From: a virus
DNA: 64,000 nucleotides
Reading direction: 5' to 3' (one strand)
Virus record (IMG/VR): IMGVR_UViG_3300009545_000003
Span: 5,568-69,567 of that record
Notes under the pieces: generated by a model
Seen by the model: only the letters and a program-made list of their open reading frames with translations
Database searches by the model: none
What the model was told of the DNA's origin: nothing
Position numbers and translations under genes: made by a program
Shown here: one piece after another, positions 1 through 64,000 of the stretch
Layout of the letters: each line of letters begins with the position of its first letter
Numbering within the stretch: the first letter of the stretch is position 1

Positions 1-100
1 ACGTAAACGATGAACTTAACTGTTTCATAGATTCTCCTTTCCTAATGCCTAACCATCGATTAGACATAAGGAAAGGGAGGACTTTCATCCTCCCAACCAG

Positions 101-484
101 TTACGCTGCTACTGTGGATTCAGGCTGCTTGGCCGGCGCTTCAACTTCGATCGTTGGGTTGACGACCTTTGCGACGCCGAGCTTGCTGAGGTGATGAAGG
201 TGCCACATGCAAGAGAGTTTCACTCCAGCATTAGCAGTGAGACCCGCAGTCGTCGCGAACTTCGTGATTTCGTCGATTGTGAATTCGCGATTCGGATCCT
301 GTGCAAGAGCAGCGATCACGATCTGACGCTGTTTGCCACGAGGAGCGATTGCCGGAGCGGCGATCAACTGGTAGCGACGTTCGGCTGGCGGAGTGTTCTT
401 CGTCGTCTTCTCAACGGCGGTTGTGGTTGTCTGAGCGGCTACGCTCTCATTTGCCTTCACTTCAGTGTTTTTGCTGTTCTTCAT
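101..484 (-). CDS. small winged-helix-like DNA-binding protein (paralog 1 of 4)
   Basis: Shares GKQRQ...WHLHxL motif with 1262..1561 and 39201..39629; AAGGAGAA RBS upstream; GGGAGG/CCTCCC hairpin downstream. Confidence 0.6.
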   Translation of the reverse strand: MKNSKNTEVKANESVAAQTTTTAVEKTTKNTPPAERRYQLIAAPAIAPRGKQRQIVIAALAQDPNREFTIDEITKFATTAGLTANAGVKLSCMWHLHHLSKLGVAKVVNPTIEVEAPAKQPESTVAA

Positions 485-605
485 GGTGTTCTCCTTGTGT
501 TTCAGAATAACAAGTAATTTGCTATTCTGATCTAATTATAAATCAACTTTTCTGAGAAGTACACAACTTAATACGTGTACCTCTCAAATTGTCAAACTTT
601 GGTAA

Positions 606-827
606 TCAGCCGTTCAACTTGCCCAAGCGTACCCAGTTAGCGATGCGAGTCAACATCGTCATCTCATCGACGTCGAACTGATATGAGCGGGTTTCAACAA
701 ATTCACCAGCTTCAAAAAACTCAACGCTGTAGCCCTGAGGATCAGGCATGCGTTTGCCGTCACCAAAGCGGTGCATCTCCGTACTCACACGTACGGTGTA
801 GAGTACTTTTCGCAATTCGTTTGCCAT
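606..827 (-). CDS. hypothetical early protein (start likely MANEL at 827)
   Basis: AAGGAGAA RBS directly before the ATG at 827. Confidence 0.55.
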   Translation of the reverse strand: MANELRKVLYTVRVSTEMHRFGDGKRMPDPQGYSVEFFEAGEFVETRSYQFDVDEMTMLTRIANWVRLGKLNG

Positions 828-1261
828 TTCATTCTCCTTGGCGTAGTGAGCGCCCTCCAGAGTCAAGCGGCTCTGAAGGCCGATCAAGCTAGGCTCCACC
901 TTTACCAACATAGCGGGGCATGTCTGGCTCCCACAGGCTGAAGTGTTGATGGTCAAATACGACGTAGAGGAAGATGCAGATCACTCTCCACAGCATGATC
1001 ATCTGCGCCTCCGTGGCTTGCTACTGAACAGGCTCACCGCGATGTAGATCACAAAGGGCAGCATCAGCCACCAGATCGATGGGTGCAGCGTGAAGGTAAT
1101 GCTCATTTCGTCCTCCGGGGCATGAAGGTGTAGAGAGCGATTAGGGTAATGGTGCTCAACGTCAGCGGAACTCCAATTGCGATCACGTATGCCATTTCAT
1201 TCTCCTTGTCGAGCTGTAGTGAGCTCTCTCCAAAGCCATTCGGCTCTGGAGAGAGATCAAG

Positions 1262-1561
1262 CTACTTACTCTCTACGAAGCCGAGCAGCTCGAGCTGGTG
1301 GAGGTGCCAGCCGGTGGACTCTGCTACGGTGTACTTGCTCTTGTACTTGTCCCCTATGATCTCTGCTACAGCCTCTCTGGAGAGGAACTCCTCTGGCTTG
1401 CTGCGGAGGGCGTCGGCTGTTGCTTGACGCTGCTTGCCCTTGAAGCTGAGTGGGCAGGTGGGAAGGATCTTGTAGCTCTTCAGCTTAGCAGGAACCTTCG
1501 TGGTCTTGACGATGGTAGCGGTTACGATGGTACCGTCTGCGAGTTGAACTTGAGTGGTCAT
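1262..1561 (-). CDS. small winged-helix-like DNA-binding protein (paralog 2 of 4)
   Basis: KGKQRQ...ESTGWHLHQLELLGFV; AAGGAGAA RBS. Confidence 0.6.
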   Translation of the reverse strand: MTTQVQLADGTIVTATIVKTTKVPAKLKSYKILPTCPLSFKGKQRQATADALRSKPEEFLSREAVAEIIGDKYKSKYTVAESTGWHLHQLELLGFVESK

Positions 1562-1705
1562 TTTGTTCTCCTTGAGGTTGAAGTAGCATCAATCAACCAT
1601 GAATATATAATACTATATCTTTGGTCGTATGGAAACCCAAAGTGGGTTAGCCGTCCGCCTGGTTTTCGAATGCCAAAGTATAGTATTTAAAAGTTGTGAT
1701 AATAC

Positions 1706-1754
1706 CTTCAAAATGTTACTGTGATAAACAAATTCTTCAAAATGTTACTGTGAT
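1706..1754 (+). repeat. 20-bp perfect direct repeat CTTCAAAATGTTACTGTGAT x2 (operator-like)
   Basis: Copies at 1706-1725 and 1735-1754 in the divergent early/late intergenic region. Confidence 0.85.
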
Positions 1755-1760
1755 GGTCGT

Positions 1761-1967
1761 ATGACAAAACGCGAAGCCCAAATCTCTCGTCACATTCTTC
1801 TTGGCTGGCCGTATTCGAGAATAGCTAAAGAATTTGAGTTAAATCTTCCAACAGTCAAAAAACACGTCAGTAACATCTACAACAAAGTAGGTTGTTCCAC
1901 ACATGTCGAATTTGTTAGTATGGTTCTCAATAGTGCTGACTTCTTAAACCAAATCTACGGAGTCTGA
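1761..1967 (+). CDS. LuxR/GerE-type stand-alone HTH regulator
   Basis: TKRE...IAKEFELNLPTVKKHVSNIYNKVG matches the LuxR C-terminal HTH pattern. Confidence 0.8.
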   Translation: MTKREAQISRHILLGWPYSRIAKEFELNLPTVKKHVSNIYNKVGCSTHVEFVSMVLNSADFLNQIYGV

Positions 1968-1968
1968 A

Positions 1969-2229
1969 ATGGTTCCATCTGGACCTTGCCACTGTGGTAA
2001 CGTAGCTTTTTACTATGCTGGTGGACAGCTATTCTGTGAGGAGCATAAGGCTGAAGCTGTTGATATCGTTCGAGCTGAGTATAAGACGACGGTGGCCGGC
2101 GAGCAGATGGTGAAGGTTCGACACAGGTTTAGGTTCAGTGAGGATGAGATAAGTCCGATTAGACTATCTTATTGGGGTGGTAGTCGTGTTCATAATAGGT
2201 ATATAGACCGGCCCACCTACAATATCTAA
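1969..2229 (+). CDS. hypothetical protein with Cys/His cluster
   Basis: CHCG...FCEEH; abuts the LuxR gene. Confidence 0.5.
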   Translation: MVPSGPCHCGNVAFYYAGGQLFCEEHKAEAVDIVRAEYKTTVAGEQMVKVRHRFRFSEDEISPIRLSYWGGSRVHNRYIDRPTYNI

Positions 2230-2376
2230 ATTTTTCGGGGCCACTGGCTCCTTCTAAGCTGTGACCGGGCATTAGACCTCCTGCTGCGGTCGCGGAGCGC
2301 GAGGTGCTGCGCTAAGCCGGGTGGTGCCGCCGATCACCGCCCGGCTCCAATTAATCGGCAACGACTGGAGGAACAA

Positions 2377-2589
2377 GTGGATCACGATCACAATCCACAG
2401 CAGGTCGTTATTCATCAAGTTGATCCTGGTCAGTTTGCTGCTCTCCTTCATCTAGGGTACATGATCCTAGCAGCTATCACGAAAGCGCAGGGAACTGATA
2501 CAACCAAAATTGTAGAACTAACGAGTAAGCTCAAAGCATCTGGTGATGCTCTGAAGTCGGTAGTGTCTGCTGCACAAAACCAACAGTGA
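2377..2589 (+). CDS. small hypothetical helical protein
   Basis: GGAGG RBS, GTG start. Confidence 0.55.
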   Translation: MDHDHNPQQVVIHQVDPGQFAALLHLGYMILAAITKAQGTDTTKIVELTSKLKASGDALKSVVSAAQNQQ

Positions 2590-2596
2590 GGAAACT

Positions 2597-2806
2597 ATGT
2601 CTGCTGAATTTGATGCACTGTCCGCACAGGTTGCGGAAAATACGAGCGAAGAAGCGTCGGCCGGTCAGCTGATCCAGAACATCGCTGCCCAGCTCGCCAA
2701 CAACCCCACACCTGAGCAGGTTAAAGCTCTGGCTGCGACTCTCAAGACTTCCGGTGATGCACTGGCTGCCTTGGTAGTTGCGAACACCCCTGCAGCTCAG
2801 GCGTAA
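2597..2806 (+). CDS. small Ala-rich helical protein
   Basis: GAGG RBS; double stop; followed by terminator. Confidence 0.65.
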   Translation: MSAEFDALSAQVAENTSEEASAGQLIQNIAAQLANNPTPEQVKALAATLKTSGDALAALVVANTPAAQA

Positions 2807-2841
2807 TAAGCTCTCGCAACACGAGAGAACCAAGGCAACCT

Positions 2842-2877
2842 AGGGGAGATTTCGCAAGAAGTCTCCCCTGATTTTTT
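2842..2877 (+). terminator. rho-independent terminator
   Basis: AGGGGAGA/TCTCCCCT stem, GCAA tetraloop, T6 tail. Confidence 0.75.
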
Positions 2878-2901
2878 AAAAGGTATCCTAATGAAAGGAG
2901 G

Positions 2902-3177
2902 ATGAATCACGTGGATCGTGAGCCTAAGATTGGCGAAGCGGTCATATGGCATGAATCTGATGGAACTCCAGCTAATGCTCTTATCACAGCTGTCTGGGGA
3001 CCAAAATGTATCAACGTTGTTATCGTTTCTGTAGACGTTAACAAACAAGATAACTATGGACGTCAGACTGAGCGTCGTACGAGTTGTTCTCATAAGACTC
3101 TTACAAACGTTCATGGCTTTTACTGGAGATTTCCAGAAGAAGAACCTAACCCATATGTCCCACCAACATCGATCTAA
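2902..3177 (+). CDS. hypothetical protein
   Basis: AGGAGG RBS; plausible composition. Confidence 0.6.
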   Translation: MNHVDREPKIGEAVIWHESDGTPANALITAVWGPKCINVVIVSVDVNKQDNYGRQTERRTSCSHKTLTNVHGFYWRFPEEEPNPYVPPTSI

Positions 3178-3231
3178 CTAACCTCCGTTGCCTAGGAATC
3201 CACGAGAAACCTTAAAAGCAACGGCAAGGAC

Positions 3232-4527
3232 GTGATTCTTCCTATGCCAGTATTCGCACAGTTCGGGGCAAAAGCTCATAAGTTCGTGTCGCGACACCCG
3301 AGTCAGGACAAGAAGTATACGCTTCTTGAGGGGAGTGTTCGTAGTGGGAAGACCTTTGCAATCGATGCAAAGATTGTACTCCATCTATGCCTCTATAAAG
3401 TCAACGGAAAAAGAGTTATTTGTGGAGCAACAAAACAATCTGTCTACAAGAACATACTCCTTGACTTATTCCAAGTTGTTGGCAAAAAGAACTATGCTTA
3501 TAACCGAGCTACTGGCGAACTCGAACTCTTCGGAACTCAATGGTTTGTAATTGGTGCTAAGGATGAAGCTTCTTATAAGCAAATCCTTGGTATGACTATC
3601 GCTATCGCGATATGTGATGAGTGGACTGAGTTTCCACAAAGTTTCACCAAGCAGTTGTTTATGCGTCTTTCTCCTCCAGGATCGAGATTATACGCATCTA
3701 CCAACCCAGGTACGCCTCAGCATTATCTTTTCACCGATGTTATCAACAACGATAACTTTGATAGTGACTTAGAGGTTATTCACTTCACTCTGGATGATAA
3801 CCCTAATCTGGACCCTGTTTCTAAGAGACAGATTATCTCTTCTCAGAAGGGCGTTTACTACCAGAGATATATCCTTGGGCTATGGGTTGTGGCTGAAGGT
3901 GCTATCTACAAAGATAGTTGGCATGATAAGTTTCTTTATGATGACAGTACAAGGCCACCTACGTTGTACGCTTCAGGTGGATTCAGGCAGCACATCATCA
4001 CCATCGACTATGGCACGCATAACCCTTGCGTCTTTTTAGAGTATTTCGATGACGGTGAAGTAAGTTGGTTGGATAGAGAGTACTACTGGGATTCTGTTAA
4101 GGAAATGAAACAGAAGACTGATAGGGAATATGCTGACGATCTCGAGAATTTTATTAAGAAGTCACGCCGTGTTGCTCCGTCGCGTCCAATCCTTGTCGTG
4201 GACCCCTCAGCAACCTCCTTCAAAGTCGAACTCATCCAAAGAGGATTTATCGTTATTGACGCTGACAACGACGTTCTCGACGGAATCCATAGAGTCTCTG
4301 AAGTTGAGGCAACCGGAAATCGCAGAGTTCATAAGGATTGCACCCAGTTCAGACGTGAAAAAGGTCTTTACGCATGGGATGCTAAGGCTGCCGAAGACGG
4401 AACAGAAAGACCTCTCAAAGTAAATGACCACGCTATGGATGCTGATCGGTACGGACTCACGTATCTATATCCTGAGTGGAGAACTCTAAACATTCAGAAA
4501 GTAGCAGACATGAGAAAGGCAGCATAA
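3232..4527 (+). CDS. terL: terminase large subunit (PBSX-like)
   Basis: Walker A EGSVRSGKT, Walker B ICDEW, STNP motif, nuclease IDYG and NDHAMDADRY. Confidence 0.95.
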   Translation: MILPMPVFAQFGAKAHKFVSRHPSQDKKYTLLEGSVRSGKTFAIDAKIVLHLCLYKVNGKRVICGATKQSVYKNILLDLFQVVGKKNYAYNRATGELELFGTQWFVIGAKDEASYKQILGMTIAIAICDEWTEFPQSFTKQLFMRLSPPGSRLYASTNPGTPQHYLFTDVINNDNFDSDLEVIHFTLDDNPNLDPVSKRQIISSQKGVYYQRYILGLWVVAEGAIYKDSWHDKFLYDDSTRPPTLYASGGFRQHIITIDYGTHNPCVFLEYFDDGEVSWLDREYYWDSVKEMKQKTDREYADDLENFIKKSRRVAPSRPILVVDPSATSFKVELIQRGFIVIDADNDVLDGIHRVSEVEATGNRRVHKDCTQFRREKGLYAWDAKAAEDGTERPLKVNDHAMDADRYGLTYLYPEWRTLNIQKVADMRKAA

Positions 4528-4528
4528 G

Positions 4529-6241
4529 ATGCCAAGAGCTAGTAGGAAGAAGAAGACTGAGACTGTTGATAGTCTAGACGCAGCTCTAGACCTCAATATG
4601 CTCAGAAGCCTTCAGCCCGTGATGGCTGATAGCTATCAAAATGTTCCTGCTAGGATTGGAAATGGTACTCCTAATCTAGTAAACAGTGGAAACTATCCTT
4701 TAGTTCGTTTGACTGAGCAGTATCCTTTGATACTGAGTCTATACAGAAGCTCATGGATTGTTCGTAAAATTATTGATCAAGTCGCAAATGACGTGTTCAA
4801 AGTTTTTCCTGTTCTAGATTTCGATGTTTCTCCTGAGCAAGTATCTGCTTTTCGCAACATGCTTCTGAAGACTAGAACTATTACCAGACTTCGGTCACTA
4901 GCTAAGTGGGGTAGATTGTTTGGTGGCGCTGGCGCCATCATGGTTTTAGACGGTCATGATGATCTTCGGAAGCCTCTTGACGTAGATGACGTTCAAGTCG
5001 GGGCTTACAAAGGCCTCATCGTTCTTGATAGGTGGTCAGGCATCATTCCGGGACCTGAGATCAATTCTGACATCAATGATCCTGAGTCTTTCGGACTTCC
5101 AACTTATTACAACTGCATCATGGATGCGGGTAATGTTACGGTTCACCATTCTAGAGTTTTACGATTTACTGGAAGAGAACTTCCTCAATGGGAAGTTCAG
5201 GTTGAACTGTACTGGGGCATGTCAGAAGTAGAAGTAATATTCGATGAGCTGAAGAAGAGAGATTACAGTTCATGGAATATCGTATCATTATTGACGCGCG
5301 CCCAGGTAATGGCTTTGTCAGAACCTCAATTAGCCACCATGATGTCTGGTGCAGGAACATCTAATGATGCGTTTAACATGTTTGTTAACCGTATGGAGAT
5401 GATTTCTCAGCAACTGAACAACAACGGACTTTTGATTCTCGGTAAGGACGGAAAGCTCGAAAATAAGAGCTACGGATTTGGTGGAGTTTCTGACGTCTAC
5501 CGAGAGTTCATGAAGGATCTTGCGGCGGCAACGGGCATACCCTATGAGGTAATCTTTGGCCGAAACCAGGGTATGGGCGGCGAGATGGGGAACAACGGAG
5601 GCGCTTCTCTTCAGTTATACGATAACATGATTGAAGAGAAAAGAATTTCAGAAGCCAATCCAGTCATAGATAAGTTGCTTCCAGTAATGTGTATGTCTAT
5701 CTTCGGGAAAGTTCCTGAAGATTTAGTGTATCATTGGACTCCAATAAGGGCTCTTACTGAAAAGGAGCGTTATGATCTTGCGAAATCGGCTGTTGAGTCT
5801 GTACTCATGGCTTACAACGCTGATCTCCTCACTAAGAAAGAGGCCCGTACTGAGCTTGCTACTGGCTCTGGTACTCATGGATTGTTTAATCTTCCACAGG
5901 AAGCTGTCGCTGCTACACCCGACCTATATGCTTCAGAGGCTATGCTTGGCGCTCAATTTGATCCTGATGGCAACGATGAAGATACAGTAGGTGGAGTATC
6001 AGTGGGTGAAGATCCTCCTGATGGCACTCCTGGAGCTCGTTCAGGTGAGCAAGTTCCCGTCGAAGCCAAACCTGTTGGAGTTAAAGGTCTAATCTGGCAC
6101 AAGAGCCGTAGATTGACTGAAGGACCTGGTGGAGCTGCTTCTAAAGGAAGTGCTGGAACTAACTCATCAAGCACTACTAAATCTCTTCACCAATCCATGC
6201 AGCACTCTGTTAAACATGAGACAAAGAAACCAAAAAGATAG
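4529..6241 (+). CDS. portal protein (DUF1073-like)
   Basis: Follows TerL; LYRSSWIVRKIID, WGRLFGG, HHSRVLRF and AAATGIP motifs. Confidence 0.9.
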   Translation: MPRASRKKKTETVDSLDAALDLNMLRSLQPVMADSYQNVPARIGNGTPNLVNSGNYPLVRLTEQYPLILSLYRSSWIVRKIIDQVANDVFKVFPVLDFDVSPEQVSAFRNMLLKTRTITRLRSLAKWGRLFGGAGAIMVLDGHDDLRKPLDVDDVQVGAYKGLIVLDRWSGIIPGPEINSDINDPESFGLPTYYNCIMDAGNVTVHHSRVLRFTGRELPQWEVQVELYWGMSEVEVIFDELKKRDYSSWNIVSLLTRAQVMALSEPQLATMMSGAGTSNDAFNMFVNRMEMISQQLNNNGLLILGKDGKLENKSYGFGGVSDVYREFMKDLAAATGIPYEVIFGRNQGMGGEMGNNGGASLQLYDNMIEEKRISEANPVIDKLLPVMCMSIFGKVPEDLVYHWTPIRALTEKERYDLAKSAVESVLMAYNADLLTKKEARTELATGSGTHGLFNLPQEAVAATPDLYASEAMLGAQFDPDGNDEDTVGGVSVGEDPPDGTPGARSGEQVPVEAKPVGVKGLIWHKSRRLTEGPGGAASKGSAGTNSSSTTKSLHQSMQHSVKHETKKPKR

Positions 6242-6252
6242 GAGGATAAGGA

Positions 6253-6723
6253 ATGCAGCTTCCAATCGGAACTCCTCCGAAAATTGTCTCAGAGAAGAAA
6301 GTAGGACCACTAAACTGTGCTATTGAGTTTCCCAAAGGAGCTATTAGAAGCGGAAAAACTTGGAAGGGAGAAAGTCCTGCGGACTACGGTTACATTTTTG
6401 GATACATTGGTGCTGATGGGGATGAGATAGACTGCTACATTGGAGACTATCCTGAATCTACGAGAGTCTATGTAGTAAATCAGACCCATCTTCATGCTAC
6501 TGATGTATTTGACGAGCATAAAGTTATGTTAGGGTTTCCCTCTAAGGAAGAAGCTTTAACTACTTACATGTCGGGCCATGACAAAAGTAACCAGATTTTC
6601 TACAGTATGGTAGACTTGTCTATGCAGGATTTCATTAGGTGGCTGAAGCATGGAAACCTTAACCTCCCACTCTCCAAAAACGTCGCCTTTTCTAGTTCCG
6701 CGTCGGTTCGAAGCTTCGTTTAG
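6253..6723 (+). CDS. inorganic pyrophosphatase-like domain protein (phage InPase type)
   Basis: DYGYI..GADGDEIDCYIG and FDEHKVMLGF motifs. Confidence 0.75.
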   Translation: MQLPIGTPPKIVSEKKVGPLNCAIEFPKGAIRSGKTWKGESPADYGYIFGYIGADGDEIDCYIGDYPESTRVYVVNQTHLHATDVFDEHKVMLGFPSKEEALTTYMSGHDKSNQIFYSMVDLSMQDFIRWLKHGNLNLPLSKNVAFSSSASVRSFV

Positions 6724-7519
6724 AAAAGCAGTAGCCACTGTCTTACAGCGAAACCTCAGACAGTGTAAAAGTCACGAAGAAATAGATGATTGGCTAAATG
6801 AGTTAGCTTTCGCTGGAAGGGACCCTGATTTCAAGTTAGAATCACAAAAGATGTCAATGGTTCTAGTAAGAAATATCAATATCCATAACGTCTATGGCTG
6901 GCGTGAAGCTGCCCGTAGTACACGCGGAGGGAGTCGGATTGTACCCTACCTCAATGAAACTAAAAGAGGAACTATAGGTAAGACAATCACTCAACAGATT
7001 CATGAAACTACTGAAGCCATTTCTTCTGTTCCTGAAAGAATTTCACGAAGACTTGCGAGTCAAGCAGCTTATGCGAGATCTCAAGGAGCTACGGAACAAG
7101 GGGTGTTCCATATTCTAAGGAGAAGTTTTATAGCAAACGTCCTTAGAAATATCTCAATGATCTCTAATCAGAATCCTCACCTCATAAATTCTGAGCTAAC
7201 TGAGGCAAGATCATCTGATCTCAACATAAATTGCTTCTTCTGGGTTACTTCTCATGATTCTCATGTCAGAGCGTCTCATCGAAAGATGCAGGGAGTGGTA
7301 GTATTTTGGAGAGATCTTCCTTCTCCAGAAGCTTTAATAGGCGCTCCAGCTTCTCTAGGACACTATTCACCTGGTCATTGTCCTGGCTGTCGTTGCAGTC
7401 CTGAACCTATTTTTTCTGTGGACGATTTATTCCACAATGGCGTAGCTAGAGTTAGAGTTTATCTAAATGAGAGAATAGAAAATCTAACAAAGGCACAATT
7501 TCTCGAAATCCTGGATTAA
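6650..7519 (+). CDS. head morphogenesis protein (MuF/SPP1 gp7-like)
   Basis: WVTSHDSHVRASH and PG..CRC motifs; head position. Confidence 0.8.
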   Translation: METLTSHSPKTSPFLVPRRFEASFRKAVATVLQRNLRQCKSHEEIDDWLNELAFAGRDPDFKLESQKMSMVLVRNINIHNVYGWREAARSTRGGSRIVPYLNETKRGTIGKTITQQIHETTEAISSVPERISRRLASQAAYARSQGATEQGVFHILRRSFIANVLRNISMISNQNPHLINSELTEARSSDLNINCFFWVTSHDSHVRASHRKMQGVVVFWRDLPSPEALIGAPASLGHYSPGHCPGCRCSPEPIFSVDDLFHNGVARVRVYLNERIENLTKAQFLEILD

Positions 7520-7529
7520 GGAGTAACAC

Positions 7530-7727
7530 ATGGATTTAGGTAATTCAGTTTTCAGTCAATTTCCACACAAAAGCGTTAGCGATTCTAAAATGAATCTTAA
7601 CGGTGGAAATGGCGGAGGTAACTCGGGTGCCGTGATAAGCCCCGCTCCTGGTCTGGGAATGTCTGCTTATCAAGACCCTTCAGTTAAGGTTAGCGCACAA
7701 CTACCCAAGAGACAAGGAGGAAGCTAA
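7530..7727 (+). CDS. small low-complexity protein
   Basis: AAGGAG RBS; coupled to the next ORF. Confidence 0.5.
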   Translation: MDLGNSVFSQFPHKSVSDSKMNLNGGNGGGNSGAVISPAPGLGMSAYQDPSVKVSAQLPKRQGGS

Positions 7728-7936
7728 TGACACCAATGAATGGAGGGTACAGTGCTTGTTCCACTGGCCCTGTACGTGATCTGACGCCAGAAGATTCTTC
7801 TTCACATCATATCCCTATCACCGACTCTCCGTTTTCAATGAGTAACTATGGTCCTCCTTATGCTGTAGCTCAGGGTCAAAGTCATATACCTATGCAGTAC
7901 TCTGGAGGGCCATTCGAGGCAGAAAGGATTAAGTAA
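7727..7936 (+). CDS. small low-complexity protein
   Basis: AGGAGG RBS; TAATG overlaps at both ends. Confidence 0.5.
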   Translation: MTPMNGGYSACSTGPVRDLTPEDSSSHHIPITDSPFSMSNYGPPYAVAQGQSHIPMQYSGGPFEAERIK

Positions 7937-9372
7937 TGGCTAAAGAGCAAGTATCTCTTTTCTATGGTCTAATACTTAGTCCGAATATGGAGATGACTCC
8001 AGAAGGGTATTTAATCTGTAAGAATGTACCCATCTGCCGTAGCGGATACCAAGAATATTTTGGAAGAGAACTTGAAGGGTTTCCTGGCTTTACAGATTCA
8101 TGGGGACTGGACCCTAATCTAAAATATAAAGTTCTTAGGCCCAAAGAAGAGGTAGTTCACCCTGACACGATTACTTCATTCGAAGGTAAGACAGTTACAG
8201 ACACTCATCCTAATACGGAGGGTAATGTCCTAATTGTTGATAACGACGAAGAATTCAATTGCGGTCACATACAAAATGTCACACAAGGTCCAGATACTCC
8301 TGATGGCAATGTAACGCTGCAGGGAAACCTTGTCATTAAGAATCCCGAGTTGATCGAAAAGGTCAGACCTACGGGAGACCCGGAAAATGGAATACGTGAC
8401 GTAAGTTGCGGATACATTCTTCGCCTCAAGAGACTTGCTGATGGTTCCATCTCAATGTATCGAATTAGAGGGAATCATGTGGCTGTGGTACCAACTGGCA
8501 GGGCCGGAGACCGAATTGCAATTCAGGATGCGGCCCCGCCCGAAATCAAAACTCAGAAAAGGAGCACTATGAGCCTACGTGATCTGATTCTCGGACGGGG
8601 CGTTAAGTCTGCTATTGCTGACGCTTCGGACGAGGATCTAGCACTGATTGGTCATACTCTTCTAGCTACGGATTCTAAAGGCGAAGAAAAGGATGACAAG
8701 GATAAGGGGAAGGTTACAGTAACAGCTGCTGCAGTAGATGCTGCACATGATGCTACAACGTGCCCAGCCTGTGACGAAGCAAACAAGACGCATCACAAAG
8801 GAGCTCACGACGCTCTAGACGCGATGCTTCACGCTAGCAATGATGCTGATCGCTCAATGCATCGGAAAGCACTTGGAGATATGATTGGTGAAGATTCCAC
8901 TTCAGCAGCTGATGAGGGCAAAGAAACTCTCGAAGAGCTGAAAGCTAAAGAAGAGAAAAAGGGCGCAAAGGATGATGGCGCTGCTGATGAGGATGAAGGC
9001 GCCATGGACGGAACAGAGCCTGAGCGTATTGACAACAAGGGAGCAAGCGTTTTGAAAGCTGCGAATGATTCTATTCTCGGTCACGTCAAGGCAATTCGTC
9101 CCCTAGTTGCTAGCTTCCTAACAATTTCCCGGGAGAAACGGACTGTTGACCAGCAGGCCGCTATCGATAGTTACAATGGCATGGTCAAGAGTCTGAATAA
9201 CTCTGGTGGTAACGTGTACAAAGTTCTTACCACTTCAAGAATTCCGGATGGAATCGGCGCTGTTGATTCTAGGCCGAATGAAATGAAGTCCTGCACCTGT
9301 TTTGATGGTGTTTCGTACCGTAAGGGCATGGAGCGTCATCAGCAGAACTGCGTCGCCAAGGAAGGGAAATAG
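7936..9372 (+). CDS. prohead protease/scaffold (DUF2213-like)
   Basis: TPEGYLIC..PI.RSG.QEY, SFEGK.VTDTHP, SCGY, GNHVAVV..GRAG; acidic C-terminal scaffold. Confidence 0.88.
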   Translation: MAKEQVSLFYGLILSPNMEMTPEGYLICKNVPICRSGYQEYFGRELEGFPGFTDSWGLDPNLKYKVLRPKEEVVHPDTITSFEGKTVTDTHPNTEGNVLIVDNDEEFNCGHIQNVTQGPDTPDGNVTLQGNLVIKNPELIEKVRPTGDPENGIRDVSCGYILRLKRLADGSISMYRIRGNHVAVVPTGRAGDRIAIQDAAPPEIKTQKRSTMSLRDLILGRGVKSAIADASDEDLALIGHTLLATDSKGEEKDDKDKGKVTVTAAAVDAAHDATTCPACDEANKTHHKGAHDALDAMLHASNDADRSMHRKALGDMIGEDSTSAADEGKETLEELKAKEEKKGAKDDGAADEDEGAMDGTEPERIDNKGASVLKAANDSILGHVKAIRPLVASFLTISREKRTVDQQAAIDSYNGMVKSLNNSGGNVYKVLTTSRIPDGIGAVDSRPNEMKSCTCFDGVSYRKGMERHQQNCVAKEGK

Positions 9373-9378
9373 CAAAAC

Positions 9379-9939
9379 ATGCCAGCATCAGTCATCCCTG
9401 TAAAAGGACTGTACCTAGGATTCGTCGGGAGCATCAGCAGCGAAGGCTATTCCCTTCGGTCCGAGAGGCAAGTAAAGCCGACAGATACTCTAAGTATCGC
9501 GTTCGGTGAAACTGCCGTTCTTAACACGGACAACACATATTCCAGTGTTGCTTCGTTTATCGCAGGTTCAGGTACGTTGACTGCCAGTGTTCCTGTAGGA
9601 ATCGCTGTTAGTAACGTGAATATCAACCCGACGTACAATGTTCAAGGAACTAATGGGGCACCTACTCCTGGAGGATCTTATCTTCCTGGTCAGCCTTGTG
9701 ATCTCCTTGTTCAGGGTACTATCAACGTCTATTGCCCTCACGGCACCCCGACTGCCGGTGGTAACGTTTACATTCGAACTGTTCTTAATGCTTCTGTTTC
9801 GAGTGGCGTTGTCGGTGCTCTTGAGGCTTTGGCTGATGGTAGTAACTCAGTCCTTTACCCCAACTTTAAATGGAAGACTGGTTTCCTGGAAGTAGATGGC
9901 ACAGCACAGGTTACCATTCTTGCTCGTCAGATCCCGTAA
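9379..9939 (+). CDS. head decoration/cement protein
   Basis: Between protease and capsid; GTINV...PTAGGNVYIR motif. Confidence 0.75.
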   Translation: MPASVIPVKGLYLGFVGSISSEGYSLRSERQVKPTDTLSIAFGETAVLNTDNTYSSVASFIAGSGTLTASVPVGIAVSNVNINPTYNVQGTNGAPTPGGSYLPGQPCDLLVQGTINVYCPHGTPTAGGNVYIRTVLNASVSSGVVGALEALADGSNSVLYPNFKWKTGFLEVDGTAQVTILARQIP

Positions 9940-9966
9940 AGCGGAAGAAAGGTCGATTAGAATACA

Positions 9967-10977
9967 ATGAGTCTAAATCCACGTGAATATGAGCAGAATC
10001 TTCAAGCTCTGCGGAGTGGAAAAGTCCTTTCTGATGCTGCTGCGGCTGCAACGGGACAGACTTTTCTTATGGCGGAGCTTGCCAAACTAGATCCGGTGGT
10101 TCGTCTGCCTTTGGAGAACTACACCTATCTTCGCGATCTTCCCATTGATCGCGGCGGTGGTTGGATCATGAACCATATCGCCCACAACGTAGATTTTCGC
10201 GGGCCGGCTGATAACTCAGCAGGATCTCAGACCAACGATTCTCGCGTAATCGAATACAACAACAATCAGGACGTCTGGCCCGTGTTTCCGTACCAAGTAC
10301 GCGTTCGGATTCCGATCGTGGAATCTTTGCGTATGGCACAGGTCGGCCGTAGTCCTCAGGACCTCCTGGATAAGGGTGTTCGCGTTGACTACAGCAAGAC
10401 TCTCGATCGCCGGGCATATGCTGGCTTCGCGGGAATCTATGGATTGGTAAACAATCCTGCTTCGACTGCAACAGCTCTTCCTGCCACTGGTACTGGTTCT
10501 ACCATTACCTGGTCAACGAAGACTCCTGTTGCGATTCTCGGTGACTTTAACTTCATGGCTCTAACGATTTGGAACGCTTCTGGTAACGCCCCTGGCGCTA
10601 TGCCTGATCGATTCCTTATTCCGCCAACTCAGTACATCATTCTGACTCAGCCAATGGCGCTTGTTGGTGGAACTCAGGGTTATGCTTCAATCGCAGATTA
10701 CGTCAAGAGGAATTATCTTGGTGCTGCTTTTGGAATTGAACCTGAATTCTATCCTCTGCCGGCATGGCTCGATGGTCAGGGTCCAAGTACTTCACAGGAA
10801 ATCATCGCCTACAAGTACGATAAGGATTGCCTGAGCTTGGGTATTCCTCAGGAGCTCACTCGGTTTGGTGCGCCTCCGTCGATCGTATCTGGATGCTTCG
10901 AATTCTTGTACCTGGCGAATATCGGAGTAGTCAAGATTAACCGGCCTACGACCGTTGGTTTGTTCTACGGCTGCTAA
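9967..10977 (+). CDS. major capsid protein (DUF2184/encapsulin-like HK97 fold)
   Basis: Size, position, GIYGLVNNP, PDRFLIPP and G..INRP motifs; terminator follows. Confidence 0.88.
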   Translation: MSLNPREYEQNLQALRSGKVLSDAAAAATGQTFLMAELAKLDPVVRLPLENYTYLRDLPIDRGGGWIMNHIAHNVDFRGPADNSAGSQTNDSRVIEYNNNQDVWPVFPYQVRVRIPIVESLRMAQVGRSPQDLLDKGVRVDYSKTLDRRAYAGFAGIYGLVNNPASTATALPATGTGSTITWSTKTPVAILGDFNFMALTIWNASGNAPGAMPDRFLIPPTQYIILTQPMALVGGTQGYASIADYVKRNYLGAAFGIEPEFYPLPAWLDGQGPSTSQEIIAYKYDKDCLSLGIPQELTRFGAPPSIVSGCFEFLYLANIGVVKINRPTTVGLFYGC

Positions 10978-10996
10978 CCTTTTCCTGGCAAGGAAC

Positions 10997-11036
10997 ATGC
11001 GGGTCTCTACTGGTCTCAGGGGACCCGCATTTTTTT
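10997..11036 (+). terminator. rho-independent terminator after capsid gene
   Basis: ATGCGGGTC/GACCCGCAT stem followed by a T run. Confidence 0.8.
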
Positions 11037-11048
11037 AAGGAGAGTCAC

Positions 11049-11537
11049 ATGATTATTAGGTCTAGTCGGCATGTTAATCTACACTCAAAGTCTCAAGAAG
11101 CTACGAGAGCAGATCATCATGGCCTTCTTCACGTTCCGGCTAACACTACTGTTAGAGTTCCCAATGATGTTCTCGATCATCCGGGTAACAGAATGCTGTT
11201 TGACGATGGAACCATAACTGAATTCGGAAAGAAACGCAAAAGACCAACGGATGAGGAAATTCAAGACGCAAGGTCACAATCAGAGCTTAAGGGAGAAGAG
11301 CGTCCGATTAAGCCTCTTGAAGATGAAGATCCTCCCCTTCAGACTTCTTCAACCACCTCTCAGATTCCACAAGCACCAGTCGTTACATCGGCTGATGCTA
11401 ATCAGCAAGCTAAAGGTACGCCGACTCCGGTTGCGCAGGAAGTTCCTTCCTTAATTCCTACTGCTGAAGAAGTTTCTGATGAAGAATCAGGTGAACTTGA
11501 TGAAGAAGTAGAAGTAGAGGAAGAAGGTAAGGAGTAA
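11049..11537 (+). CDS. hypothetical head-associated protein with acidic tail
   Basis: AAGGAG RBS; post-capsid position. Confidence 0.6.
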   Translation: MIIRSSRHVNLHSKSQEATRADHHGLLHVPANTTVRVPNDVLDHPGNRMLFDDGTITEFGKKRKRPTDEEIQDARSQSELKGEERPIKPLEDEDPPLQTSSTTSQIPQAPVVTSADANQQAKGTPTPVAQEVPSLIPTAEEVSDEESGELDEEVEVEEEGKE

Positions 11538-11539
11538 TC

Positions 11540-12289
11540 ATGGGTAACTATGGGTTTCCAGATATAGCAGGTTTCTATGACATGCTGTACGGCACTGCCG
11601 GAGTAGATTTCGGTGGCCTTACTCTGATGTATTTCGGCGGGGCAGCTGGAATGGTATTCTCTGGAAACCCACAGTACACCCTAACTGATTTTCTGTCTAT
11701 TTATCCTAAATTCTTTGGCCCGCCTACTGAACTTACTACAATTGTCATAGTTCTAAATTCTCCAATAGTTTCTGGCTTGACTTCACAGCAACTTGCTGGA
11801 ATTAAAGTAGGTCAATTAGTAGTAAATCTTAATTCCATTCCGAAAGATACTTTGGTTGAGTCCATAAACACAGGCACCGGAACAATTACTCTTACAAATG
11901 TAGCTACCGCTAATGATACTTCTCTCACAGTATACAAAGCACCGTGGGCGCCTTTGATTGTGATGATGACTTATCTTCAGCTTGCTTTAGCTTGTGTGAT
12001 GCAGGCTAGATATAAGCAGATGTGGATCATGCAGGTAGCTTATTTTGTGGCACATTACATTACTCTCTACCTAAGAACAGAAGCTGGTCCTAATATCACG
12101 GCTGCTCAAGTAGCCTCATCTGGATTGACTAAAGGAATTATCGTCCACAGAGCGGCTGGCGATGTAAGTGCTAGTTCAAAGGTGATTGACGGCTGGGAGA
12201 ATTGGGGTGCTTGGGGCGAAACTCAGTATGGAGAATTGTTTATCACAGTAGCTATGTCTACTTGTGCCGGACCTATATGGGTGCCCTAA
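11540..12289 (+). CDS. head-tail connector (DUF4054-like) with inserted beta domain
   Basis: F...YPKF, YFVAHYITL, GDVSAS and W..TQYG motifs. Confidence 0.75.
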   Translation: MGNYGFPDIAGFYDMLYGTAGVDFGGLTLMYFGGAAGMVFSGNPQYTLTDFLSIYPKFFGPPTELTTIVIVLNSPIVSGLTSQQLAGIKVGQLVVNLNSIPKDTLVESINTGTGTITLTNVATANDTSLTVYKAPWAPLIVMMTYLQLALACVMQARYKQMWIMQVAYFVAHYITLYLRTEAGPNITAAQVASSGLTKGIIVHRAAGDVSASSKVIDGWENWGAWGETQYGELFITVAMSTCAGPIWVP

Positions 12290-12985
12290 ATGGCTTTCAA
12301 TTTTAGGAGAGACGATTTAGAGTATTGGCGAGCTAAGAAACGCGGTAAAGAAGCCGCGGCTGAGCTAGAAAAGTCAAAAACTCCTAAGCGAGAAAAAGTT
12401 TCTGTTGAAGTAATTAAGAAGGGAAATGCTCAAGATTTCTTTATGGGAATCAAGAGAATTGGTTCCTCTATGCTTCTGGTGGGCATTCCAGGAGATACTT
12501 CAACAGCAGCCCGTAGGAGAAAAGAAATTCAGAAGAGGATCGAAAAATTCACTTCTACTAAGAAATCAAGTGTTCTTAAGAAAAAGACACTAGTTAAACT
12601 CAAGAAAAGATCTACTCTTGGCAATGCTTACCTTTTAAGGTTGTTCGAGAAGGGTTCTCCACTAAAACAGCAACCTCCAAGATCTGTTCTGAAGGCTTCT
12701 CTTTTTTATCCTCCTACAAAGAAGAAAATTTCTGAAATGTTGGCGCAGGCCTCTCAGCTTCAGGTAGAAGGAGAGACTACACAGGCTCAGGCAATTCTGA
12801 AGAAAGTAGGAATACTTGCCTCACAAGCCGCTAGGGACTGGTTTGAGAATCCTGCTAATGGATGGCCTGGTAACAGTCCAGCTACTATCAGAATGAAGGG
12901 TTTTGATTCTCCTGGTATCTTCACGAACACCATGAGAAAAGCTATAACCTACTTGTTAAGAGAAGAGAGAATCCCAGATGAGTGA
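12290..12985 (+). CDS. neck protein (basic)
   Basis: LLVGIP, PPRS.L and WPGNSPATIRMKGFDSP..TNTMRKAITY motifs. Confidence 0.7.
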   Translation: MAFNFRRDDLEYWRAKKRGKEAAAELEKSKTPKREKVSVEVIKKGNAQDFFMGIKRIGSSMLLVGIPGDTSTAARRRKEIQKRIEKFTSTKKSSVLKKKTLVKLKKRSTLGNAYLLRLFEKGSPLKQQPPRSVLKASLFYPPTKKKISEMLAQASQLQVEGETTQAQAILKKVGILASQAARDWFENPANGWPGNSPATIRMKGFDSPGIFTNTMRKAITYLLREERIPDE

Positions 12986-13391
12986 AGTAGATGATCTAGC
13001 TTTTGTAGTAGACGATGGCGTCTTATCTGAAGGATACCAGATTTCTCGTTCTACTGGCTCATTTCAACTTGGTGGTTGGGTTACTTCCTCAGTAACTATT
13101 CCTGGCTATGGAGTAGTTTCAGTAGCTAGTGAAGAGGATTTAGACATAATTCCAGAGGCTGACCGAGTAACCGGGGCAATGGTCTTTCACTCTCAGCAGA
13201 GAATTTATCTTACTCAATTAGATGATGAGCAAGGAGATCCAAATGCTGGAGCTTCTGATGGTGTTGATCCTACTCAAAGAGTAAGTGATATTATTCTTTG
13301 GGGTTATACTTCTTGGAGAGTTTTACACGTTGGACCATACCCGAACCGTAATTTTTGGAAAGCGATCGCAGTCAGATTGGCTGGTAACTAA
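12978..13391 (+). CDS. head-tail adaptor/closure protein
   Basis: Position; DLDIIPEADR and DII.WG motifs. Confidence 0.65.
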   Translation: MSEVDDLAFVVDDGVLSEGYQISRSTGSFQLGGWVTSSVTIPGYGVVSVASEEDLDIIPEADRVTGAMVFHSQQRIYLTQLDDEQGDPNAGASDGVDPTQRVSDIILWGYTSWRVLHVGPYPNRNFWKAIAVRLAGN

Positions 13392-14218
13392 TGCAGAGTA
13401 TCCAATATCCTGATGGGAACTTATTCACTTCAGACGCTCATACTGATAAAGAAGTTGAAACTTTATTTCAGTTTGTGGCTGCTCAATTATTGGGAATTCT
13501 AGCATCTCCACTAGTCATAGATGTGACTCTTACAAATGGTGTAGACGTTGTTCTTCCTAGTCAACCTGATCTTCCAAATGACACTTGGCTTATTTACCCT
13601 GGTCAGTCTGTCTCTGGTACTGGTATTCTACCAGGAGCTACAGTGGTTTCGGTTGACTCACTAGCGGGGCTAGTAACATTAAGTAATAGTGCTACGCAAA
13701 GCGGAGTATCTCAACTGACATTTACTGATTCTCTAGCTTTTGCTAAAGTAAGAATCGGTTGGCTTAGACAAGGTCAACCAGGTCCTTCTATAGATAAGGA
13801 CACTGCTTTCATAAGGTGCACTACAGAAGATTCTCAGTATTCCAGACTTAGAGATAATCAATTTTCTGGGCAGACTGGGACTTTTACGGATGTCTTCACT
13901 AGAACTTGGACGAGTCATTGGACTTTCTATGGGCCTAGTTCTACTGGAAACTGTAAACTGATTCAATCAGGGTTGATTAAGTCAGAATTTGCTACAAAGT
14001 ATCTAGCAAGCAGTAAACTGTACATCAATCCATCAATTGAGGAACCTTCTCGAGGTCCTGAGAAATTCCAAGGTCAGTGGTGGGAAAGACAGGATATGCG
14101 GATCGACTTTAATGAGGAAATCACAGAAACACTTACTGTTGGTACTGTGAAATCTGTTGAAGTTAAGATCTATAACGAAACTGGTCTAGAAACCGACTTT
14201 ACGGTCACTGCGCCATAA
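13391..14218 (+). CDS. tail terminator/neck protein with inserted beta domain
   Basis: Position before sheath; TFYGP and QWWERQD...FN motifs. Confidence 0.65.
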   Translation: MQSIQYPDGNLFTSDAHTDKEVETLFQFVAAQLLGILASPLVIDVTLTNGVDVVLPSQPDLPNDTWLIYPGQSVSGTGILPGATVVSVDSLAGLVTLSNSATQSGVSQLTFTDSLAFAKVRIGWLRQGQPGPSIDKDTAFIRCTTEDSQYSRLRDNQFSGQTGTFTDVFTRTWTSHWTFYGPSSTGNCKLIQSGLIKSEFATKYLASSKLYINPSIEEPSRGPEKFQGQWWERQDMRIDFNEEITETLTVGTVKSVEVKIYNETGLETDFTVTAP

Positions 14219-14248
14219 CACAGTTACGACGTAAGGAGTCACTAAAGT

Positions 14249-15673
14249 ATGTCATCCAATCCGTTACCTCTTAGCATCATTGCGGACGTAACTGTGGTGA
14301 CCAATTCACCTCAAGTATCCGCACCTACTTTCAATAAAGGGCTGGTCGTTGATTCTTCAGCTCATATTCCATCTTCCGAACGGGTTCGAGAGTATCTCCA
14401 AGGAAATTGGTCCTCTGAGATGCTAACTGATGGATTCACTTTAACAGATCCTGCTTATATAGCAGTTGGCCTTTACTTTGCACAACCTCAGCCTCCAAGA
14501 GCCGTTCTAGTCGGTAGATTAGATGCTACTGCTCTTCAGACCATTGCAATAAATACTCCTGGCACTGGTTGGGCTGTTGGTGATACGTTCTCAATTTCTG
14601 GTGGAACTGGCGGTGTAGGTGTTGTTCTAGCGGCTGCGTCAGGAATCCCATCGTCTATTGGAATAGTTTCTGGTAAGCAAGGAACTGGCTATGCTACTGG
14701 TACTGGAGAAACTACGGCCGCAGTAAGTCCATCTGTTGGAACTGGATTGCTAGTGGATATCTCAGCTATTGGAGAAACTCCTCTTCAGGCTTTTCAGTAC
14801 TGTAGACTTGCAAATGCTGAGTGGTATCCTGGCATGGTGTGTGGAGCTGCTAAGGCTGACCACATTGCAATTGCCGCATGGACTCAGACTCAAGTTGGAA
14901 CTCTGTACATGGGTGTAACATCTGATGCTGATGTTCCAACAGGAACTGCCGGCAATGTTCTTTTGCAGATATTTGCCGCCAATTCTAGTAGAACCTGGAT
15001 GCAGTACGCTACAACTCAGAGTGGCTTGTATCCTAACCAACCTTATTTCGCTGCTGCTGTTATGGGCAGAGCAATGGGTTCTAATACTCAACTTTCAAAT
15101 TCTTCTTTCACCATGAAGTTTAATGCTGGACTTCCTCTGGTGAATGTTTTCGTAGAGCCTCTGACTTCAAGTCAAGTTGGAAAGATTGAAGGTACTACTC
15201 CAGGTGAAGGTCCTAACGGTAACCTTTATCTGAATTATGCCAACAAGTTCAACATTCTTGAACAGGGAACAATGATGGCAGACCTGGTCTTTATGGACCA
15301 GATGGTAGGGCTTGATGTACTAGCTGCTAACATTCAATTCAATGTTCTAAATAAGTTGACAACACTTCCCAAAGTTCCTCAAACAGATGCCGGTCAACAG
15401 ATTCTCGTACAGGCTGTTGAAGATGCTCTGGCTCAGTCAGCGAATACGGGATTCATTGCCGGCGGAATATGGGAAGGTCAAACCATCGATGTTGGGAGCA
15501 GTAAACTAGTTGCTGGTACTGCTCTTCCACTTGGCTACCTTGTTCTGACTCCTAAATACAGCAGTATGAGTCAGTCAGACATTCAGGCCCGCAAAGCTCC
15601 TCCAATCTATGTAGCACTTATCGAGGCTGGGGCTGTTCACTTCGTCACAATTGAAGTTCTGGTCCAAGCATAG
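14249..15673 (+). CDS. tail sheath protein (DUF3383-like)
   Basis: YFAQPQPP, KVPQTDAG, GFIAGGIW, ARKAPPI and AGAVH motifs. Confidence 0.9.
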   Translation: MSSNPLPLSIIADVTVVTNSPQVSAPTFNKGLVVDSSAHIPSSERVREYLQGNWSSEMLTDGFTLTDPAYIAVGLYFAQPQPPRAVLVGRLDATALQTIAINTPGTGWAVGDTFSISGGTGGVGVVLAAASGIPSSIGIVSGKQGTGYATGTGETTAAVSPSVGTGLLVDISAIGETPLQAFQYCRLANAEWYPGMVCGAAKADHIAIAAWTQTQVGTLYMGVTSDADVPTGTAGNVLLQIFAANSSRTWMQYATTQSGLYPNQPYFAAAVMGRAMGSNTQLSNSSFTMKFNAGLPLVNVFVEPLTSSQVGKIEGTTPGEGPNGNLYLNYANKFNILEQGTMMADLVFMDQMVGLDVLAANIQFNVLNKLTTLPKVPQTDAGQQILVQAVEDALAQSANTGFIAGGIWEGQTIDVGSSKLVAGTALPLGYLVLTPKYSSMSQSDIQARKAPPIYVALIEAGAVHFVTIEVLVQA

Positions 15674-15685
15674 AAAGGAATATAG

Positions 15686-16126
15686 ATGACAACCTATGCC
15701 TTTAAGAGTATTGTGGGAGCGTTTACGGATCCTGATGCCGGAACATTTCCATTTGAGGGTCAGCAAGGCGTGAAGAACATTACGGTCGACTATAGCATCG
15801 ACCGTACTGTTCATGATGTTGCCGCAGATGGCACTGTCATGGTCAGCTATGTTTCTGGTAGCAATGGATCATTCACGTTTGAGACTCAGCAGAATAGTAC
15901 CTTACACCAATTCTTAGTAAACTGGGCTAATATCAAGTTTACTTTGAGTGAGAATCAAAACGCTCAGAGATTTGCAACTGGAGCCATTAAAGTTGTTGAT
16001 CTCCTTAGCGGGGCTACTCACATTCTAACTGGTGTTACTCCTCAGAAAATTCCTGACAAGCCATATGGTCCTTCAGGTGGTTTCGTTACCTGGAAACTTA
16101 TGGCAGCCAATGTCATAACGATGTAG
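15686..16126 (+). CDS. tail tube protein
   Basis: Follows sheath; VAADG.VM.S...G...Q.S motif. Confidence 0.8.
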   Translation: MTTYAFKSIVGAFTDPDAGTFPFEGQQGVKNITVDYSIDRTVHDVAADGTVMVSYVSGSNGSFTFETQQNSTLHQFLVNWANIKFTLSENQNAQRFATGAIKVVDLLSGATHILTGVTPQKIPDKPYGPSGGFVTWKLMAANVITM

Positions 16127-16142
16127 AACTAGGAGATCGAAA

Positions 16143-16520
16143 GTGGAAAATCGGCAAACTTCAAGACAGATAACGGTGGGGGAAAGAACTTTCGAGGTTA
16201 AGAAGATGGATCCTCGAACAGCATGCTGGCTCTATACTACTTTAGCGGCCAGAGCTGACAGCGGAACCATGATGAACGCTCTAGGAAAATTACCTCGAGA
16301 AGAATACACAGTGATAGAAAGTGAAGCTTTAAGACGAGTCTACTTTTTAGATGATAAAGAGGGAAACACTTTTCCTACTCCTATTATAGGAGCTAGTGGA
16401 GTAGTTACCTTACCTCTAGAAGCAGATGAATTAATGAAACTTCTAGCAGAATCACTGGCGTTCAGTCTTTCCCCTTTTCTAGTCGGCCCAGAGTCGAATT
16501 CACTGAACAACCAGAAGTGA
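16143..16520 (+). CDS. tail assembly chaperone
   Basis: Between tube and tape measure; slippery heptamer CCCTTTT at 16472-16478. Confidence 0.75.
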   Translation: MENRQTSRQITVGERTFEVKKMDPRTACWLYTTLAARADSGTMMNALGKLPREEYTVIESEALRRVYFLDDKEGNTFPTPIIGASGVVTLPLEADELMKLLAESLAFSLSPFLVGPESNSLNNQK

Positions 16521-16717
16521 ACTGGGAACCGACAGAATATCCTACATTGGATCCGTTTCTGATGAGACCGGTTCAAGCGGGATTTTGGAGACTCCACGAA
16601 ACATTCGACGGAACATACACAATAGATGATCTTTTTGATATCGTGGAGTTTCTAGACGTTCGACTAGAGAATGAAAACCGGGCTGCAGCCTGGAGAAGGT
16701 CGCAGGAACATGGCTGA
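16517..16717 (+). CDS. tail assembly chaperone downstream (-1 frame) part
   Basis: MRPV..G.W...E..DGTY.IDDL pattern; frame is open back to the slippery site. Confidence 0.7.
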   Translation: MNWEPTEYPTLDPFLMRPVQAGFWRLHETFDGTYTIDDLFDIVEFLDVRLENENRAAAWRRSQEHG

Positions 16718-18344
16718 GAATATCCTTGAAAGTTATTTTATAAGAGTTGGAGCCTTACCAGACACCGCCTCTTTTCACAAACTTGGATTTGTGCTCAAGG
16801 ATTCTCAGAAAATCGTAGAAGGTTTCACTCTAGGCTCTGCATCCGGATTTCTTAAATTTGAAGCAGTAGCTGTTGGTGCATTATCTGCTATTGGCCTAGG
16901 CCTCATCGGCTTGGCTGACAAGACAGCTATGACAGATCAATCGTACAGGTTACTTGGTCTTCGTATGATGATGACTAAGGAATCTGCCCGTGCTATGCAG
17001 GTTTCTCTAGATGAATTAGGAGCTACCATAGATGAGGTAGCGTATGACCCCGAGCTTAACAAGAGATTTCAATTTCTGTATGAGCAGAATATTAAGCTCG
17101 GAAGAGCCATGGGTGGTAGTTTCGATGAAAACATGAAGAGAATCCGAGACTATCGGATGGAAGTAAAGAGATTTACTACTGAGTTTGAATTTCTTCTTGG
17201 TGGAACGATTTCTAAACTTTTCGAAAAAGCTGGCTATAGCAGTGATGATACCCTCAGAAAACTACAGGATCTTAATGAGTGGTTCACTACAAATCTTCCT
17301 GGAATTTCTGATGAAGTATCTTCTGATCTTCTTCCTATCTGGACTGACTTTAAAATAGTTATTTCAGATATAGGAGATATGGCTAAAACAGCTGCGGGAG
17401 ATTTTCAGTATCTGTTTGGAGCATTAAGTGGAGATGACTCAATAACCACTACCGATGTTAGTGCTAAGAGTCTTCTAAGAACTTTAGATGATATCGTCAA
17501 TCTAGTCACAAAAGTGATCATCTCTTTTGATCTGATTGGAAAGATTGGTGGTCATGCTTTCATGTCCATAGCCAACAGCGCCATTGCTGCTTTTGATGCT
17601 GCTAGTGGAATGGCGACTTTCAATGATCAAAAAATCAAAGAATCCAAGCTTTACTTAAATAAAGCTGCTGATGAAGCTGTTTCTACCGCAGCCGATGTTA
17701 GAGACTATTTCTCTAGTAAAGGTCACTATGACAATTCTGATTTTGCAGCTGTAAATAAGTACAATGATACTCATGGTCCAATTAGATCTGAAGTTCTGTC
17801 TAAAGCTCCTATGAATTATTCAGGAGCAGGGACTACTAGCATGAGATCTCTTGCGGAAATGGTCTCTAGTAAGACAGGAATTCCATCTAATCTAATTCTA
17901 GATCAGTGGGCTCATGAGACTGGTGGTTTTTCTAGTTCTGTTTTTAAATCGAAGAATAATGCTGCTGGTATTGAAAACAGAGATAAGACATATAAGCAGT
18001 ATGCTACTCTGGACGAATTTGCTTCTGACTACGCGAAAATCCTTACCAGCAAGAGGTACAAAGACCAGGGAATTCTAGAAGCTAAAGACATAGACCATTT
18101 TGCGGCTGCGCTGAAACGTGGTGGATACTATGAAGATAGCTACAAGAATTACGCTGCTGGTATGCAGACTTGGGAAGGGAAGATGGGTGGTGGAGATATT
18201 ATCATCCATAACCAGCAGATAACTATTCCTCCAGGTACTTCTCCTGCTCAAGGAAGTAAAATGGTTTCTGATGGTTTGATGGAAGTTCTTAGGGGCAGAG
18301 ACCAACGAACGATGGCTCAAACAGCTGGAGGAGCTTTTCACTAA
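16710..18344 (+). CDS. tape measure protein with C-terminal glucosaminidase (GH73-like) domain
   Basis: Helical N-terminal part; QWAHETG, NNAAGI and FAAALKRGGY motifs; start MAENILES. Confidence 0.85.
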   Translation: MAENILESYFIRVGALPDTASFHKLGFVLKDSQKIVEGFTLGSASGFLKFEAVAVGALSAIGLGLIGLADKTAMTDQSYRLLGLRMMMTKESARAMQVSLDELGATIDEVAYDPELNKRFQFLYEQNIKLGRAMGGSFDENMKRIRDYRMEVKRFTTEFEFLLGGTISKLFEKAGYSSDDTLRKLQDLNEWFTTNLPGISDEVSSDLLPIWTDFKIVISDIGDMAKTAAGDFQYLFGALSGDDSITTTDVSAKSLLRTLDDIVNLVTKVIISFDLIGKIGGHAFMSIANSAIAAFDAASGMATFNDQKIKESKLYLNKAADEAVSTAADVRDYFSSKGHYDNSDFAAVNKYNDTHGPIRSEVLSKAPMNYSGAGTTSMRSLAEMVSSKTGIPSNLILDQWAHETGGFSSSVFKSKNNAAGIENRDKTYKQYATLDEFASDYAKILTSKRYKDQGILEAKDIDHFAAALKRGGYYEDSYKNYAAGMQTWEGKMGGGDIIIHNQQITIPPGTSPAQGSKMVSDGLMEVLRGRDQRTMAQTAGGAFH

Positions 18345-19129
18345 TGTCAAGCGGAATGTTTCTACCTGCAGCTCTTTCATTAGCTGCTTTTACTTCTGAG
18401 CAACTGATATTTGGAGCCAGTGAAAATCCTCAATTAGACATCGCAGGAGGAATATGGACTCCTCCTCAGTACTCAGAACCAGCTCTAACTATTTTAAGTG
18501 TGATTCAACCTCCATTTACAATTAGTGCTAGACAAGGTTCTCCAGTTCAAGTTGACTACGTCTTTGACGCTGTTTTTAGATTGACACACGCTAGAAGACT
18601 AAGAAAAACTTCTCATCCTGTTCTAACAGGCGCTAATATATCAGATCACGCTTATATCGAACCTGCTAGGGTGACGTTAGAGATTGGAATGTCAGATGCT
18701 ATGGCGTCCTATTCTCAAGGAGTTTGGACCGGGTTTTCTACAAAGAGTATATCTGCTTGGCAGGTAATTAAGAGTCTTCAGATCAGTAAGACTCTTATAA
18801 CACTAACTACTAGATTAGATACTTACATTAACTGTCTAGTTCTGGATGCTACGGCGCCAGATGATAACAAAACTAAACATGCTTTAAAGGCATCGATAGT
18901 TTTAGAAGAAACACTATCGGCAAGTGTAACTTCTGTTCAGTCAGTTAGTGCAAGATCTCAGTCCACTGATTCAACTTCCAATGGAGTTATTCAATCTCGA
19001 GCTCCAAATTCAGCCCAATTAGAGCAGAATGCTTTACCCTCTGATCTTTATCCGGGTGTTAAAACTTATCCACAAATTCCAGGATCAGGAGACGTTAGTA
19101 GTAATAACTGGAGCAGAACTCTAGACTAG
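18344..19129 (+). CDS. baseplate/tail initiator (Dit-like) protein
   Basis: TSHPVLTGANISDHAY motif. Confidence 0.75.
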   Translation: MSSGMFLPAALSLAAFTSEQLIFGASENPQLDIAGGIWTPPQYSEPALTILSVIQPPFTISARQGSPVQVDYVFDAVFRLTHARRLRKTSHPVLTGANISDHAYIEPARVTLEIGMSDAMASYSQGVWTGFSTKSISAWQVIKSLQISKTLITLTTRLDTYINCLVLDATAPDDNKTKHALKASIVLEETLSASVTSVQSVSARSQSTDSTSNGVIQSRAPNSAQLEQNALPSDLYPGVKTYPQIPGSGDVSSNNWSRTLD

Positions 19130-19137
19130 GAGATAGG

Positions 19138-19563
19138 ATGTCTCTTCAAGTAATTCCTTTGACTATTTCTCCTAATCAGCAGGCTACTGTTCTTTTAACT
19201 GTTGATGGAGTATCTTTACAGTTAAACGTAGCTGTGAAGTATAATCAGATGGCTGGGTACTGGATTTTGAGCATATCTGATGCCAGTGGAAATCTTCTTA
19301 TAGACTCAGTTCCAATGCTAACAGGAAGTTATCCAGCTGCTAATATATTAGCTCAACAGGCCTATCTTAAGATAGGAAGCTGGTACATAGTGAATGTGTC
19401 TAATCTTTTTCCTAAAACTGGTAGTAACACTGGATATGGAGAAGGATTCTATGGTGCTGGTCCTTATGGTGGTGAAGAAGGATTTGGCGGATTAGACTAC
19501 CCGAATGATACGAATCTAGGAACAGATTTTCAGCTCTGGGTGGATGACACACCGCTCTTTTAG
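19138..19563 (+). CDS. baseplate protein
   Basis: IPLT..PNQ...YN...GYW.L.I.D..G motif; position. Confidence 0.7.
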   Translation: MSLQVIPLTISPNQQATVLLTVDGVSLQLNVAVKYNQMAGYWILSISDASGNLLIDSVPMLTGSYPAANILAQQAYLKIGSWYIVNVSNLFPKTGSNTGYGEGFYGAGPYGGEEGFGGLDYPNDTNLGTDFQLWVDDTPLF

Positions 19564-19569
19564 GTCTAG

Positions 19570-19656
19570 TGTGCAAATACTGGATGATAAATTATACATT
19601 ACCTGTATGCACAAGTAAACCCTTGGTATCCCTGGATTTCCCTGGAGTGACCCTGG
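19570..19656 (+). repeat. dispersed palindrome + CCCTGG element, copy 1
   Basis: TGTGCA 19570...TGCACA 19613, then CCCTTGG/CCCTGG at 19620, 19630, 19640, 19651. Confidence 0.85.
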
Positions 19657-19687
19657 TATTAAACAAAATGATCAATTGGGTGATTAA

Positions 19688-20794
19688 ATGTCAACTGCGA
19701 TAGCATCTTCTAAGATTCCGTTCTTTGGGAGGGCGTGGTCTTTGACCGTTACTCCCAACACGGGTCCTAGTGCAGGAACTCCTATCGTTATCACGAGTGA
19801 CACTTTTGAACCTGAGCCACTACGAATGACTTTCGAGGTAACTCAACTTGCTTTTTCTGCCCTATGGCATGCTGAGATTACTATCTGGAATGCTAACGGT
19901 CCTATTTCATCAGGTCCTTCCAAAGGAATAAATCTGTATCAAGCAATAATTCAAGAAGGAGATATGGTAACTCTGTCAGCAGGTTACCAGTTTGATTACC
20001 CTTATCCTTCTATACCTCCTGTGATATGGAATGGACCGATATTCTTTACCATCCAAGATAGACCTGACGTTGTTGATCAGAGGCTGATTATTCATTGTCT
20101 CTTAAACCGAGCTTTGACTACTCAGAACTTTCTAAATGCCACATTGCCAGCTAGGTCCACTCAATTTAGCCAAGCTCAGTTCATCGCAGAAAATGCCATT
20201 AACAAAATTGGAATCAAACAGTCTCAAATCCAATCCGCTTTTTCTGCAGCTAAACCACAACGAGGATCAGGTAACTTACCAAGAGCGAAGACTTATTTTG
20301 GAAATCCCCACCACTACCTCAATAGATTAGCGGAGCAATCTAATTGTCTTTCTTGGTTTGATGCTACCCACTGGAATGTAGATACTATGCAGCAGCCTAC
20401 AGGACCATTAGTAGGAACCTATGCCCCTGTGATTCCTCTGGGTCCTCCACCTCAAACAGCAGGTAAGACGTCTTTTACTCTTATTGGTCAACCTAGACAG
20501 ACTCAACTTGGTGTTGACTTTAGGATACTCATAGATCCTTTAGTTCAAGTAGTAGCGCCACTAGTCAAAGTCGGACTGGCCATGCAATATATACGTCAAG
20601 CTCCAATTGCTCCTAATCCGAGAGGATCATTTCCTCCTCTACCTCTAGTAGACCAATACGTCGTTGTTGGAGTCTGTATTAGAGGAGACACTAGAGGTAA
20701 TGAGTGGTATACGGATATTACTGGAGTAGCACAGATTCTTACTGCTATTCAACTTCTTGGTCAGAGTGGACAGTCCGACCCGACAGGAAACTAA
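19688..20794 (+). CDS. baseplate hub protein
   Basis: FGRAWSL, AEITIWN, LSAGY and GDTRGNEWYT motifs. Confidence 0.8.
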   Translation: MSTAIASSKIPFFGRAWSLTVTPNTGPSAGTPIVITSDTFEPEPLRMTFEVTQLAFSALWHAEITIWNANGPISSGPSKGINLYQAIIQEGDMVTLSAGYQFDYPYPSIPPVIWNGPIFFTIQDRPDVVDQRLIIHCLLNRALTTQNFLNATLPARSTQFSQAQFIAENAINKIGIKQSQIQSAFSAAKPQRGSGNLPRAKTYFGNPHHYLNRLAEQSNCLSWFDATHWNVDTMQQPTGPLVGTYAPVIPLGPPPQTAGKTSFTLIGQPRQTQLGVDFRILIDPLVQVVAPLVKVGLAMQYIRQAPIAPNPRGSFPPLPLVDQYVVVGVCIRGDTRGNEWYTDITGVAQILTAIQLLGQSGQSDPTGN

Positions 20795-20796
20795 AA

Positions 20797-21507
20797 ATGC
20801 TTTCAATTCAAGAGAGACTAGGTCTATCGACAGAAGCAATTGAAGGAGCTTTGTGGCAATGGGCTTGTATGCTTCGAACGGCAATACCTGCGTACGTAGT
20901 CTCTTTTGATCCTGTGGCTCAAACTGTTACTGTTCAAATCGCTATCAAAGAAATTGTTCTTAAGCCGCCTCCGTCAACTAGGGCTACTCCTAGTCCAGGA
21001 GTAACTCAAAATATTCCAACAGATGAGTCTATAGACAAATTAGAAGATGTCCCAATTATGATGATGAGAGTTCCTGGATGGTCTCTTACTTTTCCTATAG
21101 TCGAAGGAACTGAATGTCTTCTAATTTTCTCTGATATGTGTATAGACGGGTGGTGGCAAAATGGAGGTTTACAGCCTCAAGCTGATCGTCGTCGCCATGA
21201 TCTTTCTGATGCGATGGCTTTATTTGGCCCCTGGTCTCAGCCTAACAATATTCCTAACTATTCAACATCTTCTGTCCAGCTTAGGTCAGATGATCTTACT
21301 GTGGTGGTCGATCTCAGTCCTTCTAAGATTTCTATCACTGCTCCTGCAATTGATCTTGTTTCAACCGGAGATATAGACATTCATGGTAAGAAAGTAACTA
21401 TCACTAGTGATGATGACAACACCACTATTGACGGTAAAGTCTTCTTACTACATACCCACTCAGGAGTAGCAACGGGTGGAAGTGATTCAGGACCGGTGAC
21501 ACCATAA
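20797..21507 (+). CDS. baseplate spike (gp138/gpV-like)
   Basis: P.YVVSFD, FP...G.ECLLIFSD..ID.WW, RRHDLSDA and terminal HTHSGV metal motif. Confidence 0.88.
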   Translation: MLSIQERLGLSTEAIEGALWQWACMLRTAIPAYVVSFDPVAQTVTVQIAIKEIVLKPPPSTRATPSPGVTQNIPTDESIDKLEDVPIMMMRVPGWSLTFPIVEGTECLLIFSDMCIDGWWQNGGLQPQADRRRHDLSDAMALFGPWSQPNNIPNYSTSSVQLRSDDLTVVVDLSPSKISITAPAIDLVSTGDIDIHGKKVTITSDDDNTTIDGKVFLLHTHSGVATGGSDSGPVTP

Positions 21508-21905
21508 TGGCAACTATCACAGTTAGGGCTTTAGACCCTGTCACGTGGGAACCACTTCAAGGAAATGGTCAAGATAGCTTTATATCTGATCTTCAGGCTG
21601 TAACTCAGATAATAGCTACTCGACTTAAACTATTTCAAGGTGAGTGGTTTCTAGATCTTTTAGATGGTTTACCTCTTTTTAACAGAATCCTCGGGTCTTC
21701 TGGTAGTGTAGTTAACCTTAAAGTCGTGGTGAATCTGATTTCGCAAAGAGTTAAGTTGTCACCATTCGTTACTTTAGTCACCAATGTAAAGGCTAGCTAC
21801 CAAAACAGAAGTTTTAAATTCTCAGCGGAAGCTGTTACTCCTTTTGGTACTGTCTACATTGTTAGTTCACCTGGCTCATCAGCCTCTCTCACAGTTTCTA
21901 ATTAG
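21507..21905 (+). CDS. baseplate wedge subunit (gpW/gp25-like)
   Basis: AV.Q.I.TRL.LFQGEWFLD...GLP. Confidence 0.8.
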   Translation: MATITVRALDPVTWEPLQGNGQDSFISDLQAVTQIIATRLKLFQGEWFLDLLDGLPLFNRILGSSGSVVNLKVVVNLISQRVKLSPFVTLVTNVKASYQNRSFKFSAEAVTPFGTVYIVSSPGSSASLTVSN

Positions 21906-21913
21906 AGGGTTAA

Positions 21914-23113
21914 ATGGCATACTTCGCACCGAAGGTAACAGCTGCTGGTCTGTCAGTACCTGTGTTTAGTGACGTCCAGCAAGTTTTGATAGATGCCTAT
22001 CGTGCTTGCTATGGAGCCACTACGTATCTAGGAAATGATTCTGCTGATTATCAGTGGATTACTGCTCTGACTCTTAAGATCAACGACAATATGGGGCTAT
22101 GTCAATTAGCCTATAATCAGAGATCTCCATTAACAGCCATCGGATCGGGTTTGGACAGTATCATTAAGTTGAATGGAATAGCTAGAAAAACTCCTTCTTT
22201 TTCTACGGCTATTTTAGTTCTGTCTGGAATCCCAGGAACTACGGTACTTAACGCTTTAGTAGCTGATGTTAATGGAATTCTGTGGTCTCTTCCAGAAACC
22301 GTTACTATTGGACTCAGTGGCACCGTTGGAGCTATCGGAACTGCACAACAAAGTGGAGCTATAAGTGCGGCTCCTAATACGATTAAGTTCCCTGTCGGTG
22401 GATTCACAGGTGGATGGACAGGAGTAACTAATCCAACAGACGCTATTCCAGGAAATATTCCAGAAGCAGATTCTCAACTAAGATCTAGGCAGGCTATTTC
22501 GGTAGCATTGCCTTCATTGACTAGATTGGCTGGCACTATAGGAGATCTTCTTCAGGTCCCTGGCGTTACGAGAATCAATGTAATTGAGAATCAAACTAAT
22601 GTCACTGACGTGTTTGGAAACACAGGACACTCAATTACTTGTGTAGTTGAAGGTGGAACTGATCTTGCTGTAGCTACCTCTATATATAACAACAAAGGTA
22701 TTGGCTGCAATACAGATGCGGCTACTGCTACGGCGATGCTGACCGTAAATGTTACTGATCCTAATTCAGGTAACATTACGCCAATAAGTTTCATCAGACC
22801 AAGTTATGTCGCTATCTACATAAGTCTTTCAGTTCATGGACTTACTTCAGCCTTTAATTCTGCGATGCAAGATGACATCGTAAGCGCTCTTTCAACCTAT
22901 TTGAATGGCCTTAAAATTGGAGAAGCTGTTATCTTCAATGCTCTTATGGCTGTTGCAATGTCTGTGAATAAGAGTCTTTTAGCTCCAGATTATAAGGTCA
23001 CAGTTATGACTACTGGAGTAGCTCCTAGTCCAGTAGGAACAACTGATATTGTTCTTAACTTCTGGGAAGTAGCTCAAGGAATCCCAGCTAACGTAATCAT
23101 TACGGTGGTGTAG
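21914..23113 (+). CDS. baseplate J-like protein
   Basis: A.G.GLD...NGI.RK, EADSQLRSR and VVEGG motifs. Confidence 0.9.
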   Translation: MAYFAPKVTAAGLSVPVFSDVQQVLIDAYRACYGATTYLGNDSADYQWITALTLKINDNMGLCQLAYNQRSPLTAIGSGLDSIIKLNGIARKTPSFSTAILVLSGIPGTTVLNALVADVNGILWSLPETVTIGLSGTVGAIGTAQQSGAISAAPNTIKFPVGGFTGGWTGVTNPTDAIPGNIPEADSQLRSRQAISVALPSLTRLAGTIGDLLQVPGVTRINVIENQTNVTDVFGNTGHSITCVVEGGTDLAVATSIYNNKGIGCNTDAATATAMLTVNVTDPNSGNITPISFIRPSYVAIYISLSVHGLTSAFNSAMQDDIVSALSTYLNGLKIGEAVIFNALMAVAMSVNKSLLAPDYKVTVMTTGVAPSPVGTTDIVLNFWEVAQGIPANVIITVV

Positions 23114-23114
23114 T

Positions 23115-23699
23115 GTGAGTACAACACCAGTTCAAATTCTTCCTGTGAGCTATTACTTAGATTTACTTACTTCTGAGTATAGTTCTGCTGATGTTTTTAA
23201 ACAGTGGCTTCAAACACCGCTGAACATCTTGAATGATATTTCTAACTGCCTAGTAGACATCGAAGGCGCTTTTGATCTTGATGTAGCTGTCGGTGTTCAA
23301 TTAGATGTTTTAGGCCAGATAGTCGGTGTCTCTAGAGTAGTTCCATTTCAGCCTAGCTTTAGTATTAGTCCTATTCTAGATGACGTTACATATAGACTTC
23401 TGATCAGAGCTACCATAGCAAATAATCAATGGGATGGAAAAATCGGAAGTCTCTATCCTCTTTGGTCCCAACTATTTGCTGGCGGTTACATCATCATTCA
23501 AGACAATCAGAACATGAGCGCTAACATTATTCTCACAGGAACTTTTACTTCAATAATTCAAGACTTGATCACAAATGACATGATTGTTCCTAGGCCTGAA
23601 GGAGTCAAGTATAATTACTTCGTTGGCGGCCTTCCGTTCTTCGGATTCGACAGAGACGATGCGTTCGTCGCCGGTTGGGATACTGGCAAGTGGAGCTAA
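23115..23699 (+). CDS. baseplate wedge protein (DUF2612-like)
   Basis: FDLDVAVGVQLDVLG.IVGVSR, PRPEGV and FGFD motifs. Confidence 0.85.
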   Translation: MSTTPVQILPVSYYLDLLTSEYSSADVFKQWLQTPLNILNDISNCLVDIEGAFDLDVAVGVQLDVLGQIVGVSRVVPFQPSFSISPILDDVTYRLLIRATIANNQWDGKIGSLYPLWSQLFAGGYIIIQDNQNMSANIILTGTFTSIIQDLITNDMIVPRPEGVKYNYFVGGLPFFGFDRDDAFVAGWDTGKWS

Positions 23700-23702
23700 G
23701 AG

Positions 23703-24722
23703 ATGCCTGGAACTAATAATTTTCTACAGTGGAATCCTTCTCAGACTAATCAGGAGAATGACGCTGCTTACTTGGCCGACGCTCAAAGAGTTGGTGGAGC
23801 TCCGACAGGAAACGTATTTCCTTCTTTAACTGGAAATAAGTTGTTCTACCAAGTAAGTACTTTTGTAGCGGCTTTTGCTCAGATGATGGCTACAAAAAAC
23901 TATAACATGCAAGATGGGAATTTGTCTACTTTGGCAAGTATTTTATCTGCTGTTCTAACTAATAATGATCTCAGGGCTGAGATACAATTTGTAACATGGT
24001 CTTCGACTGTTAATCTGGATTGTTCTAAGTACAATGGTTTCGAAATTCCTTTAAATGGAAACACTGTACTTAACATATCTGGTTTTGTTCCAGGACAATT
24101 TATTAGATTTATTTTTGCCCAAGACGCTACTGGAGGAAGAACTGTTACTTTCCCAGGTACTTGGTCTGGATCTTGGCAACCTGATCCTACTCCTAATTCT
24201 ATAAGTGACTATACAGTAGAAGTAGATGCTTCAGGAACTTCATTCTTTCCAATGTCTCCTGTGGTAAGTGACATTGGTATTATTAGTACCCCTATTAATC
24301 AAAGAGGCACTCCAGCTGCCGCTAGGTTTCCTACTGTTTCTGTAGGAGATAATAGTACCTCAGCAGCTACAACCGCATGGGTAAGAGCCTTTCTAAGTAG
24401 TCTAGGAATTGCTTTTAGTTTAGGATCTACTTCTGGCTATATTAAATTTGGATCTCTGTTCGGAAATGCAATTCTTCAGTACGTAACAGGATCTTCTCAA
24501 AGTGTCTCTCCCGGTCCTTTTACAGTTAACTTCGCAATTCCATTTCCAACGAGTTGTTTGTCCGCTAATGTAGGAACATTGTCATCTTCAACAGATGATA
24601 CTAAGATGCCAATCTTTACTCTCATTTCTAAGAGTACTACTGGCGTTTCAGTTGCTATGCAGAGAGTTCCTGATCATGGTTATGATCCAGCTAGTCCAGT
24701 AGTCTGGGCTTTAGGTAACTAA
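23703..24722 (+). CDS. tail fibre protein
   Basis: Myovirus fibre N-terminus, AATTAWV repeat, C-terminal F.IPFP...WALG motif. Confidence 0.8.
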   Translation: MPGTNNFLQWNPSQTNQENDAAYLADAQRVGGAPTGNVFPSLTGNKLFYQVSTFVAAFAQMMATKNYNMQDGNLSTLASILSAVLTNNDLRAEIQFVTWSSTVNLDCSKYNGFEIPLNGNTVLNISGFVPGQFIRFIFAQDATGGRTVTFPGTWSGSWQPDPTPNSISDYTVEVDASGTSFFPMSPVVSDIGIISTPINQRGTPAAARFPTVSVGDNSTSAATTAWVRAFLSSLGIAFSLGSTSGYIKFGSLFGNAILQYVTGSSQSVSPGPFTVNFAIPFPTSCLSANVGTLSSSTDDTKMPIFTLISKSTTGVSVAMQRVPDHGYDPASPVVWALGN

Positions 24723-24733
24723 GGAGAAATCGC

Positions 24734-27700
24734 TTGAAAAAGATAAGTTTGCTGCTTCTACTCATGTTTACAATTTCCCTTAGTGCTCAGACAATTACTA
24801 CTCCAAATGTAGGTTTAGAACTACCGGCTGCTGGGTCAACTAATTGGAATCTACCTCTTAACTACAACTTTAATCTTCTTGATCAGTTACTTGGTGGGTT
24901 AAAGACTTCTGGACTTAAGTTAGCGTATCAGCCTATTTTGTCTCTAGGTTCACCTAGTGCTATCTGCAACGCTAACAATAAAGGTCAGATGGACTTTGAC
25001 ACTACTACATCTCCTTGGACTCAGTATGCTTGTGATGGCATTAGTTCTTGGCATGCAGTTGGCGGTAGTGGTGGGGGAGGTGGAGGAGCTACTTTTCCAA
25101 CCTTACCTGGTATTGTTTGGAATACCACAACTCTAGCCTCCAGGAACGCCGTTTTTGGTGATATAGTTGGGTTATGGGGTAGTTGCACTGGATACCTTAA
25201 ATCTGATGGAACATGTTCTATTCCATCACCTGGTACATCAGGCACAGTAACACCTGACAGTAAGTACAACCGCGGAAACGGAATGTACTTAGTTGGTGAT
25301 TCTACCTCTATCGGTGGTGTTATTACTCTTTCAGGAGCCCCTGTTAATGGCACTGGAAGTTTTGACTGTCCTGGCCCGGCGAACGCAAACTGGGGTCAAA
25401 CATCTCTTCGTCTTGACGTCACTCCTTATCAATATTTTAATTGTGACAAGACAACTTCGACTTGGAAAGAAGGAACACCTCTCAACTCTACGGTCGAAAT
25501 GATCTTTGCAAATTTCAATCAGCAAAGCACACAACCGTTGAGCACGGGTGACTATCCGTACCCTGGCACTCGCTACTCAAATAGCGGCGGCATTCCTAAC
25601 TCTGGTAATGCTGCTTGTCTAGATGTGTATAACACGCAACTCTATGCGTGGGAAGACCCTGCTGATAATCGTCAGAACACCTACTTTCTTAACTGCGGAA
25701 TTGGCGACTGGCTTAACTGGGCTCACTCGATTGGATGGGGGACGATTGCCGATGGGCCTTCAACCATTGTCGGCACAATCAGAGCGGCTGTATCTTATGC
25801 TGGCACGCCTCGATCTGGCCGCATTCCTGCGCAATCTACATCATCGGTAACGACGTCAGGTACGTGGACAAATTTTGATCCTACCAATTCGTCAACGACT
25901 GTGAGCGGAACATGGGCAAGCGGTGCTGCGTCTGGCTCGATTACCACACCGGGCAGCATAGCGCATTACTGGCGCGTGTCGGACACCACAAACCCAAACT
26001 CGATACCGTCTGGAACATACGTCACTGTCATCACAGGCAGCGCGGTTACATTGTCAGCGTCTACAACGGCTGCTATCACTGGCGACACGTTGCTATTCTG
26101 GAACCCGTCTATCGCGCCGTTTCGTGCAGGCTACGCCAAGTGCGGCACGTCTGGCGCCGTGATGGAGTTCACTACTATGCCTGCATCGGGTGCACTCGAC
26201 TTTACGTACCTTATAGACGGCACACCGGGCACGGCAACAGCCAATATATCTATTGATGGTGTGGCGGCTGGATCAGTTAGTAGCGGTGACGGCGGCGCGT
26301 TCAGCACCGTGCACTATGCGCAGGCATGGTGGGCTAAGAGGTTCCTGCTAGTTGGTACCGCTCAGCACAAGTTTGACGTGACTGTTACATCGGGTTCATT
26401 CTGTCCAATCGAAGTGACTACCCCTAAGCCGATCGGTTGGGATGGTATGTCGCAACCCAAAGTTGTGCAAAGTATTATGCCGCCTGCGGGTGATGGGTAC
26501 AACGGTCTCGACAACTTAATATCTGAAGCACAAGTTTCTATCATTAACGAACTGAAAGGTGACGGATACAACATTAGTGCGGCTGATCTCTGGGGCGGGT
26601 GGCCTGAGTCAAAAGGTAATCTCACACCGGGCTTTGGTTTTCCGTTCTGCGTACACCATGCGTGCGTTTACAAGAACGGCATCGATGGTGTGTATGAGTC
26701 GTCGCCGCACTTCAACGTTGCTGGCAACACACTCAACGCATACACGAATCTGCAAGCAGCAGATCGTATACCTAACCCTGCGCCAAACTTGCTGCCGGGC
26801 ACGTCTGGCTTGCTCACTGTAGACAAGACACAGAGCGCGGCGATTACAGATGTTGATGCAACAAAGGTCGATGTACTCACAAATTCAAATACACATTCTA
26901 CGGGACCGCAAAATGTTCTCACTGGTGGGTACCTTAAAGTTGGTGAGAGGTATTATGCCGTGGGCAATCCAAACTCAAACATCATCACTAACAGTGGTAC
27001 GTTCACTGGTGGTTCTGCGGCCATATCTGTAACGGCAGGGCGTTCACTTATCGTCATCATGGACAACGCCTCTGTCGCCACTCTGTCTGGTGGTGAAGCA
27101 ACCATCAACAAAACACTCGGCACAGGTGGAGGATTCACAGTCTCTGGTACAGCAATCAAGAACGTGGTGGGCGGTACCGAGACGCTTACAATTTCACCAG
27201 CGGCAAGCACTACAACTTGGATTGAGTTCTCGAATCTAAACCAGACGACACCGTTCGAAGCTTCGACAGCGTTTGGCGTACTGCCTCAGTTCATAATTTT
27301 TCAGAAGCAGACTGAGAACATGCTGATCACAGCACCGGGAGATTTACTGATCAGCTTCAGTACACAAGGTTGCACCAATTTGAGCAACGCAACATCGACT
27401 CCACCGTGGACCGCACCAGACGGTATGACCACGTTTGTGCCTAGCGCTGGCAGTCTCACCGGTATGCGTGTGTGGACCGGAGTAACACCCCCACTGGGCT
27501 CAGTGAACTATACGCTTACACCGGGCCGTCATTGTACGTCCATCGATAACGGTGACAGGTACTACGGACTATTTGCGGTGCGCCCCTCATTCGCAGCTAA
27601 TCAGAGTGCACACGTAACTGAGTGGGTCGATGAAAACGGCGTGCTTCAATCATGGGTAGATCGCGCTGGAGCACCGGGCGGAAATCTTGCGGCTGGTGGT

Positions 27701-29359
27701 ACTCCAACAGCTTCACAGATCTCAGGAGCACAATACGCTGCGTCTACAAATACAGCCGATGCCTACTCAGTAACTTTGTCACCAACTATTGCTACTTATG
27801 CTGATGGCTTAACCGTGCGGTTTCTCCCATCTGCAAGTAATACCACGACCACACCCACCATAAACGTCAATGGCATTGGTGCTAGCACCGTAACTCTCAT
27901 GAGTGGCAGTGCCGTTGCCGCTGGTGATCTATCAACATCCGCAGTTGCCTCTGTAGTGAGAAAAGGAACTACTTGGCAGTTGCAAAATCCTCAGGTCAGT
28001 AGTGGCGGTGGTGGGTCTGGAACAGCCGTAAATCACAACGGTGGCTCGACTGAAGCAACGCTCAATATTAGTGGTATGGATGTGCAGGTTTGCTCAGACT
28101 CCAGCGGCAGCGGAACGGCTCAGTCTTGCAACACTTCGAACGTATACACTTTGGCGTCGGGTAATTGCTTCGTATACAAGACGACGACAACGAACAGCGG
28201 CACAGGTCTCACGATCAACCCGAACGGGTCTGGTGCAAAGCCCGTGGCGGTACCGGGGTCGTCTGGTTGGACTACCACTCTTACAGCGTCGTTGATTCCA
28301 ACAGGAAAGCCGTTGCTGACTTGTTATGACGGCACCAATTTGAACATTCAGCAAACTGGTGTCACCACCGCGTCAACGGCAGGCACCGTTCCTTTCGGTA
28401 CAGATACTAGTGGATCAACCACTACTTATGTCATACCTTCCACTTCTCCCACGGTAACTTCGTTGACGAGTGGGCTCACCATTCTGGCAAGATTTGGGGG
28501 CAGAAACACTAGCTCTACTCCAACTCTTAATTTGAATGGTCTTGGTGCGAAAACGATTGTTAAGGGATCTGGTTCTAATACCAGACCGCTCGCTGGTGCC
28601 GATATCAACACCGGCACCACGTATCTTCTTTCTTACGATGCAGGCAGCACGACGTGGCTGCTGATGAACCCGAACACTGCCTCCCTCATTTACAACGACA
28701 TCACGAACAGTTCGTTCCTTAGTGCTGGAGTGAGTACGGTATGCGGCTCGACCACGATCTTCAGTCCGTCTGCGAGTTGCTTCAATCAAGACGATGTGTC
28801 CGGTGTATTCGCACTCGGTAACGCTGGCGGCGGTCTCAATGTCGTGCATGGATATCAGGCTATGCGCAACAGTAACGGCTCCGCGCTTCAAACCGTAGCG
28901 TATGGTGCTTTTGCGGGCCTCAACAACAACTCCAATAACTCTGGTTACTTTGGAATCTCGGCTGGCTCTAACTCTGTTACGCAGTCGAACCAGTGGATGT
29001 GGGGCAATGGTGTAACGGACAACTGCTCAAATTGTCAGGATTTCGGCAACTCGGCGATCACGATTACCAAGATGGCAGGAACTGATGCGAAGCCGACTCA
29101 AACGGCGATTGCTTCTGCTACGACGATTGCCCCAACTTCGCCCGTCTTCCATGTGACCGGCACGGCGACAGTTAGCACGATCACGCCACCAACCGGGTGC
29201 ACCGCAGCCGGTTGGTCCTGCAAGATCATGATCATTCCCGATGGCGCATTCCTTACCGCGACAGGCGGGAACATAGCGTTAGCTACGACCGCCGTCGTGA
29301 ATCGAGTGTTGGAGATGATCTATGATCCCGGAACAAGCCTTTGGTACCCGAGTTACTAG
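24734..29359 (+). CDS. large mosaic fibre/adhesin-like protein with predicted signal peptide and SGNH-like domain
   Basis: TTG start with AAGGAG RBS; MKK + hydrophobic core + SLSA; TPNVGLELP fibre-like motif; VGDS and distal PHFN; three T.TLN.NG.GAK repeats. Confidence 0.7.
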   Translation: MKKISLLLLLMFTISLSAQTITTPNVGLELPAAGSTNWNLPLNYNFNLLDQLLGGLKTSGLKLAYQPILSLGSPSAICNANNKGQMDFDTTTSPWTQYACDGISSWHAVGGSGGGGGGATFPTLPGIVWNTTTLASRNAVFGDIVGLWGSCTGYLKSDGTCSIPSPGTSGTVTPDSKYNRGNGMYLVGDSTSIGGVITLSGAPVNGTGSFDCPGPANANWGQTSLRLDVTPYQYFNCDKTTSTWKEGTPLNSTVEMIFANFNQQSTQPLSTGDYPYPGTRYSNSGGIPNSGNAACLDVYNTQLYAWEDPADNRQNTYFLNCGIGDWLNWAHSIGWGTIADGPSTIVGTIRAAVSYAGTPRSGRIPAQSTSSVTTSGTWTNFDPTNSSTTVSGTWASGAASGSITTPGSIAHYWRVSDTTNPNSIPSGTYVTVITGSAVTLSASTTAAITGDTLLFWNPSIAPFRAGYAKCGTSGAVMEFTTMPASGALDFTYLIDGTPGTATANISIDGVAAGSVSSGDGGAFSTVHYAQAWWAKRFLLVGTAQHKFDVTVTSGSFCPIEVTTPKPIGWDGMSQPKVVQSIMPPAGDGYNGLDNLISEAQVSIINELKGDGYNISAADLWGGWPESKGNLTPGFGFPFCVHHACVYKNGIDGVYESSPHFNVAGNTLNAYTNLQAADRIPNPAPNLLPGTSGLLTVDKTQSAAITDVDATKVDVLTNSNTHSTGPQNVLTGGYLKVGERYYAVGNPNSNIITNSGTFTGGSAAISVTAGRSLIVIMDNASVATLSGGEATINKTLGTGGGFTVSGTAIKNVVGGTETLTISPAASTTTWIEFSNLNQTTPFEASTAFGVLPQFIIFQKQTENMLITAPGDLLISFSTQGCTNLSNATSTPPWTAPDGMTTFVPSAGSLTGMRVWTGVTPPLGSVNYTLTPGRHCTSIDNGDRYYGLFAVRPSFAANQSAHVTEWVDENGVLQSWVDRAGAPGGNLAAGGTPTASQISGAQYAASTNTADAYSVTLSPTIATYADGLTVRFLPSASNTTTTPTINVNGIGASTVTLMSGSAVAAGDLSTSAVASVVRKGTTWQLQNPQVSSGGGGSGTAVNHNGGSTEATLNISGMDVQVCSDSSGSGTAQSCNTSNVYTLASGNCFVYKTTTTNSGTGLTINPNGSGAKPVAVPGSSGWTTTLTASLIPTGKPLLTCYDGTNLNIQQTGVTTASTAGTVPFGTDTSGSTTTYVIPSTSPTVTSLTSGLTILARFGGRNTSSTPTLNLNGLGAKTIVKGSGSNTRPLAGADINTGTTYLLSYDAGSTTWLLMNPNTASLIYNDITNSSFLSAGVSTVCGSTTIFSPSASCFNQDDVSGVFALGNAGGGLNVVHGYQAMRNSNGSALQTVAYGAFAGLNNNSNNSGYFGISAGSNSVTQSNQWMWGNGVTDNCSNCQDFGNSAITITKMAGTDAKPTQTAIASATTIAPTSPVFHVTGTATVSTITPPTGCTAAGWSCKIMIIPDGAFLTATGGNIALATTAVVNRVLEMIYDPGTSLWYPSY

Positions 29360-29390
29360 TATGGATTACTTATTTGAGGAGAAAAACTAG

Positions 29391-29930
29391 ATGCCTCATA
29401 GAGATGATATGGATGGATGTTCTGAGCTAGAGGTTCTCCGAGAAGATTTAAGTGAAAAACATCTTCAGAATAGAAAGGACATACACTCTCTCAAAAATAC
29501 CACCCAAGCTCTCATTCTTAAGCAACATGAACTGGAGTTGAAATTGAATCCATTGATTGGTGATGGTCTTAAAATCGGTCTGATAGAAAAATTATCAGAT
29601 CAGATATCGGGCCTTGCCAAAGATGTCCAACGGATAGTCCTGTTAAGAGCCAAAGAAGAAGGAGAAGAGAAAGGACAAGAGGCGGAGAAGCGAAAAACTA
29701 GCAGAGTAACTGATAAGCTCATAGCCTTTGTTGGATTACTTTTAGTATTGGCTCAGGTTTATCTCATGGTAAAGGACTCTAGAAGGCAAGACTCGATAGA
29801 TACTCTAACCACAATCATTCAGCAACAGAACAAGTCAATCAATCAGATCAAAACTCAAGGTACTGAAAATCAGATTCAAAACTATGAGAATCAAGGTGAG
29901 AATCAGCGCAGAAAGGATCATCAGAATTGA
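29391..29930 (+). CDS. membrane-anchored coiled-coil protein (holin/antiholin-like)
   Basis: Single TM LIAFVGLLLVLAQVYLMV; precedes lysin. Confidence 0.5.
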   Translation: MPHRDDMDGCSELEVLREDLSEKHLQNRKDIHSLKNTTQALILKQHELELKLNPLIGDGLKIGLIEKLSDQISGLAKDVQRIVLLRAKEEGEEKGQEAEKRKTSRVTDKLIAFVGLLLVLAQVYLMVKDSRRQDSIDTLTTIIQQQNKSINQIKTQGTENQIQNYENQGENQRRKDHQN

Positions 29931-30418
29931 ATTCCTTTAGCACAGTAGACGTTATAGCCGCATGTCATGAATTTTCTCCTCAATTAAAAGTAGTATCTTC
30001 CCTGGACTCTTTTAAAGTTATGTTGGCTATAGCTGCTGTGGAATCTGGAGGCGCCGATCCTAAATTCGCTGGACACGATTGTGGACCTAGATTCGAACCA
30101 GTCTACTACGTAAATGGCTACTGGTATAACAAAAGTCCTAAAGTACAGGAGGCCGTAGCCAAGTTTGATAGACATGGAGCCTCAAGTTTTGGTCCATGGC
30201 AGATGATGTTCTTTAACTTTTCTCCTACCAGAACTCCTGATGAGTTACTTACTAATCTGGAATCCTGTGCTCAGGATTTTGTAGCCTGGTTTAATGGCTA
30301 TGTATCACATCAACGTCCAATCTCTTTGGATGAAATCGGCGAAATATGGAATGCAGGTCATAAGACTTCAGATATTCCATATACGACGAAACTCACAAAA
30401 GCGTATAATTTAATCTGA
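29927..30418 (+). CDS. endolysin, lysozyme-like/lytic transglycosylase fold
   Basis: IAAVESGG catalytic Glu, SSFGPWQMM and WNAG motifs. Confidence 0.75.
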   Translation: MNSFSTVDVIAACHEFSPQLKVVSSLDSFKVMLAIAAVESGGADPKFAGHDCGPRFEPVYYVNGYWYNKSPKVQEAVAKFDRHGASSFGPWQMMFFNFSPTRTPDELLTNLESCAQDFVAWFNGYVSHQRPISLDEIGEIWNAGHKTSDIPYTTKLTKAYNLI

Positions 30419-30428
30419 AAGAGGTCTT

Positions 30429-30848
30429 ATGAGGAAAATTCTTGCCGTAGTTCTTTTAGCGGTAGCTTCACTTGCTGTTCAAGCACAGGCTACGCAAACA
30501 GCATCACTGAAATGGACTGAGCCAACAACTACTATTCCAGTTGGATTTCGTGTCTATCAGATTGCTCTAACTTCTACTCAAGCATCTTGCCCTGTATTTT
30601 CACAAACTACATGGAAACTTGCTCAGGATAGTATTCCTGCTACGCAACCAAATTGGGTAGTTCCTAATCTTCTTACTGGTACTACTTACTGCTTTGCTGT
30701 GACGGCCTATAACACCTTTGGAACGGGTACTGGTGGAGGAGGAGAATCTGGCCCATCAAATCTTCTAATGTTGCCGGACCCTACATCAGGAGGAGGCACG
30801 GCAGGCACGCCACCTTCTCCAACAACATTAAACGGAACACGTCAATAA
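30429..30848 (+). CDS. secreted fibronectin type III domain protein
   Basis: Signal peptide; LKW...GFRVY...L..GTTYCFAVTAYN..GES.PSN. Confidence 0.8.
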   Translation: MRKILAVVLLAVASLAVQAQATQTASLKWTEPTTTIPVGFRVYQIALTSTQASCPVFSQTTWKLAQDSIPATQPNWVVPNLLTGTTYCFAVTAYNTFGTGTGGGGESGPSNLLMLPDPTSGGGTAGTPPSPTTLNGTRQ

Positions 30849-30872
30849 TGCTAGCGGGGGTAAGGAGATAGA

Positions 30873-31202
30873 ATGGGAGTATTTTTTGAGAAGGCAATAG
30901 TAAACTGGAAGTCAACTGTTCAAGGCATCCTAACAGCACTTCTCGGGACGACAGGTCCACTCTCGGCTTTTCTAGCTGCTCTTCAAGCTATTAAGCAAGC
31001 CGCCAATCAGGGAGCAGCTGACTATCGACTTGCTATTTGGGGTGCGGGACTTACTTGTCTTGCTGCTACTCTAAAGGTGTGGCTCGGTTTGATTTCAAAT
31101 GACGCGAAGCCTTCGGCGACTTCATCTGTCACTATTGAATCTACCTCACCGATTGTTGTACCACCTGTCGCAGTTGAAACGCCGACGGAGAAAAAACAAT
31201 GA
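30873..31202 (+). CDS. two-TM membrane protein (holin-like)
   Basis: NWKSTV.G motif; two hydrophobic segments. Confidence 0.55.
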   Translation: MGVFFEKAIVNWKSTVQGILTALLGTTGPLSAFLAALQAIKQAANQGAADYRLAIWGAGLTCLAATLKVWLGLISNDAKPSATSSVTIESTSPIVVPPVAVETPTEKKQ

Positions 31203-31666
31203 AGAAATTTTTCTTTCTAGTACCTTTCGTACTCCTGCTTGCAGGTTGTCCGTCTGGCACTAATCAGCAGAAAGCAGCTAATGTCGCTAAAAACGTTGCA
31301 ACATTTGTGAAGCAAGCACAGAACACCGAAATCATGGTCTTTAATTCAGGACAATCTTGCTTGGTAAGTAATCCTGATGGTAAGGGCTGCATCGTCATTA
31401 CCCAAGAAGAGCATGTATTTCTTGAGCAGCAGTTCAAGGCTATCTTTACGCTAGACAACACATTGGATTCATGTATCAGAACATCAACTACTACTGCTGG
31501 AATTGTTCAGTGTGCTGATACTGCAGTGAATACAGTGGATGATTTGAATTCGCAGGGAGTACTCCAACTCAAATCAGATAAAGCACGATCCACATTCACA
31601 TCAGTAATCAGTGCGGTGAAACTCGGTATTCAGAGTATCTCAACAATTCTGGGAGGTGGTCAGTGA
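31199..31666 (+). CDS. lipoprotein (spanin-like or other)
   Basis: Lipobox LLAGC after hydrophobic leader; extra Cys pairs. Confidence 0.7.
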   Translation: MKKFFFLVPFVLLLAGCPSGTNQQKAANVAKNVATFVKQAQNTEIMVFNSGQSCLVSNPDGKGCIVITQEEHVFLEQQFKAIFTLDNTLDSCIRTSTTTAGIVQCADTAVNTVDDLNSQGVLQLKSDKARSTFTSVISAVKLGIQSISTILGGGQ

Positions 31667-31866
31667 ATCCAGCCACAGGTCTTTTGATTGCTCAACAACT
31701 GTTGACTTATCTACCACAGGCAATTGCGTCTTACAACGTTTTGAGGGCTGAACTTAAGGATGCTACTTTGCCTCCTGCAGAAGAACTTTTAGCAAAGGCG
31801 GACGCTATTAACAATGCTGGAATCGCTGATGCGGATGTTGAGATCAATAAGTATAAGAAGCCTTAA
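31663..31866 (+). CDS. small hypothetical protein ending the late operon
   Basis: GTGA overlap, GGAGG RBS. Confidence 0.6.
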   Translation: MNPATGLLIAQQLLTYLPQAIASYNVLRAELKDATLPPAEELLAKADAINNAGIADADVEINKYKKP

Positions 31867-31887
31867 GGCGGGAATCTTCCTGCTAAG

Positions 31888-31937
31888 AGTACGTGTATAG
31901 CACCATTATACTATATTCTCCTTGTTAGACACGTACT
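31888..31937 (+). ncRNA. candidate trans-acting antisense hairpin
   Basis: AGTACGTGT/ACACGTACT stem; 31903-31924 matches 39626-39647 at 21/22 nt. Confidence 0.55.
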
Positions 31938-31979
31938 ACGCCCTGCATCTCTTCGGAGGTGCAGGGCGTTCTTGTGTTT
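31938..31979 (+). terminator. terminator between convergent arms
   Basis: 14-bp stem with C(TTCG)G loop and T-rich tail. Confidence 0.85.
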
Positions 31980-32462
31980 CTACGCATTTTCAAGGGCCAC
32001 CTTAATCTCCAGAGCAGTCGGCTGATCTGGGTAGTGAAGAATACCTTCAATATCAGGAGCCGCGAAATCAGGTCCCTTTGGAGTTTTTGTCCCATATTTC
32101 TGACCCGGTTCCACAGGGGCCACCGTCTTTGTCATGTTAGACAGATGGACTTCTTTAAAGATTCTATCTGCTGGAATACCGTATGATACGTCAGTTCCCA
32201 CAAGAACATAAACAGAATCAGCTATTCCATCTGCTATCTCAGAAATGTTTTCTAGACTTGGATCAAAATCTCCAATATCAATTTGTACTGGAAATCCCAT
32301 GGCCATCAGTGTCTCTCTGACTTCTTCAACTATCAAAGAAACACGCAAACGTTTTACTTCAATCGGAATATCTAGTGTCGGTGTTTCGCTTACAAGATGC
32401 CCATACTTATTATGGAAATCTTTAAGCATCTGCTCCTGACTGTTCAATTTTAAGGCGATCAT
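31980..32462 (-). CDS. MazG-like/all-alpha NTP pyrophosphohydrolase
   Basis: FH, LIVEEVRE, EIADGIADSVYV, EVHLSNMTK and KGPDF motifs. Confidence 0.85.
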   Translation of the reverse strand: MIALKLNSQEQMLKDFHNKYGHLVSETPTLDIPIEVKRLRVSLIVEEVRETLMAMGFPVQIDIGDFDPSLENISEIADGIADSVYVLVGTDVSYGIPADRIFKEVHLSNMTKTVAPVEPGQKYGTKTPKGPDFAAPDIEGILHYPDQPTALEIKVALENA

Positions 32463-32928
32463 ACAGTTCCTTTCGTTTCTCCAGTCTGATTCGGTTAAAG
32501 GTTTCTACGCCATGCCCGTCTACGAGATAAGGGCCCTTGGGTAGCCAGATTAAAGGATTGTCATTACGTTTTCTATTGTATAACGCTAGTAAATCCAGGG
32601 GTATCAAGGCGGTTGTGCAAGCAACTGGATGATATATAATATATAAAACGGTTGCACACCGGGCCAGGCGTTTACAAACTTCGTACTGGCGCAGATCATT
32701 TACAGCATCCCAGGGCTGGCAAGACGGAACACCGTCATGAATCTGTATAGCGTCTTTTGCTTCATTAATCTTTATTTCAAAGAACGTCACTACCCCTGAA
32801 AATGCATGGTATGAATCAGGTAAACCAAGAGTAGTGCGGTCACTGCTTTTGATCACAGTGCCGCCTATCTCTTGTTTCACTCTATTAGAGAACGTCGCAT
32901 TGAAGTAGTTCTCTCTCACTCTAACCAC
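32422..32928 (-). CDS. PD-(D/E)xK nuclease (VRR-NUC/Holliday junction resolvase-like)
   Basis: E..F, GLPD, FFEIK and Q motifs. Confidence 0.7.
   Translation of the reverse strand: MVRVRENYFNATFSNRVKQEIGGTVIKSSDRTTLGLPDSYHAFSGVVTFFEIKINEAKDAIQIHDGVPSCQPWDAVNDLRQYEVCKRLARCATVLYIIYHPVACTTALIPLDLLALYNRKRNDNPLIWLPKGPYLVDGHGVETFNRIRLEKRKELYDRLKIEQSGADA
32591..32658 (-). repeat. dispersed palindrome element, copy 2 (degenerate, intragenic)
   Basis: TGTGCAA 32614...TTGCACA 32658 with CTGGATGATA core; AAATCCAGGG box on the left. Confidence 0.6.
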
Positions 32929-33058
32929 CTTTTACTGCATCTAGAGCACATCCATCCATTTTCAATCTTATCCCACTCTGTCCAACAGTGAACAAAGAAA
33001 CACCAGGCATAAGAACAAAGTGTTAAGATTCCTTCGAGTAGAATTACAATAGCGTACT

Positions 33059-34057
33059 TCACTTTTTCATCAACCTTTCCAACGTTTCCATGGCCTGCTC
33101 TTTCGTACTTAAATTTGTGTTGAGCCAGTCACGCTGACCTTCAACTCGACGAGTATATTCTGGGAGTCCGTATTCTTGCTCAAACTGTTGCGGATTTCCT
33201 CGAAAAGATTCTCCCATAGTGGCCGCGTCGGCTGGATCAGAGTACACAGGACTTTCTGCCCATACCGCATTAAGATAGCGCGTTCTCCACCAACCAGATC
33301 CTGCGCTTGGGTATCCTGCTGAAAGAATCCCAAAGCAGTCAGCGAAAAGCTGGACAGTTTGATCTTCTGTAAGTTGTGCTCCAAGATTCTTGTTTCCAAC
33401 ATATTCCACGGGGAAACTAAATCGTTGTCTATTGATCCAAGAAGAGTGATTGGATAAAGCAGCCATAACCCATTTTCTTTGTTTTTCATGAGGCTCAGGC
33501 ACTGTGACTGAAGGGTACTTGAGCCAATGGCTTGGGTCAACTGTATGGAGATGTGCATGTATGTTCTCCCTCATCAAAAAATCGTGATCTCCCCAAGGAA
33601 ACATGGGGGCTAGTACAGGTGCATTGTTTCCTGCGTTGTCTATCCTAGACAGAAGATCAATAGACTTTCGTGTGTCTTCGAGAACATTTTCTTTATATGG
33701 GAAATTCTTATAGCTTAGGTAATCTCCCCATCTTCCCAAAGCATACTTAGCAGACTTACCGAAATTACAGAAACTCCAATCATCTGCAAACCAACAGAAT
33801 CTACTACCCATGATATTGGCTACGTAGTGAGTCTCAGGAACCTTACCGGCAGTTATTGAATTCAGAGGAGCTAGGCCTAGAAATGCATAGTCATAGACAT
33901 ACTCTATGTTCTCACCTATGTCTATAGCTATCCTATGAACCTCATGACCCATTTCCTTCAGAATTTCTTCTAGGAGATATACGAAAGTTACGTAATCTCT
34001 ACGGATTCTCGTAGAACCGAACATGCGATTCGTGTACCCTGTGATGAGTATCTTCAT
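33059..34057 (-). CDS. GT-B glycosyltransferase resembling T4 DNA beta-glucosyltransferase
   Basis: N-terminus MKILITG...L.EMGHEV, YDY, FADD, VEYVGN, R.LNA and the C-terminal Q.D.LN helix parallel T4 BGT as recalled. Confidence 0.6.
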   Translation of the reverse strand: MKILITGYTNRMFGSTRIRRDYVTFVYLLEEILKEMGHEVHRIAIDIGENIEYVYDYAFLGLAPLNSITAGKVPETHYVANIMGSRFCWFADDWSFCNFGKSAKYALGRWGDYLSYKNFPYKENVLEDTRKSIDLLSRIDNAGNNAPVLAPMFPWGDHDFLMRENIHAHLHTVDPSHWLKYPSVTVPEPHEKQRKWVMAALSNHSSWINRQRFSFPVEYVGNKNLGAQLTEDQTVQLFADCFGILSAGYPSAGSGWWRTRYLNAVWAESPVYSDPADAATMGESFRGNPQQFEQEYGLPEYTRRVEGQRDWLNTNLSTKEQAMETLERLMKK

Positions 34058-34263
34058 TTTAAGTCCTTAAGCTCCTCTCCACACTCTTTGCACCACCAAC
34101 CATCTGCTGGTGTGTAGCCTTTAATTCTGTGTCTACAAGTATCAGGATTATTGACATATCCTGCTTTTCTAAACACATGATCAGGATGCCAGGTCCTGAA
34201 TTCTGGAAGAGGTATTCCTGGCGCTAGTATCTCAGGTCCAGTGTTCTTTGGAAGTTCCTTCAC
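34054..34263 (-). CDS. small Zn-ribbon-like protein
   Basis: CRH...WCKECG; ATGA overlaps. Confidence 0.5.
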   Translation of the reverse strand: MKELPKNTGPEILAPGIPLPEFRTWHPDHVFRKAGYVNNPDTCRHRIKGYTPADGWWCKECGEELKDLK

Positions 34264-34619
34264 TTTACCTCTCCATTTGTGAGACAGTCTAGTTTACCTA
34301 TGGTCTGAAGCAGAATTAACCCGTGGTTAGAAATCGTAGAAAACCCCTCAAATCTCATAGCTAACCCTGCAGAGATTAAACTATCTCTACCATACTTACT
34401 GGAGATAAAACCATCCCATTTGATACCTGAACGAAACTGAAGAAGAACTTCTTTTTCAGCTCCTGACATTTCATTCCAAATGTCTTCTGCTTCTTTTTTC
34501 GTTAAAGCTTCCCATTTTACATTGTCAAGAAACATCGATTTCTCCTTCTGAATTCCATGAATTGTTATACTCCCATCATCGTTCAGACTTGCGTATTCTG
34601 TTCTCAATTTATCTGTCAT
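34260..34619 (-). CDS. hypothetical protein (start likely MTDKL)
   Basis: ATGA overlap with the polymerase stop. Confidence 0.5.
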   Translation of the reverse strand: MTDKLRTEYASLNDDGSITIHGIQKEKSMFLDNVKWEALTKKEAEDIWNEMSGAEKEVLLQFRSGIKWDGFISSKYGRDSLISAGLAMRFEGFSTISNHGLILLQTIGKLDCLTNGEVK

Positions 34620-36508
34620 TCTGTACATTCTTTCCAATTTTTCCCTGTAGCAACGTCCCACAAGAGTGGAACCCGACAACTGATCCTTTCATCTGGGGCT
34701 TCAAGCAGTTCTTTGAAATCTTTGACTCTCTCCGGATTACGTATGTCACCGTCGAGTTCATCGTGAACTGTAGCTCTAAGTAGGATTGTAAGAAATCTAC
34801 GGTTTCTAAATGTCTCCAGAAGCTTGACTTTGAGTGTGTCAGCGGCGGTACCCTGAATGATAGCGTTAAGGGCCGTATGGAGACGTTGGCCATCTGGGTA
34901 TCTTCTTCGTCTACCCATTCGCGTACGCACATACTTTCTATTTTTAGCGACCGACATTGCTTCTTTAGAAAGATTTCTAGCTTCTGGAAAACGTTCATCA
35001 TACTGATCCGCAATCTCGAATGCTTTGTGCATTCGGCAGGTAGAGGTGTGCTTTTTTCTATCCCACTGGGTATCTACGGGGCATCCACAATTACAGTGCA
35101 GTCCAAGCTTTCTGGCAAGCTTTGGTATTCCCATGGTATAGAGTTTACCGAAATTGTTATGCTTAGCGTCCTTTCTTTTCTGACCGAGGAGGTTGGCAAC
35201 GAGTTGATGAAAGTCCATGGTAGGATCAAGGTTGTACTCACGGATAAGTCTTTCGCTCTTAGAGTAATGGGCGAACCACCTAAATTCAATTTGGCTTGCG
35301 TCTGCAGCAACATACAAAGCTCCGTCTTCTGGAATGAAGAGTTCACGGACAATCCATGCCGCGATCTCTGCTTCCTCTAACTGATTTTCGACCTTCATTA
35401 CCTGCTGAATGTTACAACCTCTTTGATCACGTCCTCCAGAGGAAGCGTAACGTCCAGTTACTGTGCCGTACTCATCGCCACGAAGTTGATGAAGAGTGTA
35501 TCGTAGAATGTTCTTAAAGTCTAAGAGTCTACGATACTTCTTCAGATATTTCGAATTCAGTGAATGAAGCTTACGTGCCGCTATACAGGCTCGAACTACA
35601 GGATGATCAACCTGAGAGATGTACTCTTCGCCAAAAGTAACTTCGCCGCCAAGTTCTTCTTCAAATCTTGGATATTCAATACTAAGCATATCAAAGACTT
35701 TTCGAAGATCTTTCGGAGAGTTTGGGTTAACCCTTAATCCTGTAGCCCTCCAGATAGACAATATAGCTTCTTGATGAGCTAACTCAACCTCTTTGATCCA
35801 GCGATCTAGTTTAGCTACATCTATCCTAGCTCCCGTTGCCTCCATCGAAGCCGTACAGAAAATCAACTGATCTTCTAAATCACAGACGGCATTTAAGCCT
35901 TGAGAATCGATTTCGGGTTGCTGCCCAAGATCTAGTTCTAAATGTAGTTTAGCGTCATTCTCAGCATATGGACCAATCTCAGCTGCTGAACAATCAAAGA
36001 TGTCTGTGGGTCGTACCCCTGAATCTACTTTCCCCTTTCCAAGAATATCTTGGGAAAGTTCTTCTAAGTTGTATCTCCTTCGATTTTCGTCTAGTAACGC
36101 GGCCTTAAACGCGGGATCGTGTAACTTGCAATCAAGTTCTTCAAAGTCCACTCCCCAACGCGTAATGGCTTGATAATCTCCCTTAGCATTGAGTATAGAG
36201 AGATGTCTTCCTCGCAATTCATTTTTCGACCAACGACGAACGACGTTCTCATCTAGATTTCCTCCGCCTCGGTGACCCACTGGGAAATAATAAGTTTTCT
36301 TATCAGGAGTACAGATAGAAATTCCAGCTATTTGTGAATCAACTGCATTGTGTGTTATTGTTTTGTACTCAGAATCAAATCCAAAATGAAGATCCATCGG
36401 ATAACTAGAAAAAGAAGGTAGTTCGACAGGAGCTTTCCACCCTGTATCTGGATGGTGACCTGAGAACAAGTTCCCTACCATACCGGGTTTTGGCTTAATC
36501 CCTGCCAT
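34616..36508 (-). CDS. polA: DNA polymerase family A with 3'-5' exonuclease
   Basis: Exo FDSE and YAEND; TVTGRYASS; motif A DASQIEFR; motif B AKHNNFGKLY; motif C TVHDE. Confidence 0.95.
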   Translation of the reverse strand: MAGIKPKPGMVGNLFSGHHPDTGWKAPVELPSFSSYPMDLHFGFDSEYKTITHNAVDSQIAGISICTPDKKTYYFPVGHRGGGNLDENVVRRWSKNELRGRHLSILNAKGDYQAITRWGVDFEELDCKLHDPAFKAALLDENRRRYNLEELSQDILGKGKVDSGVRPTDIFDCSAAEIGPYAENDAKLHLELDLGQQPEIDSQGLNAVCDLEDQLIFCTASMEATGARIDVAKLDRWIKEVELAHQEAILSIWRATGLRVNPNSPKDLRKVFDMLSIEYPRFEEELGGEVTFGEEYISQVDHPVVRACIAARKLHSLNSKYLKKYRRLLDFKNILRYTLHQLRGDEYGTVTGRYASSGGRDQRGCNIQQVMKVENQLEEAEIAAWIVRELFIPEDGALYVAADASQIEFRWFAHYSKSERLIREYNLDPTMDFHQLVANLLGQKRKDAKHNNFGKLYTMGIPKLARKLGLHCNCGCPVDTQWDRKKHTSTCRMHKAFEIADQYDERFPEARNLSKEAMSVAKNRKYVRTRMGRRRRYPDGQRLHTALNAIIQGTAADTLKVKLLETFRNRRFLTILLRATVHDELDGDIRNPERVKDFKELLEAPDERISCRVPLLWDVATGKNWKECTE

Positions 36509-36944
36509 ATACTATTCCATCTACCTCAATCACGATCCCAGCTAGTAGAAGAACATCCAGTCCGCGTTCGTCAGCATACGACTGCTTAGCGAAAATAGTT
36601 TTGATCTTCGTATTAGCAATCATCTTAGCACAGACAAAACACGGAACACAAGTACAGTACATCGTATGAGCTAATTCAGGTCGAAGACATTGAAGTAACG
36701 CATTTTGCTCAGCATGAACTGCCATACAGTTTGACGTATCTCCGGGCTTATCTCCAGCACCCCGACAAGGGTGATCAGTGCAATGATCAAAATCGCTCGG
36801 AGGACCATTGTATCCTGTGGCGAGAATATGTCCTTCTTCATCTGTGATAATCGCTCCTACTGCTCTTCTAACGCATGTACTTCTAGAAGCAACCTGATCT
36901 AGAATGTTAAAGAAGTAAAGTACCTTACTTATCCGCAAGGACAT
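36495..36944 (-). CDS. dCMP deaminase
   Basis: RSTC.RR.VGA, TGYNG, HAEQNA and PC..CAK motifs. Confidence 0.93.
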   Translation of the reverse strand: MSLRISKVLYFFNILDQVASRSTCVRRAVGAIITDEEGHILATGYNGPPSDFDHCTDHPCRGAGDKPGDTSNCMAVHAEQNALLQCLRPELAHTMYCTCVPCFVCAKMIANTKIKTIFAKQSYADERGLDVLLLAGIVIEVDGIVYGRD

Positions 36945-37794
36945 GAAGCACCTCCAATGCTTGCTGTTTTGGCTTGGCTAGAATCTGAGCATAGTAAATC
37001 CATGGCTCGGGACCTTCCTTAAACATTTTGTCTGGAATGTCTAGCATGTTCTCAAAATCTTTATGAGTGATGGCTAGATACTTCTCATAAGCAAAATCAG
37101 GAGAACTTTGAGTACTTAGTTTCTTATCTGCAATAACTTCTAAAGCTGATTTCCAGTCTTTCTCATACAAGTGACTAGAGCCTAAATTGAATGTTACGGA
37201 ACCTACGATACAGCCAGTACGAAGACCTATCCAATTCGTAATTTGACTGAACGTGTAAAAATCGTATGGAAGACCAAGCCAAGCATCTGAACTTCTCATA
37301 TTAACTATTGCATGAAGTCTATGTCCAACATCATTCTTACGTATAAGCCACTGCACAGAAATAGTGCAGGGAATATCTTTTGAATCAGAAGGACTAGGTG
37401 TCCAGATCGTAGCTACTGCTTGTCTCGAATCAGGTTTTCTGAGTGTCTCCACTATGTATGGAATTTGAGGCATAAGTCTCGGTCCATACGCACCTGATAA
37501 GATGTGCCCATCATCTGAAAAAGTTCTCATGATACTGTTGTATTTCGCTATAGTGTCAACACCGTTTAAACCGGCCATGATCCAAATCCATTCAGCTACC
37601 ATGAATTTGTAGTTCAAATCTCTAACAGGAGATATGATAATGTTCTCAAGACCCCATTTAACTTCAACAGAAACGTTAAGGATTTCCCTTGTCTTCTGAT
37701 CTCTAGGTGAATACTCTTTACCTTCATCCAATAGAGTTTTAAGCAAAGTAACCCAAGCCTTCGTGATACTGAGTTCACTGATCAATTTCGCCAC
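36925..37794 (-). CDS. thymidylate synthase-fold enzyme, probable dCMP hydroxymethylase-type
   Basis: YGPR, SRQA, DIPCT catalytic Cys, MRSSD..LGLPYD (Asp at the specificity position), HLYE. Confidence 0.8.
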   Translation of the reverse strand: MAKLISELSITKAWVTLLKTLLDEGKEYSPRDQKTREILNVSVEVKWGLENIIISPVRDLNYKFMVAEWIWIMAGLNGVDTIAKYNSIMRTFSDDGHILSGAYGPRLMPQIPYIVETLRKPDSRQAVATIWTPSPSDSKDIPCTISVQWLIRKNDVGHRLHAIVNMRSSDAWLGLPYDFYTFSQITNWIGLRTGCIVGSVTFNLGSSHLYEKDWKSALEVIADKKLSTQSSPDFAYEKYLAITHKDFENMLDIPDKMFKEGPEPWIYYAQILAKPKQQALEVLHVLADK

Positions 37795-38716
37795 GTAGTA
37801 CCTCCTTGATGATGTTCGCCATATATTCTGGGTTACTTCCTTTGAATCGTTTCATGTAGGACGGATGAGCTATCTTATGAGTCTTGAACCTACAACCCTT
37901 AGGAAGCTTACATGTTCCTATAAGTTGATCGAACCATGATTTAGCCGGCCCTCCCATTAAGAACATGTGTTTCATCTCAGGAAAACTCCAAATGATTTCT
38001 TCTAGAGAATGAATTATGTCTCCATGAGGACCAAAGGCGTTTGAGAATGCTATGTCTTCTTCAGCTAGTTTTACCATCGAAATAGCCGTGTTGATATAGC
38101 CACTAGATCCATTCAAAGCAAAAAATGGAATATCAATAGAGGCGTGGTTAGGCTGATCTCCAATGAATACGTACTTAGCTGCAGGAGAACCTATAGCTCC
38201 ATTTGGAAGATATCGGTAAGTTTGATTCACATGAAATAGAACGTATTCCACATGATGCTTCGTGTAGTCGAAGATCTTCCAATTCATCACATGATCTAGT
38301 TCCCAGTACTTGTCACATATCCTGTGAAACTTGTCCCAGCCGTACCTTTCAAAATCCGCTGTGTTTAGTCTGAAGTTATCATCTAAAACTTTCTGTTTCG
38401 GCATACACAGAAACTGGAAGATGGGCCGACTAGACGCTAGTCTTTTGAATAGCTTCAAACCTTCCCAACCACCTATGGCGTCATAGTTTCTATGAATAGG
38501 GCCATACACTGCTTCTCCAGCGAACAACCTATCATGAACTATGTTTCTTGAATTTAGCAGAGAAAGATTCAGAATCTGTAGATAGTGTTCAACAACGTTT
38601 GCGCCTTTTGGCGGAGGTCCTTCATGGCGATATTCCCAACCAAGTGCCTGGAGTTTTTCAGCAAGAGTAGTTTTCCCGCTACCGTCAGGTCCTTCTAGAA
38701 CTATAACCTTAGCCAT
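37775..38716 (-). CDS. dNMP kinase fused to uracil-DNA-glycosylase-superfamily domain
   Basis: LEGPDGSGKTT, HDR..GE.VYG; C-terminal GSP.AKYVFIGDQP..PF..SG..N..HPSY. Confidence 0.75.
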   Translation of the reverse strand: MAKVIVLEGPDGSGKTTLAEKLQALGWEYRHEGPPPKGANVVEHYLQILNLSLLNSRNIVHDRLFAGEAVYGPIHRNYDAIGGWEGLKLFKRLASSRPIFQFLCMPKQKVLDDNFRLNTADFERYGWDKFHRICDKYWELDHVMNWKIFDYTKHHVEYVLFHVNQTYRYLPNGAIGSPAAKYVFIGDQPNHASIDIPFFALNGSSGYINTAISMVKLAEEDIAFSNAFGPHGDIIHSLEEIIWSFPEMKHMFLMGGPAKSWFDQLIGTCKLPKGCRFKTHKIAHPSYMKRFKGSNPEYMANIIKEVLRGEIDQ

Positions 38717-39071
38717 TCTTTTCCTCCGGAAGAGCCCACAAAGAAATGAACTGACAAACATTACAATAGACGTGAAGATGCTGTTCTGTCACGCCAGCAC
38801 AGTTACAGATGTGAGTATGCTCTCCTAGAGGGGTTTTGCATTTTACTTCTGGGGGCTGATTTCCTTCACAGTATTGCGAACTGAATTTTCTTCTTTTCTT
38901 AAGAGAAAAGAAGTTATCCATAGCAAAGCATTTAGGACATTCAATGAATGCTATTCTGTTCGCAGTATAAGGACCATATGCTGTTTTAATTGATGGAAAC
39001 TTGCGGACGGCCATGCTAGGAAGAAGCGCGTCGAACGAATCATTATCCATAGATCCTCGTGTAAAGTTCAC
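38709..39071 (-). CDS. Cys-rich Zn-finger protein
   Basis: CPKC, C.C...HLH..CNVC. Confidence 0.55.
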   Translation of the reverse strand: MNFTRGSMDNDSFDALLPSMAVRKFPSIKTAYGPYTANRIAFIECPKCFAMDNFFSLKKRRKFSSQYCEGNQPPEVKCKTPLGEHTHICNCAGVTEQHLHVYCNVCQFISLWALPEEKNG

Positions 39072-39121
39072 ACCAGAGGTTGATCGTAATCGATCAGCTG
39101 AGATGTTTGGTTTAAAGGGGT

Positions 39122-39197
39122 ACGGGGTGAGGAGCCTTTCGACTCAACCCACCCCGCAGACTAGCACACAGTAAGGAGAACTCAAACTGTGTACTAG
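39122..39197 (-). other. tandem RNA hairpins after the wHTH gene: anti-SD loop hairpin then GC-rich GAAA hairpin
   Basis: 12-bp stem with loop TTGAGTTCTCCTT; G-U wobbles favour the minus strand. Confidence 0.65.
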
Positions 39198-39200
39198 AAG

Positions 39201-39629
39201 TTAAGCAGCTGCAACAACTGAGGAAGCAGGAACTTCGGTAGCTGCTGGAGCCGGCGTAACATGCTCATCGACAATCTTGAGCGTCTTCATCTGCTTGAGG
39301 TGCCACTCTGTAGAAGCCTCAACCGGATGCTTCGACTGAAGACCTTCAACATTCTTTGCGATCTCAGCTACGCTGAAGAATTTGTCTTCACCCTGTGCAG
39401 CAGCGAGTTTCTGCATTGACTTCACAACCGCTGCGCGTTGTCCAGAAAACTTGCTCACGTCAACACCTTGCAGAAGACGATAGCTCGCAGAACCCTTAGC
39501 CACGCGGGGCTTCTTTTCTTTCGCAGGAGCATCTACCGAAGTAGTTGCTGTCTGAGCTGCCTTCGGCGCTTCTGCCGCTACCTTGTCGCCAGTCTTCTGC
39601 TTGCCCTTGACTTCAGTCTCGTTTGCCAT
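39201..39629 (-). CDS. winged-helix-like DNA-binding protein (paralog 3 of 4)
   Basis: SYRLL...FSGQR...EASTEWHLKQM; Lys/Ala-rich N-tail; AAGGAGAA RBS. Confidence 0.65.
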   Translation of the reverse strand: MANETEVKGKQKTGDKVAAEAPKAAQTATTSVDAPAKEKKPRVAKGSASYRLLQGVDVSKFSGQRAAVVKSMQKLAAAQGEDKFFSVAEIAKNVEGLQSKHPVEASTEWHLKQMKTLKIVDEHVTPAPAATEVPASSVVAAA

Positions 39630-39650
39630 TATCCTATATTCTCCTTGGCT

Positions 39651-40274
39651 CTAGGCCACTATTTCCAGCACGCCTTCAGCGGCTAGTCTATGCACAAAGT
39701 AGGTCACTGTCCTACTTATTTTGCACTTTGTCTTTAACCTTCCAGTAGCTAATTCAGTGATCTTGTAGATACTAGAAGGTCCGACTTCTTTGAAAATTTC
39801 CACTATAGTACGAGGCCGACCTTTGATGTGTTGAATGTCCACATCTTTCTTAAGAGCATACTCACGATTAGTTTTATCGAGTCTGAGTGAAGTTTCGATG
39901 CAATCATCCCAAGCACTTTGATCAAGGGACTTTATGAATCGGTAAGCTTCTTCCTCAGAAATTTCATCTAACTCGGAAATTACTCTTGCGACTGTGTTAA
40001 GTGGAAATGGTTTGTTTGTTCGGATGAACAGATTAATCCTATCTTTGAAACTTTGACGAAACCTTTCGAAATTAAAGCTTGTCTTAGTTTCATTTAAAGG
40101 CCATAGTCTGTCTCCTGCCGATTTAACGAATTCATACTCTGTGAGTACTAACTCCGTTAATAAGACTGGATGAATTAGAAGGGCTTTTCTATACTTAGTT
40201 TCGAAGCAGATCCATACACCGAATCCAGTGAATGGAGCTTTCTCGTTGTAAGTAGTAACCTCGCGAATTTCCAT
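39651..40274 (-). CDS. protein with C-terminal winged-helix-like domain (paralog 4 of 4)
   Basis: EYAL...KGRPR.IV...TVTYFVHRL..EGV aligns loosely to the family. Confidence 0.5.
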   Translation of the reverse strand: MEIREVTTYNEKAPFTGFGVWICFETKYRKALLIHPVLLTELVLTEYEFVKSAGDRLWPLNETKTSFNFERFRQSFKDRINLFIRTNKPFPLNTVARVISELDEISEEEAYRFIKSLDQSAWDDCIETSLRLDKTNREYALKKDVDIQHIKGRPRTIVEIFKEVGPSSIYKITELATGRLKTKCKISRTVTYFVHRLAAEGVLEIVA

Positions 40275-40396
40275 GCCGATGGAAAGCCTTTCGAATTATT
40301 CAATCTTGATTTAATTGTATACCATCTTTTACAAAGAAGATACAACCAAATCGTAACTAGATGCAAATCATTAGTAACCAGAGTTTCGATTACTTC

Positions 40397-41878
40397 TCAA
40401 AATCGATAACTAAAGGCACCGTTTGGTAACAACAAAAACACTCTTTCCTTCGCACGGGTCATGGCGACATACCAAATTCTGTGCTCATCGTCAGGATGTT
40501 TAGTCATGTTATTGAACACTGATCGACTCATGTCAGGATCAATAATGACTGTATGAGCTTCTCTTCCCTTAGATTGGTGGATTGACATGAGCTCTACTTT
40601 AGGCAAGGCGCATCTCAAAACTCCAGCATGCCTGATAAGATCTGGTAGAGATTCTCTACCCGGGATAGTTGGTAGAGCAAAGTACCAATTGTGGTAGTCT
40701 GGCCGTGAGATGAAAACATCCTCAATAGTTAATGAAAGTTTCTGCTTAATCATGTCTCTTGCAGAAGGCCTAATAAAATCGTCAGACATGAAACGAAATA
40801 GAGTTTTCAGTCTATCTGAGCTTTCCTCTTTTTTCTTAAAGAGGTTATACCACGCAAAAAGAGCTACTCGAGTTTCTTTGCTATTGACAGGACTTCCCTT
40901 TCCTATATAAGGAATTCTTTCTCTTTTAAGGATGCTAGCAAGATCTGCTCCTCTGTAGTGGTTCCTAAAGAGTATGTAGGTTTTCTCACTAAGATCTGTT
41001 GTGGTGATGTAGCCAGCGTTGCGTACTGAGCCAACAGATTCTGTCGGAGCATATTCTTTTTGAAGCCTCTTCGAGATTCTGTCGGTAATTTTTCTAGCAG
41101 CATAGTGAACTGATCGAGACACCCTATGAGATTGATTAAGAACTTCAACTGAATCTGATCTAAAGTCTTGGAATACGGAACTATCCGCACCTGCCCAGTT
41201 AAAGATCGCTTGGTCGTCATCCCCCGCAACATACCATGTACCTGCTTTCTGACCTAGAATGTTTACTACTTCCCATTGAAGTTTAGATAGATCCTGAGCT
41301 TCATCAATAAAAAGAACGTCGATGTCGAGAGGCTTTCCATACTCCACATATCTAGATAGGAGATCGGTGTAATCCAGAATTCCTTCAGCAGTTTTCCAGG
41401 CCCTATAGGCTTTCGTGAACCACACCGCGTATTTAAAGTCAATATCATCAGGAGCATTTTCTAAAGCCTCTTGCAGCATTATTTTACGGTGTCGTCCATG
41501 ATGATTAATTTGAAGAAGAACATCATCTTTTGTAGCTGGTTCTAGTCCTCTCTCATATTCTTCTATCCATGGATCCAAATCTGAGCCAGTTAACTTAACT
41601 CCAAGTTTCTTTCCAAAAATTCTTATATTCTCAGGCCTAACTATTTGATCACGGCCTATTCCTAGTTGATGATAGCAAATAGAATGAATAGTCTTACAGT
41701 AAGGAAACTCTTTTTCTGTTTTCCCTGTTCTATGTAGTGCTTCTAATCTAGCGGCTCTAGTGAAAGTTAGAAACGCAATTCTTTCTGCTGGTATTCCACT
41801 GTCAAGTTCTCTTTCGAGATACTCTAGCAGTCTCGTCGTCTTTCCCGTGCCTGGAGGCCCTAATAATTTGTGTTTCAT
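40397..41878 (-). CDS. UvrD/Rep-like SF1 helicase
   Basis: GPPGTGKT, FT..A, DEAQD, GDDDQAI, IHQSKGRE and YVAMTRA. Confidence 0.93.
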   Translation of the reverse strand: MKHKLLGPPGTGKTTRLLEYLERELDSGIPAERIAFLTFTRAARLEALHRTGKTEKEFPYCKTIHSICYHQLGIGRDQIVRPENIRIFGKKLGVKLTGSDLDPWIEEYERGLEPATKDDVLLQINHHGRHRKIMLQEALENAPDDIDFKYAVWFTKAYRAWKTAEGILDYTDLLSRYVEYGKPLDIDVLFIDEAQDLSKLQWEVVNILGQKAGTWYVAGDDDQAIFNWAGADSSVFQDFRSDSVEVLNQSHRVSRSVHYAARKITDRISKRLQKEYAPTESVGSVRNAGYITTTDLSEKTYILFRNHYRGADLASILKRERIPYIGKGSPVNSKETRVALFAWYNLFKKKEESSDRLKTLFRFMSDDFIRPSARDMIKQKLSLTIEDVFISRPDYHNWYFALPTIPGRESLPDLIRHAGVLRCALPKVELMSIHQSKGREAHTVIIDPDMSRSVFNNMTKHPDDEHRIWYVAMTRAKERVFLLLPNGAFSYRF

Positions 41879-42031
41879 TCTACTTTGAATCCTAACATTC
41901 TTAAGTACTGTTTCAAGTGGTGTTGTACTTCTTCACAAGTCAGTCTTGAATTGTGTCTTCCTAGAAATCTGTCTGCATCAGTGACTGGCTTACTTTGCCA
42001 CCCGCACTTAGGACAAGGGTCTCCTTCATGA

Positions 42032-42481
42032 TCAGAATTCGAAGAGTTCATACTGCTTTTCCTCTACTTTTCTCTGCTCTGATTTCAGAGTAGGTATTCC
42101 ATGTCCCCATTGATCTTCAACAAACATCACATTCTCAGGAGTAAATGGTTCATTCATCATTCGGCTCTTAGAGAATCTTGTCTTACCTTCTTCGTGAATT
42201 GGACTATCACATTCAAATTCTGCGTGAATCAAAGTGCAGATAACAAGTGCAGATACCCAAGGGCCTGTCATTTGTATCAAAGGAGCGGGTAATCCTAGTC
42301 TGCACTTAGTATCCACAGCTATTTCGAAGAGAACAGAGCTATCAACAACGCCCACAGAGCCAGACTCAATGACATCTCGAATATCAGATGCGAGTGATTT
42401 AACTCTGTCATCTGAACGAAGAGCATTCCACTCTTCCTGAGCAATATTTGGATTATATCTTGCATGAGGATCCCACCACAT
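42032..42481 (-). CDS. hypothetical protein
   Basis: Co-directional and tightly packed. Confidence 0.5.
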   Translation of the reverse strand: MWWDPHARYNPNIAQEEWNALRSDDRVKSLASDIRDVIESGSVGVVDSSVLFEIAVDTKCRLGLPAPLIQMTGPWVSALVICTLIHAEFECDSPIHEEGKTRFSKSRMMNEPFTPENVMFVEDQWGHGIPTLKSEQRKVEEKQYELFEF

Positions 42482-42482
42482 T

Positions 42483-42857
42483 TCACTCTCCTATTTGCGC
42501 TGAAATCTTACTCTTTTGCTTCTCACGAATCTTATCAATATTTCGCCAGACTCTTTCTATTTCTATTTCATAAGCTTTCGCAATATCTATATCAATCGCG
42601 GTGCATAAGGCTGCTAGAGTAATTACTACTCCTCCTACTTCTTGCGGAGCCTCTCCAGTTGACCTACTATAGACGTACTCAACCATCTTCAGTACGTCTT
42701 CTTTTGTAAGAAATATCTGGGCTAACTCAATAGATTCTTCAGTGAATCTAAGAGCTCTTTCTTTTACGTTTTGTGTTCTTTCTTTTCCATGGCAGGTAAG
42801 ACACCACCAGTGAACTACTTGCTGAAATGAAATCATCGATTTGGATCCTCCAGCCAA
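42483..42857 (-). CDS. second MazG-like nucleotide pyrophosphatase
   Basis: RFTEESIELAQ...QEVGGV.ITLAALC. Confidence 0.65.
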   Translation of the reverse strand: MAGGSKSMISFQQVVHWWCLTCHGKERTQNVKERALRFTEESIELAQIFLTKEDVLKMVEYVYSRSTGEAPQEVGGVVITLAALCTAIDIDIAKAYEIEIERVWRNIDKIREKQKSKISAQIGE

Positions 42858-43231
42858 CGTACTGATTTGTAGTTAGCAATTGCGTAGTCAATTTCAGATT
42901 TTGTAGATGAACCTACATAACCATCAACGTTAATAACCAAGATTTCATCGGCAAGATCAATCTTACGTTTGTGAAGTTCATCGAGTTGAATTTTTTCTTC
43001 TTCAGTAATCCCGACTATTTCGCCATGTTCTCTCTTTGCCCAGTCCAACTCATTAGCACTGTGAGCAAAGAATCCGACTGAAAGAACAATATTTCCTTTC
43101 ATTGTTTCTTCGAAATTAGATTGCATGTACTGCTTATAGAATCTTGTTGAGCCACATAAGCAGACAATCTTGGGCCTAGGACCCTTACCTTTGAAACGGG
43201 TTACGTGTAAAAATGGTTGGTCTTTATTCAT
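42833..43231 (-). CDS. nucleoside 2-deoxyribosyltransferase-like protein
   Basis: VCLCGSTRF, KIDLADEILV...GY.GSSTKSEIDYA. Confidence 0.65.
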   Translation of the reverse strand: MNKDQPFLHVTRFKGKGPRPKIVCLCGSTRFYKQYMQSNFEETMKGNIVLSVGFFAHSANELDWAKREHGEIVGITEEEKIQLDELHKRKIDLADEILVINVDGYVGSSTKSEIDYAIANYKSVRWLEDPNR

Positions 43232-43676
43232 CTTTCCTCCTGTTTTTCCACCAAAACTTTAAATATTGAATTAAAGTTTTTGGCTGCTTAATTTCCATGT
43301 AATCACGATAGTAAACTGTTTCCCATTCATCACTAGGAAACTGTAGACAAATTCCCAGTGGAAGATGTCTAAGCGCAGTTTCGACAAGCATTTTATTAGT
43401 TCGAGGATTTCTTCCATATGGAGTCACTCTCACGCCATATGGAAGAGATTCAAAATCTACAATGACCATCGGATCTATTTGGAGTAGTAACTCTTTAAAT
43501 TCTCCTTCAGTCATCTTTCCTCCTGTTCCTTATACTCATGTCTTAACTTCTCAATTTCTTCTTTAGATCTCATCCCTTCATTGTGGATGGCACCTGTAGT
43601 GAAGTGAACTTTACAATCTAAACAAAAGAACCTACAGTAGTTAGTGTCAGGTCCTGATACTTCAACACTACTGTGA

Positions 43677-44348
43677 TTAGGATGAGGTCCCCACATCTTT
43701 CCTCCATTTTGCTATGGTTGTCCAATTCTTTTCTCCTATACGAGGAGTGTTAAGAAGTCTAAATCCCATGTATTCGAAAGTGTTGAGCATCCTCGCAGCC
43801 AGGTCTCTGTGCCCTCGCTTTGTTAAGTGAAGTTCCATGACAACGTATCTTACGTCTTTGTTCAGTTGATCCCAAGGTAAATCATACTCAGCTCCTTCTA
43901 TATCACACTTGACTATAGTAGGACGAAGTTCCTTGAGAATACTTCGTAGTCCGATGCCTACTACCACCTGCTCTGATCTACCACGAGTAGGTATCGTGCT
44001 ATGAAGAGCATTATTCGTTTTGTCATTGACATAAATCTTAATGTCTTTACCTTCAAGTTCATCGGGAACTACCGCCCTGTAAAACGCACCAAATTTAAAG
44101 TGAGTAGCATTGAGTTCCAAAATTCGGTAATTTGATGCTTCAGCCTCAAATGACCACAGTAGTGTACCAGGTCTTTCAAGTAAGGCACGAGAACCAAAAC
44201 AGCCAATGTGCCCGCCGAGATCCAGGACCCTATCAGTAGCATCCAACCCAAGAGGAAAATAACTCTTCGTTTCGTTAAGTATCCACTCATCAAAAGTTCC
44301 TTTCCTGTAAGTGATACCTAACTCAGGATGTTGAATAAGTTCTGTCAT
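43677..44348 (-). CDS. FkbM-family SAM-dependent methyltransferase
   Basis: VLDLGGHIG, SFEA and VKCDIEGAEY motifs. Confidence 0.85.
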   Translation of the reverse strand: MTELIQHPELGITYRKGTFDEWILNETKSYFPLGLDATDRVLDLGGHIGCFGSRALLERPGTLLWSFEAEASNYRILELNATHFKFGAFYRAVVPDELEGKDIKIYVNDKTNNALHSTIPTRGRSEQVVVGIGLRSILKELRPTIVKCDIEGAEYDLPWDQLNKDVRYVVMELHLTKRGHRDLAARMLNTFEYMGFRLLNTPRIGEKNWTTIAKWRKDVGTSS

Positions 44349-44355
44349 ATCATCC

Positions 44356-45147
44356 TCAGATCTTCGAATTTAAGAATGTGTACTTTTCAATTCCGTCAAC
44401 TATCTCGACTCTCATATCTTGATAAAGATTCGGATAGCATGTTTGCTGTTCTCGCGCTACTTCACCAAAGACAATTCTAATTTCTTCCTCAGCTACACTG
44501 TCTGTTCTTTGTTCTATAGCCCAACGCATAGAACGATGGTTTCCTGTGAATCCTATCATAGTAGCTAAGCCTATGGGAGCCAGCCTACGCATTGCACTTG
44601 TGAGTTTCTTCTTAGTTCCAAAATCTTTAATTTCGTCAAGACTCAATAACTGAGTTAACTGTAGTTGAATTCCTTCAAGTGTCTCAAAGGTTGATTTGAA
44701 GATGGCCATGATCTCATCTTTTTTCTCATGTTCTTCAAATACTCTTGGAAAATATCCCTTAAGAGCGTCTAATCTTACATACCTTAAACTTTCTTGTGAG
44801 AAGCTATTTCCAATTCTATTCCTAACTAACTCATGCGTAAACACTCTAGACACATCTAGAAAGATGTAACTATCATAAGCATGTTCTATAACAGATCCGT
44901 GTCTAGTTTTAAGAATGTTATCTACATAAAGAGAATTTCCTTCACGAATTTTTAGAACATTCTTATTCATTCCAGGTTGAAAAGAACGGTAACAACCACG
45001 TCCCATTACTTCGATAAGTTTTTCTGCATCTGTTGGAGCGTCAGTTATCCAATCAGGAATACCTAACGCATCAAAGTAGCCTTGTATGCCAGATTCTATG
45101 ATCTTTGTCTGGGCTACATGGAAAACTTGAGGTCTCACAATCTTCAT
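44356..45147 (-). CDS. thyX: flavin-dependent thymidylate synthase
   Basis: HGSVIEH, SRVFTHELVRNR..SFSQES.RY, GNHR and EEIR motifs. Confidence 0.88.
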   Translation of the reverse strand: MKIVRPQVFHVAQTKIIESGIQGYFDALGIPDWITDAPTDAEKLIEVMGRGCYRSFQPGMNKNVLKIREGNSLYVDNILKTRHGSVIEHAYDSYIFLDVSRVFTHELVRNRIGNSFSQESLRYVRLDALKGYFPRVFEEHEKKDEIMAIFKSTFETLEGIQLQLTQLLSLDEIKDFGTKKKLTSAMRRLAPIGLATMIGFTGNHRSMRWAIEQRTDSVAEEEIRIVFGEVAREQQTCYPNLYQDMRVEIVDGIEKYTFLNSKI

Positions 45148-45782
45148 ACTATCTCCAGTGTCTTTCGAAATGCTTCTGGCAAGACTTTGAAAGGAACTAT
45201 TGGCCAAAACACTTCATGATAGTTTCTAACAGCGTTTTCACTATGCATTGTGCAGACCATATGTTCTTCCGCCGATTGAGCTGATGTGCTTCCTGAGTTG
45301 ATGAACTTACAATCTTCAGCTAGATACACACTCTCATCAAAAGGATTCTTAAGAGCATATTCTCGCCGATACATTATTGAAGCTCCCCAGATACTGCCAC
45401 GATAGTGTGAAGCAACTTTCCTAACACTATCCCACCAGTAAACTTTGTTGTATCCTACAATGTCTCCACCAAATCTAGAAAACATGTCTAGCTGATCAGA
45501 TATCCTGTTAGGACCACTCCAATCATCGTCATCAAAATGACAGATGAACTCTCCGCTAGCTATCTTAGCTGCATAGTTTCTTTTCTCAGCTAAGTTTCTG
45601 AAATTGCCTCTAGTGTACCTACAACGTGGAAGACCGCCTAAGAGATCTATATTGCGAGATTCACTCTCAATAACGATCAGCTCTAGATTACTATAGGTTT
45701 GATTCCTATAGCAATCTAGAGCTCGCTTAAAGAGATCTCTTCTATTTATTGTAGGAATCGTAACTGTTACTAGAGGAGTCAT
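45144..45782 (-). CDS. GT2-family (GT-A) glycosyltransferase
   Basis: VTVTIPT.NR, QTY.NLELIV, KRN, GEFICHFDDDD and AED motifs. Confidence 0.88.
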   Translation of the reverse strand: MTPLVTVTIPTINRRDLFKRALDCYRNQTYSNLELIVIESESRNIDLLGGLPRCRYTRGNFRNLAEKRNYAAKIASGEFICHFDDDDWSGPNRISDQLDMFSRFGGDIVGYNKVYWWDSVRKVASHYRGSIWGASIMYRREYALKNPFDESVYLAEDCKFINSGSTSAQSAEEHMVCTMHSENAVRNYHEVFWPIVPFKVLPEAFRKTLEIV

Positions 45783-46093
45783 AGTCCAGGATTTCTTTCC
45801 ATGAAGCTTACAAGGTAATTCTGATAGAATTGACCTTTCTTATAATTCTCAAGTTCAATTCCCTTTTCCTTGGCACGGTCATTGTACTTGTAAACATTCC
45901 CCTTTAAGAATCCGATAAATTCTTGAGGAGTCATTCGATTCTCAAGTACTTTAATCGTTTCATAGACAGTGTCTCCACCATAATGAGATGGATGATTAAT
46001 GGTTTCACTGGATTGTAACGGAACTTCCGTCATTACTTTCGTCAGTTTCTCCAATACTGGCGTCTTCTTTCTTGAGCCCTTGGATTCTTTCAT
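45779..46093 (-). CDS. DUF3310 (T7 gp1.7-like nucleotide kinase) protein
   Basis: INHPSHY..E.I...GFLKGN.YKY..RA..KG. Confidence 0.8.
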   Translation of the reverse strand: MKESKGSRKKTPVLEKLTKVMTEVPLQSSETINHPSHYGGDTVYETIKVLENRMTPQEFIGFLKGNVYKYNDRAKEKGIELENYKKGQFYQNYLVSFMERNPGL

Positions 46094-46380
46094 TCTCTTT
46101 TTCCTCTTTTCTTTTCGTTAAAAACGCATGCACTTCATCAAGAAGCTGTGTGTCTCCTAAGGTAGTGTTAAACACAAACTCACACTTAGGTAGGAGTTCT
46201 GGGGGTAGAGCGGGTGTGAATTGGAATATCGATCTATCCCCACTAAACAGCCACTCTAACGCTCGTGATGCATGATCTCTAGCACTGAGACCTTGCTTTT
46301 TTGCTTCTTCTCTTAGATTGTCAAGAGACTTACGGGTTAAGTCAATGTGGATCGCCACTTTTCTCCTTTTTCCTTGGTTA

Positions 46381-46476
46381 ATTTGTGCAAATCCTGGATG
46401 ATAAAATATACACCAGCATATTGCACAAATGACCCTGGGTTATCCCTGGATTTCCCTGGAGTGACCCTGGGTGATT
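46381..46476 (+). repeat. dispersed palindrome + CCCTGG element, copy 3
   Basis: Perfect ATTTGTGCAA/TTGCACAAAT inverted repeat at 46381-46430; CCCTGG at 46433, 46444, 46454, 46465. Confidence 0.9.
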
Positions 46477-46655
46477 ACCTTAGGCATATTTAATGCCCAG
46501 GCAATTTGACTCATAATCTCTTCAGAGAGCAATTTCTCATCCACTATAAAACTCTTTCCACCTGCCATAACAGCATCAAGAATCTTACAGTAGTTTTCTG
46601 CTGAAAGTTTAGCCCGAAGGATATTCATTTGAGTTTTTGTGAAGGTTGCAGGCAT
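46440..46655 (-). CDS. small hypothetical protein whose C-terminus runs through repeat copy 3
   Basis: TAATG overlap with primase. Confidence 0.45.
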   Translation of the reverse strand: MPATFTKTQMNILRAKLSAENYCKILDAVMAGGKSFIVDEKLLSEEIMSQIAWALNMPKVITQGHSREIQG

Positions 46656-48145
46656 TAGATTTCTGGCTCCTCCTTCTCAAATTCTGCTTCAGAATAATCT
46701 TCAGTCTGCCGATTAACCTGAGCAGACGGTATTGACCAAGCTCGGATTACCTTGCCTTTGATCTTGATCAAAGTGTATGCGCAGTTTCTCCGATGTAACA
46801 CTGAGAAAAGTTCATGGTTGCTAATAATCGTTTTCTGAGACGTAAGATATCTTTGAAGAAAATCGACCTGAAATAGAACTTGATCTTTTTCAATGATCGG
46901 CAATCCTCGAAGTAAGTCATCTCTTCCTTTCGACCTATCACTTAAAGCCAGGTAGTCATCAATCTTATTAATCGTTGAACCGAATTGTGAAGCATCATCT
47001 GGAGCCTCTATATCAGATTTTTGAGATAATAGATTCTTTACTTTCTGCTCCCATTGAGGTTGCTTAACCGGTCTAATCACTAAGTCCATGATTTCAAAAC
47101 ATCTTTTTCTTAGCTTTTCAAACGTTCTGAATTCATCTGATGACAATGATAAGTCTTTTCCATTCACCTCCAAAATATAGGTTGGTGGGTCACTTAAGAT
47201 CTTCCGAAGATTTCCCACCGTAATTTCATCGAAGTTACTCTCATCTTCCCACGGTTTGTGTCCAACTCCAAACGGCAACTGGAGACATTGTTTCCGATCA
47301 CAATGAGAGCATAATGGTTCTTCATCGCACTTGTACTGGTACTGTCTTGCATTGAGACTTTTAATAAGCGCCTCGACTTCACGAGATCCAAGAGGAGGCG
47401 AAACATAATTCTGGTTATGATACCGAAGCTTGTCTTCCCAACCATTTGGTGAAGACTTCCGGTAGAATACTCCGTAACTAAACAGTCCGACATTTCTAGT
47501 ACCCTGGGGAAGCCCTTCCTCTGTAAGAGTCTTTAAGCATGGCGGCATCTGATCAATCTGTATGAGTCCACTGTTCTGAGAAGAATCGATCTTCTCCTTT
47601 CCTGTGTAGTACTGGACTCGGGCAAGAAACTCTTCAAATTCTACTGAGCCTGTCTCGAAGACGGCGTATCGCACTGTATTCTGTGCGTTGAAATACGGAA
47701 GATTGAGCCAGTTGCCAACATTCTGTGTAGTACTCTTAAGTTGCTTGGGAAAAATTTCGGTTTTGTTCGGGAATCCTAAGAGACCCGCCCACTTCTTTAG
47801 CAGTGATTGTACCGTAGAACTCGGCTGAGCTTCCTTAAAGAAAACATAAAGGTGAGCTCCACCACTCTTAGAACGGCACACGGTTAGTGGTAGATTCCTT
47901 GCCGCTACACGAGAATACAATTCTCGATGATCTACTGTGTCTATGTCGACATCGATTGCTCCCCAAAAGCACTTTCCCTCTGAATCAACAGGTACAATAC
48001 CTAGGCCTTGATCTCCAATTAGATGTTTTCTGTAATCTTCCTCAGAAACTGGAGTTAAAACGGTAGCCATGTTCCCTGTGGTTCGTTCAAAAGTGCCATG
48101 TGCCAGCGCAGAACCACGAAATAGATTCGCAAACTTATCTAGCAT
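46655..48145 (-). CDS. archaeo-eukaryotic primase (PrimPol) with PriCT-like domain
   Basis: IDVD, RSKSGGAHLY, EIFPKQ, GNWLNLPY and G.RN..LF...PPL..EV. Confidence 0.85.
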   Translation of the reverse strand: MLDKFANLFRGSALAHGTFERTTGNMATVLTPVSEEDYRKHLIGDQGLGIVPVDSEGKCFWGAIDVDIDTVDHRELYSRVAARNLPLTVCRSKSGGAHLYVFFKEAQPSSTVQSLLKKWAGLLGFPNKTEIFPKQLKSTTQNVGNWLNLPYFNAQNTVRYAVFETGSVEFEEFLARVQYYTGKEKIDSSQNSGLIQIDQMPPCLKTLTEEGLPQGTRNVGLFSYGVFYRKSSPNGWEDKLRYHNQNYVSPPLGSREVEALIKSLNARQYQYKCDEEPLCSHCDRKQCLQLPFGVGHKPWEDESNFDEITVGNLRKILSDPPTYILEVNGKDLSLSSDEFRTFEKLRKRCFEIMDLVIRPVKQPQWEQKVKNLLSQKSDIEAPDDASQFGSTINKIDDYLALSDRSKGRDDLLRGLPIIEKDQVLFQVDFLQRYLTSQKTIISNHELFSVLHRRNCAYTLIKIKGKVIRAWSIPSAQVNRQTEDYSEAEFEKEEPEI

Positions 48146-48211
48146 GGCAGTTTCCCTTTTGACGAATTTTAAGAAGTTGGCCGATTGCTCATAACAACCG
48201 GCCTTCTGCCA

Positions 48212-49018
48212 TTAAAGTTCTGACGCCGGAGCATCATCCGTCGGGAAATCTGTATCAGCTGCTTCTCCTGTGGTATCGACCTTGATGTTCATTGCACGAA
48301 GAGCAGAGAAATTCTGCTCCATTTGCTTGAACAAATCTTGATCGACAAAACCGGCTGGCACGAGTTTCTTTTCGTACCATTCATTGTTTCCGTCTCTCAT
48401 TGTGACGACCTGAATCTTATACTTCTTCGCATACATCGGAAGTCTAGTCAGTCTCACATTAGCAAGGAACTGTTTTGAAAGACGAAGTCCAGTTGATTTG
48501 TAGCTCGTAGCGATAGGCATCGGATCTGAAGTCAAAGTGAAGCACATCAGATTGTGATACATCGTGCAGAGCGGTGGATTACTTGTATCCTCTGCCACTG
48601 TTGATCCATTACCCCAGGCACTGTACTGACATGAAGCACAGCCTACTGGACAAATGCTTCCGCCATCAATACCATTCGCTGACATACACTCAACACCGCC
48701 ACCTTCATCAATCGGAAAATACTTAATCCGATTACGGAAGAAAAACAGAGGAACTAATTCAAGTGTTTCTCCGTAGATCTCCTGGGTAACGCTATTGAAT
48801 AACTGTCCTTCAGCGAGACCTTCAATGTACGCTTTGTCATTCTTTCTCTTTTGCGGAGAAAGTGCCTGGCAAAGTCCTAAACGAGGTAGGAGTATATCAG
48901 AATTCTCAACATCTTCCATACCCTTCTGATGTCCGACCTCACTTCGCATCCATTCAGGAACTTCTGAATTGTTTGCGAGCGCCGAGTTTTTTGTTTGAGT
49001 GATTTCTGTTTTACTCAT
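48212..49018 (-). CDS. probable ssDNA-binding/recombination protein
   Basis: PRL.L.Q.LSPQ motif, acidic tail, position next to primase. Confidence 0.6.
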   Translation of the reverse strand: MSKTEITQTKNSALANNSEVPEWMRSEVGHQKGMEDVENSDILLPRLGLCQALSPQKRKNDKAYIEGLAEGQLFNSVTQEIYGETLELVPLFFFRNRIKYFPIDEGGGVECMSANGIDGGSICPVGCASCQYSAWGNGSTVAEDTSNPPLCTMYHNLMCFTLTSDPMPIATSYKSTGLRLSKQFLANVRLTRLPMYAKKYKIQVVTMRDGNNEWYEKKLVPAGFVDQDLFKQMEQNFSALRAMNIKVDTTGEAADTDFPTDDAPASEL

Positions 49019-49526
49019 CTAGGTTGCTTGCCCCTCTCACGGTTATGCTCTGTTTGAAATACGTGTTAATTCCTGGTGGAACATCCTCACTGTTAGTGAG
49101 TTTCTGCTTCACCATGGAACTCATCGTCTGGTAGTTGACAGTAAATAGATCCTCAAGACCGTTCTCCTTGATCCATTTGTAGAATGATTCTCTGTCAGCT
49201 ACTGAGCAGTAGACGTCATCCTTGATCGTAAGTGAAACGCCACCGTCCAACTTGACGGAATTCATCGATTCACCTTCAAGGAAGTCTACTAAGATTTGAT
49301 TCATCGCTTCTATGGTTAAGTTTTCTTCCTTAACCTTAGATTCATATTCTGCTTTTCGAATCTTAGCATGAACAAGAACATCGCCAAAATGCTTCGCGTT
49401 TAGAGGAATCTCTTGTTCTCTTAAGAGAGTCTTAATTCTTTCCTTTTCAGCGCTGACCCTCTGTTGGTACTCTGGCTCCCCAGAGAACTTGGTTATCTGA
49501 TCCTTCAGATGTGAGTACTTTCCCAT
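49011..49526 (-). CDS. conserved replication-module coiled-coil protein
   Basis: F..W.KENG..D...VN.QT...VPPGI pattern. Confidence 0.55.
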   Translation of the reverse strand: MGKYSHLKDQITKFSGEPEYQQRVSAEKERIKTLLREQEIPLNAKHFGDVLVHAKIRKAEYESKVKEENLTIEAMNQILVDFLEGESMNSVKLDGGVSLTIKDDVYCSVADRESFYKWIKENGLEDLFTVNYQTMSSMVKQKLTNSEDVPPGINTYFKQSITVRGASNLDE

Positions 49527-50050
49527 TAGTTTCTCCTGGTCCAAACACTGTTGGAACAAAAATGTTTTGTCTTAGTGGTATTGTTCTGTTCTTAAGTTTG
49601 TCTTCTTCCTCCCATTTATTAAGGAGTTTTTGTCCCTTTTCTCTCCACTCGAGTAGTTCTTCTAGAAAAGCTAAAGTTCTACCAGAAGACTTTACTACGT
49701 CTTGTGGAACTTTTGATCCTTTTTGCATTCTGTGAAGAACGCTCCATGACTCAATTTCACTCTTCAAAAGAGCGTTTGGATCTGTTGCCATGTTTCATCC
49801 TTTGTCTTTAGGGCACTTAAAATCATCAAGTACCCTAATCGGTTTTCGATACTTTGTTATTTCTCCACAGTTACATTCTACAGTACCAATCCGACCCTTG
49901 TATACTCCACGAAGTATTGGAGTAGAAGTAACTGCATAATGAGATTTTTTCTTTTCTGCTTGCCTTCTCGTTTTCAATTCTGTTAAAAGTGTAAGTTTTT
50001 CTCGAGCATTATGAATCATTATGTCGAGAATTTGATCTGATCCGCCGAAA

Positions 50051-51559
50051 TCAGAATGGCACATCGTTTTCCTCCTGCATTATTTCTGCTACCCAGCGTG
50101 AAGTTGTCCACTCTGCGAGTTTTTCATGATTACGAAGAGCTTTCAAAATTATACCGCTTGCTGTTCGTTCTCTGTTTGGTCCGACAACAACATAGTCTTG
50201 GAATAGAGCTTGGAATCGTTGACCTGGGCGATGTACTCTATCTTCACTCTGGGCTCTAGTTAGTAGAGAGTGATCGTTGGATAGATAGTCGACGTTGGAA
50301 CACTTAGTGAAGTTATGACCAAACCTTCCGGCCTGTGGCTGACCAATAAGGAGAGCCGGGCCTTCTGGATCTGGTGAATCTGGACGAAAGAGAGAAATAG
50401 CGTCTGACCTAACAGTTTTAGACTGTCCTCCTTGTAGCACACGAACTTCAAGTCCTTCGAACCTCTCTTTGGCCATTCTTTCAAGACGAGCAATTTCTGG
50501 TCTAAACCTACACCATGTAATAAGTCTGAATCCAGGGTCTTGTTCAATCCTGAATTCAAGATAGTCCAAGAACGAAGTCGTAAGTTCACATCCAACTTCC
50601 ACAACTTGAGGTTCATCACTTTCTTCATCTTTCACACCACCTAAGAATCCTGAACAAATCTGCGCCAGTCTAAGTGACTTGACTGGCGCAGTAGTTACGA
50701 CAGATACTTCATCTGTATTATTAAGATAAGCTACGAATTCGTCCCTCATCGAGCAGTAAATTTCCCATGTCTTAGATGACAACTTTACTTCACGAAGGGG
50801 CGCTTTCATTTTAGGAAGAATATCTAGACACTGAGATTTTAGTCTACGCAACACCCACGGCTTTATCTTAGCTTGTATTTCTTCTATATAGTAAAATCCA
50901 ATGATCTGCTTATTCATGTAACCACCCATTTTAGCGTGGTGGTTTCGGAAAGCATAGTAGTTTTTGAAACCTAATATAGCAGGATCTAAGAAAGCGAACT
51001 GAGAATATAGACCAAGAATTGAGTTACCTACTGGTGTGCCATTCATGATAGTTCGTCGAGATGCTTTAGGTCTAATCATCATGACGCCCTTAGTCTGAGC
51101 CGCTTTGAAATTGGATATGGTAGATGATTCATCTACTACAGCCCAAAACTTTCTACCAGCTAGCATTGCTAGGAGATTTCTAACGTGAGCAATATTTCTC
51201 AAAAGCTCTACGGATACTACAACCCACAGTAAACCCTTTGACTTGTCTGGCAGCCTAACACTACGACTAGTAAACTCGTGAATAATGCCAGGAACGAAAC
51301 TATGCTCAATAATCTGAGAAAATGTTGGGTGAATCCACACGTCTTTAACTTGTGCTGGACAAATGATAAGAACACAATCTATCTCCTTATGCTCATATAA
51401 GAAACACGCAGTATCAATAACTTGCTTTGTCTTGCCGGCTCCCATTTCATCAAGAAGGCCAAACGCCGCATTATTGTACAGAGCTTGAACACCATCAAAT
51501 TGGTGATCAAAAGGTACATATCGGCACTTAGACCAGTCAAAAGACCGCACGTCTTGCAT
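50051..51559 (-). CDS. SNF2-family SF2 helicase
   Basis: DEMGAGKT, VDES, GTP, LRRLK and QSEDRVHRPGQ. Confidence 0.92.
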   Translation of the reverse strand: MQDVRSFDWSKCRYVPFDHQFDGVQALYNNAAFGLLDEMGAGKTKQVIDTACFLYEHKEIDCVLIICPAQVKDVWIHPTFSQIIEHSFVPGIIHEFTSRSVRLPDKSKGLLWVVVSVELLRNIAHVRNLLAMLAGRKFWAVVDESSTISNFKAAQTKGVMMIRPKASRRTIMNGTPVGNSILGLYSQFAFLDPAILGFKNYYAFRNHHAKMGGYMNKQIIGFYYIEEIQAKIKPWVLRRLKSQCLDILPKMKAPLREVKLSSKTWEIYCSMRDEFVAYLNNTDEVSVVTTAPVKSLRLAQICSGFLGGVKDEESDEPQVVEVGCELTTSFLDYLEFRIEQDPGFRLITWCRFRPEIARLERMAKERFEGLEVRVLQGGQSKTVRSDAISLFRPDSPDPEGPALLIGQPQAGRFGHNFTKCSNVDYLSNDHSLLTRAQSEDRVHRPGQRFQALFQDYVVVGPNRERTASGIILKALRNHEKLAEWTTSRWVAEIMQEENDVPF

Positions 51560-51584
51560 AACCCGTTTTTCCCTTCAGATATTA

Positions 51585-51812
51585 GGTAACTTATTCACGG
51601 CTCCTAAACATACACTCGGCATGGTGTTCCCGATTACGGAGTATCTTTCCGGGTCGGTTGAGTGTACAAACTACATCCAGTCTTATGGCCAATCTTTCGC
51701 TCTCAGACTAGTAGAGCCGTGAATAAGGTACCCGACTGGTTTGGCTCCGCAAAGTAACCGCCAAGTAAAATCTCTGCGCCGTACCTTCCAGTCTTATCTT
51801 TACGGTGTTACC
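51585..51812 (+). ncRNA. candidate structured RNA or ssDNA element
   Basis: 14-bp perfect stem 51590-51603/51714-51727 enclosing nested stems. Confidence 0.45.
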
Positions 51813-52090
51813 CTTATCGGGTAATTTCTTCATCTTCTTCATCTGGATCTTCAGGACCAGAAAATCTTGCCCGAAGAATTACCTTACACTTTTCTTCAGA
51901 AAATCTATAAGGATTCTCATAGATTTCTGCTAGAAGCTCAGATTCCCCATCATAACTTACTCGAACCAATAGAAACTGACAATCAGGTTCTACAGGAACA
52001 ACCATAAGTTTGTCTTCGAACCCCAGGCCTTCTTCATACTCCGGCACCAAATCTTCTGGTAATCCAAGAGCAACATCAAAAGGACTGGCG

Positions 52091-52609
52091 TCAACTCGAA
52101 TGAGCAGCGCCGTCGATGCCATTTTTCTCCTCTAGAGAATTTATGAATCCGTTGAGAGTGGGCCAATAATAGGGGGCCGATATATCTATCGTCTCGTCTT
52201 TCCAGAACTGGCCGTAGTGTTGCGGGAATTTTCTTACAAGATTACATCTGTGAGAATAGTGGAACTCCTCGCAACCTAACCAGGCTGGAGGTTCTTGTGA
52301 ATCTGTATCGTAGCTGGGAACTACTATAGAATTAATGTAACCTCTTGAGCACCACTCACCTATCGCACACGCTATATATAATTTGAGCCATTCTTCATGA
52401 CCCGACCACATCTGTACGGCAGGGTGTCTACGCCAGTGAGAAAAAGTTCGATCGAAAGGAACTAACGTGCCTAGACTCTGAGGGAGATACGGTTTGTTCT
52501 CCAAGATCTCTAGAATCTGGCCTGCTTCTACCCGTTGTTTTCCGAGTCTTCTAAGATCTAGAAACTCCATCGATTTTACAAATGAAGTTACAGGTAGAAA
52601 GGTTTGCAT
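52091..52609 (-). CDS. pyrimidine dimer DNA glycosylase (MSMEG_6728/endonuclease V-like)
   Basis: MQTFLP, LD.RRLGKQRVEA.QIL, W..HPAV.MW.G and SHR.NL.RK. Confidence 0.85.
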   Translation of the reverse strand: MQTFLPVTSFVKSMEFLDLRRLGKQRVEAGQILEILENKPYLPQSLGTLVPFDRTFSHWRRHPAVQMWSGHEEWLKLYIACAIGEWCSRGYINSIVVPSYDTDSQEPPAWLGCEEFHYSHRCNLVRKFPQHYGQFWKDETIDISAPYYWPTLNGFINSLEEKNGIDGAAHSS

Positions 52610-52610
52610 G

Positions 52611-52817
52611 TTAAGCTGCCATCTCCTCAGGCCAGATTACTTCGATTGATTCCCCAACAGCACTTGCAATTGCTTTCATCGTTTTAAGAGTGACATTTTT
52701 TCCTTGTTTAGCATTCCAGAGCGTCATCCTAGTCAAACCAGTAGTTTCACAGATTTGATCATCGGAAATTCCTTTCTGCTCCATTAATTCGGCAATTCTA
52801 TTTGCGTGCACTGACAT
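52611..52817 (-). CDS. Cro/XRE-family HTH regulator
   Basis: I.ELM..KGIS...I...TGL.R.TL...G.NV.L.T...IA. Confidence 0.85.
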   Translation of the reverse strand: MSVHANRIAELMEQKGISDDQICETTGLTRMTLWNAKQGKNVTLKTMKAIASAVGESIEVIWPEEMAA

Positions 52818-52876
52818 AATACTTCTTCTCCTATGGTTGGCAGAATCGTTTGTTATATGATTTACTCTATAGTATT

Positions 52877-52906
52877 ATTATATAACAACTTAATATCGGA
52901 TGTAAA
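52877..52906 (-). promoter_or_regulatory. sigma70-like promoter TTTACA-N18-TATAAT
   Basis: Near-identical to 58634-58663; upstream of the Cro-like gene. Confidence 0.7.
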
Positions 52907-55358
52907 ATACTTTTTAAACTTTGTTTCATCGCTTATTTAGGTGTACAAGTGTTAAGAAGTCTTCCCATTGTTTAGATTCACCGTCTAATTCATAATGATC
53001 ATAGTGCTGTCCACAAAGTCTTTCAAAACCTCCTTGTGACTGTATCGAGTAAATTAAAGAAGTACCCCAAGGAAATTTCCATTCATGAGTTCCTGCATTT
53101 AGTAGACCATTGAGTTTAAGAAAGATATCGAAATGTTCCATCTCAAAATCTCTCTTACTTTTCTCTGAGGCAAAAACATAAAGAATTCTAGAATTTGGAG
53201 TTAAAAGATTCTTGAAGAACTGACGTTCTTGCTCAATTTTAGAAATCAGACTCCGTCTCAGTCCAGAAGACTGTGTCAATCTGAATTTCGGGTTCTTTGG
53301 GTTCTTCACCGCCTCCACGAACTGAGAATAGAAGCTTGATGAGGTAACAGAGTCCTTGTTCGTATTCTTCGCTGTCATAGTTTCCTATCCATTCTGAGGT
53401 TATTCGTAGCTCACCGTTATAGCCACGTAATTCGTAGTATCTACGCCATGAAAGAGCATGAACTAGCGTAGGTAAAGGCGACGAATTAAGAGGAACGTTA
53501 AAAGAGTCTACTACGTTGTATTCCCGTCTCTCCACGTAATATCCTCACGATCTGATCTTCATGCATGCAGATGTTTCCTAGCCTGTTTAAAACGTCACTG
53601 GCCTGCATTCTAGCTTCATCTACCCAAACATATCCCATCATGCCATCTTCTTTGAGGTGATCTGAAGCATGCCATAGAAAGTACATAGCGTCATTCGTAG
53701 TTTCAGGCCAATAATCCCAATGAAACTCCTCCGGATTAGGTTCTGTAACCCAGCCATAACTGAACCGGTCACAGATTTCAATCGCGCAGTCTAGAACAGG
53801 ATCATCAACAGACCACCGTCTATACAATACAAGAGCAGTACAACTCATTTGATCCTCTCATAGTTGCATTCACGCTCTATCGAACTAACAGCTGTTGACA
53901 TGGAGGTGTACGGCCTTGGATCTCTGTAAGGATCTGCAATGAATATTTTCTCATCAAGTTGAATCAGTTCTCCGCAGATTTTACCATTAACTTTTAAGAC
54001 CCAAGTGCTGTCCTTAGAGTTAAACCATCCTGTTGCCAACTTGTTCATTTCGGTAAGACAACCTGCAAGATAGGCAACGCCTATCAGCATGGTTACTAGA
54101 ACGTATTTCATGAACGTTTTCCATCCTGTTCTATCAGAATACTTTCAAAAGCTGTTGCTGGAAATGAATGCCAACCGCATTCAGATTGAAAGTGCATTAC
54201 TCCAGTCTTACGATTGTGAGTCAACTTATAAATCTCACCATCATATCGGCTACACGGACCGTCATGTTCTTTTAGTCTCAATCTCATCCACATCGAGTGC
54301 TCCTTCTCTGGGCTGCGCCTCTCGGGATCGAGCAGCTATTCCCGTCATTGCACTAGCACCGTTTTTCCATGCCTGTATGTCTTGCTTGAGCGCGGCATTC
54401 TCGCCCTGTAATCGGCAGTTCACTTGTTGCAGATGGCTCAGATCATGAATGTGCGTAGCATTCGCTACTTCCAAATCGTGAATTTTGATCAGCGAGTTGC
54501 CATATGCGGAGCACAGTTCTTTTCCTTTGCGCTCGAAGTCGTCTCTCTCGGTGCGCAATTGCTCAATGTAAGATTCGGGAGCATAAACCTGTTTCTGTAG
54601 CTCACTGATCTGCTGGGCCTGGAGGGCTGAGTATTCTTCAATCCACGTCGCTACATCAGCGACATCTAGATTACGTGAAGACGTGAAACCCTTTTTCCAT
54701 AACCATTTCTTAATGTTCTCATGAATGTCTTCTCCTATTTTTCCTTGGCATACATGCGTATCAGTTATGCAGTTATAGGCTTTACCACATTGGCTGCAAA
54801 CTACTGGTCCACCTATAGTTTGTTCCATTTTACCCTCCAGTCACTTGCTGATCTTCTTCAACCTTAATCTGTAATCTACGCTGCAGAGCATTCGCTTCCT
54901 CAATATTCTTATTGAGTATAGCAAGTTGAAGGGCAATTTCTCCATGAAACACGATCTTTGCTCTTAGAGTCATGTCTTTGAGATTAGTCGTGAACATATC
55001 GATGGTCTGCTGAATTTCTCCTGGCGACATTAAGTGCATTCCTTTCTGTTCCATATACTTTCCGTTAGTCAAGACGTACATCGTAGTTTGATCGCTTTCG
55101 AATCCACTTCCAACAATCTTGTGACAACCAATGCAGAGATAGTGCCAGCTTCCTCGTATTCCGAAAGATGTGTGTTGACTGAGTGCCGTATCAAAGATGA
55201 TTTTAGGGCTCTTTTGGGAGCAGCTTTCACACCTTTGGCTTCTGATCGGATTCATCTGGCTCAGCCCTCGTTGGTAGTAACATACCATTACTATTGCGAC
55301 AGTATACGTTTCCTGAAGGTTTATGAAAATAGAACTCAGTCTTAGTCTGCTTGGATAG

Positions 55359-55384
55359 GTCTGGAGATCTTACGATCTCCAGAC
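55359..55384 (-). other. perfect 11-bp intergenic hairpin with GTAA (GNRA) loop
   Basis: GTCTGGAGATC-TTAC-GATCTCCAGAC. Confidence 0.7.
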
Positions 55385-56710
55385 TACAATGCTTACAGCG
55401 TATCACGCGTCCTCCGAAAAACTTCTTTCTGGCATTGAAAAAGCGTGTGGAATCCCACAGATATTCGTAAGGTGCTTCTGGTAGTTTTGCATTCGACGGG
55501 CTATTTTGTTAGCCCAAATTTGTGCAGTGGTTTGGTCTTGAAAGCCGTTGTGTAAAACCCGGTCTTTCTCGATCGTTATGTCAACATAGAAGGGCTCACT
55601 TTCTGTTCTCTGTGCTATTATTACAGGCACTTTTCTCCCCTTTACTTCAGTTTGAGATACCCGCTTACTCCTTCCTTTTCTATAATATCTGGTCCTAGCC
55701 AACTCTCGAGAGACTCTATGGCTTTCTTTAACGCTCTCTTGTGTCCTTCAGAGCCCAGATTCTTGAAACGATATTTATCTAGTACGTGATCTCCTAGAGT
55801 AACTAGGATATAGTAAATCACTTAGGTTCCTCTATCCATGTAAATACTTTAAATGCACCTATAGCTCCTAGATTCTCCTCAATTTCAAAAGAACTGCCGA
55901 TTTGTTTTTCCATCCACTCTAGGATGTGGGGAAGTTGGTAAGAAATCTCATTTAATGAGCCGCCGCCTGTGTTGAATCTGGCGCGGTATCTCTTCTCGCC
56001 ATCTCTATCAGGCTCAACAGCTAGCCAACCGTGATACTTCTTCGGAAGTTCTGGCTGTGAGTGTTCTGGCTGTGAGTATTCTCTCACGGCGTTTATTTCG
56101 TCCAGTAATTCCTGGATAGGTCCTAATACCCAACCGCGGCCATCACACTCAGAACAGATTTCCTGTGACCCGTCATCTTCGATAAGAGTCGTGTGCTTTG
56201 CTCCACCACACGACTGACACTCAAGCCTAAAGTCTTCAGGCACCGTTTCCCAGTTCACTTCTTGGTCAAGGATCATGCTGACCTCCTATAAGTGCCAGCC
56301 GTTTGAACATCAATTCTGTGCTGAACTCTAACTAGCTCAGATTTAGAGAGTTTATCGGTAATTTCGAGTAAATCACCTGGGAGGCAAATTCTCTTAATCG
56401 AGTTATCTTCACTTGTATAAACGTACAAGTGGCATCTTACTCCAGAATCATTTTTGACGTAGACACTATGCTTCATGTGATTTCACCTGCCTTAGGTATT
56501 CTGTTTCTGATAATCCAGTTACCCAGCGTCCTCCACGATTGTATACGTTATGAGCTGCGCAGGCTCCACACATTAAGTAGCCTCGTCTGTCTTTTTCATG
56601 GTATACTATTGTCTCAGCTATTCTTCCACAAGGAATATAGCTATTTATAGACAGTGTGCTTGCTTCTTGGCAGAGTGATCCTTCAGGAAGTTTTATGAGA
56701 GGAATATCAC

Positions 56711-56869
56711 TCATTCTCCACCTCCTGCTCTCTTTTCCTTACGAAGCCGATCTTTCTCCATCTGAGCCCAACGAGTTTTCTTTGTTGGGTTGTTACGTTT
56801 CGTGTGCTTCTTGCACGCGTATCTATTTCCTAGTCTACGTCGTGCGGCCTTACCTGTGGCGTTCGCCAT
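56711..56869 (-). CDS. 52 aa Arg/Lys-rich peptide not in the ORF track
   Basis: Hand translation MANATGKAARRRLGNRYACKKHTKRNNPTKKTRWAQMEKDRLRKEKRAGGGE; ATGA overlap with the next gene. Confidence 0.55.
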   Translation of the reverse strand: MANATGKAARRRLGNRYACKKHTKRNNPTKKTRWAQMEKDRLRKEKRAGGGE

Positions 56870-57668
56870 CCTTCGCTCTCCGATTACGACTACTCCGTCG
56901 TCGGTTAAGTGTTCTTTACAATTCGCTCTGTGAAATCAGGAACAAGAGCAATCACATCATCGAGAAATTTTTGACCCTCAGCAACAGTAGGCTTACCGTG
57001 ACTAATATTGTTGATAGATCGGTTGATGAGTTGAAATCCCACTACTAAAAGATTCTTGAGTTTTTCTTCTTCAGTCATAGTCCCATTTACTCCCTACTGT
57101 TGATATCTGTTAGATAGTCTTGAAGGCCGCTAATTCTTTGACCTTCAAACTTGTGTTCAAAATGAATTGGGTAACCAGAGCCAGAAGGAAAAACAGTGAT
57201 AGATTCTCCTGGTCTTCCTTTGTTAACAAATCGGTTTATTTTCTCTCCGAAGTGTTCTTCAGGCTCCCACCCATGCGCGGCCAGAATTTTGACCGCGCGC
57301 GAGTTGATGACAGAAAGCTTAAGACTCATCATCTTCCTCCAGAGTAAAGGCTACGTCACTTTTGAAGATTGAGCCATTTTCTTCAAGCATTTCACAGTCA
57401 GACTCATCCAGAGAAAAGATTTCTTTGGTTTCATCATTCCAAAGATACGTTTCCTCAAGATTTGAATTCGGCCTTTCGACTATCAAAAGCTTAGCCATTA
57501 GACCTCTTTTCTTTGAGTGGTCTTCCAGGTTTCCCGAGAAGAGTGTTGGCGGCCTTACGGAAGATAGAGGCCTGCATCTTAATTCTCATAGCCTCTGCAT
57601 CTAGTTTGGAGGCTTCCTTCATGATTTTCGTGGCAAGGTTACTTTTCATTGTTTCTCCTTAAAAATTA

Positions 57669-57780
57669 TGGCGGCGTCTGCAGTTTGTGCGTCTGCATCT
57701 TCAGCATCTTTTCTAGCCGGTTGTACACCCTGCACTAGCGATTACTGCTGTTCTCACCTTTGACACTAAGGCCACCGCCA
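57669..57780 (-). ncRNA. candidate cloverleaf-like structured element
   Basis: TGGCGGTG/CGCCGCCA closing stem with three internal arms; fills an intergenic gap. Confidence 0.4.
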
Positions 57781-58633
57781 GCTCAAACTGAAATAGATTT
57801 CGAGTCATCATTCCAACCCATCACTTTGTCATCATTTTCTCTAATGGCAGTAGTCAGTTCATTCAACCTATTCTCTACTTCTTTAGAGACTTTCTCTGCT
57901 CTAGCAAGAGCTAGTACTTCCATTGCCATTATAAGCAAATCCCCAGTAGAAACCATTTCTTTGTTAACAGGCATTTTTCTTCTCCTCTTTTCGATGAATT
58001 CGTTTCATCCACCATTCTGAAATCCAGTGCATTCTTAGACTAAAGACTCGTCGCATCCAGATCAATTCTTCGCCTTTGTACTCTCCGTACACTATGACGA
58101 AAAGATCTATACACTTAAATCTGTGTGTGCCGTTGCAAAGGCAAGAGTTCATGGAATAGCGCCACGTTACTCTCTCATCGAGAATCTCAGAGAATAATTC
58201 CTGCGTCATTTGAAAGTCAGACACTATTCTACCTCCCATGGCTGGAGCTCACGAATATTGTTGCTGATCTCCTCAGCATAGACTCCAGTCTCATCTATTC
58301 GTGTTATTCGGTAAGAAATCGAACCAGTGCCTGGAGCGGCAGCATGGTGAACTACTGTATCTCCAATTTTATTAAGTTTAACTGCTCTAATATAACAATC
58401 GTATGGTTCTTCTACACCTTCACCTGTGAACACTGTAGGTGGATAAATCTTCTCTTCAGCCTGCATCGTCGTCTCTCCATCATGCGAATCGTCGCATTCG
58501 GTTGATGTTACTTAGGTAACTCTCACTACTTACTTTCATCACAATATTAGTGTATTGCAGTTAAATTTCTAAATACACAACCCAAAATTGTGATGATACT
58601 AAGTAGTAACTAATTTTTCACTATCATAATTAT

Positions 58634-58663
58634 ATTATATAACAACTTAGTATCGGTTGTAAA
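58634..58663 (-). promoter_or_regulatory. sigma70-like promoter TTTACA-N18-TATAAT
   Basis: 28/30 identical to 52877-52906; AT-rich intergenic region. Confidence 0.7.
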
Positions 58664-59653
58664 TAACAATGTTAAATATATTTTACAAGAACTACAGACA
58701 TACAAATTCCTCCTCATCAGAATCATAGTCACGTACAGTTATCCACTCTTTTTTCTCTCGAGGATACATTGCAAAGTGAATGAACTCCACAATCCAACCA
58801 TCCTCTTTTAGGCGTGTCTTACAGTGGTATCTAAAGGAATGGAGTAGTTTTGAACTCATTAGCTTTGGTGTTGGAATAGCCACCGTTCCATATGACGGCC
58901 CACGTTCTTCGAATGAATAGCAAAGAAACACTAACAAAACGTCTGCTGCTCTTGCTGTCAGATCTGGTGGAGTTCTCTTTACTCTGTACTTCTCCACAAA
59001 CTCAGTTTCGATCAAAAGCTTTGTCTCGTTCTTGATCTTAGATGTGTGAACTGGTGGCATTACTTCAATCTCCGAATGAGAAGACCTTTTCTGATTCTTT
59101 CAACATCCACTGCTGCCGTTTCTATCCACTTGTCTACTACAAAATCTATGAGTCCGGCATAGACCATTTCTCCCATAGAGTATGGAACTTTATAACACGG
59201 ACAGTCTGTCGTAAGGGATCCTTCTGCTCCACCACACATAGAGCAAATAAATAGATTGCAGATGTTACAAGTTACATCAGCACAATTCTCATGAGTTGTT
59301 CTTTCGTGCTTCATACTGTCTCCTTATGCCATAGCTTAGGCTGAGTAAGAGCCTCATCTATCTTACGGCTTACTTCTGGCCAGTTATAGTCTCTAGCATA
59401 CCAATTACCTGAAGTCACTATTTCTGTCTTAGCAAGTATTAGCGCTTCATAAAGATTACCTATCCGTTCGATAAGCAAAAGTTCTGATAGTCGCCCAATC
59501 TCACCAGGCATTTCAGTGCTTTCAGTCACAGGGCCACGAACCCACTCATCTAATAAGGTCCATCGTTCTTTTAAATCTTCAGGTATCTTCATATGTTCTC
59601 CTTAAAAATAGGGAGGCCACCCCTACCCAGAAGTCAGCCTCCCTTATGAAGCC

Positions 59654-60457
59654 CTACCAGGGCAAGTTAATATCAATAGGTGTGTTTCCGTCTAGTAATC
59701 TAGCACGGACAATTTCAAAGGTGTGTGACCCGGGCACTGTTCCTTGATACTCAGTCTGAAACTGCGGATGACGTAAAGGTCCTCCCCATTTGGCCGCGAT
59801 GAGTGGAATGTTCACAAACTTGCTACTGAAAGCAGTGAACACTTCGCCATTTTGAGACATTGCAAGCGAACTCCAACGTCCTCCATCACCGATAACGCCA
59901 TTCCACCACCATCTAAAGCGGATATCGTTAATAGCTGTAATTCCGCTTGTAGAATCCGTTAGTAGCATTGGAGTTTTAGGGTTGAATCCAATATCTTGCC
60001 AACCTTTACCATCAGGGTCATACTGCCAACTCTTACTGTCGCGATTCCACTGGTGAGATTCGTTCATTTGAGCTTTAAGAGTAGCATTTCCTGCAGCATC
60101 AAGTTGTTTCGTGCCATCAGCTACCATGACCTTGTCGTCAAGTTCGAGTCTCATGATAGTAGCCCAGTCAGCAGATGTGATGATGATCTGAAAATCATAA
60201 CCGAACCACATTGGAGATCCAACCGGGTTAGGCGTGAATGGATAACTCTTACTGACTAGTCCCCCACCACCGTCAACCTCGGTATAGTTCGTGATAACCA
60301 TCGGTTTGTTTTGATCCCCATCAGTATAACCATCAAATAGCTTAGACGGCTTTGGGTTTACATCGGAACTGATTTTCGAAGCGTATTGATCTGACTGAAT
60401 GAAATCAATACACCTAAATGAGGTGCTTACGTTTTGAGTTGTTGTCTTACTTGGCAT
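59654..60457 (-). CDS. beta-rich hypothetical protein
   Basis: AAGGAG RBS, Trp-rich; AGGGAGGC/GCCTCCCT hairpin downstream. Confidence 0.6.
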   Translation of the reverse strand: MPSKTTTQNVSTSFRCIDFIQSDQYASKISSDVNPKPSKLFDGYTDGDQNKPMVITNYTEVDGGGGLVSKSYPFTPNPVGSPMWFGYDFQIIITSADWATIMRLELDDKVMVADGTKQLDAAGNATLKAQMNESHQWNRDSKSWQYDPDGKGWQDIGFNPKTPMLLTDSTSGITAINDIRFRWWWNGVIGDGGRWSSLAMSQNGEVFTAFSSKFVNIPLIAAKWGGPLRHPQFQTEYQGTVPGSHTFEIVRARLLDGNTPIDINLPW

Positions 60458-60751
60458 TTTTACTCCTTGGGGTTAATTGCCTGAAGCCAATTTATACGTT
60501 CCTCCAGGTTTGTGTTGCGCTTGTTTGTACTGCTCAAAAGTATATTCTACGTCGCTCGTAGGGAATACCATCACATCTACACCATTCAATTTAGAGATGA
60601 CTATAACGTCGAGCAATTTAGAGATACGGATCATATCTACAATTGCTTCGTCAACACCTCCAGTAGCAGGTGATCCTAGTCTTAACTCCATTCTCGCCAT
60701 ATGTCACCAATGTTTTGAGTTTAAAATACCGTTAGCAAAATTACATTTGCC

Positions 60752-60844
60752 AATCACCCAGGGTCACTCCAGGGATATCCAGGAGTATCGCAGGGTGACT
60801 TGTGCAAATATGGATATAGTAATTATCATACCCAGCCTTGCATA
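60752..60844 (-). repeat. dispersed palindrome + CCCTGG element, copy 4
   Basis: Reverse complement contains TCCCTGGAGTGACCCTGGGTGATT as in copy 3; TGTGCAA 60801...TTGCATA 60844. Confidence 0.88.
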
Positions 60845-61131
60845 TCGCCTTGAAACCCTAGTTAACTTTTCTTCCATCGTTCGACATACGCATGGAGAGC
60901 TTCGAGAGCTGACAACTCCATGTAAATTGCGTGCTCAGCTCTTCTAAGATTGTGTGAACCTGTAGTTAGGATTAAGCTCACGGCGTCATGTGGATTTGGC
61001 TGAACGTAGACTCCATCACCGAGATACAAGGGTTCCATTTTTCCTCACTTTCAAGATATGTTCCCAAAACCATCTATTACAGTACCAACAAAGGTTGCTC
61101 GAGGCTTCTTTTTCGTAATGGTCACAAGGTT

Positions 61132-61389
61132 TCATAAAGCGTAAGATTTCTTTCCATCATGTCCAACTACAATAGTTAAAGTCTGGCCAGGTAACTGAGT
61201 GAGTAAAGCAACAGGCTTTCCTTGTTTCGTAATGATGAAGGTCTTCCCAAGAACCACAGAGTCAATTATCTCACCTGGTTGTTCTCTGAGTTCCATCATC
61301 GTCACAGTCTCCAGTTTTTCCTTAAATGGAGTTAATTCTCGGAGTTTCTTATACTTTGTCATTACTCTACTTTCCTCAATTTTTGCCAC
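61132..61389 (-). CDS. Phd/YefM-like antitoxin-fold protein
   Basis: VTMMELREQPGEIIDSV..G.TFIITKQGKPVALL. Confidence 0.75.
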   Translation of the reverse strand: MAKIEESRVMTKYKKLRELTPFKEKLETVTMMELREQPGEIIDSVVLGKTFIITKQGKPVALLTQLPGQTLTIVVGHDGKKSYAL

Positions 61390-64000
61390 TCGGCGTCTGG
61401 GATAAAGACTAACACTTCTTTTTGTTCAGAATCTTCAGTCACCCGGATCGACAGGTGTACTCCTGGCTGAGGCATCAGGCTCGCTCGAACTGAGATCTTT
61501 CGAATCCCGCAATGATTCGGTAGAAGATACTCCGCGTATCTAGTCGCCATTTGTCACCGTCCCTGGTTGGATTGGTACTATCATGTTACTGTCGCAGTAC
61601 AGTGTAGTTGTCTCAAACTTAACTATACAGATTCCGTCATCTTTATAAGTAGGACTAATCACTACTCCTTCATCACCACGTTTCAAGACAGGCTTGTGGT
61701 CACTGGGATGCTTAAACTTATCCCATATATCGTCGAACTCTTTGATGCTGACGAGCATGACTATGTCTCCTACTTTAAACATACGCTACTCCATATGTCG
61801 GGAGTTCAAAAGCGTATTCCCACACATCACTTCCATCATCTTTGAACAACACGATATTCAAACGCTTGGCGTCTGTGTAGATATCGCGAAGCTCAGACTC
61901 CACGTGTTTGATGAGGTGACGGATCTTATAGATTGGAATACCTCGAGGCACATGAATGGAAACGAGCTTGACTGGCGCCTCTTTGATATAGTCCAATCCA
62001 GGGCTAGCATTCCATGGCTTTTCTTCTTTGTCATTAAAAGCCGGCACCGCAAACAATAGTTTCAGGTTTATCTGACGACCGGCTGATCTTTGAGTCGGGT
62101 GAAGTGACTCATCACCTGACTTACTGGCAAGGAATGTCGCAGTTAGATATGACAGATCTTCTACTTCAAGTTTACTTAGCATGGTTTCTCCTATATTTCA
62201 AAAACTTCATTACCTTCACCGTTACAATTCTGGCAGATTTTAACTTCTCCATCAAGTCCCTCGTATGTTTGGCGACCTTTGCAGACAGAACAAGTCTTGG
62301 TGACAAGTAAAACAAGAGCATCACTTCTCTGTTTGATCGTACTCATAACCTGGTTGACTTCATCATTCCGATTTTGACTTTTGAGAGTAAGAATAACGAT
62401 AGCTAAATCCTTAACTTTAGCTATTGTATCTGCCTTAAGATCCATTTTCCAACCTAAGATAATGGCTATCTCTTGCCAGATATCTTCGTTACTGAAATCG
62501 TGGTGTAGGCGTGGTTGAGGCATCAGTCATTTCCTTTCGTCAAAAGATCAGCTCGATAGTCGACAGCTGTTTGAGACTGACGATTCATCTTATCCACTTT
62601 CTCAATACAGAGTAGGGCTTCAGCCAGTGTCTCGAAGTCTACTACAGTCATTGAAGTAGCAGTGGCATTGTCTCTACGTCTTCCACCTACTGTATTTTCA
62701 CCATAAGTGGAATAAACGGTGTGCGTGATAAGAACTTTGTGAATCATGATTGATCCTCCGTTCTGTTTTTAGCATTCTCCCATGCTACTGACCACGCCAT
62801 TGATCTTGTGTAACGTCCATTGCACAAACAGATGTTAGTCTTAGTGAAAATAACCCATCCAATACTAGTGTAACGGCACTTAGTGCCAGGATAGCGTTTT
62901 AAGACAAAAGTTCTATGTTGTTTTGGAGTCAACATCCACCTCCACCTCCTGGTGCCTGTTCTCTGTGCCACGCATTGTGAGAACTTTTATCGGCTATTAC
63001 AGATCCACAAGTTATACAGATGAAAACTGTTGTATCCGGCCTAATAATTTGATTAGGCTCACCAATCTTACCTATTAAAACATACTCAGGATCTTTCATC
63101 TTACACCACCTTGTCCGCGTCAGTATCTTTGTTAATTACGGGGTTAGCGAATTGAGCAGCCCAGACGTATCCCATGGTTCGCATACCATCCTTCACAACA
63201 GACTCAAGAGACTGAAGAAGCATCTTAGCTTCATCATGATGCATTGTAATAGTAACTTTTTCACGATTACCAGTGATTGTGATTAGAGTACTATTACCAT
63301 TGATCCTCTCAACCTTGATTTCAGCACCAAAGTGAATATCTCCGTTACGTTCATAGAGCAGCATTGGAAGCCTCCTTTCCATGCAATTCGGGTGGAAACG
63401 TAATACCCTTACCGTATTCCCACTCAAAGACACAAAAGTCTCCACCATCAGTGATCATTACCCTGACTGTGGTGCCAATTCGTGCTCCGACTGATGTGCA
63501 GCAGTGCTTAGCGGCCTTGACAGCCTCTTCAGCATCAACATAGGCACGAACATTTTCATTCGTACCATTAGGAAAAAACTGGTATACTGAAAACTCGCCT
63601 GTCATTTCTCAGCCTCCTTGAGTGCATGAGCAGCTTCCCAGAAATCAGTGGCATATCCAATGACGCCATTCCATTGAAGATACCAAGCAAAAACTTCTTT
63701 GCCTGTCATCTTAGAAATCTTCTCCCTAGCTTCGTCGACTGTATTAGCTCTCTTGTTTTCTGTGAGAGCGTCAACAACATCAGCTAGGACGTTACCTGGA
63801 ATCTTTTTTAGATCCATTAGTTTGCCTTCTTTCTGAGCCATTCTCTGATGTTTGGTCCAGCATCGACTAAATTTTCAGGTCCTTCGAGATCCTGGACAGC
63901 GTTGTAAAGAAGATTTTGTCCTCTAAGGCATAACTGTGTAGGGTTCTCTCTACACTGCTCGCAGATGTCAAGGTGCGCGTGGAATTTTGATGCGCCTTGA

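What the first reader, a model, noticed from the sequence alone, without database searches (positions are those of the whole stretch)
19570..60844. Four near-evenly spaced palindrome + phased CCCTGG elements in alternating orientation
Seen: an imperfect 44-45 bp palindrome TGTGCA(A)...(T)TGCA(C/T)A with an AT-rich centre starts at 19570, 32614, 46384 and 60801, giving gaps of 13.0, 13.8 and 14.4 kb. Each is flanked on one side by CCCTGG-like boxes, at 10-11 bp spacing (one helical face) in copies 1, 3 and 4, with orientation +,-,+,-. The copies ignore module boundaries: one interrupts the baseplate operon and one degenerate copy lies inside a nuclease ORF. That suggests selection on position rather than on local transcription. 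The boxes contain CCWGG. Inference: a genome-scale cis system such as programmed nick/ejection-pause sites, DNA organisation or looping anchors, iteron-like origins, recombination sites, or modification/restriction decoy sites. I recognise no described equivalent. No fifth copy was seen near 5-6 kb.
Basis: partly seen in the sequence, partly recalled or inferred. Interest (0 to 1): 0.85.

Follow-up and report, generated by a model that had tools for sequence, protein, structure and literature searches.

The report
Dispersed phage palindrome-plus-boxes control element
Four copies of a roughly 90-base DNA signal (a palindrome next to short repeats spaced one helix turn apart) in an uncultured soil phage are real and shared with its relatives. 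They sit at fixed places between genes and follow the direction of transcription, so they look like protein-bound gene-control sites, and their even spacing looks accidental.

Summary
The 69.4-kb phage genome has exactly four copies (window 19570, 32614, 46384, 60801). Each has a 44-45 bp imperfect palindrome beside CCCTGG-type boxes 10-11 bp apart, on alternating sides. Copy 2, inside a nuclease gene, is not background: against the sister phage only 1 of 21 amino-acid-identical codons under it has a synonymous change, versus 43 of 96 elsewhere in the gene.

The positional reading does not hold. Five related 60-79 kb phage contigs carry the same element at the same gene junctions. These are downstream of the primase gene (separated by one or more short ORFs), before the baseplate hub, between sheath and tube, and at the end of the late arm. 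Copy number there is 2-6 and gaps run 4-39 kb. Polarity follows local transcription: 13 of 13 unambiguous copies away from the primase read palindrome then boxes, and all 12 primase-side copies read boxes, palindrome, ribosome site, gene. CCWGG is not kept in the relatives.

Best reading (about 0.5): a family-specific transcription-control cassette, made of a symmetric promoter/operator core plus a one-sided, helically phased protein-binding array. The binding protein and firing direction are untested. The even spacing (post hoc P about 0.003-0.006) is probably coincidence.

The scan has noted similar phased palindrome modules in other uncultured phages.

The parts
19570..19613 (.). Copy 1 (class a), palindrome core. 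It lies between the 141-aa virion protein gene and the baseplate hub gene.
   Evidence: E 4.5e-23 for the whole element; same junction occupied in 5 of 6 genomes
19620..19656 (+). Copy 1, four boxes at 10, 10 and 11 bp spacing. They lie downstream of the palindrome in the direction of late transcription, 32 nt before the hub start codon (19688).
   Evidence: hub = phrog_196
32591..32658 (-). Copy 2 (class d'): two boxes (32595, 32605) plus palindrome (32614-32658), overprinted on codons 91-113 of the nuclease-like ORF 32422-32928 (- strand).
   Evidence: E 0.018, not in the seed set; ORF conserved full length in 5 relatives; synonymous change suppressed, P 3.5e-4
46384..46427 (.). Copy 3 (class c), palindrome core. 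On the - strand it is followed within about 30 nt by a ribosome-binding site and the GTG start of gene 46005-46358.
   Evidence: E 3.6e-25
46433..46470 (+). Copy 3, four boxes at 11, 10 and 11 bp spacing. They lie upstream of the palindrome in the direction of (- strand) transcription. The last codons of the small ORF 46440-46655 run into them.
60758..60795 (-). Copy 4 (class e), four boxes at 11, 10 and 11 bp spacing, downstream of the palindrome in the direction of (- strand) early transcription.
60801..60844 (.). Copy 4, palindrome core, between small early genes 60862-61038 and 60473-60700 (both - strand).
   Evidence: (E 6.8e-19)
46005..46358 (-). Gene directly behind copy 3. The N-terminal 40 residues look like a ribbon-helix-helix DNA-binding domain, making this a candidate box binder in this lineage only.
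   Evidence: CopG is the only PDB sequence hit, E 0.35; local Foldseek matches to CopG/Arc, TM by target 0.61-0.71, all non-significant; orthologues only in G000 and G001 among six genomes; also in L011
39201..39629 (-). Winged-helix-like protein. Paralogues at 101-484 and 1262-1561 belong to the same family. The 39201 and 101 paralogues each have an orthologue in all five related phages. The family is a candidate binder with no direct link shown.
   Evidence: pLDDT 80-89 over residues 50-120; winged-helix neighbours, none significant

Best explanation
The four copies are a transcription-control cassette specific to this family of uncultured soil myophages.

Anatomy, shown by the sequences:
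- The core is a symmetric site in which two TGCA-containing end motifs lie a constant 40 bp apart around an AT-rich centre.
- On one side only there are up to four short, nearly palindromic boxes one helical turn apart, so they sit on one face of the DNA.

Mechanism, inferred:
- The end motifs resemble -35 hexamers, and the centre offers -10-like hexamers 17-18 bp away on both strands. RNA polymerase could therefore use the core in either direction.
- A phage DNA-binding protein coats the box array and decides what the core does.
- At the primase-side copy the array lies upstream, and the core fires into the next gene as an activated promoter.
- At all other copies the array lies downstream of the core in the direction of transcription. 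There it would act as an operator or roadblock on sense transcription, or drive antisense RNA.

The same factor could thus switch several transcription units at once. The near-even spacing in this genome follows from the sizes of the gene modules between conserved junctions.
For: (1) Conserved placement. The element sits downstream of the primase gene (separated from it by one or more short ORFs) in 12 of 12 contigs (G000 plus loci L001-L011). It sits before the baseplate hub gene in 5 of 6 whole genomes, and in loci L012 and L014, which are other contigs (L013 and L015 are stretches of G001 and G004). It sits between sheath and tube genes in 3 of 6, and at the late-arm end in 3 of 6.

(2) Polarity follows transcription. 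At 13 of 13 copies flanked by same-strand genes or lying inside a gene, away from the primase, RNA polymerase would meet the palindrome and then the boxes. One further weak copy (G004 10041) agrees. At all 12 primase-side copies the order is boxes, palindrome, ribosome site, start codon.

(3) At the primase side the following gene differs between relatives while the element stays. Gene 46005-46358 has no homologue in G002-G005. This is what a portable promoter would look like.

(4) Constraint acts on the DNA. Between G000 and G001 the 30-base windows over the boxes of copies 1 and 3 are about 100% identical, while the palindrome interior drops to about 50-70%. Copy 2 suppresses synonymous change inside an ORF.

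(5) The span between end motifs is 40 bp in 17 of 24 elements (range 39-42). Arm complementarity within a copy is barely above that between copies: 7.1 versus 6.35 of 14, with 57 of 5000 permutations reaching it. Sequence, not hairpin stability, is what is kept.

(6) Box spacing of 10-12 bp is kept across relatives even where the box sequence has changed.

(7) -10-like hexamers scoring 5 of 6 or better occur in 16 of 22 elements in each direction. The consensus scan calls copy 1 on the - strand as TTTACT-17-TATAAT.

(8) A ribbon-helix-helix-like gene follows copy 3, and a winged-helix family is conserved in all relatives.
Against: - There are no transcript data. No RNA run holds the phage, so no start site, direction or timing is known.
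- The generic sigma-70 scan finds no more promoter-like sites than in shuffled sequence, and it flags only copy 1.
- -10-like hexamers are expected in any AT-rich 20-mer, and they are equally good in both directions.
- If the core fires away from the boxes, every copy except the primase-side one makes antisense RNA. If it fires toward them, the primase-side copy is antisense.
- The late-arm-end copies of G002-G004 and copy 2 have no obvious gene to serve.
- The ribbon-helix-helix gene is missing from G002-G005, so it cannot be the general binder.
- No binding has been shown for any protein.
- One weak hit (G004 50578, E 0.003-0.03, inside an ORF) has the opposite polarity. I set it aside.
- Canonical strong early promoters of a different kind exist elsewhere in the genome.
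Confidence: 0.5

Rival explanations
1. Replication origins or initiator-loading sites. The boxes would act as iterons for a phage initiator and the AT-rich palindrome centre as the unwinding element. Several origins per genome would resemble T4 (T4 comparison recalled).
For: - Direct repeats lie beside an AT-rich segment.
- The one universal copy lies downstream of the primase gene, separated from it only by short ORFs, in 12 of 12 contigs.
- A winged-helix family is conserved in all relatives.
Against: - The boxes are 10-11 bp units one turn apart. From recall, classical iterons are about 17-22 bp and two turns apart.
- There are 2-6 copies per genome, including inside tail-gene operons.
- Polarity follows transcription, not any single fork direction.
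- Cumulative GC skew only mirrors gene orientation and shows no inflection at the copies.
Confidence: 0.12
2. An RNA-level signal. The transcribed palindrome would form a hairpin followed by repeated motifs. It could serve as a processing site, a stabiliser, an antitermination loading site or a translation control for the next gene.
For: - Polarity is co-directional with transcription at 13 of 13 unambiguous copies away from the primase.
- On the transcribed strand three of four hairpins fold better than shuffles, with z of -1.96, -3.72 and -2.17.
- In G004 the hub-side copy is squeezed against the start codon, and its one box overlaps the ribosome site (read by eye).
Against: - Arms are only about half complementary, and copy-specific pairing is weak.
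- Copy 1 folds no better than shuffles, z -1.14.
- There is no strand preference in folding.
- A 10-11 nt period has meaning for double-stranded DNA, not for RNA.
- The primase-side copy would give the complementary RNA.
- No T-run follows the palindromes. The terminator scan flags none of the palindromes; its one weak hit inside an element (46466-46484, +) lies in the last box of copy 3 and the sequence after it.
Confidence: 0.1
3. One reading: a position-selected, genome-scale system. Candidates are programmed nicks, ejection or packaging pause sites, and looping anchors on a five-fold grid of about 13.9 kb with one vacant node.
For: - The three gaps of 13.0, 13.8 and 14.4 kb and the fourth of 28.2 kb fit a fifth-of-genome grid within 7% of a period. 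This happens in 0.13% of random trials for k = 5, and in 0.4-0.6% when k = 4-8 are all allowed.
- The sister phage G001 keeps the pattern.
- Copy 2 was created inside a gene in this lineage instead of at the late-arm end used by relatives.
Against: - Spacing is not kept in G002-G005, where gaps run 4-39 kb and best grid arcs are 0.13-0.55.
- G001 is syntenic with G000, so it is not independent.
- Positions are fixed gene junctions, and polarity follows transcription.
- There is no fifth copy.
- The statistical test is post hoc.
- Contigs from three other samples show no joints at the copies, though contigs cannot show nicks.
Confidence: 0.07
4. Mainly recombination seams: conserved cassettes at which gene modules are exchanged, as proposed for PeSLs. 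Any regulatory role would be secondary.
For: - The gene after the primase-side copy differs between relatives, and the 4 kb after it (42.4-46.4 kb) is variable.
- Copy 4 lies in the variable early region.
- A single base in the box spacer differs between G000 and G001, but is the same in copies 1 and 3 within each genome. This hints at homogenisation between copies.
- A contig in run X3 carries a G001-like palindrome interior next to G000-like flanks (table 7).
Against: - Copies a and b lie inside fully conserved structural gene blocks.
- Copy 2 lies inside a conserved ORF.
- A seam role does not explain helical phasing, constant core length or polarity.
Confidence: 0.06
5. Decoy or target sites for a CCWGG-specific methylase or restriction system.
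For: In this genome the boxes contain CCWGG.
Against: - Boxes in G002-G005 are CCTGAG, CCTAGAG, TCAGG and similar, mostly not CCWGG, while their spacing and position are kept.
- CCWGG is not avoided elsewhere: 114 sites in 64 kb.
Confidence: 0.02

Closest known systems
PeSL (promoter-early stem-loop) cassettes of T4-type phages (PMC2839356 and PMC4122927, abstracts read)
   Same: Both are small conserved composite regulatory cassettes repeated between genes of a myophage. Both combine a palindrome or stem-loop with promoter-like sequence. Some copies here border variable gene blocks.
   Different: - PeSLs are a strong sigma-70-like promoter plus an effective terminator hairpin, many per genome, concentrated in hyperplastic early regions.
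- Here there are only four copies.
- They also occur inside tail-gene operons and inside an ORF.
- No T-run terminator follows the palindromes.
- There is a one-sided array of helically phased boxes, and a fixed polarity rule.
Intergenic repeats of halovirus HF2 that carry promoters (PMC8707807, abstract read)
   Same: Both are dispersed intergenic repeats with AT-rich motifs. In both, sequence and relative genome position are conserved across a virus genus. HF2 produces long counter-transcripts.
   Different: HF2 is an archaeal virus with archaeal promoters. Its repeats are 58 and 29 bp without a palindrome-plus-box layout. Promoter activity was shown there by reporter assay; here it is untested.
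Stoperators of Cluster A mycobacteriophages (PMC9283540, start of abstract seen in the search listing; site size, copy number and orientation recalled)
   Same: Both are repressor-type sites scattered through a phage genome. In both, orientation follows the direction of transcription and the site acts on elongating polymerase.
   Different: - Stoperators are single short asymmetric sites present in dozens of copies in temperate phages.
- This element is about 90 bp and composite, with 2-6 copies.
- The phage has a lytic-type gene set.
- One class of copy is always reversed.
Operators of ribbon-helix-helix repressors and centromere binders such as CopG, Arc and ParR (recalled; CopG and Arc appear as hits)
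   Same: Both have short, nearly palindromic subsites one helical turn apart on one DNA face, next to or overlapping a promoter. Here a ribbon-helix-helix-like gene lies directly behind copy 3.
   Different: That gene exists only in G000, G001 and L011. The fold evidence is below significance. The arrays also occur far from the gene and in relatives that lack it.
Iteron-type replication origins (recalled)
   Same: Both have direct repeats next to an AT-rich segment, here with one copy beside a replication gene.
   Different: The repeat unit and period here are half the usual size. There are several copies per genome, including in structural operons, and polarity is tied to transcription.

Membership tests
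Sigma-70-type promoter | -35-like and -10-like hexamers 16-18 bp apart | tested here: inconclusive
   The consensus scan calls only copy 1 (- strand, 10 of 12 matches) and is not enriched over shuffles. My fixed-frame scan finds -10-like hexamers in 16 of 22 elements in each direction.
Sigma-70-type promoter | Mapped transcript start | not testable with these tools
   No RNA run holds the phage.
Sigma-70-type promoter | Lies upstream of a gene with a ribosome site, on the same strand | tested here: met
   Met for all 12 primase-side copies in the boxes-to-palindrome direction. For the other classes it is met only in the opposite direction, through the boxes.
PeSL cassette | Stem-loop that is an intrinsic terminator (hairpin plus T-run) | tested here: not met
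   None of the four palindromes is called terminator-like; the scan's one weak hit inside an element (46466-46484, +) lies in the last box of copy 3 and beyond, not in the palindrome. Hairpin energies are -9.6 to -18.6 kcal/mol, and three of the eight folds (copy 1 on both strands, copy 4 on the + strand) are no better than shuffles.
PeSL cassette | Flanks variable genes in hyperplastic regions | tested here: inconclusive
   True for copies 3 and 4 and for the late-arm-end copies of relatives. False for the hub and sheath/tube copies and for copy 2.
Stoperator-type dispersed repressor sites | Orientation tied to the direction of transcription | tested here: met
   13 of 13 unambiguous copies away from the primase share one polarity, and 12 of 12 primase-side copies share the other.
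Stoperator-type dispersed repressor sites | Single short asymmetric site in dozens of copies (recalled) | tested here: not met
   The element is about 90 bp and composite, with 2-6 copies per genome.
Iteron origin | One locus per replicon with repeats of about 17-22 bp, two turns apart (recalled) | tested here: not met
   The period is 10-12 bp, and there are four loci in this genome.
Iteron origin | AT-rich unwinding segment beside the repeats | tested here: met
   The core between the end motifs is 62-84% A+T in the four copies.
Ribbon-helix-helix operator array | Subsites one helical turn apart on one face | tested here: met
   Spacings are 10/10/11, 11/10/11 and 11/10/11 bp.
Ribbon-helix-helix operator array | Cognate ribbon-helix-helix gene present wherever the array is present | tested here: not met
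   A profile of the N-terminal domain finds it only in G000 and G001 among the ORFs of six genomes. It is also in L011.
Programmed nick sites (T5 or phiKMV type, recalled) | Strand-specific interruption at the site in virion DNA | not testable with these tools
   Only assembled contigs of metagenome runs are held.
CCWGG methylase or restriction target | Box core is CCWGG | tested here: not met
   Met in G000 and G001. Mostly not met in G002-G005.

The most novel reading that the evidence does not exclude
The cassette is a direction-setting switch of a kind not yet described. A symmetric promoter core could fire either way, and its direction at every copy is set by whether one phage protein coats the phased array on one side. 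A single factor would then, at the same moment, turn on the nucleotide-metabolism/polymerase operon behind the primase and flip the other copies from sense to antisense or blocked output. That would time early, middle and late genes across the whole genome. In this lineage the need for a copy near the arm junction was strong enough to write one into a nuclease gene. A weaker variant is that the five-fold grid in G000/G001 is itself selected.
Probability: 0.13. Interest if true: 0.75.

Novelty: new variant of a known kind. Interest (0 to 1): 0.45.

Why it matters
Gene regulation in uncultured soil phages is almost unknown. This work defines a conserved 90-bp control element with a clear grammar:
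- a core of constant length;
- a one-sided array phased with the DNA helix;
- polarity locked to transcription;
- one class of copy that is always reversed.

It gives short lists of sites and of candidate binding proteins that can be tested in vitro without growing the phage. It also gives a clean example of a regulatory element overprinted on a protein-coding gene and visible as a hole in synonymous divergence. Finally, it warns that striking regular spacing in one genome can dissolve once relatives are compared.

Tried and rejected
- Close cultured relatives. Megablast of 4 kb against the phage collection gave no match. Portal and primase proteins reach only about 35% identity or less to cultured phages. 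No annotated relative could be used.
- Family names for flanking small proteins. PHROGs and Pfam gave nothing for 32422-32928, 33059-34057, 46005-46358, 46440-46655, 60473-60700, 60862-61038 or the winged-helix paralogues. Nineteen of 30 further early-arm ORFs had no PHROG hit. No RNA polymerase, sigma factor, integrase or nickase was seen among those tested, but many ORFs were not tested.
- Homologues of the ribbon-helix-helix-like protein. Only itself and the G001 form were found.
- Expression. No RNA holder is listed.
- Rearrangements. Contigs of runs X1-X4 laid on 44000-62000 show no joint at copies 3 or 4. The loose ends at 46441 and 46470 come from the 30-base identity with copy 1. Contigs cannot show nicks or ends.
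- GC skew. It follows gene orientation only.
- Strict palindrome scan (15 of 20 pairs or more). It missed all G000 copies, which shows how imperfect the arms are.
- Hairpin or covariation reading. Only weak support.
- Promoter direction from -10 scoring. It came out as a tie.
- My first search pattern had the wrong length and found only copy 3.
- Resemblances of the core to sigma-54 promoters, DnaA boxes, Fur boxes and NtrC/TraR sites were considered by eye. They were dropped because spacing or matches did not fit. These are recalled consensus sequences, not tool tests.
- Supplements of the papers cited were not opened.

Full report
WHAT IS THERE. The window is 64 kb of a 69,567-bp virus contig. 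Its first 123 bases recur at the end, so the map is a circle of 69,444 bp. Structural genes run on the + strand up to about 31.9 kb (portal, baseplate hub and others). Early and replication genes run on the - strand from 64 kb down to 32 kb: SNF2-type helicase, primase, helicase, nucleotide enzymes, DNA polymerase.

The four sites are exactly as described. TGTGCAA opens a 44-45 bp imperfect palindrome at 19570, 32614, 46384 and 60801. CCCTGG-type boxes at 10-11 bp spacing lie to its right in copies 1 and 3, and to its left in copies 4 and 2. Copies 1, 3 and 4 have four boxes and copy 2 has two. The box arrays of copies 1 and 3 are identical over 30 bases.

A profile built without copy 2 finds exactly these four places in the genome, with copy 2 at E = 0.018. 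A broader profile finds no fifth copy. A scan for the end motif at the right span, combined with the two profile searches, gives no other credible core.

COPY 2 IS REAL. It lies in ORF 32422-32928 (- strand). That ORF is conserved over its full length in all five relatives and has a PD...ExK-like motif (seen by eye). Against the sister phage G001 the element is 96% identical while the surrounding coding DNA is 71%. Of the 21 amino-acid-identical codons under the element only 1 carries a synonymous change, against 43 of 96 outside it (Fisher P = 3.5e-4). The more distant relatives have no element at this place in the gene. Three of them instead carry one in the non-coding end of the late arm. 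So this lineage has written a working copy into a coding sequence.

RELATIVES. Protein-guided searches of viral contigs gave 25 loci. I read five whole records:
- G001: 67.8 kb, about 90% protein identity.
- G002: 79.1 kb. G003: 71.4 kb. G004: 60.2 kb. G005: 63.6 kb. These four are at about 60-70% identity.

The element occurs in all of them at recurring gene junctions (genes called with my own greedy ORF script):
- (a) Between the 141-aa virion protein and the baseplate hub, in 5 of 6 genomes.
- (b) Between the sheath-size and tube-size genes, in G002, G004 and G005.
- (c) After the primase and a small conserved ORF, in 6 of 6 genomes and in every other primase locus: 12 contigs in all.
- (d) At the end of the late arm, in G002, G003 and G004.
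- (e) Among small early genes, in G000, G001 and G003.

G002 also has two palindrome-only sites.

ANATOMY ACROSS THE FAMILY. The span between the two TGCA end motifs is 40 bp in 17 of 24 elements, 41 in 4, 42 in 2 and 39 in 1. The centre is AT-rich. The best-conserved positions are the end motifs and the boxes.

The interior is only about half self-complementary. Arms of one copy pair barely better with each other than with arms of other copies: 7.1 versus 6.35 of 14, with 57 of 5000 permutations reaching this. As RNA the hairpins are modest, -9.6 to -18.6 kcal/mol, with no strand preference. What is conserved is therefore sequence at fixed distances, which points to protein recognition of duplex DNA rather than to a hairpin.

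Box sequence drifts between clades: CCAGGG in G000, G001 and L011, and CCTGAG, CCTAGAG or CCTGGG elsewhere. The period of 10-12 bp stays. This removes the CCWGG link. Between G000 and G001 the 30-base windows over the boxes of copies 1 and 3 are about 100% identical, while the palindrome interior is the fastest-changing part of the region.

POLARITY. Every copy flanked by same-strand genes or lying inside a gene, other than class c, has the palindrome first and the boxes second in the direction of transcription. That is 13 of 13, and a weak fourteenth (G004 10041) agrees. For the three class d copies the flanking genes converge. In G002 and G004 a strong hairpin followed by a T-run for the late strand lies beyond the boxes (read by eye). 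These copies therefore sit in the late 3' untranslated region with the same polarity. G003 has no clear hairpin.

Class c is always the reverse: boxes, palindrome, then a ribosome site and start codon about 23-40 nt further on. One weak hit (G004 50578, inside an ORF) has the class c polarity; I set it aside.

SPACING. The gaps are 13,044, 13,770, 14,417 and 28,213 bp. Random placement, either uniform or among the 42 intergenic gaps of at least 40 bp, gives three gaps this alike in 0.26-0.36% of trials. It gives a grid fit this good (k = 4-8) in 0.43-0.63%. The test is post hoc.

G001 keeps the pattern but is syntenic with G000. G002-G005 do not keep it. Their gaps are 4.1-38.9, 8.6-31.5, 4.0-36.3 and 29.8-33.8 kb. 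The regularity therefore comes from the module sizes of one lineage and is not a conserved property.

MECHANISM. The end motifs resemble -35 hexamers. On both strands, -10-like hexamers lie 17-18 bp away (read by eye). A hexamer scoring 5 of 6 or better is present in 16 of 22 elements in each direction. The core can thus be read as two fully overlapping, oppositely directed promoters, or as a symmetric operator.

The box array, on one face and one side, is the layout of cooperative binders such as ribbon-helix-helix or winged-helix proteins (recalled).
- The gene right behind copy 3 has an N-terminal domain whose only PDB sequence match is CopG (E 0.35). Its model superposes locally on CopG and Arc (TM by target 0.61-0.71, not significant). 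It is absent from G002-G005.
- A winged-helix-like family with a disordered basic N-terminal tail (disorder from the model; basic composition read by eye) is present in all six genomes.
- Neither protein is shown to bind.

I conclude that the element is a transcription-control cassette, and that the direction of firing is open. The simplest consistent model is activation at class c, where the array is upstream. At the other classes, where the array is downstream, the model is blocking or antisense output. The phage also has ordinary strong early promoters of another type, so this is a separate, regulated class.

COMPARISON AND NOVELTY. The nearest described things are PeSL cassettes (PMC2839356, PMC4122927), HF2 intergenic promoter repeats (PMC8707807) and stoperators (PMC9283540). 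Each shares one or two features and fails on others (see the membership table). My two literature searches for this layout returned no description of a palindrome of fixed span with a one-sided phased array and this polarity rule. Subscription journals are not covered by those searches.

Notes from this scan report similar phased palindrome modules upstream of early promoters in other uncultured phages. They are unchecked and are not counted as support, but they suggest the general kind is common. I rate this a new variant of a known kind and of moderate interest. The overprinted copy 2 and the polarity rule are the parts most worth following up.

Noticed in passing
window 58630-58668 and 52876-52906 (- strand); also about 2.58 kb before the window start in the genome: A second repeat family: near-identical strong sigma-70-type promoters (TTTACA, 18 bp, TATAAT; 11 of 12 matches) in intergenic gaps of the early arm. 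They are probably the true early promoters.
   Followed up: partly
window 32422-32928 (- strand): Nuclease-like ORF conserved in all relatives. Codons 91-113 (those under copy 2) show almost no synonymous divergence from the sister phage. This is an example of a cis element overprinted on coding sequence.
   Followed up: yes
window 46440-46655 (- strand) and its positional equivalents in L001, L003, L006, L011: A small ORF (60-75 aa) lies between the primase gene and the class c element in the loci I read (G000, L001, L003, L006, L011). In G000, G001 and L011 its last codons are encoded by the boxes themselves. It has no family match.
   Followed up: partly
window 31938-31969 (+); G002 about 35012-35052; G004 about 27600-27640: Strong GC-rich hairpins with T-runs end the late arm. 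In G002 and G004 the class d element lies between the last late gene and this terminator. In G000 the terminator directly follows the last gene.
   Followed up: partly
window 46384-46427 versus run X3 (table 7): A contig from another rhizosphere sample matches G000 up to the end of the palindrome, then continues with a G001-like palindrome interior. The core interior varies between co-occurring strains.
   Followed up: no
window 36495-38761 and 43677-45782 (- strand): dCMP deaminase, two thymidylate-synthase-like genes, a nucleotide kinase, a methyltransferase and a glycosyltransferase cluster in the early arm. If cytosines are modified, the C-rich boxes would be too.
   Followed up: no
G002 14183-14222: A near-perfect 18-bp-arm palindrome with the same end motifs lies directly after the major-capsid-size gene. 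Its arms contain the G002-type box sequence, and there is no flanking box array.
   Followed up: no

Follow-up and report, generated by a model that had tools for sequence, protein, structure and literature searches.

Sequence comparison marks positions 31888-31979 (module A) of the phage DNA analysed here, a stretch of 64,000 nucleotides referred to as the window, as a conserved + strand RNA element. This element would form the 3' end of the structural-gene transcript, and its hairpin loop copies the TIR (SD, spacer and start codon) of one early gene. We tentatively propose that module A base-pairs with SD-containing TIRs, above all that of gene 39201..39629, whose expression it would lower late in infection. 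From the sequence, we infer the existence of such an RNA, its timing, its pairing in vivo and the resulting repression.

The window comprises bases 5568-69567 of a 69,567-bp IMG/VR record of an uncultured soil phage, which has direct terminal repeats. Between about 3.2 and 31.9 kb, the + strand encodes the terminase large subunit, the portal, the major capsid protein and a 1541-aa fibre-like ORF, and this block is called 'late' here on the basis of its gene content. From 31,980 on, the - strand carries genes for a MazG-like pyrophosphohydrolase, a family A DNA polymerase, a dCMP deaminase, a thymidylate-synthase-fold enzyme, a P-loop kinase and a UvrD-type helicase. The element lies in the 113-nt gap between these converging gene blocks (31867-31979). 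The features concerned are the following.

31663..31866, + strand: last ORF of the structural/lysis block in the ORF list (67 aa), with its TAA at 31864-31866, 21 nt before hairpin A
31869..31884, + strand: small 7-bp hairpin predicted by folding, in this phage only; in the relative G001 the stop codon abuts hairpin A
31888..31937, + strand: hairpin A, predicted by folding, with arms 31888-31902/31923-31937 and an open 20-nt loop at 31903-31922
31903..31924, + strand: the target TIR copied over 22 nt; in + strand RNA this copy is antisense to the TIR, and its 18-nt core (31906-31923) is identical in G001
31938..31979, + strand: intrinsic terminator from folding and a pattern scan (hairpin 31938-31969 and U-rich tail)
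39121..39158, - strand: GC-rich GAAA hairpin from folding, terminator-like, directly after hairpin B
39161..39197, - strand: hairpin B, in the 3'UTR of the target itself, with a 12-bp stem and a 13-nt loop UUGAGUUCUCCUU complementing AAGGAGAA
39201..39629, - strand: gene of P0001 (142 aa), the predicted target, directly after ORF 39651..40274, with a disordered Lys/Ala/Pro-rich tail and a probable winged-helix core
39626..39647, - strand: TIR of this early gene as read from the sequence, with the SD AAGGAG at 39641-39646, an 11-nt spacer and the ATG at 39627-39629

When the gap was folded as + strand RNA, the small hairpin was followed by the long hairpin with its 20-nt loop and then by a 14-bp C(UUCG)G hairpin with a U-rich tail. 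All three structures that the first-pass annotation had described after the last late gene were thus present. The fold energy was -54.6 kcal/mol (z -7.65), and none of 200 shuffles folded as well. The - strand gave a weaker fold (-44.5, z -5.06), in agreement with the earlier remark that the wobble pairs favour the + strand. The predicted stem of hairpin A contains one A.G mismatch and one G.U pair. In the ensemble, the loop bases had unpaired probabilities of 0.55-1.00, and opening the 22 nt would cost 4.9 kcal/mol.

The terminator hairpin reads GCCCUGCAUCUC-UUCG-GAGGUGCAGGGC and is followed by UUCUUGUGUUU. With a 14-bp stem including 9 G-C pairs, a UUCG loop and the tail TCTTGTGTTT, it has the make-up of an intrinsic terminator, on the + strand only. 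As in 3'UTR-derived sRNAs, the element lies after the last ORF of the operon and ends at the terminator of that operon. A search of the whole window against Rfam returned no family at gathering score, the only rows at E<=10 being four miRNA rows at chance level. Our own terminator scan gave eight candidates and missed the terminator of module B, as hairpin B and the GAAA hairpin are called here. The same scan picked out, at 45679-45723 (- strand) inside the early block, a hairpin whose 19-bp stem is perfect and whose loop has 7 nt.

Positions 31903-31924 and 39626-39647 are identical at 21 of 22 nt. As had been noted from the sequence alone, the first site coincides with the 20-nt loop and the second is the reverse complement of the SD, spacer and start codon of ORF 39201..39629, together with the next base. 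At up to three mismatches, these are the sole matches in the window, and two matches occurred in none of 100 dinucleotide shuffles. Furthermore, the local alignment score of the two copies (39) was reached by none of 2000 shuffles. A distance of 7,723 bp separates the loop from the TIR, the two being direct repeats, and the copy reads as antisense because the two transcription units converge. Beyond the repeat, the similarity between the hairpin flanks and the end of ORF 39651..40274 was not significant, the scores being reached by 873 and 855 of 2000 shuffles. The target TIR was itself predicted to be unstructured (z -0.70).

Duplication of this kind was also seen elsewhere: at 818-843 and 1186-1211, two small - strand genes lying side by side are nearly identical in their TIR and first codons (CAAGGAGAATGAAATGGCA; 92% over 26 nt). 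Their TIRs are of the same style as the target's, which shows that this genome does duplicate pieces of TIR size. Two other views of the repeat were set aside. The 22-bp direct repeats were considered as att-like ends of a mobile cassette and rejected, since the replication module that they enclose is collinear in all relatives and the repeat measures 12 bp in G001. The loop was also compared with the AT-rich core of the E-type repeats (common ATTATAC / TACTATAT), and the resemblance was too weak to use.

The sole close relative is G001, a 67,780-bp record; the fragment G002 and the metagenome contig L247 belong to the same type. G001 is collinear with the window, with a mean identity of 76.6% in 60-nt windows (n=44,167; sd 8.9%). 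Blastn of 31000-33000 against the INPHARED phages gave zero matches, and a scan of viral contigs anchored on MazG gave 27 pattern hits, none of which was confirmed. Two DNA-pattern scans of viral contigs, one with the stem and one with a 15-mer of the loop, yielded 234 loci when pooled with other loci. Among these 234, the whole element was found only in the locus of the window itself and in G001 (two loci). Seven others have 19-20 nt in common with the loop, either through chance or because they resemble an RBS. In four further runs, the contigs of three were identical to the window sequence and the fourth also contained a variant of the G001 type that shares its TIR deletion. Where these contigs covered the region, no third haplotype was present, which leaves two in total. 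Among the 17 runs listed, none was of RNA. A metagenome scan with PolA gave eight loci and no lineage intermediate between G001 and the group at 63-68% identity. The more distant relatives are seven contigs with 59-68% PolA identity, five of which (L240, L242, L243, L244 and L249) reach the late/early junction.

Alignment with G001 showed 92.9% identity over 99 nt for positions 31885-31982. On the late side, 30859-31884 gave no blastn alignment, and the next HSP, on the MazG side, was at 71%. At the protein level, the flanking products are 34% identical over 64 aa (a 155-aa late ORF) and 64% identical over 151 aa (MazG). The conserved island thus corresponds exactly to hairpin A and the terminator. 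It belongs to the top 2.5% and is not unique, as 1,105 of the 44,167 windows have an identity of at least 93%. G001 retains without change the 9 outermost base pairs of the stem, the terminator hairpin (31938-31969) and the 18-nt loop core (18/18). As read from the alignment, hairpin A differs by three substitutions and two indels, located at the loop borders and the stem top, and the U-tract of the terminator tail carries one further substitution. The G001 hairpin folds alike, with a 23-nt loop. Taken alone, an unchanged 18-mer inside a 93% island is unsurprising (0.93^18 ~0.27).

Hairpin A was absent from the late/early junction in all five distant relatives that cover it (63-68% PolA identity), which makes it an innovation of the lineage of this phage and G001. 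In L242 and L249, the terminator is separated from the last late gene by a different repeat element, in which the inverted repeat TTGTGCAA...TTGCACA flanks an AT-rich core and CCWGG-type repeats follow. In L240, L243 and L244, no comparable intergenic hairpin was found at the junction.

The element of L242 and L249 belongs to a wider repeat family. Members occur in the window at 19570-19656, 46384-46470, 60752-60807 (inverted) and 32614-32658 (partial), and also at L242 ~12060-12160 and L249 ~6060-6200, the latter two at the place where this phage has hairpin A. In this family, an inverted repeat TGTGCA(A)...TGCACA surrounds an AT-rich core of ~30 nt resembling a -35/-10 pair, and 3-4 CCCTGG-type boxes follow, 10-11 bp apart. 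These repeats may serve as phage promoters that carry an operator and arrays for protein binding. In addition, two 58-nt AT-rich direct repeats, 76% alike, are present in intergenic regions on the early strand (52869-52926 and 58626-58683), with a partial copy at 26511-26533. Positions 58625-58663 are 97% identical to G001, and these repeats may be early promoters.

Candidate targets of the loop were ranked among our own TIR calls, of which the window has 113 and G001 has 134. By duplex energy only, the TIR of 39201..39629 ranked first of 113 in this phage (-28.5 vs -15.8 kcal/mol for the next-best TIR) and first of 134 in G001 (-17.7 vs -17.5). When the opening energies were included, it ranked first in this phage (-19.4 vs -7.7) and second in G001 (-11.0 vs -13.2). 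The gene named in the first-pass annotation was therefore by far the best predicted TIR target in this phage, and first or second in G001. The related claim that the match runs well beyond the shared SD also held: AAGGAGAA is present in 9 of the 113 TIR calls, yet none of the other duplexes came near that of the target. Among all 40-nt windows on both strands, the target TIR was the top non-self site in this phage (-28.5 vs -21.3), and the orthologous TIR was the seventh in G001 (-18.6 vs a best value of -22.8). Gene 39201..39629 is the only top candidate common to both phages, which reflects inheritance from one ancestor and is not independent evidence. The best predicted partner of the G001 loop is the TIR GAGGAGAATATGGAATG of a 97-aa gene at G001:57071-57364, which is confined to G001 (no tblastn hit in the window).

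The orthologous TIR of G001 reads CAAGGAGAATATAGAAATGG, with a spacer 2 nt shorter and one substitution. Against this TIR, the G001 loop would form 12 contiguous pairs and three more beyond a bulge, a score reached by 9 of 2000 shuffles. Since the G001 loop matches the TIR of the present phage at 17 of 18 positions, the comparison points to the longer TIR as ancestral and to a loss of pairing in G001. In the two lineages compared, no compensatory loop change accompanied this loss. The covariation proposed earlier as a check thus did not appear: the TIR change in G001 is unanswered in the loop, and the pairing falls from 21/22 to 12 contiguous pairs.

It had also been considered that the loop might only be a relic RBS for a - strand mini-ORF (MVLYTYS), which reads AAGGAG-N9-ATG GTG CTA TAC ACG TAC TCT TAG in this phage. 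In G001, CGAT stands in place of the ATG and no other start codon is in range, which makes a functional mini-ORF unlikely. The preservation of the 18-nt loop core in a phage devoid of this start codon weakens the relic reading.

Module B brings a second anti-SD hairpin, on the mRNA of the target gene. Hairpin B starts directly after the stop codon of 39201..39629. In G001, its loop is identical (13/13) and its stem shows two structure-preserving changes, U.G to C-G and A-U to G-C. In the GAAA hairpin, two 3'-arm substitutions each keep the predicted pair, as read from the fold and the alignment. The loop of module B had no outstanding TIR target (best value -14.9), the TIR of its own gene being at -11.7 over 8 nt. 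This second loop suggests a broader anti-SD theme rather than one dedicated trans regulator.

In L241 (~6040-6090) and L246, the target orthologue is followed by a AGUACAUA-GAAA-UAUGUACU hairpin and then by a GC-rich hairpin. This layout and the AGUAC stem start match modules A and B, and no anti-SD loop is present. The two-hairpin layout is therefore the older trait, to which this lineage added its anti-SD loops.

A genome-wide family of anti-SD loops was not detected. In a crude scan for stems of at least 8 bp, TCTCCT stood in the loop at 11 of 80 sites and the control TCCTCT at 9 of 44, and module A was missed. A scan based on MFE structures was equally unreliable, as it missed module B in this phage and both modules in G001, and again gave no enrichment. 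In the absence of enrichment in either scan, only modules A and B stand.

P0001, the product of the predicted target gene, has no Pfam hit and no PHROG hit. Among 5.8 billion proteins, only one other related cluster was found (79% identical), and six orthologues from related contigs align well over residues ~50-115. The AlphaFold model has a mean pLDDT of 67.9, with a core at 80-88 of beta-alpha-alpha-alpha-beta topology and disordered tails. In a structural comparison by VIA-align, the best match had a Z of 7.3 (rmsd 2.7 over 63 residues), in a range (Z <8) that is common by chance. Most of the 50 rows listed were winged-helix domains, as judged from the entry titles, and Foldseek gave no match at E<=0.001. 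A winged helix is plausible from the model. The assignment as 'wHTH' made from the sequence alone thus agrees with consistent but middling fold matches, and no Pfam, PHROG or Foldseek match at E<=0.001 stands behind it. The gene is kept in six of the seven more distant relatives. In the five distant relatives whose TIR was examined, it reads AAGGAGAA(A/T), a spacer of 4-7 nt and ATG (5/5).

Taken together, a specific 22-nt match in an open loop, a loop core that was kept and a related anti-SD loop in the 3'UTR of the target make pairing the simplest function for module A. In the proposed scheme, module A would form the 3' end of the + strand structural-gene transcript, with the long hairpin followed by the intrinsic terminator. 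The open loop would pair with SD-containing TIRs, foremost that of 39201..39629. As structural-gene transcripts rise, translation of this gene would decrease, or its mRNA would become exposed to RNases. Module A could act within the long mRNA or after 3' processing. A full 20-bp helix inside the closed loop is impossible without melting the stem, which counts against pairing. The trans-acting sRNA put forward in the first-pass annotation is favoured by the conservation of the island, the open loop and the top rank of the target; the absence of covariation and of the hairpin in the five distant relatives speaks against it. That the target protein is abundant, and that its repression would clear DNA for packaging, as also put forward there, is conjecture.

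Nearly as likely as pairing is a reading in which module A is a passive 3'-end structure, as a spacer between stop codon and terminator, as a guard against 3' exonucleases or both, and the loop is a fossil copy of the TIR that pairs with nothing. This account is possible rather than probable. A recent copy that serves no function would suffice to explain the near-perfect identity, and the duplicated TIRs at 818-843 and 1186-1211 (92%) provide a precedent. It accords with the missing covariation between loop and TIR, with the distant relatives that manage without an anti-TIR loop where the junction is readable, and with the two hairpins after the L241 and L246 orthologue, the first of which has a loop devoid of anti-SD. 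A role as spacer is in line with the dependence of termination efficiency on the distance between stop codon and terminator, described in the relevant part of PMC4824070. However, a fossil should decay at about 23% per site, the genome rate, whereas the 18-nt core is intact and the changes in the hairpin are confined to the loop borders and the stem top. In addition, module B also displays UUCUCCUU in its conserved loop (13/13), and the probability of an 8-mer anti-SD occurring by chance in a 13-nt loop is ~1e-4. The same UUCUCCUU, common to both loops, might instead be the site of a phage or host protein that recognises pyrimidine-rich loops at 3' ends, the likeness to an RBS being secondary. 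Two independent conserved hairpins on opposite strands, each operon-sense and adjoining a terminator, do carry this 8-mer. Such a protein site nevertheless appears improbable, as the conservation of module A and its match to the TIR run 10 to 14 nt past the common 8-mer and no candidate RNA-binding protein was identified.

It is more doubtful still that the element acts on the other strand or as DNA, whether as a ribosome site of the mini-ORF on read-through early transcripts, as a promoter or as a protein-binding DNA site at the junction. In this phage, the - strand of the loop does present AAGGAG-N9-ATG, and TATAAT and TATACT can be read in the loop on the - and + strands, respectively. The terminator has no U-tract for - strand transcripts, so that early transcripts may read through, and L242 and L249 have a promoter-like inverted-repeat element at the same position. 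On the other side, G001 has no start codon after the SD, the wobble pairs and fold energies favour the + strand, and the conservation of the stem points to RNA. Moreover, the promoter scan gave no sigma-70-like site in the hairpin, and no -35 match was seen by eye.

Pairing of module A with the early TIR therefore remains our preferred, if tentative, reading. In a more speculative extension, which we regard as rather unlikely, a lytic phage would have copied a 22-nt early RBS in direct orientation into the hairpin loop of a convergent late operon. With module B, this loop would constitute a two-tier, protein-free RNA timer of the early-to-late shut-off, silencing a winged-helix protein. If the pairing is real, the phage would time the shut-off of an early protein using only the 3' end of its late mRNA, and the regulator would have a simple origin, a ribosome site having been duplicated directly into a converging transcription unit. 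The 21/22 match makes this a convenient case for a reporter test.

Compared with known systems, the element is best placed beside the named families and not in any of them, as at least one defining feature of each is absent here. RNAs of the OOP type are cis-encoded antisense RNAs, transcribed opposite their target at the same locus; here, in contrast, the loop and the TIR lie at separate loci, as direct repeats 7,723 bp apart. CpxQ and DapZ are base-pairing sRNAs that are 3'UTR-derived or terminator-associated. In phage lambda, the LPR1/PreS sRNA ends at the terminator tL2a and most LPR1 targets are host-encoded, according to 10.1101/2024.10.31.621285. Like sRNAs of the LPR1 type, module A is located at the end of an operon, shares its intrinsic terminator and has a predicted seed aimed at a TIR. 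Unlike them, it holds this seed in a closed hairpin loop and not in a single-stranded 5' stretch, and its predicted target is one of the phage's own genes. In the literature searched, few phage sRNAs act in trans on genes of the phage itself. In virulent phages, 3'UTR-derived ncRNA candidates are listed, as yet untested, in the pertinent part of PMC10914365. A phage 3'UTR loop antisense to an early TIR was not encountered in full-text literature searches or in the pertinent part of the review PMC12197685.

The 6C RNAs of Actinobacteria (PMC6486639) and the cuckoo/CcsR RNAs (PMC4615179) are portrayed, in the portions of these papers relevant here, as anti-SD-loop sRNAs with 2 to 4 hairpins of the same C-rich motif and many targets. 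Pyrimidine-rich hairpin loops facing purine-rich mRNA sites, with no need for a chaperone, are common to them and to the present element. The differences are that here each transcript has one U/C-rich loop, the match of module A is gene-specific and Rfam gives no hit. [quoted passage not shown] The likeness is that the gene has a strong SD and a terminator of its own and encodes a small DNA-binding protein of the nucleoid type, P0001 being likened to this type from a middling fold match; the pairing in hbs tunes RNase Y cleavage and does not mask the SD. In icaR of S. aureus, an anti-SD motif of the 3'UTR pairs with the SD region and blocks initiation, in the account given in the relevant part of PMC3868564. 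By analogy, module B is an icaR-like candidate: the SD that it complements over 8 nt belongs to the mRNA in whose 3'UTR it is located. Module A differs in that it belongs to a convergent transcript of the opposite strand, 7.7 kb away, and would act in trans; its complementarity of 21/22, which includes the spacer and the AUG, is far longer than the UCCCCUG of icaR.
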